A DNA stretch of 32,000 nt from Candidatus Saccharimonadota bacterium (GTDB lineage Archaea; Nanohalarchaeota; Nanosalinia; Nanosalinales; Nanosalinaceae): positions 600,001 through 632,000 of the forward strand of contig NZ_CP180230.1 in assembly GCF_047555085.1 (NCBI RefSeq). Reading direction: 5' to 3'. Under the pieces are notes generated by a model, which ran no database searches, was not told the DNA's origin, and was given only the letters and a program-made list of their open reading frames with translations. The translations under genes and the position numbers were made by a program. Within the stretch, counting starts at the first letter, position 1. Each line of letters opens with the position of its first letter. Positions 1 to 32,000 of the stretch are shown one piece after another.

Positions 1-804
1 CTGTTTCTTAGATTTCATGATTTCTTGAAGATCTAATGGGAGGAAAGTGTAGTCTTCAAGTTCATCGAATCTGTTAAGCCAGTTATACACTGTGAGGGAT
101 ACAAGGCCCATGATAACGCTGTATGAAAGCAGTGGATTGGACAGGAATATGGACGTTACCGGGAAGTAAAGTACTAGAGTCCAGTAGAACGCTGTCAGAA
201 GGCCTACAGAGAAAAGAATCTTCAGGAATCCACCCGAGGATCTGAAGAGATCAAGCACAGATTTTGCGGACAAAGGCCTCAATCCGGATAGCCTGCCGTA
301 GTTGAGGAAGCGATTTGAGGGCAGGGTTAGCGAACTTACTGTTATTACTGTGCTGACAAGTATTCCTCCCAAGAAGAGTAAAGGAGCCATATAGACTACC
401 GAGACATAGTTAAGGCCTGCTAGTATAAGGAATCCTGCGATTATAGGCAGCACCATGAGTACAGAGTAGTAGAATATATCCTTGACTACAAAACTTGTAA
501 TCAGGCTTTTTCGTGATATCGGCAGTGTTCTGGAGGTGAATACGAGATAGTTTGTCCTGCCCAGTACATTTCTGAATGCATCACGGCTTGAAAATCCTAC
601 AGCTCCAACTCCAAGCCCCAGGAAAGCTGAGAGGCCTAGCACAAAGTTCTGAAGTGTTTCAGCAGTTATAACAGAAAAATTCAATGCCATCCAGTTCCAG
701 GCAAAACTGAAGAAAAATACAAGTACGGGGAAAGCTGCAAAAGAGCGGCCTCTGTACAGCGCAGAGTTCTTGCGCCACTCCTCTTCAATCATCTTCTTTA
801 TCAT
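1..804 (-). CDS. ABC-2-type transporter permease, truncated at the window edge (268 codons open to base 1)
   Basis: Own translation of the minus strand from ATG 804 (MIKKMIEEEWRKNSALYRGRSFAAFPVLVFFFSF...) has no stop down to base 1. It contains several hydrophobic spans. It lies 25 nt downstream of the ABC ATPase on the same strand. It is absent from the ORF track because it has no stop in the window. Confidence 0.7.
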   Translation of the reverse strand, partial: MIKKMIEEEWRKNSALYRGRSFAAFPVLVFFFSFAWNWMALNFSVITAETLQNFVLGLSAFLGLGVGAVGFSSRDAFRNVLGRTNYLVFTSRTLPISRKSLITSFVVKDIFYYSVLMVLPIIAGFLILAGLNYVSVVYMAPLLFLGGILVSTVITVSSLTLPSNRFLNYGRLSGLRPLSAKSVLDLFRSSGGFLKILFSVGLLTAFYWTLVLYFPVTSIFLSNPLLSYSVIMGLVSLTVYNWLNRFDELEDYTFLPLDLQEIMKSKKQ

Positions 805-829
805 AATTTTTTACAGGCCTCTACGTTAA

Positions 830-1507
830 TTATTGATCTTCCAGGAATTTTTCCTTCAAGTTTTCGACTTCTGTGATCTCTCTAGTTATTTTTCCATCTT
901 TAAGGAAGAAAACTCTATCGCATACCTCTTCTGCCAGGGAGATAACGTGTGTGCAGAGGAAGACTGTGCCTCCGTTGTCTCTTCTCTCCTTGAAAACTTT
1001 CTTGGCCTCTTCCTGGACTACAGGATCAAGATTGACGAGAGGCTCATCGATGAAAACAATCTCTGGATCATGGAAGAAGGCCTGAGTAATCATAAGTTTC
1101 TGTCTCTCTCCCTTGGAAAGATTGCGCGTCTGACTATCCATTTTTCCCTCCATGTTCAGTCTTTCTATCCAGGCCTGTTTATCGATTTCAGTATCCCTTG
1201 TATCTGAGACAAAGTCGAGGTATTCGCTGCCCGTCAGAAAGCTAGGCGGATCCTCTCTTTCCGGGAGTATGCCCATTTTTTCACGGGCCTCTACAGGATT
1301 TTCCGATGGATCTATTCCAAGTATCTCTGCAGTTCCTGCATCCGATTTCATCTGGCCTGTCAGTATCTGGATTAAAGTAGATTTCCCTGCGCCATTCGGG
1401 CCAAGTACACCGACTATCTCGCCCTCCTCCACTTCAAGATCGATGCCGTCAAGCGCTTTTACATCACCGAAACTTTTCTTCAGGCCTTTAACTTCGATAA
1501 GAGACAT
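830..1507 (-). CDS. ABC transporter ATP-binding protein
   Basis: Walker A GPNGAGKST, ABC signature LSKGERQK and Walker B IVFIDEP are present. A TATA-like AATTTATACAGG lies about 27 nt upstream of the ATG. Confidence 0.92.
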   Translation of the reverse strand: MSLIEVKGLKKSFGDVKALDGIDLEVEEGEIVGVLGPNGAGKSTLIQILTGQMKSDAGTAEILGIDPSENPVEAREKMGILPEREDPPSFLTGSEYLDFVSDTRDTEIDKQAWIERLNMEGKMDSQTRNLSKGERQKLMITQAFFHDPEIVFIDEPLVNLDPVVQEEAKKVFKERRDNGGTVFLCTHVISLAEEVCDRVFFLKDGKITREITEVENLKEKFLEDQ

Positions 1508-1605
1508 TGTTTGAACACTTATTCAGGCCTGTATAAATTGGTTGGGGGATGGAGTGAAGGAACAGTGGTTTAAGTTTAAATGCAGAAGTTCTTCTCTGTA
1601 CTGCG

Positions 1606-2685
1606 ATGAATCCTCAGGAAAGCGATAATGTTCTAAAGCACATACAGAGCGACAAGAAAAAGGTTTCAAACTTTCTCGATAACTATCTGGATGAATGGGA
1701 GGAGATGGAGCCTGATGCAAGCCGCTGGAGATCAGACATCAAGGGAAGAATGAAGGAAATGGCGAAAGGCGGCAAAATGGTGCGTGGCGCACTTGTACTT
1801 AAAACAAATAATTTCTACGACGGAAAAAATACAGATGAGGCAGTAAAAGTTGCCGGAGCGATTGAACTTCTGCATACAGGCCTCCTCATGCACGACGATA
1901 TAATCGACAAAGACGATTACAGGAGAGGGATGCCGACTTTCGCCAAGCAGTATCAGGAACTTGGTGAAGACGAGGATCTTGACAACGTCGAGCATTTCGG
2001 AGCAGGCATGGCTATAGCCGGCGGAGATATCGCATACTTCATGGGGCAGGGCCTGCTGGCAGATCTGGATATAAAGCCCGAAAAAAGGAGAAAGATCACA
2101 GAACTTGTTTTCTCCGAGTTCTCTGCTGTAGGCCTCGCAGAGCAGGTAGACATATACTCAGGGTACTCGAAGGAAGAGATTGATGAAGAAGAAATTATGC
2201 GGCTTTACAGAGATAAGACAGCGCGTTATACTTTCTCTCTTCCTTTCAAGGCCGGGGCTTTGATGGCTGAGGCCTCTGAGGATGAGATAGAAAGGCTTTA
2301 TCGACTGGGAGAGCGTATCGGTATTATCTTCCAGTTGCGTGACGATGAATTGAGTCTTTTCGGTGATGAGGCCGAGACAGGTAAGTCTCTGGGATCTGAT
2401 CTCGAGGAGAACAAGAAGACTCTGCATCGCTTGAAAATGCTGGAAAAGCTTCCTGAAGACGAAAGGGAAAGTATGCGTGAAAAACTCAGGAAGGATCTTG
2501 ATCACGAGGAGAAAGCAGAGATAATCGAGAAGATGAACGAGCTGGAAGTCCAGAAAGAAGTCCAGGAAAAGATGAGCGAACTCGCGGAAGAGGCCTACAG
2601 TGATATAGAGAATCTAGAGGCTCCTGAAGATTTCAAGGATTTCCTGCGGAAGCTGACGGATTTCTGTCTGGAGAGACGGAAGTAA
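1606..2685 (+). CDS. trans-polyprenyl diphosphate synthase (GGPP-synthase-like)
   Basis: First Asp-rich motif LLMHDDIIDKDDYRRG. The second motif, FQLRDDELSLFGDEAETGKSLGSDLEENKKT, reads DDELS rather than canonical DDxxD. TATA-like TTTAAGTTTAAAT lies about 25 nt upstream. Confidence 0.88.
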   Translation: MNPQESDNVLKHIQSDKKKVSNFLDNYLDEWEEMEPDASRWRSDIKGRMKEMAKGGKMVRGALVLKTNNFYDGKNTDEAVKVAGAIELLHTGLLMHDDIIDKDDYRRGMPTFAKQYQELGEDEDLDNVEHFGAGMAIAGGDIAYFMGQGLLADLDIKPEKRRKITELVFSEFSAVGLAEQVDIYSGYSKEEIDEEEIMRLYRDKTARYTFSLPFKAGALMAEASEDEIERLYRLGERIGIIFQLRDDELSLFGDEAETGKSLGSDLEENKKTLHRLKMLEKLPEDERESMREKLRKDLDHEEKAEIIEKMNELEVQKEVQEKMSELAEEAYSDIENLEAPEDFKDFLRKLTDFCLERRK

Positions 2686-2686
2686 G

Positions 2687-3088
2687 TCATGTATTAGGCC
2701 TGTAGGCCATCAGGTACAGCGTGAAAGCTGTGAATACTAAGGCTACCGAGGTAGAGACGATATTCTGTGGTGCAAGGCCTCCATTAGTTGACAGGCCTGC
2801 AGTATAACTTGAGTAAATCAGCACCAGGAAAACTGCTGTTTTCAGGGCCTCGTAGGAGTTTCTGTGTTCTGATTCGTCGTATCTTCTTCCTTTTCTCAGG
2901 ACGAGATGTAGATAGGCGAGAGCGATAAGCAGAAAGTTCGGAAGGATAAGTGCAAATGTTAATGATCCAAGATCCATGGACTGAAAGTATCCTACAAGGT
3001 ACGAGGATAAAAGCACTACTGTCGCGATCAGTGAATCTATGAGCATCCTTCTCTGTTTGAGGCCTATCACAGAAAATTTTTTCGTCAC
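2687..3088 (-). CDS. small integral membrane protein, unknown function
   Basis: 133-aa ORF with about 4 hydrophobic spans. It has a GTG start at 3088, and the internal ATG at codon 15 is also possible. No recognisable motif. Confidence 0.5.
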   Translation of the reverse strand: MTKKFSVIGLKQRRMLIDSLIATVVLLSSYLVGYFQSMDLGSLTFALILPNFLLIALAYLHLVLRKGRRYDESEHRNSYEALKTAVFLVLIYSSYTAGLSTNGGLAPQNIVSTSVALVFTAFTLYLMAYRPNT

Positions 3089-3168
3089 GAACTATGATAT
3101 ATTTTGGACCCAGGACTCTGTCAAGGCCTCGGATTTATTATCTTTCTGAAACTGTTTTTACGTGTTGG

Positions 3169-4335
3169 ATGAGAAAGACTGTTGATCTAGGCGATCGAAC
3201 TGTAACTTTAGTCGGTACTGCGCATGTATCTCAGGAGAGCAAGGAAGAGGTTCACTCCAGTATAGAGGAGCTTGAGCCGGATTTTGTAGGCGTGGAGCTT
3301 GATGAAAGCCGTTACGATTCCTTAAGAAATGGAAGCGGCTGGAAAGATTTGAACATAGTTGAGGCAATTAGAGAAGGTAAAGGGTTCCTTCTGTTCATGA
3401 ATCTCATTCTTTCAATCTACCAGAGGCGTATAGGCCTTCAGGAAGACGTTAAGCCTGGTGAAGAACTACTTGAAGCAGTTAAAACTGCTGAAGAAAATGA
3501 TATAGAGTACGGATTAATCGACAGAGACATCAATGAAACTTTCCGCATAGCCATGGAGAAGCTTTCTGTATGGGAGAAGCTGAAGCTTGTAAGCTCTATG
3601 TTTATCGCGGATGAAGAGATGGAAGTTGAAGACTTGAAAGAAGACAACATGCTTAACACTGTTATCAAGGCCTTGGAAGAAGAATTTCCTACCTTGAAGG
3701 AGACTTTTCTTGACGAAAGAAATCGTTTCATGGCCAAAAAAATACTTGACAGAGATTTTGAAAACGGAGTAGTTGTCGTAGGCGCTGCACATGTCGAAGG
3801 CCTTGCAGAAGAACTTCAGAAGAAAAGTGAAGACATACAGGTAAGAAAAGAAGATACAGGATTCTCACTTCCATGGCTGAAAATACTGAAGTACGGCATC
3901 CCTGCTTTGATAATCAGTATGCTTGCCTACAGCTTCTACAAGATAGGATTCTGTACAGGCCTGAATCTTACAGGAGCCTGGATACTGATGAACGGAATCG
4001 GAGCTTTCATCGGAGCTGTACTGGCAAGAGCTCATCCTGCGACATGGATAGTCTCATTCGTATCTGCTCCATTAACTTCCCTCTCACCTGCTATCGGAGC
4101 GGGCATGGTTGCGGCATACTTCGAGGGCAAGTTCTTCCCTCCTACTGTGGAGGAGCTTGAAAGCGTTGCAGAGATAACAGGATACAGAGATCTCTGGAGC
4201 AATCAGGCAAGCAAGATACTGCTTGTCTTCATACTTGTATCGATAGGAAGCGCTATCGCAACTTTCGCAGGGGCAGGATACATTGCTTCAAGCCTTGGAA
4301 CGGCTACAGCATGTACTTCTCTTCCCATCTTCTGA
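3169..4335 (+). CDS. TraB/PrgY family protein with C-terminal membrane domain
   Basis: N-terminal VTLVGTAHVSQESKEEV and later VVVVGAAHVEGL are typical of the TraB family, followed by C-terminal TM helices. I prefer ATG 3169 (MRKTVDLGD...) over the track start 3094, because TATA-like GGATTTATTATC lies about 30 nt upstream of 3169. Confidence 0.85.
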   Translation: MRKTVDLGDRTVTLVGTAHVSQESKEEVHSSIEELEPDFVGVELDESRYDSLRNGSGWKDLNIVEAIREGKGFLLFMNLILSIYQRRIGLQEDVKPGEELLEAVKTAEENDIEYGLIDRDINETFRIAMEKLSVWEKLKLVSSMFIADEEMEVEDLKEDNMLNTVIKALEEEFPTLKETFLDERNRFMAKKILDRDFENGVVVVGAAHVEGLAEELQKKSEDIQVRKEDTGFSLPWLKILKYGIPALIISMLAYSFYKIGFCTGLNLTGAWILMNGIGAFIGAVLARAHPATWIVSFVSAPLTSLSPAIGAGMVAAYFEGKFFPPTVEELESVAEITGYRDLWSNQASKILLVFILVSIGSAIATFAGAGYIASSLGTATACTSLPIF

Positions 4336-4975
4336 TTTTTTCATCCCAGTTATCCTCCCCCAGTTTTTCCTCTGACCCATCTTCTTCGTCAAATTCGAAG
4401 TCTTTCATCCATATACCTATCAGAGAACCTGTCAAAAGACCGAATAGATGGGCCTCGTATGCAGTACCTGTTCCAGAGCCTATACCAGCAAGATTGATCA
4501 TCACGTACACTGCCAGTACTATATACATCGGAACAGGGATTCCCAGAGCCAGGCCTATTTTTCTGGGCCTGTAAACTGCCAGTGCGGAGAGAACTCCCAT
4601 TGCTCCTCCTGAAGCACCGATTATATAGGAATCCGTGTAGAAAATGAATGCCGTGATATTTGCAAAAATAGCTGAAGCAAGAAAAGTATAGATAAACGTC
4701 TTTCTTGAAGTAATGAGTTCAAAGACTGTTCCAAAGAGGCCCAGGAAAAATATGTTGTTGAAGAGATGTTCTGCATCGCTGTGGCCGAAAAATGAGAGGA
4801 AAAAATTTACAGGATGTGACTCGTAGGCCTGGAATCCTGGATCAAATCCTGTGAAAAGCTGTAATGCGTAGACAAAGATCAGGAAAGTACAGAAGTAAAG
4901 AGAAAAAGGTATTTGAGGGATTTTATCCATTTTTTCCATTTTCTGGCCTCTGTCAGATCTTTGAAAGGATTTCAC
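4304..4975 (-). CDS. rhomboid family intramembrane serine protease
   Basis: HLFNNIFF (HxxxN), GASGGAMGV (GxSG) and AHLFGLLTG (His) sit in hydrophobic helices. The real start may be Met13 or Met16 (4939/4930), which would remove the overlap with lysK. Confidence 0.85.
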   Translation of the reverse strand: MKSFQRSDRGQKMEKMDKIPQIPFSLYFCTFLIFVYALQLFTGFDPGFQAYESHPVNFFLSFFGHSDAEHLFNNIFFLGLFGTVFELITSRKTFIYTFLASAIFANITAFIFYTDSYIIGASGGAMGVLSALAVYRPRKIGLALGIPVPMYIVLAVYVMINLAGIGSGTGTAYEAHLFGLLTGSLIGIWMKDFEFDEEDGSEEKLGEDNWDEKIRRWEEKYML

Positions 4976-6545
4976 GGCTCTTTTCCTGGCCTATCGACAT
5001 GATCAGTGTAGACAGGCGTGGGCCGCTTTCCCTTCCGAGTATGGCCCTGTAGGAGGCCTCGAAGAAATCTCCGGCTTCCAGAGGTGATGCATCCTGAACG
5101 TTCCAGAGTTCGCCGTCCAGCTCATCAGCATCTTCAAAATCCTGATTCCCGAGAGCTTCCTGTATCAGATTCAGTGTTTCAACTTCCTCATCCGTAAAGT
5201 CTTCAGGAGGCCTCTCGTTGATTCTGTACACGTAGTCCTCGGGAGCGTATTCACGGGCCCAGTTCTTCGCTCTTCTCAGGCGATCGATTACCTGTTGCTC
5301 CTCATCTTCAGAGATATCCTCCGGGACATGTCCTGTCCGGCGAAGTGATTCAAGGCCTTTACTCCTCCATTCATCCTCAGGGACTGTCTGAGCGACGAAT
5401 GCAGCATGCTTGAAAGGTACACGAAGAGGCCTTTCATCAGGCAGTTCCACCATCGCCAGTTCGTAGACTCTTTCCTGATGCCTCTGCTTTTTCTCGTTGT
5501 CAAGGCCTTCCCCGAAGTAGTTTTCCTCAAATCTGTCGAAACGATCGTATATCTGTATGATCTCCTCATCGAAGGCCAGGTTGATCACTTTCTTCGGCTT
5601 TGTCTGGCTGAAAAGGAAACGAATCATCTCAGGACTGTATATCTCCTTCATGTCGTCGAGAGTCAATACGTTCTCTCCTGAACTCGATGAAATCTTTTTA
5701 TCCGAGCCTTTAGGCCTGACAAAATCGTACATCTGGTATACAGGTGCTTCAGCATCGTAGACTTCTTCTATTATCTGTTTGCCTGTATCCCTTGACGATC
5801 CTGCTGCGGAGTGATCCTTCCCTCCGGGCTCGAAGGAAACGTTTTCGTAGAACCATCTCATCGGCCAGTCAACTCTCCAGGGCGGCTTGACGGAATCCTC
5901 CTCCTTGAAATTGATTTCAAAGGCCTCTTCGCATTCGTTGCAGTTATATTCTACTGTGTATTCGCCGTCGTAGTCATTTATTTCTGTGAAGTCTTTGCCG
6001 CATTCCTTGCAGTAGACTCTGAGTGGCTGCCAGTCTTCTTCCAGCGGCTCCTGTCTATACTGATCCAGTATATCTTTGATCTTTTCCCTGTTGTTCATCG
6101 CTTTCTTGATCAAGTCAGCGTATTCGCCTTTCTGGAACATCTTGCTCTGGCGGATGAACTCGATATCCATGTGCATATCCTCGAGCTGTTCCTCAAGTCG
6201 GGCCTCGAAGTGTTCTGCGTAGCTTTCGTGGCAGCCTTCCGGATCTGGAACTTTGCTTAGCGGGAGGCCTATGTATTTCTCGAATTCGTCCGGTACGTTG
6301 TCAGGGACTTTTCTGAAACGATCGTAGTCGTCCCAGGAGTAGATGAATCGTGTATCTTCATCGTAGTACTGCAGCGATTTGACAACGAAGTCTGTAGTGA
6401 TGATCTCCCTGAAGTTTCCGATGTGGACGTGGCCTGAAGGAGAAATTCCGGATGCACATACGTATGTGTCCTGATCTTCGAATTTTCTCTTTACTCCGTA
6501 AGCTAGCTGGTCGGACCAGAAAAGTGGCTGTTCTTGATCGCTCAT
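4953..6545 (-). CDS. lysK: lysine--tRNA ligase, class I (archaeal type)
   Basis: HVHIGNFRE (HIGH) and KISSSSGENV (KMSKS-like), with a length of about 530 aa and the overall pattern of class I LysRS. Confidence 0.92.
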   Translation of the reverse strand: MSDQEQPLFWSDQLAYGVKRKFEDQDTYVCASGISPSGHVHIGNFREIITTDFVVKSLQYYDEDTRFIYSWDDYDRFRKVPDNVPDEFEKYIGLPLSKVPDPEGCHESYAEHFEARLEEQLEDMHMDIEFIRQSKMFQKGEYADLIKKAMNNREKIKDILDQYRQEPLEEDWQPLRVYCKECGKDFTEINDYDGEYTVEYNCNECEEAFEINFKEEDSVKPPWRVDWPMRWFYENVSFEPGGKDHSAAGSSRDTGKQIIEEVYDAEAPVYQMYDFVRPKGSDKKISSSSGENVLTLDDMKEIYSPEMIRFLFSQTKPKKVINLAFDEEIIQIYDRFDRFEENYFGEGLDNEKKQRHQERVYELAMVELPDERPLRVPFKHAAFVAQTVPEDEWRSKGLESLRRTGHVPEDISEDEEQQVIDRLRRAKNWAREYAPEDYVYRINERPPEDFTDEEVETLNLIQEALGNQDFEDADELDGELWNVQDASPLEAGDFFEASYRAILGRESGPRLSTLIMSIGQEKSREILSKI

Positions 6546-6620
6546 ATGGAAAGCTTGCTCAAATACATTTTTACTCGTTACCCGGGAAAAAGGGGAATTA
6601 TTAAAGACCTGTGAACATTC

Positions 6621-7883
6621 TTGACTTGTATGTCAGTAACCGGATTTTTACAGGGAGTTAATCCACGGCTTGTATTCATGATAATTTTTGCCGGTGCACT
6701 GGCATTACTGATGTACAGGGACAGGAACAGCGTGCAGAGACAGTCAATACTTTTCTACAGAAGAACAAAGAAAGGCCTGAAACTTATAGACAGCATTGCA
6801 CAGAGATTTCCACGTTTCTGGAACTTCTACGGATGGGCAGGCCTCGTTGTAGGAGTCATCTCTATTCCTTTCATCCTCTGGAACATCGTGCTTTCGTTCT
6901 CACAGATGACACAGACGGGCGGAGCTTCCGGAGGCCCAAGTCTGATAGCTCCAGGCCTTTCCGGAGAGACAACTTTCCAGTCAGGTATCTCATTCATCCC
7001 TGTAGAGTACTGGCTGATCGCGATAGGCGTACTGATGTTCGTCCACGAAATGAGTCACGGCATAGTCGCCAGAGCAGAAGGAATGGAGCTTAACAGCGTC
7101 GGCTGGATCGTACTCGGGATAATTCCTGGAGCGTTCGTGGAGCCTAAAGGAGAGCAGATGCTGCCGGGAGAAGATGAAGAAAAAGACGGAGAAAACGAAG
7201 AGGCCTCTCTTGGAGGACACTGGGATCAGGGAACTCTCAGTTCAAGATTGAAGGTTCTTGCAGCAGGAAGCTTCGCAAATTATATTACAGCAGCAGTTAT
7301 GGGCGTATCAGCTCTTGCACTGTTTATGACTGTCGCCCAGCCTACAGGAGTTTTCTACCAGGCACAGGATGGACTGCCGGCAGCTGAATCAGGCATGAAC
7401 AACGGAACACTTTACAGCATCGGTGAACAGCCTGTGCATTACGGAAGTGACGTTCGGAAAGCACTTGAGAACTACGAGATAAACGATACTGTAGAAGTGA
7501 ACACGTCAGAAGGCATGTTTAATGTCACACTTATGGACAGAAACAGCTCCGCGCACATGGGAGTACTGATAGCCTCCGGCGAAGGCCCTGTGGCAGCGTT
7601 CTTCGACATGATATACGACAGAAGAACGATAAAGCCAGAATACAAGGATATTGAGGGCTTCCTGAGCTGGACACTTGGAGGACTGGAGGTAATAGCATTG
7701 CTCAATCTACTGATCGGACTTTTCAACATGTTGCCGATCAGGCCTCTTGATGGAGGACAAATGGTAGGAGCTGTAGTCGACAAATACTTTGAAGACAGCC
7801 AGACAGCATTCAATTACATCTCACTTGTCGTCTGGATATTCCTGCTTGGAGCAATGATATTTTCGATAGCTACAGGCCTGTAA
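6621..7883 (+). CDS. site-2 protease (M50 family) membrane metalloprotease
   Basis: HEMSHGIVAR (HExxH) and NMLPIRPLDGG (NxxPxxxLDG) are present in a multi-TM protein. TTG at 6621; ATG at 6630 is the likelier start. Confidence 0.88.
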   Translation: MTCMSVTGFLQGVNPRLVFMIIFAGALALLMYRDRNSVQRQSILFYRRTKKGLKLIDSIAQRFPRFWNFYGWAGLVVGVISIPFILWNIVLSFSQMTQTGGASGGPSLIAPGLSGETTFQSGISFIPVEYWLIAIGVLMFVHEMSHGIVARAEGMELNSVGWIVLGIIPGAFVEPKGEQMLPGEDEEKDGENEEASLGGHWDQGTLSSRLKVLAAGSFANYITAAVMGVSALALFMTVAQPTGVFYQAQDGLPAAESGMNNGTLYSIGEQPVHYGSDVRKALENYEINDTVEVNTSEGMFNVTLMDRNSSAHMGVLIASGEGPVAAFFDMIYDRRTIKPEYKDIEGFLSWTLGGLEVIALLNLLIGLFNMLPIRPLDGGQMVGAVVDKYFEDSQTAFNYISLVVWIFLLGAMIFSIATGL

Positions 7884-8018
7884 GAAGATTTTAAGCCATT
7901 CCAGAAAACGGCCTTGACACGGAATACCTTTATAAGTTTAACGGGAGAATTGTTGGCTTGTGAAAACCGATAAAAAATCTGGCTTCTCAGATTGTTTCAC
8001 TATCAAGAGGTAATTACA

Positions 8019-8213
8019 ATGAGTGAAGATACAAAGGAATGCCCTTACTGCGGAGAAGTCTTCGAATCCGATGATGAAGGAGATGCCGACATCAAGGAAG
8101 GAATCCATAGAGCTGAGGAACATGTGAACAACAACAGCTCCAAGGAAACAACTTCCAAGTCAAGCGGATCCAACATCGTCAGAAAGTGGAAGACTGAAGG
8201 CAAGAGGGCTTAA
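8019..8213 (+). CDS. small CPxCG / C2H2-like zinc-finger protein
   Basis: MSEDTKECPYCGEVFESDDEGDADIKEGIHRAEEH gives a Cys-x2-Cys ... His-x4-His pattern. ATG 8019 is preferred over the TTG 7992 of the track. Confidence 0.6.
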   Translation: MSEDTKECPYCGEVFESDDEGDADIKEGIHRAEEHVNNNSSKETTSKSSGSNIVRKWKTEGKRA

Positions 8214-8288
8214 AGAACCACATATACAGAACTTTCTTTTTTATTTACCGAAAGAACATTTCCCCCCCCCCAAATTTTTTCTTATCTG

Positions 8289-8636
8289 ATGACCAGAGTT
8301 ATTTTATCATTTTTCAGGCCTCCATTATGTATGACACACAAAATCGAGTTCACAGACCGTGATGAAACAGTAGAGGCCGAAGACGGCCAGTCCATCCTCC
8401 AGGCACTTCTACAGGGAGGAATCGAATACATGCACGCATGCGGAGGATTCTGCAACTGCACCACGTGTAGAGTCAAAATAGAGGAAGGCATGGAAAACGT
8501 TTCAGATATGCAAGACGACGAGAAAAACACGCTGCGAAGATTCCAGGGCGATGAAGTACTTGAAGGCCCGTACAGACTCAGCTGCCAGGTGAAAGTCCAC
8601 GGCGACATCAAAATCAGCGAACCAGAATGGTACTGA
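8289..8636 (+). CDS. 2Fe-2S ferredoxin (adrenodoxin/putidaredoxin type)
   Basis: ACGGFCNCTTCRV (C-x5-C-x2-C) plus a distal Cys in RLSCQV. The likely true start is Met15 at 8331 (MTHKIEFTD). Confidence 0.85.
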   Translation: MTRVILSFFRPPLCMTHKIEFTDRDETVEAEDGQSILQALLQGGIEYMHACGGFCNCTTCRVKIEEGMENVSDMQDDEKNTLRRFQGDEVLEGPYRLSCQVKVHGDIKISEPEWY

Positions 8637-8658
8637 AAAATTCTACAGAGGCCTCAAC

Positions 8659-9729
8659 ATGAAAGACGTCATAGTAGTAGGGGCAGGGCCTGTCGGATCA
8701 CAGGTAGCGAAGAACTTCGCCGAGAAAGGCCTCGACGTACTTGTTATAGAGAGAAGCGATGAAGTCGGGAGGCCTCTCGCATGTTCCGGACACGTCTCTC
8801 CCGATATCAAAAACTTTCTATCGAACGAGGAATTCGATGAGATATACCAGAACGAGATTACAGGTGCGAACTTTCACACCTCTGGAAAAGAATACAGCTT
8901 CTACCGGAACGAAACAGTTTCCTACGTGATCGATCGTGTAGGCCTTGACAGGAAGAAAGCTGAACAGGCCCGTGAAGCCGGAGCAGAGATAAAGCTGGGA
9001 GAGACTGTCGAAAAAGTACAGGAGAAAGAAGATAAAGTCATAGTGCATACGGATGAGGCCTCCTACGAGGGGAAGATTCTGGCAGGATGTGATGGAGCCT
9101 CTTCAACTGTAAGATCAGAGGTAGGCCTTCCGGAGCCGGATCATTTCTATCAGGGTATTCTGTGTTTCACGGACGAGGAGGACAGTTCTGATTTCGTGGA
9201 TGTTGTGCTGGATGTACCGGAGTTTTTCGGCTGGCGTATCCCCCGTGGAGACTCAGTCGAGTACGGTGTCGGTGTACCTAAAGGAGAGAATCCGATGAAG
9301 TGGCTGGAAAAAGTAACTGGAAAATTCGATGTGGAAAAACAGGATCGGAGAGATATCTGCGCCGGTGCGATACCGATCAAGCCTCCGGAAAAAGTTTCCA
9401 CCGAGAGAGTTTTCCTCGCAGGAGATGCTGCCGGGCAGACAAAGCCTTTCACAGGCGGAGGCATACTTTACGGGATGCGAGCTGCTGACAGGGCCTCAGA
9501 GACTATCGACGTCGACGATCCCGAACTTGAGAGATATGAACAGGCCTGGCGCAGCGAGTTGGGCAGGGATATTTTCCTTGGAGGCCTGATAGAGAAGGTT
9601 TACTCTATGCCTTCCCCTGTTCAGAGACTGGGGATGTGGATTTTCCAGGGAGAGATCGGTGTTCACATGGACAGGCCTTCCAGTCTTCTGAGTAGAAAGC
9701 AGTTGAAGGCTATGCTGCCGTGGACCTAG
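8659..9729 (+). CDS. geranylgeranyl reductase family flavoprotein (digeranylgeranylglycerophospholipid reductase-like)
   Basis: FAD fingerprint VIVVGAGPVGS, plus GCDGASSTVR and LAGDAAGQTKPFTGGGI. An SD-like GAGG lies 7 nt upstream. Confidence 0.88.
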   Translation: MKDVIVVGAGPVGSQVAKNFAEKGLDVLVIERSDEVGRPLACSGHVSPDIKNFLSNEEFDEIYQNEITGANFHTSGKEYSFYRNETVSYVIDRVGLDRKKAEQAREAGAEIKLGETVEKVQEKEDKVIVHTDEASYEGKILAGCDGASSTVRSEVGLPEPDHFYQGILCFTDEEDSSDFVDVVLDVPEFFGWRIPRGDSVEYGVGVPKGENPMKWLEKVTGKFDVEKQDRRDICAGAIPIKPPEKVSTERVFLAGDAAGQTKPFTGGGILYGMRAADRASETIDVDDPELERYEQAWRSELGRDIFLGGLIEKVYSMPSPVQRLGMWIFQGEIGVHMDRPSSLLSRKQLKAMLPWT

Positions 9730-9792
9730 GAACGGCTAGAGGGTATAAAAAACTTCCAAAGTGTTTGAGTTACAGGGAGCTGAAGAGTTTTC

Positions 9793-10464
9793 ATGCACAT
9801 AGGAGTAATACCGGACGGTAACAGGAGATATGCGAATTCACACGGCATAGGAAACTACAAGGCCTACAGAAAAGCCAGAGACACCGTGAAGCATGTGACG
9901 GATTCTCTGCAGGGGTTTTCCGATGATGTTGATTCTATAACTTTTTACCTGCTCTCAGAGGAGAACCTTAAACGGGAGGAAGAGGAGCTTGAGACGCTTT
10001 TCCAGCTTCTTGAGGAAAATATAGATGATATGGCAGATTTCTTCCAGGACAAGGATTTCAAAGTCAACTGGGGATCAACAAAGCCCGAGGCCCTGCCAGA
10101 AAGGCTTGCTGAGAAGCTTGAGTCAATTCAGGAGCAGTACAGCGAAGGAGAGACAACAGTCAATCTGCTGATCTCTTACTCCGGTAAAAAAGATATACTA
10201 CAGGCCTCTGAGAAGATTTCCAGAGACGGAGGAAGTTTCTCAGAGGATAACATGTCAAAGCATCTGGAAGTCCAGAAAGATATAGATTTCGTGATACGTA
10301 CCGGAGACAATCCGGACAGAGAATGTCTTTCAGGATTCCCGATCTGGAACTCCAGTTACGCAGAGTTCTACCACATCAGGAAAAACTTCCCTGCAATAGA
10401 GCCTGAAGACGTCGAAGAGGCCCTGAATCACTTCGAAAAACTTAGAAAGAAGAAGGGCGAATAA
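9793..10464 (+). CDS. uppS: cis-prenyltransferase (undecaprenyl/di-trans,poly-cis-prenyl diphosphate synthase)
   Basis: HIGVIPDGNRRYA at the N-terminus, and IRTGDNPDRECLSGFPIWNSSYAEF near the C-terminus. Confidence 0.88.
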   Translation: MHIGVIPDGNRRYANSHGIGNYKAYRKARDTVKHVTDSLQGFSDDVDSITFYLLSEENLKREEEELETLFQLLEENIDDMADFFQDKDFKVNWGSTKPEALPERLAEKLESIQEQYSEGETTVNLLISYSGKKDILQASEKISRDGGSFSEDNMSKHLEVQKDIDFVIRTGDNPDRECLSGFPIWNSSYAEFYHIRKNFPAIEPEDVEEALNHFEKLRKKKGE

Positions 10465-10471
10465 ATTCTCT

Positions 10472-10579
10472 ATGGTAGATAAAACGTGCTGGAACTGCAA
10501 CGCAGAAATGAATAAGCACGTTGCATGTGAACTGAAATGCCCTAACTGCGGTATGATAAGAGATTGCAGCGATCCATAA
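10472..10579 (+). CDS. 35-aa zinc-ribbon micro-protein
   Basis: Own translation gives MVDKTCWNCNAEMNKHVACELKCPNCGMIRDCSDP, with CxxC ... CPxCG. It lies 7 nt after the uppS stop. It is below the ORF-track length cut-off. Confidence 0.5.
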   Translation: MVDKTCWNCNAEMNKHVACELKCPNCGMIRDCSDP

Positions 10580-10881
10580 ACGTTAGAAGATTTTCAAGAT
10601 TCTCTGCTAACTCTACCTTCTCTGATACATTCGTTGCACAGGCCTAGAAATGTTTTGTTCGTGCAGCCTTTTCTTACGCAGTTGTTAAACAGTTTTAATC
10701 CCCTTCATTGTTGAGGCCTTGTATTCGTTGAGCCTGTTGTTTTAGGACATGCCAGGAAAGATTTACAAGGCTGAAAAAGTATGCTGCAAGAGTTAGAGAT
10801 CCATAATGAATATGTAGGATATCGGCCGTTCTTCCATCTAAATGTTCCACATTCAAAAATGTAGGTAGTTAAGTTGTCTCT

Positions 10882-11394
10882 ATGGATCAGAGTTTGCGGC
10901 AGGGCCTTACTGTAGCTATACTTGTAGTTGCTCTAGGCCTTATTGTGACTGCTCCAAGCCCCGAGAATGATATAAAGGCTGATGGACTTGAGAACAGCAG
11001 TCTTGTGAAGGCCGCATTCATAGACGATGATGAAAAAGTTGCGGAGCTAAAGCTTGAGACAGCTACAACTCCTGAAGAACGTGCCAGAGGCCTTATGGGG
11101 CGTGAAAGTCTTGACAACGACTCTGGAATGATTTTTATCTACGATGATGCTAGAGAGAGAAGCTTCTGGATGAAAAACACAAAAATTCCTCTCGATATGA
11201 TATTTCTAACTGCTGAGAGGACTGTGAGGACGATTAAAGAAGCTGATCCCGAGCCTAATGTTTCTGATGAAGATCTGAAATCCTATACAAGTGAAGGGCC
11301 TGCAAAGTATGTTATAGAGACCAATCAGAACTTTTCTGACGAAAAAGGCATAGAAGAGGAAATGAAAGTGTTGCTCGAGCCTCTGGACCAGTAA
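10882..11394 (+). CDS. DUF192 family protein with N-terminal membrane anchor/signal
   Basis: ARGLMGRESL...GMIFIY...FWMKNTKIPLDMIF matches the DUF192 pattern as I remember it. The N-terminus is hydrophobic. Confidence 0.75.
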   Translation: MDQSLRQGLTVAILVVALGLIVTAPSPENDIKADGLENSSLVKAAFIDDDEKVAELKLETATTPEERARGLMGRESLDNDSGMIFIYDDARERSFWMKNTKIPLDMIFLTAERTVRTIKEADPEPNVSDEDLKSYTSEGPAKYVIETNQNFSDEKGIEEEMKVLLEPLDQ

Positions 11395-11395
11395 T

Positions 11396-12013
11396 TCAGT
11401 CCTGGAAGTTGGTGTACTTTGAACTCGAGTCCGTATAAAGTATTCCTACGGCTCTGTGAGTAACCTGATCGACGTTTATCCTTGAAGAGTGCTCGTTGTT
11501 ATCTCCCCGCATAAGCAGGTAATCGCTTGTCTCGAGATAGTTGGCCTGGACTCTGTGGATGACGTAGCCATCACCTGTCTCGTAACGAAGTATCTCTCCT
11601 TCAGTTATCTCTCCTCCTTCGTAGGCCTGTAGAAGTACCGTGTTGCCGGAGAAAATTGTAGGCCTCATAGACTTTCCCTCGGGCTGTGCTACGGCATCAA
11701 CTTCCACCGAGGCCTCTCCATCGCCGACGCTGTAATCAACATCGGTGTAAGAGGCCTGAATGTAATTGTTGATGTTGGACTGTGATCCATCGCTTCTTAG
11801 ATTATCTGCCTGTCTGAGATCCTGCTGTGGTTCAGGACAGGTTATATTGTACGTCGGCGTCTGGACCATCTGTGTATCTTCCCCAAGATCTGAGAGTTCA
11901 TAGGTGCTGACGGCTCCCCCCAGGTAGCCTATAGCCAGCACTAGAATAACAAGAAGTACCTCCCCCAGATTTGAAAACCCCTTCCTCATATTGTTACTAC
12001 TTTGAAATAACAC
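11396..12013 (-). CDS. signal peptidase I, archaeal/eukaryal Sec11 type (S26B)
   Basis: N-terminal TM helix, then the boxes GKSMRPT (Ser), GEILRY, VIHRV (His) and RGDNN. Confidence 0.82.
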   Translation of the reverse strand: MLFQSSNNMRKGFSNLGEVLLVILVLAIGYLGGAVSTYELSDLGEDTQMVQTPTYNITCPEPQQDLRQADNLRSDGSQSNINNYIQASYTDVDYSVGDGEASVEVDAVAQPEGKSMRPTIFSGNTVLLQAYEGGEITEGEILRYETGDGYVIHRVQANYLETSDYLLMRGDNNEHSSRINVDQVTHRAVGILYTDSSSKYTNFQD

Positions 12014-12118
12014 TTAAGTACCTTTTGCTTTTGTTGTTACTTTCTCAAAACAACTAGTTCCTGTGACAAGTTATAATAACGAAAAACGAGAAAACGATGG
12101 ATGTAGAGGCCTCAAAAA

Positions 12119-12661
12119 ATGCCGGATGAAGAAGCTGATTCAGTGCGGGAGAAAATTGTTGATCGACAGAAGCAGGTCATGGAGCACAAGAGCATGGCAG
12201 GACTTCTGCTTGCCACAGCCGTTGTGCTTGCAACTTTCGGTACGGCGGCTATGCTGATGCCGGATAATCCTACAGGATCTTTCTCCGGTGACTTCAGAAT
12301 CCAGAACGTTCAGATAGAAGACGTGAATATCCGTGGCGTAGAGGCCTCTGAGACAGGCCTTACTTTCGTACAGGACTACGAAATCAGTAATCCTAATCTC
12401 CTACGGGCAGAGTTCAAGGCAGCTTCTTACCGTGTAAATGTAGAAGGCGAATCTGTTGATACAGGACACATAAATGGAGAAACAGTTATAGACACCGGAC
12501 AGAGCGAGATGATCGCCCTACTCCACGAAACAGCTTTAAGCGAGAGATACAGAGGCACCACACCAGTAACAGTTGAAGGAAAAATGGTGTTCCAGATAGG
12601 AGATACAGAGTTCGAAAGATACTACAGGAACAGCTTCGAGGCCGAGTTCCCTGTAAGATAG
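12119..12661 (+). CDS. membrane-anchored LEA_2/WHy-like protein
   Basis: TM helix (MAGLLLATAVVLATFGTAAMLM) followed by a beta-rich domain with ISNPN ... YRVNVEGESVDTG. An SD-like GAGG lies 9 nt upstream. Confidence 0.5.
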   Translation: MPDEEADSVREKIVDRQKQVMEHKSMAGLLLATAVVLATFGTAAMLMPDNPTGSFSGDFRIQNVQIEDVNIRGVEASETGLTFVQDYEISNPNLLRAEFKAASYRVNVEGESVDTGHINGETVIDTGQSEMIALLHETALSERYRGTTPVTVEGKMVFQIGDTEFERYYRNSFEAEFPVR

Positions 12662-12727
12662 TGCAACAGATGGACTTCAGTTAAACTATGCGCGAGTATT
12701 TTATTACTGCGCCAGAAAACTTTCTTC

Positions 12728-13864
12728 ATGAATATTTCCTGGACTGAAACAGAAGACGATCCTGTAGAAAACCGAGAAGTAGAGCTTGTGGAAAGAAAAG
12801 GCCTCGGTCATCCTGACAGTATCTGCGACGGCCTGGCTGAGAAAGTTTCCCGAGAGCTCTCCCGCGAATACAGGAAGAGATTCGGCCATATACTGCATCA
12901 CAACACTGATGAGGTCCAGTTAGTAGCCGGAGAATCAAATCCCGGTTTTGGAGAAGGGGAGATAGTAGAGCCTGTATTCATTCTGTTGACAGGTCGTGCC
13001 ACGAAGAGTTTTGACGGCGAGGAGATTCCTGTCGATAAAATTGCACTGGATGCTGCAAAAGAATATATCGATGAGAACTTCAAGGCCCTAGATTCTTCCC
13101 ACATCGAGTTCGAGTCCAGGATCGGTGAGACATCTACAGACCTGGCCTCTGTCTACGAACGGGAGGAAAGAATGTCGAACGATACCAGTTTCGGAGTAGG
13201 CCACGCACCGCTTTCACCTGCGGAGAAAACAGTCAGACAGGTTGAGGAAGAGGTTAGAGGCCTGGAAAGCTGCGGCGAAGATGTGAAGGTGATGGGCCTG
13301 CGTCAGGGAGAAGAGATCACTTTAACTGTAGCAGCCGCTGCGATATCCTCGCGAGTCAGCTCCATGGACGAATACAGAGAGCACCTTGAATCTGTAGAAA
13401 ATACCGCTGAGAAGATTGCTGAAGAGAACGGCTTGAGGCCTGAAGTGCATGTCAATACTGCTGACGAGATCGAGGAAGAAGAGGTCTATCTGACAGTCAC
13501 AGGTACTTCTGCCGAGATGGGGGATGATGGATCAGTGGGTAGAGGCAACAGAGTTAACGGCCTGATAACTCCCCATCGTTCGATGAGTATGGAGGCTGCC
13601 TCCGGGAAAAACCCTGTTACCCATGTCGGAAAGATTTACAACCTCCTCGCCCGAGAAATCGCGGAAGAGATTCACAGCGAAACAGGCCATTACGCCCAGG
13701 TAAAACTCCTGTCTCAGATCGGAGGCCCTATCAAGGATCCTCAACTGGTGGAAGTAGAAAGCTCTGCTGCTCAAGAAGATTTCGAGGAGATTGTAGAGAG
13801 GAAGCTGGAAGAGATCGATTCAGTGACCGAGAAATGTGTTGAAGGAGACATCAGTACTTTCTGA
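12728..13864 (+). CDS. mat: S-adenosylmethionine synthetase, archaeal type
   Basis: [14 protein letters not shown] near the N-terminus, a length of about 380 aa, and [22 protein letters not shown]-like TATTTTATTAC lies about 27 nt upstream. Confidence 0.9.
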
Positions 13865-13940
13865 TAGCCTTTCAGCCGCTGAAAGAGCCATAAGACAGAT
13901 TTTTAACATTCGAAGACGATGACAACAGTGGTGATACTGG

Positions 13941-14357
13941 ATGTATGATGAAATACTTCTTCCAACAGACGGGAGTGAGGCCTCGAAAGCTGCTTTAAAT
14001 CATGCAAAGCAGATATCAGAGAAATTTGACTCCAATATACACATAATCTATGTAGTAGACATATCCACTATGCCAGGCGACCTCAGGGGACAGGCCCATC
14101 TGGAACAGATGAAAGAATTCGGAGAAGAAACAGTGAAGTCTCTGGAAAAAGAGATGAATACCACAGCAGAGACAAAAGTTACTGTAGGCCTTCCGCATCG
14201 AGAAATCAGAGAATACGTCGAAGAAAAAGATATCGATCTAGTGACTATGGGCAGTAACGGGCGCTCAGGCCTTGACAGGATTCTGATTGGAAGCGTGACA
14301 GAAAAAGTCCTGAGAACGTGTGATACACCGGTACTGGTCTCAAGAGAAACGAAATGA
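13941..14357 (+). CDS. universal stress protein (UspA family)
   Basis: ILLPTDGSE ... GSNGRSGLDRILIGSVTEKVLRTCDTPVLV. An SD-like GGTGAT lies 6 nt upstream. Confidence 0.88.
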   Translation: MYDEILLPTDGSEASKAALNHAKQISEKFDSNIHIIYVVDISTMPGDLRGQAHLEQMKEFGEETVKSLEKEMNTTAETKVTVGLPHREIREYVEEKDIDLVTMGSNGRSGLDRILIGSVTEKVLRTCDTPVLVSRETK

Positions 14358-14367
14358 AAAGTAGTAT

Positions 14368-14385
14368 AGGCCTTTTTTGAGGCCT
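14368..14385. terminator. AGGCCT-TTTTTG-AGGCCT hairpin with T-run between convergent genes
   Basis: Two copies of the self-complementary hexamer separated by TTTTTG, located between the uspA stop (14357) and the Nudix-like stop (14404). Confidence 0.4.
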
Positions 14386-14403
14386 GGAAGATGAGAGTTC
14401 TCT

Positions 14404-14802
14404 TTATTTCTCTACAAGTGTCTCTCCGTGTTCTTCGAAGAAGTTCTGGAATTTTTCTCCGAGTTCAAGTTCCTGTATTTCTTCTGCCGTGAACCAGTCG
14501 TAGTTCTCGTTTTCTACATCGACTTTTTCCGGCTCCGGATTCTCTTCTGTAGCAGATTCCTCATCTACAAGATACCAGTGAATCCTCTCGTTGCCTGAAC
14601 CTATCTCAGTCTTAGTAACTTTTTCAACAAACTCTATCTCAACACCTGTAACACTACGTGTCTCATTCCTGGCTGCTTCTCTAAGCGTTTCTCCTTTCTC
14701 AATCTGTCTGATTATAGGCCTCCACTCGCCCTCTTTCGAATCCTCATCATTCACGACAAGGAACTCTTCATCTCTTCTTATCAATAATGCAATTCTATCC
14801 AT
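14404..14802 (-). CDS. Nudix-fold protein with degenerate Nudix box
   Basis: EKGETLREAARNETRSVTGV aligns to GX5EX7REUXEEXGU, but the RE and EE positions are NE and SV. Confidence 0.55.
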   Translation of the reverse strand: MDRIALLIRRDEEFLVVNDEDSKEGEWRPIIRQIEKGETLREAARNETRSVTGVEIEFVEKVTKTEIGSGNERIHWYLVDEESATEENPEPEKVDVENENYDWFTAEEIQELELGEKFQNFFEEHGETLVEK

Positions 14803-14837
14803 ACAGAAGTATTAGAAGGATAGAAATTTCAACCCCC

Positions 14838-15053
14838 ATGCCGGAAACAATGGAAAAATTTTACCTGAAAGGCCTCTGAAAAACTACGAAAAATAGATTC
14901 GAAAAAATTGAGGAAAAATTCGAGATACTGGATACAGGCCTCGTTCCTGTCTCGGAGATTTCTCCGGAGATCGGCGAAAAAATCGATCAGCATCTGGAAA
15001 GAATCGACAGAGGCCTGAGGATCAAAATCGTGAATCAATCAGTTGATCTATAA
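14838..15053 (+). pseudogene. 71-codon acidic ORF interrupted by one in-frame TGA (codon 14)
   Basis: Own translation gives MPETMEKFYLKGL-TGA-KTTKNRFEKIEEKFEILDTGLVPVSEISPEIGEKIDQHLERIDRGLRIKIVNQSVDL-TAA. Its composition matches the local proteome, whereas the track ORF on the opposite strand (14829..15038) is Phe-rich like an antisense shadow. Confidence 0.4.
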
Positions 15054-15081
15054 AAGAATTTCAAGTCAAGTTTTTGCCAAA

Positions 15082-15156
15082 GGGCCCGTAGCTCAGCTTG
15101 GACAGAGCGAGCGGCTTCGGACCGCTAGGTCTAGGGTTCAAATCCCTACGGGCTCG
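15082..15156 (+). tRNA. tRNA-Arg (anticodon TCG)
   Basis: Manual cloverleaf: acceptor GGGCCCG/CGGGCTC, D arm GCTC..GAGC, anticodon stem AGCGG/CCGCT with loop CTTCGGA, and T arm TAGGG-TTCAAAT-CCCTA. No intron, and CCA is not encoded. Confidence 0.9.
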
Positions 15157-15183
15157 AACTCATCTACAGAGTTCGATCATGTT

Positions 15184-15202
15184 AAGCCATGCAACATGGC
15201 TT
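15184..15202. terminator. 8-bp hairpin AAGCCATG-caa-CATGGCTT between the tRNA and the pyk 3' end
   Basis: Perfect inverted repeat read directly from the sequence. A second 6-bp hairpin, GAACTC-N7-GAGTTC, is at 15156-15174. Confidence 0.3.
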
Positions 15203-15264
15203 TCAGTCAAATTTTCTACTAGAACCCGATAGAAATAAGGAAAAATGGAGATGATAAGGCCTTT

Positions 15265-16674
15265 TTACTTGTCCATGATGCTTTCTACTGTCCTGATCTG
15301 CATCATGTTGGTGGTGCCTGTAACGGACGTCGGGATTCCTGCGGAAAGAACAAGTTCGTCTTCACCGGAGGCCAAGTTCAGACTTTTCATTCGGCGTGCG
15401 GAGGCCTCTAGCATCCCTTCAACATCATCCGGGAATTCCTCGTAGTAGGCATTTACTCCCCATGCAAGCTGCAGCTGTCTTTCAACTCTTTCCGAATCCG
15501 TGAATGCGATGATCGGGTTCTCAGGCCTGTACTTGGAGATGTTGCGTGCTGTGCTTCCTGAAGATGTGTGGGCCACGATGTACTCTGCCTCTGAGTCTCT
15601 CGCTGCCTGCCAGACGTTCTTGCAGATGATCTCTCTTGTCGTCTCCGGTGGCTGCTTGACAGTATGATGTGTATTACCTTCCATAGAGGCCTCTGCCTCT
15701 TCTACCACGTTCGACATGAATTTTACAGTTTTGACAGGGTAGTCTCCGATTGCTGTCTCGCCGGAAAGCATTACTGCATCCGTACCATCCAGTACTGCGT
15801 TCGCTACGTCGGATATCTCGGCTCTTGTGGCCGTAGGATTTTCTGTCATCGACTCCAGCATCTGTGTCGCTGTTATAACAGGTTTACCGGCCTCGTTGCA
15901 TTTCTCTATCATCTCTTTCTGCATCATCGGAAGCTCAGCCGGCGGAAGCTCTACACCTAGATCTCCACGAGCCACCATGATAGCATCAGAGGCCTCCAGG
16001 ATCTCGTCAAAGTTCTCCACGGCCTTCTTGTGTTCGATTTTCGAGATAATATGCATATCGGAATCATGCTCATCCAGGATCTCTCTGACTTCCTCTACAT
16101 CCGAGGCCTCTTTCACAAAGCTGAGGGATACAAAGTCGTAGCCTTTCTCTGCTGCGAACTCGATATCTTCAACATCTTTCTCTGTCGGTGCTGAAAGGCC
16201 TATATCTTTCCCCGGTACGTTGACTGCTTTTCTACTGGATACTTCGCCGCCGTAGACTACTGTACACTCTGCAGTGTCATCCACTTTCTCTACTTCAAGC
16301 TCGATCTTTCCGTCGTCAATCCTGACTTCGTCGCCGGCCTCAATATGATTGATGAAATCACTGTAGTTGACTGAAAGAACTTCTTCATCACCAGTGATTT
16401 CTTCATCCGTTGTCAGTTCCACGCTGTGGCCTGTCTCAAGTACTGTATCTTCCTTTACTTCTCCGAGTCTGATCTCCGGGCCTTTTGTATCGATCATTAC
16501 TGCGGTTTTCTCTGATACGTCGCGGATTCTGTCGTATATTTTTCCGTGCTGTTTGTGGTCGACGTGTGAGAAGTTCTGCCGTACTACGTCAACTCCTGAA
16601 TCAATTATTTCTGAAAGTTTCTGTTTCGAGTCTGTTGCCGGGCCTATGGTGGATATTATCTTGGTGTTTTTCAT
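15265..16674 (-). CDS. pyk: pyruvate kinase
   Basis: MKNTKIISTIGPA, MIDTKGPEIR, MVARGDLGVE and ATQMLESM are present. Confidence 0.93.
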   Translation of the reverse strand: MKNTKIISTIGPATDSKQKLSEIIDSGVDVVRQNFSHVDHKQHGKIYDRIRDVSEKTAVMIDTKGPEIRLGEVKEDTVLETGHSVELTTDEEITGDEEVLSVNYSDFINHIEAGDEVRIDDGKIELEVEKVDDTAECTVVYGGEVSSRKAVNVPGKDIGLSAPTEKDVEDIEFAAEKGYDFVSLSFVKEASDVEEVREILDEHDSDMHIISKIEHKKAVENFDEILEASDAIMVARGDLGVELPPAELPMMQKEMIEKCNEAGKPVITATQMLESMTENPTATRAEISDVANAVLDGTDAVMLSGETAIGDYPVKTVKFMSNVVEEAEASMEGNTHHTVKQPPETTREIICKNVWQAARDSEAEYIVAHTSSGSTARNISKYRPENPIIAFTDSERVERQLQLAWGVNAYYEEFPDDVEGMLEASARRMKSLNLASGEDELVLSAGIPTSVTGTTNMMQIRTVESIMDK

Positions 16675-16793
16675 CTTGTTTTTCTCCTCTATATCTCAGG
16701 TAGGATTTTTGTAACTCAACGTTTTTGAGTGAACAGGCCTCTGGCTGCGGTGTTTGATTTATAAAGATAAGACGGGAATTCTTGGGTGTATAC

Positions 16794-18101
16794 ATGGACT
16801 GGATCAAGGATCTGAGGAAGTTGCTGGTCCGTGTTCAACGCCGGGTGACTGATATGACTGAAAAGGATATTTCTGAAAAAGTGGAAGACAAGGAGGAATC
16901 AGAGGAAAAAGCAGATGAAAAAATGGAGAAAGATGACTCCAAAGAAGGCAAGGACAAGGATGGCAAGAAGCAGAAGGTTCAGTTCCCTCAGTACTTCCAG
17001 CAGCAGAACTCCAAGAACAGGAATCCAAACGGAACAAATCTGACAACTCCTGTTCTACGAGGAGTAGTCGTATCAGAGTTCGACGGCGAAAGAATCTGGG
17101 TGGAAGCCAGCGGAAACATGAAAGGCCGCTACGGAGTCGAAGTCCCAAGCGGATACGAGCCAACCGATTTCCAGCCAGGAACAGAAGTAGCACTTGATCC
17201 AAACAGTTTCAAAGTAACAGATATTGTAGACAAAGGAAAAGACGCAGAGTTCGACGCAGTAGAGACAGATGTAACATTCCAAGACATCGGAGGCCTTGAT
17301 CACGTCATCAAAAGCCTTTCATCCAACGTCGGCGCACAGTTAAACAGTGATAAGAAGGAGAAAATAAAGGAATGGGGCATGGACATGGACAAATCCACGC
17401 TACTGATTGGAAGGCCTGGAACAGGAAAGACACACCTTGTAAAGGCCCTGAGCAATGAGTACGACGCAGAAATGTTCATGATCAACGGCCCGCAGCTTGT
17501 CGAAAAATTCATTGGAGAAGGAGCGAAAAAAGTCAAGCGACTCTACGAACAGGCCCGTGCCACAGAAAAGCCTTCAATCATCTTCATCGACGAAATCGAT
17601 GCAATCGCAAAGAAGAGGCTGGACGACAGACGCCACGGAGGCGAAGAAGTCGAAAGAACAATGTCTCAACTTCTCTCCGAGCTTGACGGCCTTGATACAG
17701 AGGAAGATGGAAACGTTATCTCGATTTTTGCATCCAACACGCCGGATATCATGGATCCAGCTCTACTGAACAGATGCAGCGCGATCGAAGTACCTATCCC
17801 TAACGACGAAGCCAAAGAAGAAATCCTCAAGGTACACACAAGAAAGATCGATCTCAGCGAAGACCTGGATCTCGAAGAACTTGTCAAAGAGATGGACGAA
17901 GACTTCACAGGAAGAGACATCAAACAGATCGTCCGACAGGCCTCAATCACAGCACTCGATAGATACGACGACTACTCAGAGGCCGAGGCAGAGATGCAGG
18001 ACTTCAGAGAAGCCATCAAGGATCTCAAGGAAGGAAACGTGGGAGTTGAGAAAGACTTCCTGGGTGAACGCGATGTCCATCCGGACGAGATGTTCGCCTA
18101 A
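16794..18101 (+). CDS. pan: proteasome-activating nucleotidase-like AAA+ ATPase (divergent)
   Basis: OB-like segment (GERIWVEASGNMKGRYGVEVP...PGTEVALD), Walker A GRPGTGKT, pore loop KFIGEG, Walker B IIFIDEIDA and sensor-1 ASN. ATG 16794 is preferred because TTTATAAAG lies about 30 nt upstream. Confidence 0.85.
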   Translation: MDWIKDLRKLLVRVQRRVTDMTEKDISEKVEDKEESEEKADEKMEKDDSKEGKDKDGKKQKVQFPQYFQQQNSKNRNPNGTNLTTPVLRGVVVSEFDGERIWVEASGNMKGRYGVEVPSGYEPTDFQPGTEVALDPNSFKVTDIVDKGKDAEFDAVETDVTFQDIGGLDHVIKSLSSNVGAQLNSDKKEKIKEWGMDMDKSTLLIGRPGTGKTHLVKALSNEYDAEMFMINGPQLVEKFIGEGAKKVKRLYEQARATEKPSIIFIDEIDAIAKKRLDDRRHGGEEVERTMSQLLSELDGLDTEEDGNVISIFASNTPDIMDPALLNRCSAIEVPIPNDEAKEEILKVHTRKIDLSEDLDLEELVKEMDEDFTGRDIKQIVRQASITALDRYDDYSEAEAEMQDFREAIKDLKEGNVGVEKDFLGERDVHPDEMFA

Positions 18102-18140
18102 ACATATCAACTTCTCTTTAATTTTCAGAGATGATCCCAG

Positions 18141-18356
18141 ATGAGCGAAAACGTACAGAAAGAGTTCAGACTTGAAAGAGAAGACGCCGCAGAGCTTCTG
18201 AGAGATATAGCAGAGGCCCTGGAGGAAGAGGAACAACTGAACATTGATATGGGTGATTCAAAGCTTGTGCAGCCTCTTGGAGGCCTCGTACCGCTTAGAG
18301 TGTACCAGGATGATTCCGGTACTGAGATCGGATTCCAGCTTCGCGGCGAAGGATAA
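18141..18356 (+). CDS. small acidic protein, amphi-Trp-domain-like
   Basis: 71 aa. The pattern FRLEREDAAELLRDIAEALEEEE...LNIDMGD...VPLRVYQD...EIGFQLR resembles archaeal amphi-Trp domain proteins from memory. Confidence 0.45.
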   Translation: MSENVQKEFRLEREDAAELLRDIAEALEEEEQLNIDMGDSKLVQPLGGLVPLRVYQDDSGTEIGFQLRGEG

Positions 18357-18366
18357 AAAAATATTT

Positions 18367-26991: not shown

Positions 26992-28303
26992 TGGATACGA
27001 GTTAGGTACGGCGAAGGTTTTCCAGGATTTTGCAACAGCTTTCGATGCTTTGAAGACTGCGGAACAGAACGTACAGTTTTCTATTGATCCCAGTCAGGGC
27101 CTGACACGGGAACGTTATGGATGGTATTCTAATGGAAATATTTTTGATTCAAGTTATTTTTCCAGTGATGCCGGTGAAATCGGTATCTCTACGGGTACAG
27201 GCAGCACTGATACAGCAAGGATAAGATCCGGTTACGCAGGACAGTACGTTTCACAGAGTCTGGCACAGCCAGGTCATGCGGTCAGGATTGATTCCGGGAA
27301 CGTGAATATTGATGGAAGCGGCCTGGTTTCCTTGAGCCATGGTAACGTCAAGATAGGGCCTTTCATGCATGATGGCTCTCAGGTGACAGAAGGATTTTTC
27401 ATCGAGTTTGACTCCTCGGGCACAAGATTTGTCCGTGTGAGAGGAGGAACACGTGTGACAGAGGTCGATCAGGCTAACTGGAATCTGGATAATATGACCG
27501 GTCAGGGAGGCTCCGCTAATCCTTCCGGTGAACAGCTGGATCCCTCCGAAATGTATATCTACAACTATCCGTTTACTTGGTATAACTCTGGGCGGCTTTC
27601 GATCGGTAGAAGCAGGACCACCGGCATACCGAAGCCCCAGCAGATCCAGTTGTGGCACGAGTTCCAGCCAAGCGGAGAACCTAACCTGAATACTGCAAAT
27701 CTTCCTGTACAGATAGTATTTGACAACGCAGGTACAGGCCAGAGTCTTTCCGGTGCCCTGGGAGGCATGCAGTACAGTATCTACGGGGGAGATGGGCCTG
27801 TCGAGAAAAGAGTTACAGAGGCCATTGACAACGATATCTCGATAAGTGTTGCACGGAACGATCCTATCGATCCTGCGGCACAGCCAGGAACACCGATTTT
27901 TGCGGTGAGACGGCAGAGCGGCTACGAGGATCTGGAAGTTATGATCAGCGACCTGGAAGTTGTACCGTCCAGCACAGACCTGTTTTTCTACGTGTGGTAT
28001 GTCTGGGATTCGTCTGCACTTTCCGGAGCAAGCTTCAATCAGGCCTCTACAAGAAACTTCAGCTCGGAGACACGTATAGAAATCGATAAATCAGCGACGT
28101 CTTTCGATGCAACAAACGCCATCAATGAAAGAGTCTTCCGTGTAAGCGGAGCTAAAAACAACGAGAAAGTGAGTGTGTTCCCTAGAGAGGCCGAATCAAG
28201 ACTTCCTCTGGAAGCTACTGCAGTCGTAACAGCTGTAGAGGCCGATACTAACGGAAACGGGACTACAGCAGACGTCGTCATGCCTATCATCGAAGGATTC
28301 TAA
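26984..28303 (+). CDS. 439-aa G/S/T/N-rich protein, no signal peptide, unknown function
   Basis: Long ORF. ATG 26984 overlaps the upstream stop (ATGAGTGA). There is no hydrophobic N-terminus, no TM helix and no catalytic motif I recognise. Confidence 0.75.
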   Translation: MSDGYELGTAKVFQDFATAFDALKTAEQNVQFSIDPSQGLTRERYGWYSNGNIFDSSYFSSDAGEIGISTGTGSTDTARIRSGYAGQYVSQSLAQPGHAVRIDSGNVNIDGSGLVSLSHGNVKIGPFMHDGSQVTEGFFIEFDSSGTRFVRVRGGTRVTEVDQANWNLDNMTGQGGSANPSGEQLDPSEMYIYNYPFTWYNSGRLSIGRSRTTGIPKPQQIQLWHEFQPSGEPNLNTANLPVQIVFDNAGTGQSLSGALGGMQYSIYGGDGPVEKRVTEAIDNDISISVARNDPIDPAAQPGTPIFAVRRQSGYEDLEVMISDLEVVPSSTDLFFYVWYVWDSSALSGASFNQASTRNFSSETRIEIDKSATSFDATNAINERVFRVSGAKNNEKVSVFPREAESRLPLEATAVVTAVEADTNGNGTTADVVMPIIEGF

Positions 28304-28330
28304 ATTCCTCAATGGAGGAGAAAAAATTCT

Positions 28331-28609
28331 GTGAGAGATATAGTCGAAACAGAGAAAATCAGCGACGAACAACTCGATGGTGTCCACGCCAGACTTGAAC
28401 AGAACTCTGAAGACCGGACAGTTATAGAAGAGACCGGTACAGAGGCCGAAAGAATCTTCCGCTACAAGTTCGAAGAGGAAGACCTTGGAGAGATATGGTA
28501 TGGACAGATCGACATAGAGATCTACGATAAAACTTTCCAGGCTCGTGGAGACGAAGCACTTCTCAACAGGTACTTTGCGGAAAACAGGATACAGGAAATA
28601 GAGTACTGA
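28331..28609 (+). CDS. 92-aa acidic hypothetical protein
   Basis: GTG start with GGAGGAG 12 nt upstream. Same strand as, and tight spacing with, its neighbours. Confidence 0.5.
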   Translation: MRDIVETEKISDEQLDGVHARLEQNSEDRTVIEETGTEAERIFRYKFEEEDLGEIWYGQIDIEIYDKTFQARGDEALLNRYFAENRIQEIEY

Positions 28610-28666
28610 AAGAACTCAAAAACTTATTAACAGAAAATTCCAAAAAACTAGTTAGAGGCCTTGAAA

Positions 28667-28933
28667 ATGAGTATTCGCTGGGATTCAGAAACTGACTGGA
28701 AAAACAATCAAGACTCCTCAGGTACTACAGGACGGAACGGAAACTTGAAGCAGGGATACTCTCATGACAGGCCTCCGCTTTCACAAGACTTGATCGGATA
28801 CTGGCCTCTACACGACGAATCAGCAACAGATTACTCAGGAAACAACAATCACGGGACTCTCAACGGCGGGCCGACGACGGGAGTTGCAGGAAAAGGAGGC
28901 CTTGAAGCAATGAGTTTCGACGGCTCCGATGAT
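28667..28933 (+). repeat. Paralogous 5' module shared with 31220-31486 (roughly three-quarters nt identity by eye)
   Basis: Aligned by eye. It includes an identical 25-mer, TCGGATACTGGCCTCTACACGACGA (28794-28818 = 31347-31371). An 18-mer core is also at 30101-30118. The second shared block, 29371-29450 = 31921-32000, is even more similar. Confidence 0.8.
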
Positions 28934-30091
28934 TATATTTCTGTAGGATCTTTGAATGTAGGAACTACAGTTACAGCTACAGCGTGGGTTAATCTGGATG
29001 AGAGAAAGTCCAGTGAAAATCATACTATAGGCCCTCATGTGGACAACGGAAGCACACAGGGATTCAGAATATTTACTGATTCAGACACAGAAGAGGTAGG
29101 TGTCTGGACGAGAAATGATAACAGCTCCGTTGATAATCTAGTGAGTTCCTACTTGCCGCCGCTGAATGAATGGGTGTTCATAGCATTCACATATGACGGT
29201 TCAACAGGCCGACTATACGCCGATGGACAGGAAATCGCTTCAGGCATTATGGAGGCAAATTCCTTCGCCGGGACAAGCTTCATAGCCAGGTACTCGGGAG
29301 GAGGTTACAATCTAAACGGGCAGCAAGCCGGCGTAAGACTCTACAACGGGCCTCTCTCACAGAGCGAGATAAATACACTGTACGAATGGGGATCAGGCGA
29401 TTATGCAAGGCCTCCGAGTGACGGTGTTTCATACTACAAGTTAGATGGTGACGCCAATGATAGTTGGGGAGCCAACGATGGGAGTAACAGTGGCGCTGCT
29501 TTTATCTCGGACTCTATTCGGGGGAGTGCCTTAGAGTTTAATGCCGGTGAGAGTGACCGTGTTGATATATCTCATGTAACTGAGCTTAATCCGTCGAACG
29601 GGCGTTTGACTGTTTCCTGCTGGGTGAAGTCGGATTCAGCTCCGTCGAATACGCCAGGGATAGTTGGAAAGGTAGACGGTGCGTTCGCCAACGGATATCA
29701 GTTGTTCCACAACGGAGATGGTACTGTGACTTTCCGGGTCGAGGATTCACCGGAGAACGTGGCCACTGTCTCCAGCAGCAACAGTATATCACACGGCAAC
29801 TGGACCATGATCACTGCAGTACTTGACAGGCCTAACGGCGTTCAGAGGCTTCACATCAACGGGGAAACAGTTGATACGAACGATCCATCCAATCTTAAGA
29901 CAGTGGACCCGTCTGCAGATCTGAAGTTCGGGGTTTTTGATCCTCCAAACAGCAGCAAGGAACGCTACTGGTCAGGTAAGTTAGACGACGTACGGATCTA
30001 CGACTACGCTCTCAAACCATACGAAGTAGCTGAAACTTACAGGTACGGTACGAGAGGCCGTGACCTGAGAAAACAACTGGTGAATCACTGA
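28667..30091 (+). CDS. tandem LamG (Laminin_G_3 / concanavalin-A-like) domain protein, no signal peptide
   Basis: There are two units. Unit 1 opens with GYWPLHDESATDYSGNNNHGTLNGG...MSFDGSDDYISV and closes with AGVRLYNGPLSQSEINTLYEWG. Unit 2 opens with YYKLDGDANDSWGANDGSNSGA and closes with DDVRIYDYALKPYEV. ATG 28667 (MSIRWDSE) matches the paralogue start MAIRWDSE. Confidence 0.85.
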   Translation: MSIRWDSETDWKNNQDSSGTTGRNGNLKQGYSHDRPPLSQDLIGYWPLHDESATDYSGNNNHGTLNGGPTTGVAGKGGLEAMSFDGSDDYISVGSLNVGTTVTATAWVNLDERKSSENHTIGPHVDNGSTQGFRIFTDSDTEEVGVWTRNDNSSVDNLVSSYLPPLNEWVFIAFTYDGSTGRLYADGQEIASGIMEANSFAGTSFIARYSGGGYNLNGQQAGVRLYNGPLSQSEINTLYEWGSGDYARPPSDGVSYYKLDGDANDSWGANDGSNSGAAFISDSIRGSALEFNAGESDRVDISHVTELNPSNGRLTVSCWVKSDSAPSNTPGIVGKVDGAFANGYQLFHNGDGTVTFRVEDSPENVATVSSSNSISHGNWTMITAVLDRPNGVQRLHINGETVDTNDPSNLKTVDPSADLKFGVFDPPNSSKERYWSGKLDDVRIYDYALKPYEVAETYRYGTRGRDLRKQLVNH

Positions 30092-30778
30092 ATGGTACTA
30101 GTCGGATACTGGCCTCTAAACGAAACCTCCGGAACAACGGCATACGACGTCAGGAACGGAAACGATGGAACAGTCAACGGTGCCGGACCTGATGGAACAG
30201 GTACTTCTTCAGGCCTGCTTAACTCCTCAGCGTACTCGTTTGATGGGACTGATGACTATGTGACTATGCCTCGTTCGAGGGAAGGTTTTCCGAAAAGCTA
30301 TTCTGTATGGTTTAACCCGGGAGATGGTTCCGGATATCCTGCAGTACTACGTGATGATTACCATACTCAGGACGCTTACAGTGGAATAAGTATACAGTAT
30401 AACGCTCCAGACACCTGGGCGCTACAGATAGGCGATGGCAGCGGATCAGGTTCCAGCCACAGAAAAAGTCACAAAGGAGGAGATTTAACTCTGGGAAACT
30501 GGCATCACCTTGTTGCCGTGGCAAGAGGAGTAAACGATGTAGAACTCTACAAAAACGGTGTAAACGACTACAAAGGTGTTTCAGGAAGCGGGAGTTCAGT
30601 TCAGTACATCGGCTCGAAAAACGTTATGGGATTCAGGCCCGCAGGAAGCTACTACACTCCAGGAAAAATACAGCATGTCAGAATCTACGACCACGCACTG
30701 ACACCGCAGGAAGTACAGTACATGTATTCAGTCGGAAAAAATAGAGGCCTGCACATCTCCAGCGAAAAAACTCTGTAA
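30092..30778 (+). CDS. single LamG-domain protein, no signal peptide
   Basis: MVLVGYWPLNETSGTTAYDVRNGNDGTVNG...YSFDGTDDYVTM...IQHVRIYDHALTPQEVQYMY. The start codon directly abuts the upstream stop (TGAATG). Confidence 0.85.
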   Translation: MVLVGYWPLNETSGTTAYDVRNGNDGTVNGAGPDGTGTSSGLLNSSAYSFDGTDDYVTMPRSREGFPKSYSVWFNPGDGSGYPAVLRDDYHTQDAYSGISIQYNAPDTWALQIGDGSGSGSSHRKSHKGGDLTLGNWHHLVAVARGVNDVELYKNGVNDYKGVSGSGSSVQYIGSKNVMGFRPAGSYYTPGKIQHVRIYDHALTPQEVQYMYSVGKNRGLHISSEKTL

Positions 30779-30804
30779 AAAACTTCCGAAAGATAAATCC
30801 CAGT

Positions 30805-30816
30805 AAAAAATTTTTT
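30805..30816. terminator. A6T6 palindromic oligo-T tract between convergent genes
   Basis: AAAAAATTTTTT gives a T6 run on both strands, between the LamG stop (30778) and the gatC stop (30817). Archaeal termination commonly uses oligo-T. Confidence 0.4.
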
Positions 30817-31095
30817 CTAGGCGCTTGGGCCTTTGAAGTATCCTTCTTCCTCGTTTTCCGTATTCTGGAAGACTTCTTCTTTTTCAAGAGTTTCCTCTTT
30901 CTCATCGCTTCTTGTCGTCGAATCGACGTCCACAGGATGGAAAGATGGCTCAACATCTTCTGTATCAACTTCGTCAAGAGTCTCGAACATTCCCAGAATC
31001 TTATCGAATTCCTCTGAGAACTTCGAGGCCTCTTCATCTGAAAGATTGATCCTTGCGTTCTTCGCAACTTTCTGAACTTCTTTTTGATCTACCAT
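30817..31095 (-). CDS. gatC: aspartyl/glutamyl-tRNA amidotransferase subunit C
   Basis: 92 aa. VQKVAKNARINLSDEEASKFSEEFDKILGMFETLDEVDTEDVEP is the typical GatC pattern. Confidence 0.85.
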   Translation of the reverse strand: MVDQKEVQKVAKNARINLSDEEASKFSEEFDKILGMFETLDEVDTEDVEPSFHPVDVDSTTRSDEKEETLEKEEVFQNTENEEEGYFKGPSA

Positions 31096-31219
31096 ACTTC
31101 AGAACTGTAGACAAATTCTTTAGTAATCCACGGAGAGCCCAAAAAAATTTCCACAGGCCTCTGAAAAGTAATTTATTAGGAAGATTCAAATTAACTTATA
31201 GAGGCCTCAGAAATTTTTC

Positions 31220-32000
31220 ATGGCGATAAGATGGGATTCAGAAAGCGACTGGGAGAACAGTCAGGACAGTTCCGGTACAGTCGGCAGAAATGGAAATCTA
31301 CGGCAAGGATATTCAAGAGAAAAGCCTCCGCTTTCTCAAGGCCTTGTCGGATACTGGCCTCTACACGACGATTCGGCGACTGATTACTCAGGAAATAATA
31401 ATCATGGAACACTCAATGGCGGAGTCACGACAGGCATCGCTGGAAAAGCTGGTTTACAGGCGATGAGTTTTGATGGGAGCGATGATAGTATCGATATTCC
31501 TGATCAGCTTTTATCTAATGGCTCTTCTTTAACTCTTTCTTTCTGGTTCAAGGCCGATACACTAGGGAACGATGATCGTCCTGTGGCAATCAGCCAGAGC
31601 CATGAATGCCTTGCAAATATAGGTCGTTCAGGAACTAACGAGATTGGTGTTCGATGGAGAGCAGGAGACGGTAACGCGAGAGATTATGAATTCAAAACTA
31701 TTTCTACAGATACATGGCATCACTATGCAGTTACCTATGACAGTAGCTCAGGCGACTTGAAAGGCTATCTTAACTCAACAGAACAGCTGTATAAAGCCGG
31801 TATTGGTTCTTCAGGTATAAGTCAGGAATCGGCTATAGGGCAGAAAGGAGGTACAGGATATTTCAATGGAAAAATCTCAGACGTCCGTATATACAACCGT
31901 ACTCTATCCTTATCCGAAATAAATACGCTGTACGAATGGGGATCTGGCGACTATGCGAGGCCTCCAAACGACGGAACGGCATACTACAAGTTTGATGGTG
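31220..32000 (+). CDS. LamG-domain protein, paralogue of 28667..30091, truncated at the window end
   Basis: Own translation gives MAIRWDSESDWENSQDSSGTVGRNGNLRQGYSREKPPLSQGLVGYWPLHDDSATDYSGNNNHGTLNGG...ISDVRIYNRTLSLSEINTLYEWGSGDYARPPNDGTAYYKFDG, with no stop to base 32000. It is not in the ORF track. Confidence 0.85.
   Translation, partial: MAIRWDSESDWENSQDSSGTVGRNGNLRQGYSREKPPLSQGLVGYWPLHDDSATDYSGNNNHGTLNGGVTTGIAGKAGLQAMSFDGSDDSIDIPDQLLSNGSSLTLSFWFKADTLGNDDRPVAISQSHECLANIGRSGTNEIGVRWRAGDGNARDYEFKTISTDTWHHYAVTYDSSSGDLKGYLNSTEQLYKAGIGSSGISQESAIGQKGGTGYFNGKISDVRIYNRTLSLSEINTLYEWGSGDYARPPNDGTAYYKFDG

Follow-up and report, generated by a model that had tools for sequence, protein, structure and literature searches.

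The question raised by this locus is why one palindromic hexamer, AGGCCT, recurs so densely throughout it. The window, by which we mean the whole stretch of 32 kb that was analysed, stems from Candidatus Nanosalina sp. VS9-1, a nanohaloarchaeon of the DPANN group and hence one of the tiny halophilic archaea that live as symbionts, in keeping with the archaeal origin assumed in an earlier note made from the sequence by eye.

Abundance and specificity of AGGCCT

Exact counting in the window (GC content 46.2%) gave a mean spacing of 228 bp, or 4.4 sites per kb:

1..32000, unstranded: AGGCCT, 140 dispersed copies (exact count, shuffles and per-gene table)

Models based on independent bases and on first-order Markov statistics predicted 6.6 and 7.3 copies respectively, and 100 dinucleotide shuffles of the window contained a mean of 7.7 (sd 2.9, maximum 15), which corresponds to a 19-fold excess over base and dinucleotide composition. 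The hyper-abundance of AGGCCT is confirmed: the earlier estimate of some 140 copies and a 20-fold excess agrees with the exact count and a composition expectation of about 7, and the example positions listed with it were all right except for 1079, which is really 1078. Markov models of order 2 and 3 raised the expectation to 26 and 68, and the order-4 model predicted 138. This maximal-order check had been proposed in the earlier note, and taken formally its outcome would speak against an excess; the value is uninformative, however, because full AGGCCT sites contain 77% of the AGGCC and 71% of the GGCCT pentamers in the window, so that the model absorbs the very signal on which it is conditioned.

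The earlier claim that only the perfect palindrome carries the signal was borne out, with the other NGGCCN palindromes in the window not enriched (TGGCCA 2, CGGCCG 1, GGGCCC 3 copies) and A...T flanking 140 of the 258 GGCC tetramers. Hexamers differing at an outer position occurred in the numbers estimated by eye (20–25 for GGGCCT and AGGCCC, exactly 24 and 21; 10–15 for CGGCCT, TGGCCT and AGGCCG, exactly 17, 15 and 14), together with 7 copies of AGGCCA, and neighbours differing at an inner position in 1–14 copies. Relative to expectation, variants with a single changed outer base are 1.5–3.0-fold enriched, with those changed at an inner base mildly depleted (0.58–1.15) and about equal among themselves.

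As codon-aware null model we used synonymous codon shuffling inside each gene, in which protein and codon usage are kept: within ORFs, 111 sites were observed against 17.7 expected (sd 3.6, maximum 28; 6.3-fold, z ~25). Amino-acid and codon usage hence do not reproduce the excess, and its survival in protein-preserving shuffles supports the view of the earlier note that the cause acts on DNA rather than on protein. As described there, the sites occupy all three codon phases (22, 38 and 51 sites in phases 0, 1 and 2 of the window ORFs), genes on both strands and intergenic DNA, with a density of 4.1 per kb in the listed ORFs versus 5.7 per kb outside and 8 copies in about 1 kb of short true spacers. 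According to the per-gene table every listed gene carries AGGCCT except one 92-codon ORF, and the spacers carry it too; the density is lowest in the following region:

26981..28609, + strand: two ORFs of unassigned function, with 1 site in 1.6 kb and 1 of 4 opportunities realised

That the flanks lack conservation, as had been stated, is nearly right in that they hold at most 0.2 bit per position, although there is a weak symmetric preference for T at -3, any base but T at -1, any base but A at +1 and A at +3, which holds in every codon phase as well as outside coding sequence. The resulting context of ~12 bp, T-N-V-AGGCCT-B-N-A, points to a putative dimeric DNA-binding protein. Near-unconserved flanks, the location of 79% of the window sites in ORFs and an origin by substitution (see below) separate AGGCCT from REP/MITE-type repeats, which are at least 20 bp long, mainly intergenic and inserted as a unit, and uphold the earlier statement that no longer repeat is built around it.

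Distribution among nanohaloarchaea

The excess is a trait of a limited group of organisms. In 12 loci from about ten related genomes (trait-positive, 228 kb) we counted 919 copies of AGGCCT against 56 expected (16-fold), with the next-highest palindrome of this DNA reaching only 2.6-fold, whilst 14 loci of other nanohaloarchaea (trait-negative, 248 kb) contained 62 copies against 56 expected (1.1-fold). In haloarchaeal host DNA the hexamer is about 40-fold rarer, at 0–4 copies per 21 kb. The trait thus marks certain nanohaloarchaeal clades and is general neither among archaea nor among nanohaloarchaea; the searched literature held no archaeal equivalent, in line with the earlier note, which was aware of none.

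In the phylogenetic tree a trait-negative pair of genomes is the sister of the VS9-1 clade, and SG9 together with Nanohalobium forms a separate trait-positive clade, both with 99–100% bootstrap support. Such a phylogeny needs at least two gains of the trait, or one gain and at least two losses: gain or loss has occurred on more than one occasion even between close relatives, and closely related genomes with and without it are available as comparison material.

Origin of the sites by point substitution

AGGCCT sites align with ungapped, near-neighbour orthologous codons, and as gaps were found in only 19 of 399 site-by-orthologue comparisons, the sites arise by substitution and not by insertion. 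Near-cognate sequences are turned into AGGCCT through point substitution wherever coding constraints permit, and the orthologous one-base differences include transversions. Examples of sites kept across trait-positive genomes are:

15523..15528, unstranded: AGGCCT in pyruvate kinase, encoding Arg-Pro (codon alignment column 1149); kept in 6 of 6 trait-positive orthologues, with CGCCCA, AGACCG or AGACCA in trait-negative ones
20932..20937, unstranded: AGGCCT in GatB (alignment column 17); kept in 5 of 5 aligned trait-positive genomes
3798..3803, unstranded: AGGCCT in a TraB-family gene (column 716); in 5 of 5 trait-positive genomes, with GGGACT, AGGACT, GGGAGT, AGGCAT or GGGCCT in trait-negative ones

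Other sites arose with a change of the encoded amino acid:

5712..5717, unstranded: AGGCCT in LysRS (column 831); AGG CCT (Arg-Pro) in 4 of 5 trait-positive genomes, with AAG/AAA CCG (Lys-Pro), ACA CCG (Thr-Pro) and once ACCAAG in trait-negative ones
7740..7745, unstranded: AGGCCT in an M50 peptidase gene (column 1239); Lys-to-Arg, AAG CCG/T to AGG CCT
15687..15692, unstranded: AGGCCT in pyruvate kinase (column 985); lineage-specific non-synonymous gain, with unrelated hexamers (AAAACT, AACAGA, AACAAT and others) in all other genomes

Synonymous opportunities are mostly filled: in the window 111 of 139 are realised as AGGCCT, including 22 of 24 Arg-Pro pairs, and saturation of permissive codon pairs amounts to 54–79% in enriched loci versus 0–14% in non-enriched ones. 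Beyond this, conservative amino-acid changes have been pushed through. Peptides that permit AGGCCT are nearly doubled in trait-positive genomes (14.9 versus 8.5 per 1000 codons in trait-negative ones), to which Lys-to-Arg changes creating the site are likewise confined; since the peptide excess is restricted to these genomes, it is an effect of the enrichment and not its cause.

Sites are still being created on recent branches, where 24 apparent gains stand against 6 losses. When two genomes share an opportunity, its realisation in one says little about the second genome (odds ratio 1.6, P=0.16), and lineage-specific opportunities are realised about as often as shared ones (about 77% pooled). 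Positional conservation of AGGCCT in the six most divergent genome pairs is 35–64%, versus 8–19% for control hexamers, and is largely explained by conservation of the peptide opportunity. Spacing is under-dispersed, with a deficit of pairs closer than 40 bp (17 versus 58 expected at 6–20 bp), and an opportunity with another one close by has a lower rate of realisation (59% versus 77%, P=2e-8); helical or ~30-bp periodicity was not found, the only short-range period being 3 bp. A directional force acts on double-stranded DNA with specificity for the perfect hexamer. The earlier note had left selection and a mutation or repair bias side by side: the data favour a directional force that is still active, whilst they do not settle the choice between the two.

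Known systems and possible explanations

The choice of cyanobacterial HIP1 and of the uptake sequences USS and DUS as precedents in the earlier note was apt, as AGGCCT resembles HIP-type motifs in enrichment, reading frames, origin by substitution, variants and conservation. HIP1 (GCGATCGC) and the cyanobacterial alternate HIPs (GGGATCCC, GGCGCC, GCCGGC, GCsGC) are likewise short GC-rich perfect palindromes in at least 15-fold excess, a level to be compared with 19-fold in the window and 16-fold over the 12 loci (228 kb); they too are found in every reading frame as well as outside coding sequence, lack conserved flanks and spread by substitution. Alternate HIPs share the sporadic distribution among relatives. 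In HIP1, one-base variants also concentrate at the outer positions (Elhai, PMC4390886), and Xu et al. argued for selection from a positional conservation higher than that of control motifs (PMC5861425). Genomes with HIP-type motifs further encode a methyltransferase for the motif or its core, and their copies are spaced quasi-periodically over 10–90 kb, a scale to be set against the 32 kb of the window and the at most 21 kb of the loci compared here. HIP1 proper, a motif of cyanobacteria recognised by DmtC and DmtA, is excluded by both sequence and organism. AGGCCT further differs in its density (4–6 sites per kb versus about 1 per kb for HIP1), in filling so large a share of its synonymous opportunities and in measurably altering protein sequences. 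It can be seen as an archaeal counterpart of the long-unexplained HIP1 repeats.

Our best explanation, which we hold tentatively, is that AGGCCT is a highly iterated palindrome of the HIP type in one set of nanohaloarchaeal lineages, subject to a drive linked to a cognate methyltransferase or to repair/recombination. The force would be molecular drive rather than site-by-site selection and would rest on a site-specific DNA-recognition protein that is probably mobile, and dispensable because the trait-negative pair is sister to the VS9-1 clade while the second positive clade stands apart. The most likely candidate would be a cytosine methyltransferase of StuI type specific for AGGCCT, be it an orphan or a member of a restriction-modification system, coupled to repair or recombination that may resolve mismatches and heteroduplexes toward the cognate (methylatable) sequence. 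This would be a ratchet of the type proposed by Elhai for HIP1 and alternate HIPs, far stronger and halting when coding room is exhausted. However, Elhai's model saturates near 1 site per kb, not 4–6, and its G-mC logic leaves the A and T flanks unexplained.

With 1674 copies in a genome of ~3.1 Mb, hyper-enrichment is absent from A. borkumensis SK2 (about 0.5 per kb) in spite of its active AGGCCT restriction-modification system, so that a methyltransferase alone is insufficient. The candidate is nevertheless plausible because AGGCCT-specific methyltransferases exist, that of A. borkumensis modifying both strands of the same recognition sequence at almost all of its sites (PMC12128166). Restriction-modification targets are normally avoided and not accumulated; avoidance of a StuI-type target is the opposite of the 16–19-fold excess found here. 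DNA methyltransferase, Vsr and restriction genes were absent from the window, from 164 kb of trait-positive DNA in a motif and phmmer screen and from the genes with Pfam annotation at four more trait-positive loci, screens that cover only a small share, a few percent, of genomes of ~1 Mb each. For nanohaloarchaea the searched literature offers a single methylome, that of a trait-negative strain, with a different motif (GDGCHC). E. coli Dcm/Vsr very-short-patch repair (CCWGG excess, CTAG-type deficit) likewise converts near-cognate to cognate sites and shifts oligonucleotide frequencies genome-wide, but it changes frequencies by less than about 2-fold and acts only on T:G mismatches, whereas the 16-fold excess of AGGCCT lacks a transition-specific signature of deamination or very-short-patch repair, the inner neighbours being depleted about equally.

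Direct selection, which Xu, Lawrence and Durand argued for in HIP1 (PMC5861425), appears unlikely. In this reading a chromosomal protein of high abundance would bind AGGCCT in the service of nucleoid organisation, segregation, replication or global transcription, and the density would stay high since every site adds to that function. The positional conservation and a symmetric context typical of a dimeric protein agree with it, and the under-dispersed spacing and lower realisation near other opportunities would fit a footprint or spacing requirement. Yet conservation need not mean retention when sites are nearly independent between genomes given the peptide opportunity, helical or ~30-bp periodicity is absent, and a core architectural function would hardly be expected where close relatives manage entirely without sites; for thousands of them to override codon choice and some amino acids, the benefit per site would also have to be implausibly large.

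We likewise doubt that AGGCCT is a self-recognition signal, in which (methylated) AGGCCT DNA would be preferred in uptake or recombination and the motif would spread by molecular drive within the species, an idea that is also the newest hypothesis for HIP1. [quoted passage not shown] USS (Pasteurellaceae) and DUS (Neisseriaceae) also show a genome-wide excess in genes and spacers thought to result from molecular drive, with occasional inverted pairs at gene ends, of which the window holds one. Against this, USS and DUS are non-palindromic, 9–12 bp long and present at about 1 per kb, with frequent terminator pairs and known receptors and competence systems, so that a 6-bp palindrome of low specificity at 4.4 per kb and with a single terminator-like pair in 32 kb falls outside their class; the Nanohalobium genome paper makes no mention of DNA uptake or competence.

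A role of AGGCCU as a processing, modification or structure element of RNA is very improbable, even though a palindrome, being identical on either strand, would turn up in transcripts of both orientations: sites do lie in genes of both strands and in short, probably transcribed spacers, but a perfect palindrome has no rationale in RNA, the flanking bases are preferred symmetrically when read along the coding strand, whatever the phase, as recognition of duplex DNA would have it, and no position relative to starts or stops is preferred (4 of 30 genes have a site within 30 nt upstream). Finally, an origin of the motif as a side effect of amino-acid, codon or dinucleotide usage, or as the conserved core of a dispersed repeat, is refuted by the codon shuffles, the trait-confined peptide excess and the ungapped orthologous alignments, despite the common Arg-Pro, Gly-Leu and Glu-Ala-Ser peptides and the circular order-4 expectation.

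Hairpin pairs and overlaps with SD-like boxes, both pointed out in the earlier note, are represented by:

14368..14385, unstranded: AGGCCT-TTTTTG-AGGCCT, a pair of sites at a distance of 12 bp where the Usp and NUDIX genes converge
12107..12112, unstranded: GAGGCCTC in SD-like placement, the start codon following 12 nt downstream

The first can indeed fold into a hairpin with a 6-bp stem and a T-run, but it is the sole such case in the window, and SD-like placements concern 3–4 of 30 genes (others at 8649 and 19531); both are incidental.

Abundance of AGGCCT against null models

A direct count gives 140 exact copies of AGGCCT in the window (GC 46.2%), in agreement with the approximately 140 estimated in an earlier note made from the sequence alone; its tallies of one-mismatch neighbours were equally accurate, as were its example positions, save that 1079 should read 1078. 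Expected numbers are 6.6 under independent bases and 7.3 under a first-order Markov model, and 100 dinucleotide-preserving shuffles gave a mean of 7.7 (sd 2.9, maximum 15). AGGCCT is the top-ranking hexamer of the window, with every other palindromic hexamer reaching at most 22 copies. The 258 GGCC tetramers include 140 flanked by both A and T and just 20 with neither flank matching, and none of the remaining NGGCCN palindromes exceeds expectation (TGGCCA 2, CGGCCG 1, GGGCCC 3): the signal is thus the full hexamer and not GGCC. The LysRS encoded in the window matches that of Candidatus Nanosalina sp. VS9-1 at 100% identity; extrapolating the window density to the 1,046,238-bp contig of this strain gives roughly 4,600 sites.

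Permutation of synonymous codons, keeping proteins and per-gene codon usage, yields 17.7 copies in the ORFs (sd 3.6, maximum 28 over 300 shuffles) against 111 observed, whilst shuffling codon order yields 8.2. The excess therefore survives the codon-shuffled null that the earlier note had proposed and is excluded as a by-product of codon usage; this null is in fact conservative, since codons derived from sites already sit in the codon usage. The same note had offered a maximal-order Markov model as a refutation test. This returns 138, equal to the observed count, but for AGGCCT the test is circular because the signal is already built into the model: full sites contain 77% of the AGGCC and 71% of the GGCCT pentamers in the window, and the excess is distributed across sub-words at a ratio of 1.3–1.6 per step.

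The recognised element and the placement of sites

Outer one-base variants of the hexamer are raised (AGGCCC/GGGCCT 2.95-fold, AGGCCG/CGGCCT 2.1-fold, AGGCCA/TGGCCT 1.55-fold), whilst inner variants are all mildly depleted, transitions and transversions alike. In the flanks, T is more frequent at -3 and A at +3, and T is less frequent at -1 and A at +1. Since this symmetry holds in each of the three codon phases as well as outside coding sequence, the recognised element is a weak symmetric ~12-mer, as would be expected for a dimeric protein acting on duplex DNA. Site pairs are scarce below ~40 bp (17 at 6–20 bp against 58 expected), with no helical, nucleosome-like or ~30-bp periodicity of sites. 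Opportunities, namely codon stretches able to encode AGGCCT synonymously, are realised in 59% of cases when near another opportunity compared to 77% otherwise (P=2e-8), the states within a pair being roughly independent. The top-hexamer lists also reveal preferred 8-mers (positions -1/+1) that differ by lineage, GAGGCCTC in VS9-1 and its relative L216 and AAGGCCTT in SG9, Nanohalobium and the metagenomic loci L081 and L082, perhaps because the extended specificity of the recognising protein has drifted.

Sites occur in codon phases 0, 1 and 2 in 22, 38 and 51 cases, encoding Arg-Pro, [Lys/Gln/Glu]-Ala-[Ser/Tyr/Phe/...] and x-Gly-Leu, respectively. Genes in the window have archaeal housekeeping roles and encode acidic proteins, and all those listed carry at least one site with the sole exception of a 92-codon ORF; a further 8 sites lie in ~1 kb of short genuine spacers. 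The hairpin at 14368-14385 to which the earlier note had drawn attention is real, although unique in the window, and a site lies within 30 nt upstream of the start in just 4 of 30 genes: both kinds of placement are by-products. Regions poor in sites or without them include the following:

15082-15156, plus strand: tRNA-Arg (anticodon TCG) in the spacer upstream of pyruvate kinase, without AGGCCT
26981-28609: two ORFs of unknown function with 1 site in 1.6 kb, the window's lowest density
8019-8213, plus strand: 64-codon ORF with a CPYCG zinc-ribbon-like motif, in a site-free 405-bp gap from M50 peptidase to ferredoxin

The two ORFs at 26981-28609 may be a more recent acquisition or may evolve faster; they adjoin surface-protein genes with Laminin_G_3 and CARDB domains. 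ORFs of 64–66 codons are found at the position equivalent to 8019-8213 in the relatives L215, L216, L218 and L219. At 8262-8271, a short way upstream of ferredoxin, ten consecutive C precede AAATTTTTT; no other G or C homopolymer in the window reaches a length of 8, and the tract may be prone to slippage.

Origin by substitution and distribution among relatives

Sites align with ungapped orthologous codons, gaps occurring in 19 of 399 site-by-orthologue comparisons, and relatives display near-neighbour hexamers, mostly synonymous, at the same positions. The sites are therefore substitutions and not insertions, which excludes a dispersed repeat element. AGGCCT fills 111 of the 139 places permitted by the peptides of the window genes (Arg-Pro 22/24, x-Gly-Leu 51/60, [KQE]-Ala-[FLSYCW] 38/55), and saturation is 54–79% in enriched loci compared to 0–14% in non-enriched loci. 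The permissive peptides are themselves more frequent in enriched genomes (14.9 against 8.5 per 1000 codons; 1.5–1.9 against 0.8–1.0 relative to amino-acid composition). In alignments, Lys-Pro (AAG CCG) has given way to Arg-Pro (AGG CCT) in trait-positive, that is enriched, genomes only, for example at window positions 5712 and 7740, indicating that the force has altered protein sequences.

Across six divergent genome pairs, site positions are conserved in 35–64% of cases against 8–19% for control hexamers; positional conservation above controls has likewise been reported for HIP1, the iterated palindrome of cyanobacteria (PMC5861425). Where a permissive peptide is shared, realisation in one genome hardly predicts that in the other (odds ratio 1.6, P=0.16), and peptides permissive in one genome only are realised about as often as shared ones (~77% pooled). 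Hence, conservation appears to reflect mostly conserved peptides together with a force acting in each lineage.

Loci of relatives were gathered around three different window genes. Those enriched, at 2.3–6.3 sites/kb, comprise SG9 (two regions), two Nanohalobium MAGs and six metagenomic relatives ranging over 39–50% GC. Fourteen loci of other nanohaloarchaea, including Nanohalococcus occultus SVXNc and one MAG labelled Ca. Nanosalina sp., are at expectation and hence trait-negative, as are all haloarchaeal and methanogen loci sampled. Pooled trait-positive DNA (228 kb) holds 919 sites against 56 expected, the runner-up palindrome reaching 2.6-fold, and pooled trait-negative nanohaloarchaeal DNA (248 kb) holds 62 against 56. 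The 87%-identical relative L216, from a TARA sample, exceeds the window in density (99 sites in 15.7 kb, 6.3/kb) and has 17 sites absent from both VS9-1 and L219. The relative nearest to the window by pyruvate kinase is L081 (86%), with a saturation of 54%; its GGCC density is close to that of the window (7.6/kb), yet the full AGGCCT accounts for 31% of its GGCC, and it is rich in AGGCCN and NGGCCT half-sites. Here the trait may be decaying or weakening, or its specificity may have relaxed.

In a neighbour-joining tree of concatenated LysRS, M50 peptidase and TraB (1284 columns), VS9-1 and L216 form a clade with 100% bootstrap, which L219 joins at 99%. The trait-negative pair L215 and L218 (100%) is sister to the VS9-1 clade (joining split 100%), whilst SG9 and Nanohalobium (100%) make up a second, distinct positive clade set among further negative branches. 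This topology implies at least two gains of the trait, or a single gain with two or more losses. No "ghost" near-sites were detectable in the trait-negative sister lineage at this degree of divergence, with mean mismatches of 2.1–2.9 compared to 2.4–3.0 in outgroups. With L219 as outgroup, 24 sites are unique to VS9-1 or L216 and 6 have been lost from one of them. Even between the window and L216, the closest pair, site differences are mostly of 2–3 bases, the pair being too diverged for a single-step spectrum.

Candidate drivers and possible mechanisms

The data show that the force is sequence-specific, acts at the DNA level, is still active and is evolutionarily labile; the most likely explanation is molecular drive tied to a dispensable site-specific protein. 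The prime candidate agent would be an AGGCCT methyltransferase of StuI type that works together with biased repair or recombination, a model of the class put forward by Elhai for HIP1 and its hexameric analogues, the alternate HIPs (PMC4390886). Against this explanation, the deamination-type signature is absent (inner transitions equal transversions), site density far exceeds the ~1/kb saturation of Elhai's model, and a bacterium possesses an active AGGCCT R-M system without hyper-enrichment (PMC12128166). Furthermore, no such gene is present in the trait-positive DNA sampled: screening 164 kb by motif and phmmer turned up no C5 or N4/N6 DNA methyltransferase, the two motif matches being an HD-domain protein and a cupin, and scanning all window ORFs with Pfam, NCBIfam and PADLOC yielded no candidate driver gene. 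Two ORFs deserve mention:

L218 11647-12297, plus strand: Type II N4/N6 DNA methyltransferase of 216 aa (PF01555; PADLOC MTase_II, E=1e-20)
Window 23977-24426, plus strand: unannotated 149-aa ORF with a G-S-G-I-D stretch and a weak match to a SAM methyltransferase model (13.7 bits, E=0.03)

The former is inserted between LysRS and rhomboid, where VS9-1 has nothing and SG9 has a generic SAM methyltransferase unrelated to the L218 enzyme, and is rejected as driver given its trait-negative host genome. Many haloarchaea carry members of its family (Halorussus, Natrialba, Halococcus), and a bacterial homologue exists as well; none of the 120 members listed is named for VS9-1, SG9 or Nanohalobium. 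The latter has neither DNA-methyltransferase motifs nor PDB or PADLOC matches, and no homologue among the sampled loci. In a viral collection, the matches listed for a triple-site pattern were chance and tandem-repeat matches; the few contigs among them with dispersed dense sites were not halophile-like and had no genes in common with nanohaloarchaea, and two protein-based scans found nothing.

A bolder version of such a drive, possible though on balance unlikely, is a transferable genome-rewriting system, be it a module for repair or recombination guided by a methyltransferase, or an archaeal self-recognition/uptake system, that would turn every permissive position into AGGCCT, overriding codon choice and some amino acids; if true, this would be the first archaeal system of its kind and a mechanism for HIP-type palindromes generally. 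Two rivals stay in contention, although we consider each fairly improbable: selection of the sites as binding sites of a chromosomal protein, and a self-recognition signal for DNA uptake or recombination, the newest proposal for HIP1 (preprint 10.64898/2026.06.24.733823). For molecular drive through a dispensable protein, the switching of the trait on and off several times among close relatives means that the responsible gene could be findable by presence/absence comparison; as positive and negative lineages are sister groups and trait-positive Nanohalobium has a cultivated member, such a comparison together with one methylome could identify the driver, making this a useful test case.

HIP1 is present in thousands of copies in cyanobacteria and its cause has been debated for some 30 years, with repair-ratchet, selection and uptake-signal views competing. 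Iterated palindromes are thus a known kind of phenomenon; this instance, arising independently in another domain of life and in ~1-Mb genomes, is new in domain, motif, density and protein effect. The literature searched held no report of AGGCCT with nanohaloarchaeal, DPANN and palindrome terms and no mention of strain VS9-1, and the nanohaloarchaeal methylome literature found concerns a trait-negative strain and a different motif. A six-base force acting on DNA has brought some di- and tripeptides to nearly twice their frequency and has driven Lys-to-Arg changes, with consequences for DPANN codon-usage and phylogenetic models, for k-mer binning and taxonomic signatures and for the use of StuI or HaeIII.

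A number of palindromes fall far short of expectation in trait-positive and trait-negative nanohaloarchaea alike. Observed against expected numbers are 0/14 for CGCGCG, 1/14 for GCGCGC, 4/24 for GTGCAC, 22/77 for CTTAAG and 40/119 for TCTAGA in pooled trait-positive DNA, and 2/16 for TCTAGA, 2/16 for GAGCTC and 0/8 for CAATTG in the window alone, which looks like ordinary restriction-site or CTAG avoidance.

Follow-up and report, generated by a model that had tools for sequence, protein, structure and literature searches.

What proteins of the laminin G (LamG) type do beside gatC in Candidatus Nanosalina sp. VS9-1, and how they could act at the cell surface when they carry no signal peptide, is the question raised by the 32,000-nucleotide stretch of DNA analyzed here (the window). 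LamG proteins have been proposed as host-attachment proteins of nanohaloarchaea (PMC7443923, PMC10266531) and are the usual suspects for host recognition and attachment by DPANN nanoarchaea, so far without a mechanism. The reading that we favor, with a probability of roughly 0.55, is that the three LamG genes of the window are members of a Nanohaloarchaeota-specific multigene family and encode predicted secreted-type LamG lectin-fold proteins, most likely adhesins for host recognition by Nanosalina.

The open reading frames and matches to the Pfam family Laminin_G_3 (PF13385) agreed with the original prediction of three plus-strand LamG genes, with gatC on the opposite strand between the second and third (Table 1). 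In the HMM search proposed with that prediction, all three genes exceeded the gathering threshold of 27.6 bits, gene 1 with 166.7 bits (E 5e-49, in two stretches), gene 2 with 75.6 bits (E 6e-21), and gene 3 with 85.1 bits (E 7e-24). All three also carry a LamG annotation. The window holds 260 of the 472 residues of gene 3, all of them identical (260/260) to the NCBI protein P0002, whose second LamG domain lies past the window end; the three genes, for which at least four LamG domains had been predicted, therefore encode five. Gene 2 starts one base past the gene 1 stop, and its tail, MYSVGKNRGLHISSEKTL, is similar to the conserved tail of its relatives, ...QEVQYLYQVG.RGLHTS. Two motifs common to the regions upstream of genes 1 and 3 may represent promoters and leaders. 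The AF2 model of gene 1 (pLDDT 87.5, pTM 0.82) contains two LamG beta-sandwiches of the jelly-roll type. Foldseek matched this model to laminin LG4-5, neurexin, and tetanus/botulinum Hc, the receptor-binding domains of clostridial neurotoxins (E 1e-12 to 1e-14), and also to phage LamG proteins. Structure prediction, earlier suggested as a test of head oligomerization, thus yielded two modeled sandwiches but a head that is disordered over residues 1-32, and a search of solved structures with the head profile found no relative.

Table 1. Features of the LamG locus and its upstream neighbors, in window coordinates
Feature	Nucleotides	Strand	Basis or remark
Small Tat-signal protein, 120 aa, twin-arginine signal SRREFLKTLMLGTAATGLYASLPSVSA	26629-26991	+	Motif in sequence; 11-nt overlap with next gene
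ACK3SF_03705, 440 aa, ConA-like/L-type lectin fold (predicted)	26981-28303	+	Related to phrog_1645
Small acidic ORF, 92 aa, upstream of gene 1	28331-28609	+	45% identity in L083; absent from L085
Candidate promoter and leader, gene 1	28624-28666	+	TTATTA box, 28624-28629; AGAGGCCT, 28654-28661
Gene 1, LamG protein, 474 aa, two LamG domains (WP_414837349.1)	28667-30091	+	ORF; exact match to NCBI protein
Gene 1 head, aa 1-41	28667-28789	+	
Gene 1 conserved N-block, aa 42-90		+	Segment identities
Gene 1 variable LamG1 interior, aa 91-217	28937-29317	+	Segment identities
Gene 1 linker, aa 218-290		+	Segment identities
Gene 1 variable LamG2 interior, aa 291-434	29537-29968	+	Segment identities
Gene 1 conserved tail, YRYGTRGRDLRKQLVNH			
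Gene 2, single-LamG partner, 228 aa (WP_414837350.1)	30092-30778	+	ORF; exact NCBI match
gatC	30817-31095	-	Pfam GatC E 8e-19; between LamG genes 2 and 3
Candidate promoter and leader, gene 3	31172-31219	+	TTTATTA, 31172-31178; AGAGGCCT, 31200-31207
Gene 3, head-plus-two-LamG protein, P0002, 472 aa (WP_414837352.1)	31220 to beyond 32000	+	Exact NCBI match

Overall identity between genes 1 and 3 is 51%; their heads and first strands are nearly identical and the linker INTLYEWGSGDYARPP fully so, which bears out the common head and linker noticed at the outset. The earlier claim that these blocks are also conserved at the nucleotide level holds in that two repeats were found, 28679-28938/31232-31491 (73% identity) and 29342-29450/31892-32000 (78% identity). 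However, synonymous sites between the two genes are saturated even in the head, N-terminal block, and linker (pS 0.65-0.84), so the nucleotide conservation is only what amino acid conservation enforces and the paralogues are old. Recent duplication or gene conversion between genes 1 and 3, and with it a recent version of the local duplication first proposed, was rejected given this saturation together with a longest exact match between paralogues of 25 nt; the closest relative of gene 1 occupies another locus, in a different strain. The dN/dS comparison envisaged for head versus body was made for the conserved N-terminal block and linker, with synonymous sites saturated as above, and gave 0.06-0.13 for gene 1 versus gene 3. 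The frame, comprising head, first strands, linker, and tail, is under strong purifying selection.

The same division into frame and interior extends across the family. We found 212 relatives, the closest all nanohaloarchaeal, and VS9-1 has at least seven two-domain members. Gene 1 was missing from its own relatives search because of a clustering artefact, the 52-aa representative of its 90% cluster (P0292) having led to Firmicute contigs; a genome contig scan whose scope lay outside VS9-1 gave mostly generic LamG proteins. Across 23 head-bearing members, identity is 73% in the head, 76% in the N-block, 50% in the linker, and 61% in the tail, versus 18% in each of the LamG1 and LamG2 interiors, so that the predicted contrast between conserved head and frame and variable lectin bodies holds throughout the family. 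The usual unit is a two-gene operon. Its first gene encodes a protein of about 470 aa with two LamG domains, a basic tail, and, optionally, the head, and its second gene, tightly coupled to the first, encodes a single-LamG protein of about 205-228 aa; the downstream single-LamG gene is likewise tightly spaced at L001, L083, L089, and L092.

Interiors also move between members. Gene 1 and P0001 form a mosaic, with LamG1 interiors 83% and LamG2 interiors 19% identical, and whole-domain exchange between family members is thus seen in one clear case. The search for recombination tracts that had been recommended therefore returned a domain swap but no long identical tracts between paralogues. LamG genes diverge far faster than their neighbors: in the relatives compared, flanking genes are 70-92% identical, versus 32-44% for positionally equivalent LamG genes. 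No simple repeats, homopolymer tracts, invertible repeats, or long identical tracts relevant to the LamG genes were found in the window, whose one weak inverted repeat lies away from them. Phase variation within the window was rejected for want of simple-sequence repeats, invertible promoters, or silent cassettes with long identical tracts, and the phase-variable adhesin logic first suggested is not borne out here. A diversity-generating retroelement target within the window was likewise discarded, as no reverse transcriptase domain occurs among the scanned ORFs and no template/variable repeat pair is present.

The PF13385 profile is itself most conserved at its two domain edges, and one part of the conserved-ends, variable-middle pattern is intrinsic to the Laminin_G_3 domain. 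The family could on this basis be an ordinary LamG paralogue expansion, with the head a mere N-terminal extension and the conservation a constraint of the fold; such expansions are common among DPANN and CPR organisms (PMC7443923, PMC10266531), and roughly half of the members are headless and start at MTGLIGWWPLHE. We consider this explanation unlikely, since the head, despite its predicted disorder, is 73% conserved, and since the domain swap and the extra divergence over that of flanking genes are more than simple fold constraints would produce. In addition, the head-profile search matched 364 representative proteins, and the head turns up as a module of its own behind Tat signals, behind an HGTV-1 gp33-like N-domain, and inside large viral tail proteins.

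Synteny around gatC supports the view that the LamG genes represent an insertion, variably present among strains, around this core gene, as had been proposed. In L085 the order is vsp-gatC-ftsZ with no LamG genes, and in L083 LamG genes lie solely downstream of gatC; the window gatC is 77% identical to that of both. Upstream, the 120-aa protein with a Tat signal (Pfam TAT_signal E 0.0067, under the family cutoff) is 62-65% identical in L083 and L085, and the 92-aa acidic ORF matched no family in Pfam or PHROG scans. ACK3SF_03705, syntenic in Nanosalina relatives, is related to the phage "virion structural protein" family phrog_1645 (PHROG E 3e-21), with tblastn matches to phage phiGT1 and HGTV-1 gp10. 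Its AF2 model (pLDDT 85.8) resembles ERGIC-53 and legume lectins in Foldseek (E about 1e-6). Homology of this protein to the T4 gp9/gp10-like baseplate protein of haloviruses was considered and rejected, given no significant BLASTP similarity and the predicted L-type lectin fold.

The likeness to viral receptor-binding proteins raised in the original prediction proved to extend to direct homology. P0165, a head-LamG protein from the head-profile search, matched the head region of HHTV-2 gp63 (E 7e-21) and also HCTV-2 gp59, HVTV-1/2, and HHTV-1 gp36, and the alignment of gene 1 with HHTV-2 gp63 starts at the head (E 2e-11). The head match has baseplate or tape-measure neighbors in four cultured haloarchaeal tailed viruses, where the head-LamG gene comes directly after baseplate genes (annotated as T4 gp9/gp10-like in HVTV-2) or follows the tape-measure gene. 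Like the window proteins, the haloviral ones (HHTV-2 gp63, HCTV-2 gp59, the HVTV-1/HVTV-2 "laminin G domain-containing protein," and HHTV-1 gp36) lack a signal peptide, and a homologous head motif, W-x-[ST]-x-x-[DE]-W-D ... SG ... LKQGY, stands directly before their LamG domain. They differ in having one LamG domain, a short peptide ahead of the head, and, at the C terminus, a "LETATKSF..." domain, whereas the window genes encode two LamG domains or, in gene 2, one, with a different tail, and have housekeeping rather than tail-module neighbors. The uncultured tailed virus contig L094 (IMGVR_UViG_3300003314_000006) comes closer, with baseplate genes and a fiber-like protein ahead of a 462-aa head-plus-two-LamG protein. 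The alignment of this protein with gene 1 spans residues 2-463 (E 1e-30, 29% identity), and it shares the head, LamG1, linker, LamG2, and start of the tail with gene 1; unlike the window genes, it is encoded in a virus, after baseplate wedge and fiber genes. The next gene of L094 encodes a headless multi-LamG protein with the N-terminal motif of the family. A literature search on laminin G in haloarchaeal tailed viruses and VS9-1 found nothing. The head-plus-LamG module is homologous to distal tail module proteins of archaeal tailed viruses. Annotation lists the viral LamG proteins as hypothetical; their gene position suggests a receptor-binding role. Because the window proteins share architecture and N-terminal motif with archaeal virus tail-tip proteins, they are probably host-grabbing adhesins.

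This homology also invites the alternative that the genes are themselves viral, as tail fiber/receptor-binding genes or morons of an integrated or decayed Nanosalina provirus, and virion assembly in the cytoplasm would then explain the missing signal peptides. The GC content of L094 (45.8%) is close to that of the window (46.2%), and the strain-variable insertion at gatC, the shared architecture with tail-module proteins, and the adjacent 440-aa gene, which matches a phage virion structural protein family and has a homologue in a virus-like 110-kb contig, are consistent with such an origin. However, no terminase, portal, capsid, baseplate, integrase, or tail genes were found among the ORFs scanned across the 32-kb window, where the neighbors include gatCAB, pyruvate kinase, and LysRS. 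Family members elsewhere occur singly or in pairs amid housekeeping genes in conserved synteny, for example at the uvrD locus (L001, L092) and the aCPSF1/SepF locus (L093). The at least seven old paralogues under purifying selection, and Tat-signal fusions in relatives, which virion proteins do not need, also argue against a provirus, and we regard it as improbable.

If genes 1 to 3 encode adhesins of the cell, their products would have to leave it. As originally stated, none has an N-terminal hydrophobic signal: we found no signal peptide or membrane segment in the three proteins (maximum 19-residue Kyte-Doolittle mean, <=0.94), nor the RR motif that, with a hydrophobic region, marks Tat substrates. 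Other nanohaloarchaea have the head-LamG module fused to a Tat signal, in one case next to tatA/tatC (L089, in the order Tat-signal protein, Tat-head-two-LamG, one-LamG, tatA, tatC). At L003, Tat-bearing head-LamG proteins and then signal-less LamG proteins form one tight operon; at L004 and L006, a small Tat-signal protein is followed by a signal-less head-two-LamG protein. The family loci L001, L092, and L093 have no Tat-signal gene nearby. The Tat signals of these homologues, one adjoining tatA/tatC, make the Tat route a concrete candidate, and the window proteins are perhaps exported in this way. Signal-less folded subunits can leave the cell with a twin-arginine partner, as do the Tat hitchhikers of Escherichia coli (HybO/HybC, DmsA/DmsB). 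The operons of relatives that mix Tat-bearing and signal-less LamG proteins resemble that arrangement, although known hitchhikers are redox enzymes, and a partner of genes 1 to 3 is hypothetical. The 120-aa Tat-signal protein of the window shows translational coupling with the 440-aa lectin-fold gene rather than with the LamG genes, and resembles Tat proteins of other LamG loci solely in the signal region. N-glycosylation sequons in the LamG proteins (1.1-1.5 per 100 aa) are mildly above those of cytoplasmic proteins and far below those of a neighboring CARDB surface protein (5.5 per 100 aa).

The lack of any signal peptide or transmembrane segment would also fit cytoplasmic, nonadhesive proteins that act through the head, which is common to viral tail proteins, as decoys or assembly poisons for incoming or assembling viral components, or that bind intracellular glycans. 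Fast evolution and strain variation are features of defense genes as well; however, Pfam and PHROG scans revealed no evident defense-system genes nearby, LamG folds such as these typically serve as binding domains outside the cell, and the homologous modules of other nanohaloarchaea bear the Tat signals described above. We judge a cytoplasmic role to be very improbable.

For the favored reading, host-recognition adhesins, a mechanism can be outlined. The LamG proteins of the obligate ectosymbiont Nanosalina would recognize glycans or glycoproteins of its haloarchaeal host. The disordered conserved head may act as a docking peptide that in viruses plugs the lectin onto a baseplate or fiber protein and in the cell onto a surface-anchored carrier. 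Ligand binding presumably falls to the variable interiors, in which case the paralogue set would fix or broaden the host range. Most tentatively of these steps, the signal-less window proteins would be carried to the surface, already folded, by a Tat-signal partner. It is a further and doubtful proposition that the DPANN ectosymbiont took over the receptor-binding module of archaeal tailed-virus tails by domestication, or shares it with these viruses through gene transfer. The head would then be an adaptor that places interchangeable LamG lectins, crossing as Tat hitchhikers, on a Tat-exported fiber-like carrier, and these would bind the same host-surface structures as haloviruses. Haloarchaeal symbionts and viruses might share one pool of host-recognition modules. 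With its docking head, conserved frame, swappable binding domains, Tat-linked relatives, and virus-tail link, the family supplies defined parts that open host recognition to experimental test.

Published nanohaloarchaeal LamG proteins come from the same phylum, have the Laminin_G_3/ConA-like fold with a proposed role in host recognition, and are strain specific and clustered in the genome (PMC7443923, PMC10266531), as the variable presence of the window genes parallels. Those proteins are described as secreted or membrane bound with up to five LamG domains, and the SVXNc LamG proteins are co-encoded with a protein that has a pyocin-knob (phage tail fiber-like) domain (PMC7443923, PMC10266531). 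The window proteins differ from them in their size of 228-474 aa, lack of a signal or anchor, conserved 40-aa head, RGRD tail, and arrangement as a two-domain/one-domain pair.

The original prediction was right about every gene model, domain call, and shared block of the LamG array; its interpretation was supported only in part. Genes 1 and 2 match database proteins exactly, and the part of gene 3 inside the window is identical to its database counterpart over 260 residues. None of genes 1 to 3, noted before as lacking an N-terminal hydrophobic signal, encodes a hydrophobic segment in a hydropathy scan. The source of the window, the DPANN nanohaloarchaeon Candidatus Nanosalina sp. VS9-1 (complete chromosome, 1,046,238 bp), has a strongly acidic proteome, and the window neighbors are housekeeping genes (gatA, gatB, and the genes for pyruvate kinase, LysRS, and SAM synthetase). 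Copies of AGAGGCCT lie 6 to 12 nt upstream of the starts of genes 1 and 3, each preceded by a TTATTA box approximately 40 nt upstream, which suggests that the two genes may have independent but similar promoters and leaders. Gene 1 was missing from its own homology search because the 90%-identity protein collection had placed it in a cluster represented by an unrelated 52-aa ORF from a Firmicute, a database artifact.

Features of the window and of related loci and contigs
Sequence	Positions	Strand	Feature
Window	24961-25049		Segment with a copy in L083
Window	25134-26489	-	CARDB-domain protein
Window	26629-28303		Overlapping pair, 120-aa Tat-signal protein then 440-aa protein
Window	26629-26991		Tat-signal ORF
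Window	26984-28300		ORF identical to ACK3SF_03705
Window	28654-28661		AGAGGCCT, gene 1
Window	28667-30091	+	Gene 1, 474 aa, two LamG (WP_414837349.1)
Window	30092-30778	+	Gene 2, 228 aa, one LamG (WP_414837350.1)
Window	30817-31095	-	gatC
Window	31200-31207		AGAGGCCT, gene 3
Window	31220 to beyond 32000	+	Gene 3, 472 aa, head and two LamG (P0002)
L001, nanohaloarchaeal locus	3402-3665		Cys/His protein after LamG pair
L092, nanohaloarchaeal locus	12130-12402		Cys/His protein after LamG pair
L083, nanohaloarchaeal locus	11652-15406		gatC fragment and segment copy
L086, virus-like contig	9501-11365		Pair homologous to window 26629-28303
L094, tailed-virus contig	6123-6518		Small protein upstream of head-LamG gene
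L090, contig	91-450		Small protein upstream of head-LamG gene

A protein search returned 212 relatives, the closest being nanohaloarchaeal proteins of about 420 to 490 aa; VS9-1 itself has at least seven two-domain members. Two family alignments (A1 and A2) revealed a fixed frame comprising an optional head of about 40 aa (MxIRWDSExDW..QDSSGT.GRNG.LKQGYS), an N-block (GYWPLH..DYSGN.NHG.LNGG.TTGVAGKGGL.A.SFDG.DDY), a linker (LYEWGSGDYARPP), and a tail (LYRYGTRGRDMRKQLVNH), which for gene 3 lay beyond the view of the original prediction. Among 23 head-bearing members, identity was 73% in the head, 76% in the N-block, 50% in the linker, 61% in the tail, and 18% in both LamG interiors. About half of the family members are headless and begin directly at MTGLIGWWPLHE. 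The two-domain gene is usually followed after 0 to 27 nt by a single-LamG gene (about 205 to 228 aa, with its own conserved tail), and this pair is present in the window and in loci L001, L083, L089, and L092 of related nanohaloarchaea. At the uvrD locus, the pair is followed by a conserved 87- to 90-aa protein (72% identical) whose Cys/His motif is CPCPFRGDMCSHQIAAHLL; it had no Pfam match and may be a SWIM-like zinc finger.

The original prediction had noted nucleotide-level conservation of the blocks shared by genes 1 and 3, had read the position of gatC between copies as a sign of local duplication or insertion, and had named phase-variable adhesins as one model. We found no evidence of recent duplication or gene conversion between genes 1 and 3: synonymous sites are saturated even within the conserved blocks (pS of 0.65 to 0.84), where dN/dS is 0.06 to 0.13. 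The nucleotide similarity thus reflects purifying selection acting on old paralogues. Phase variation is likewise without support, since neither simple repeats nor invertible elements are present in the window and genes 1 and 3 share no exact match longer than 25 nt. Judged from the sequences, domain exchange between family members did occur: between gene 1 and P0001, a homologue at the uvrD locus of another strain, the LamG1 interior is 83% identical (dS of 0.59) and the LamG2 interior 19%. Divergence is much faster in the LamG genes than around them: identity at the uvrD locus is 39% and 32% for the LamG genes versus 70 to 72% for flanking genes, and at the gatC locus it is 44% for the positional LamG counterpart versus 77 to 92% for housekeeping genes.

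Differences between strains support the proposed insertion around the core gene gatC. LamG genes are absent from locus L085, which reads vsp-gatC-ftsZ; in L083, a LamG pair lies downstream of gatC only; and in the window, LamG genes flank gatC on either side. One region of L083 holds a 57-aa duplicate fragment of gatC and a copy of a window segment, and the C-terminal part of a 1068-aa protein there resembles a CARDB paralogue; together, these features point to a putative local rearrangement or duplication adjoining gatC in L083.

The likeness to viral receptor-binding proteins proved to extend to homology and shared architecture, with the viral receptor-binding role itself inferred from gene position only. 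A head-only profile matched 364 proteins in a search of 1.84 billion representative proteins, and the head occurred in four settings. In some proteins it is N-terminal; in others it comes immediately behind a Tat signal or behind an N-domain that shares 53% identity with the beginning of HGTV-1 gp33 (whose gene closes the baseplate region of that virus); the fourth setting is 370- to 400-aa proteins of halovirus type. A tblastn search with P0165, a head-LamG protein from the profile search, located the module in four cultured tailed viruses of haloarchaea. It comes directly after a "baseplate protein" in HHTV-2 (gp63) and HCTV-2 (gp59), after a "T4 gp9/gp10-like baseplate protein" in HVTV-1/2 (LamG protein), and after the tape-measure gene in HHTV-1 (gp36). 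The alignment of gene 1 with HHTV-2 gp63 begins at gene 1 residue 2 (E = 2e-11). The uncultured tailed-virus contig L094 (IMGVR_UViG_3300003314_000006; GC content, 45.8%) encodes, in order, baseplate wedge and baseplate proteins, a fiber-like protein, two small ORFs, a 462-aa head-plus-two-LamG protein that aligns with gene 1 residues 2 to 463 (E = 1e-30), and a headless multi-LamG protein with the family's N-terminal motif. Immediately upstream of the head-LamG genes in L094 and L090 lies a small protein whose motif is WY..(G/K)(Y/H)H.CDHD...GCS.D; in P0204 it forms the N-terminus, fused to head-LamG. The small protein had no family match and may be a tail-fiber assembly factor.

The AlphaFold2 model of gene 1, run on alignment A2, was confident (pLDDT, 87.5; pTM, 0.82) and comprises two LamG beta-sandwiches with helical linker and tail segments, head residues 1 to 32 being disordered. 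Foldseek matches were laminin LG4-5, clostridial neurotoxin receptor-binding domains, neurexin, and many phage LamG proteins; the head profile had no relative among solved structures.

Several relatives carry Tat signals or lie close to Tat-signal genes. Locus L089 encodes, in order, a small Tat-signal protein, a 695-aa protein (Tat signal, N-domain, head, and two LamG domains), a one-LamG protein, tatA, and tatC. In L003, two Tat-bearing head-LamG proteins and one small Tat-signal protein precede a signal-less two-LamG protein and a signal-less one-LamG protein in a single tightly packed operon, and in L004 and L006 a signal-less head-two-LamG protein lies downstream of a small Tat-signal protein. 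Arrangements of this kind speak for a head-LamG module that works outside the cell. That genes 1 to 3 are coexported with a Tat-signal partner is a hypothesis of low confidence: the Tat-signal ORF in the window is coupled to the 440-aa gene and resembles the Tat proteins of other LamG loci in the signal region only, and several of the family loci examined have no Tat gene nearby.

Most likely, and with moderate confidence, the LamG set represents diversifying host-recognition lectins, kin to viral tail-module proteins and mounted via the conserved head. An attachment-factor role has already been proposed for nanohaloarchaeal LamG proteins (PMC7443923, PMC10266531); to this, the window family adds a head/tail architecture that lacks a signal, a unit of two genes, domain swapping, homology to viral tail modules, and Tat-fused relatives.

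The 440-aa protein of the conserved overlapping pair had no Pfam match; it matches phrog_1645, a phage "virion structural protein," and its fold is predicted to be that of an L-type lectin. The homologous pair in the virus-like 110-kb contig L086 is without a Tat signal, and HGTV-1 gp10 is flanked by the portal gene and the prohead protease gene. Environmental haloviruses have been reported to carry "glucanase after portal" genes (PMC3316494), which the window pair and the position of gp10 resemble. The 440-aa protein may be a lectin of viral origin that has been domesticated and is exported through Tat. The CARDB-domain protein, probably a surface protein with heavy glycosylation, has an N-terminal signal peptide, is only 56 to 58% identical in close relatives, and carries 5.5 N-glycosylation sequons per 100 aa, a very high density compared with about 0.5 in cytoplasmic proteins.
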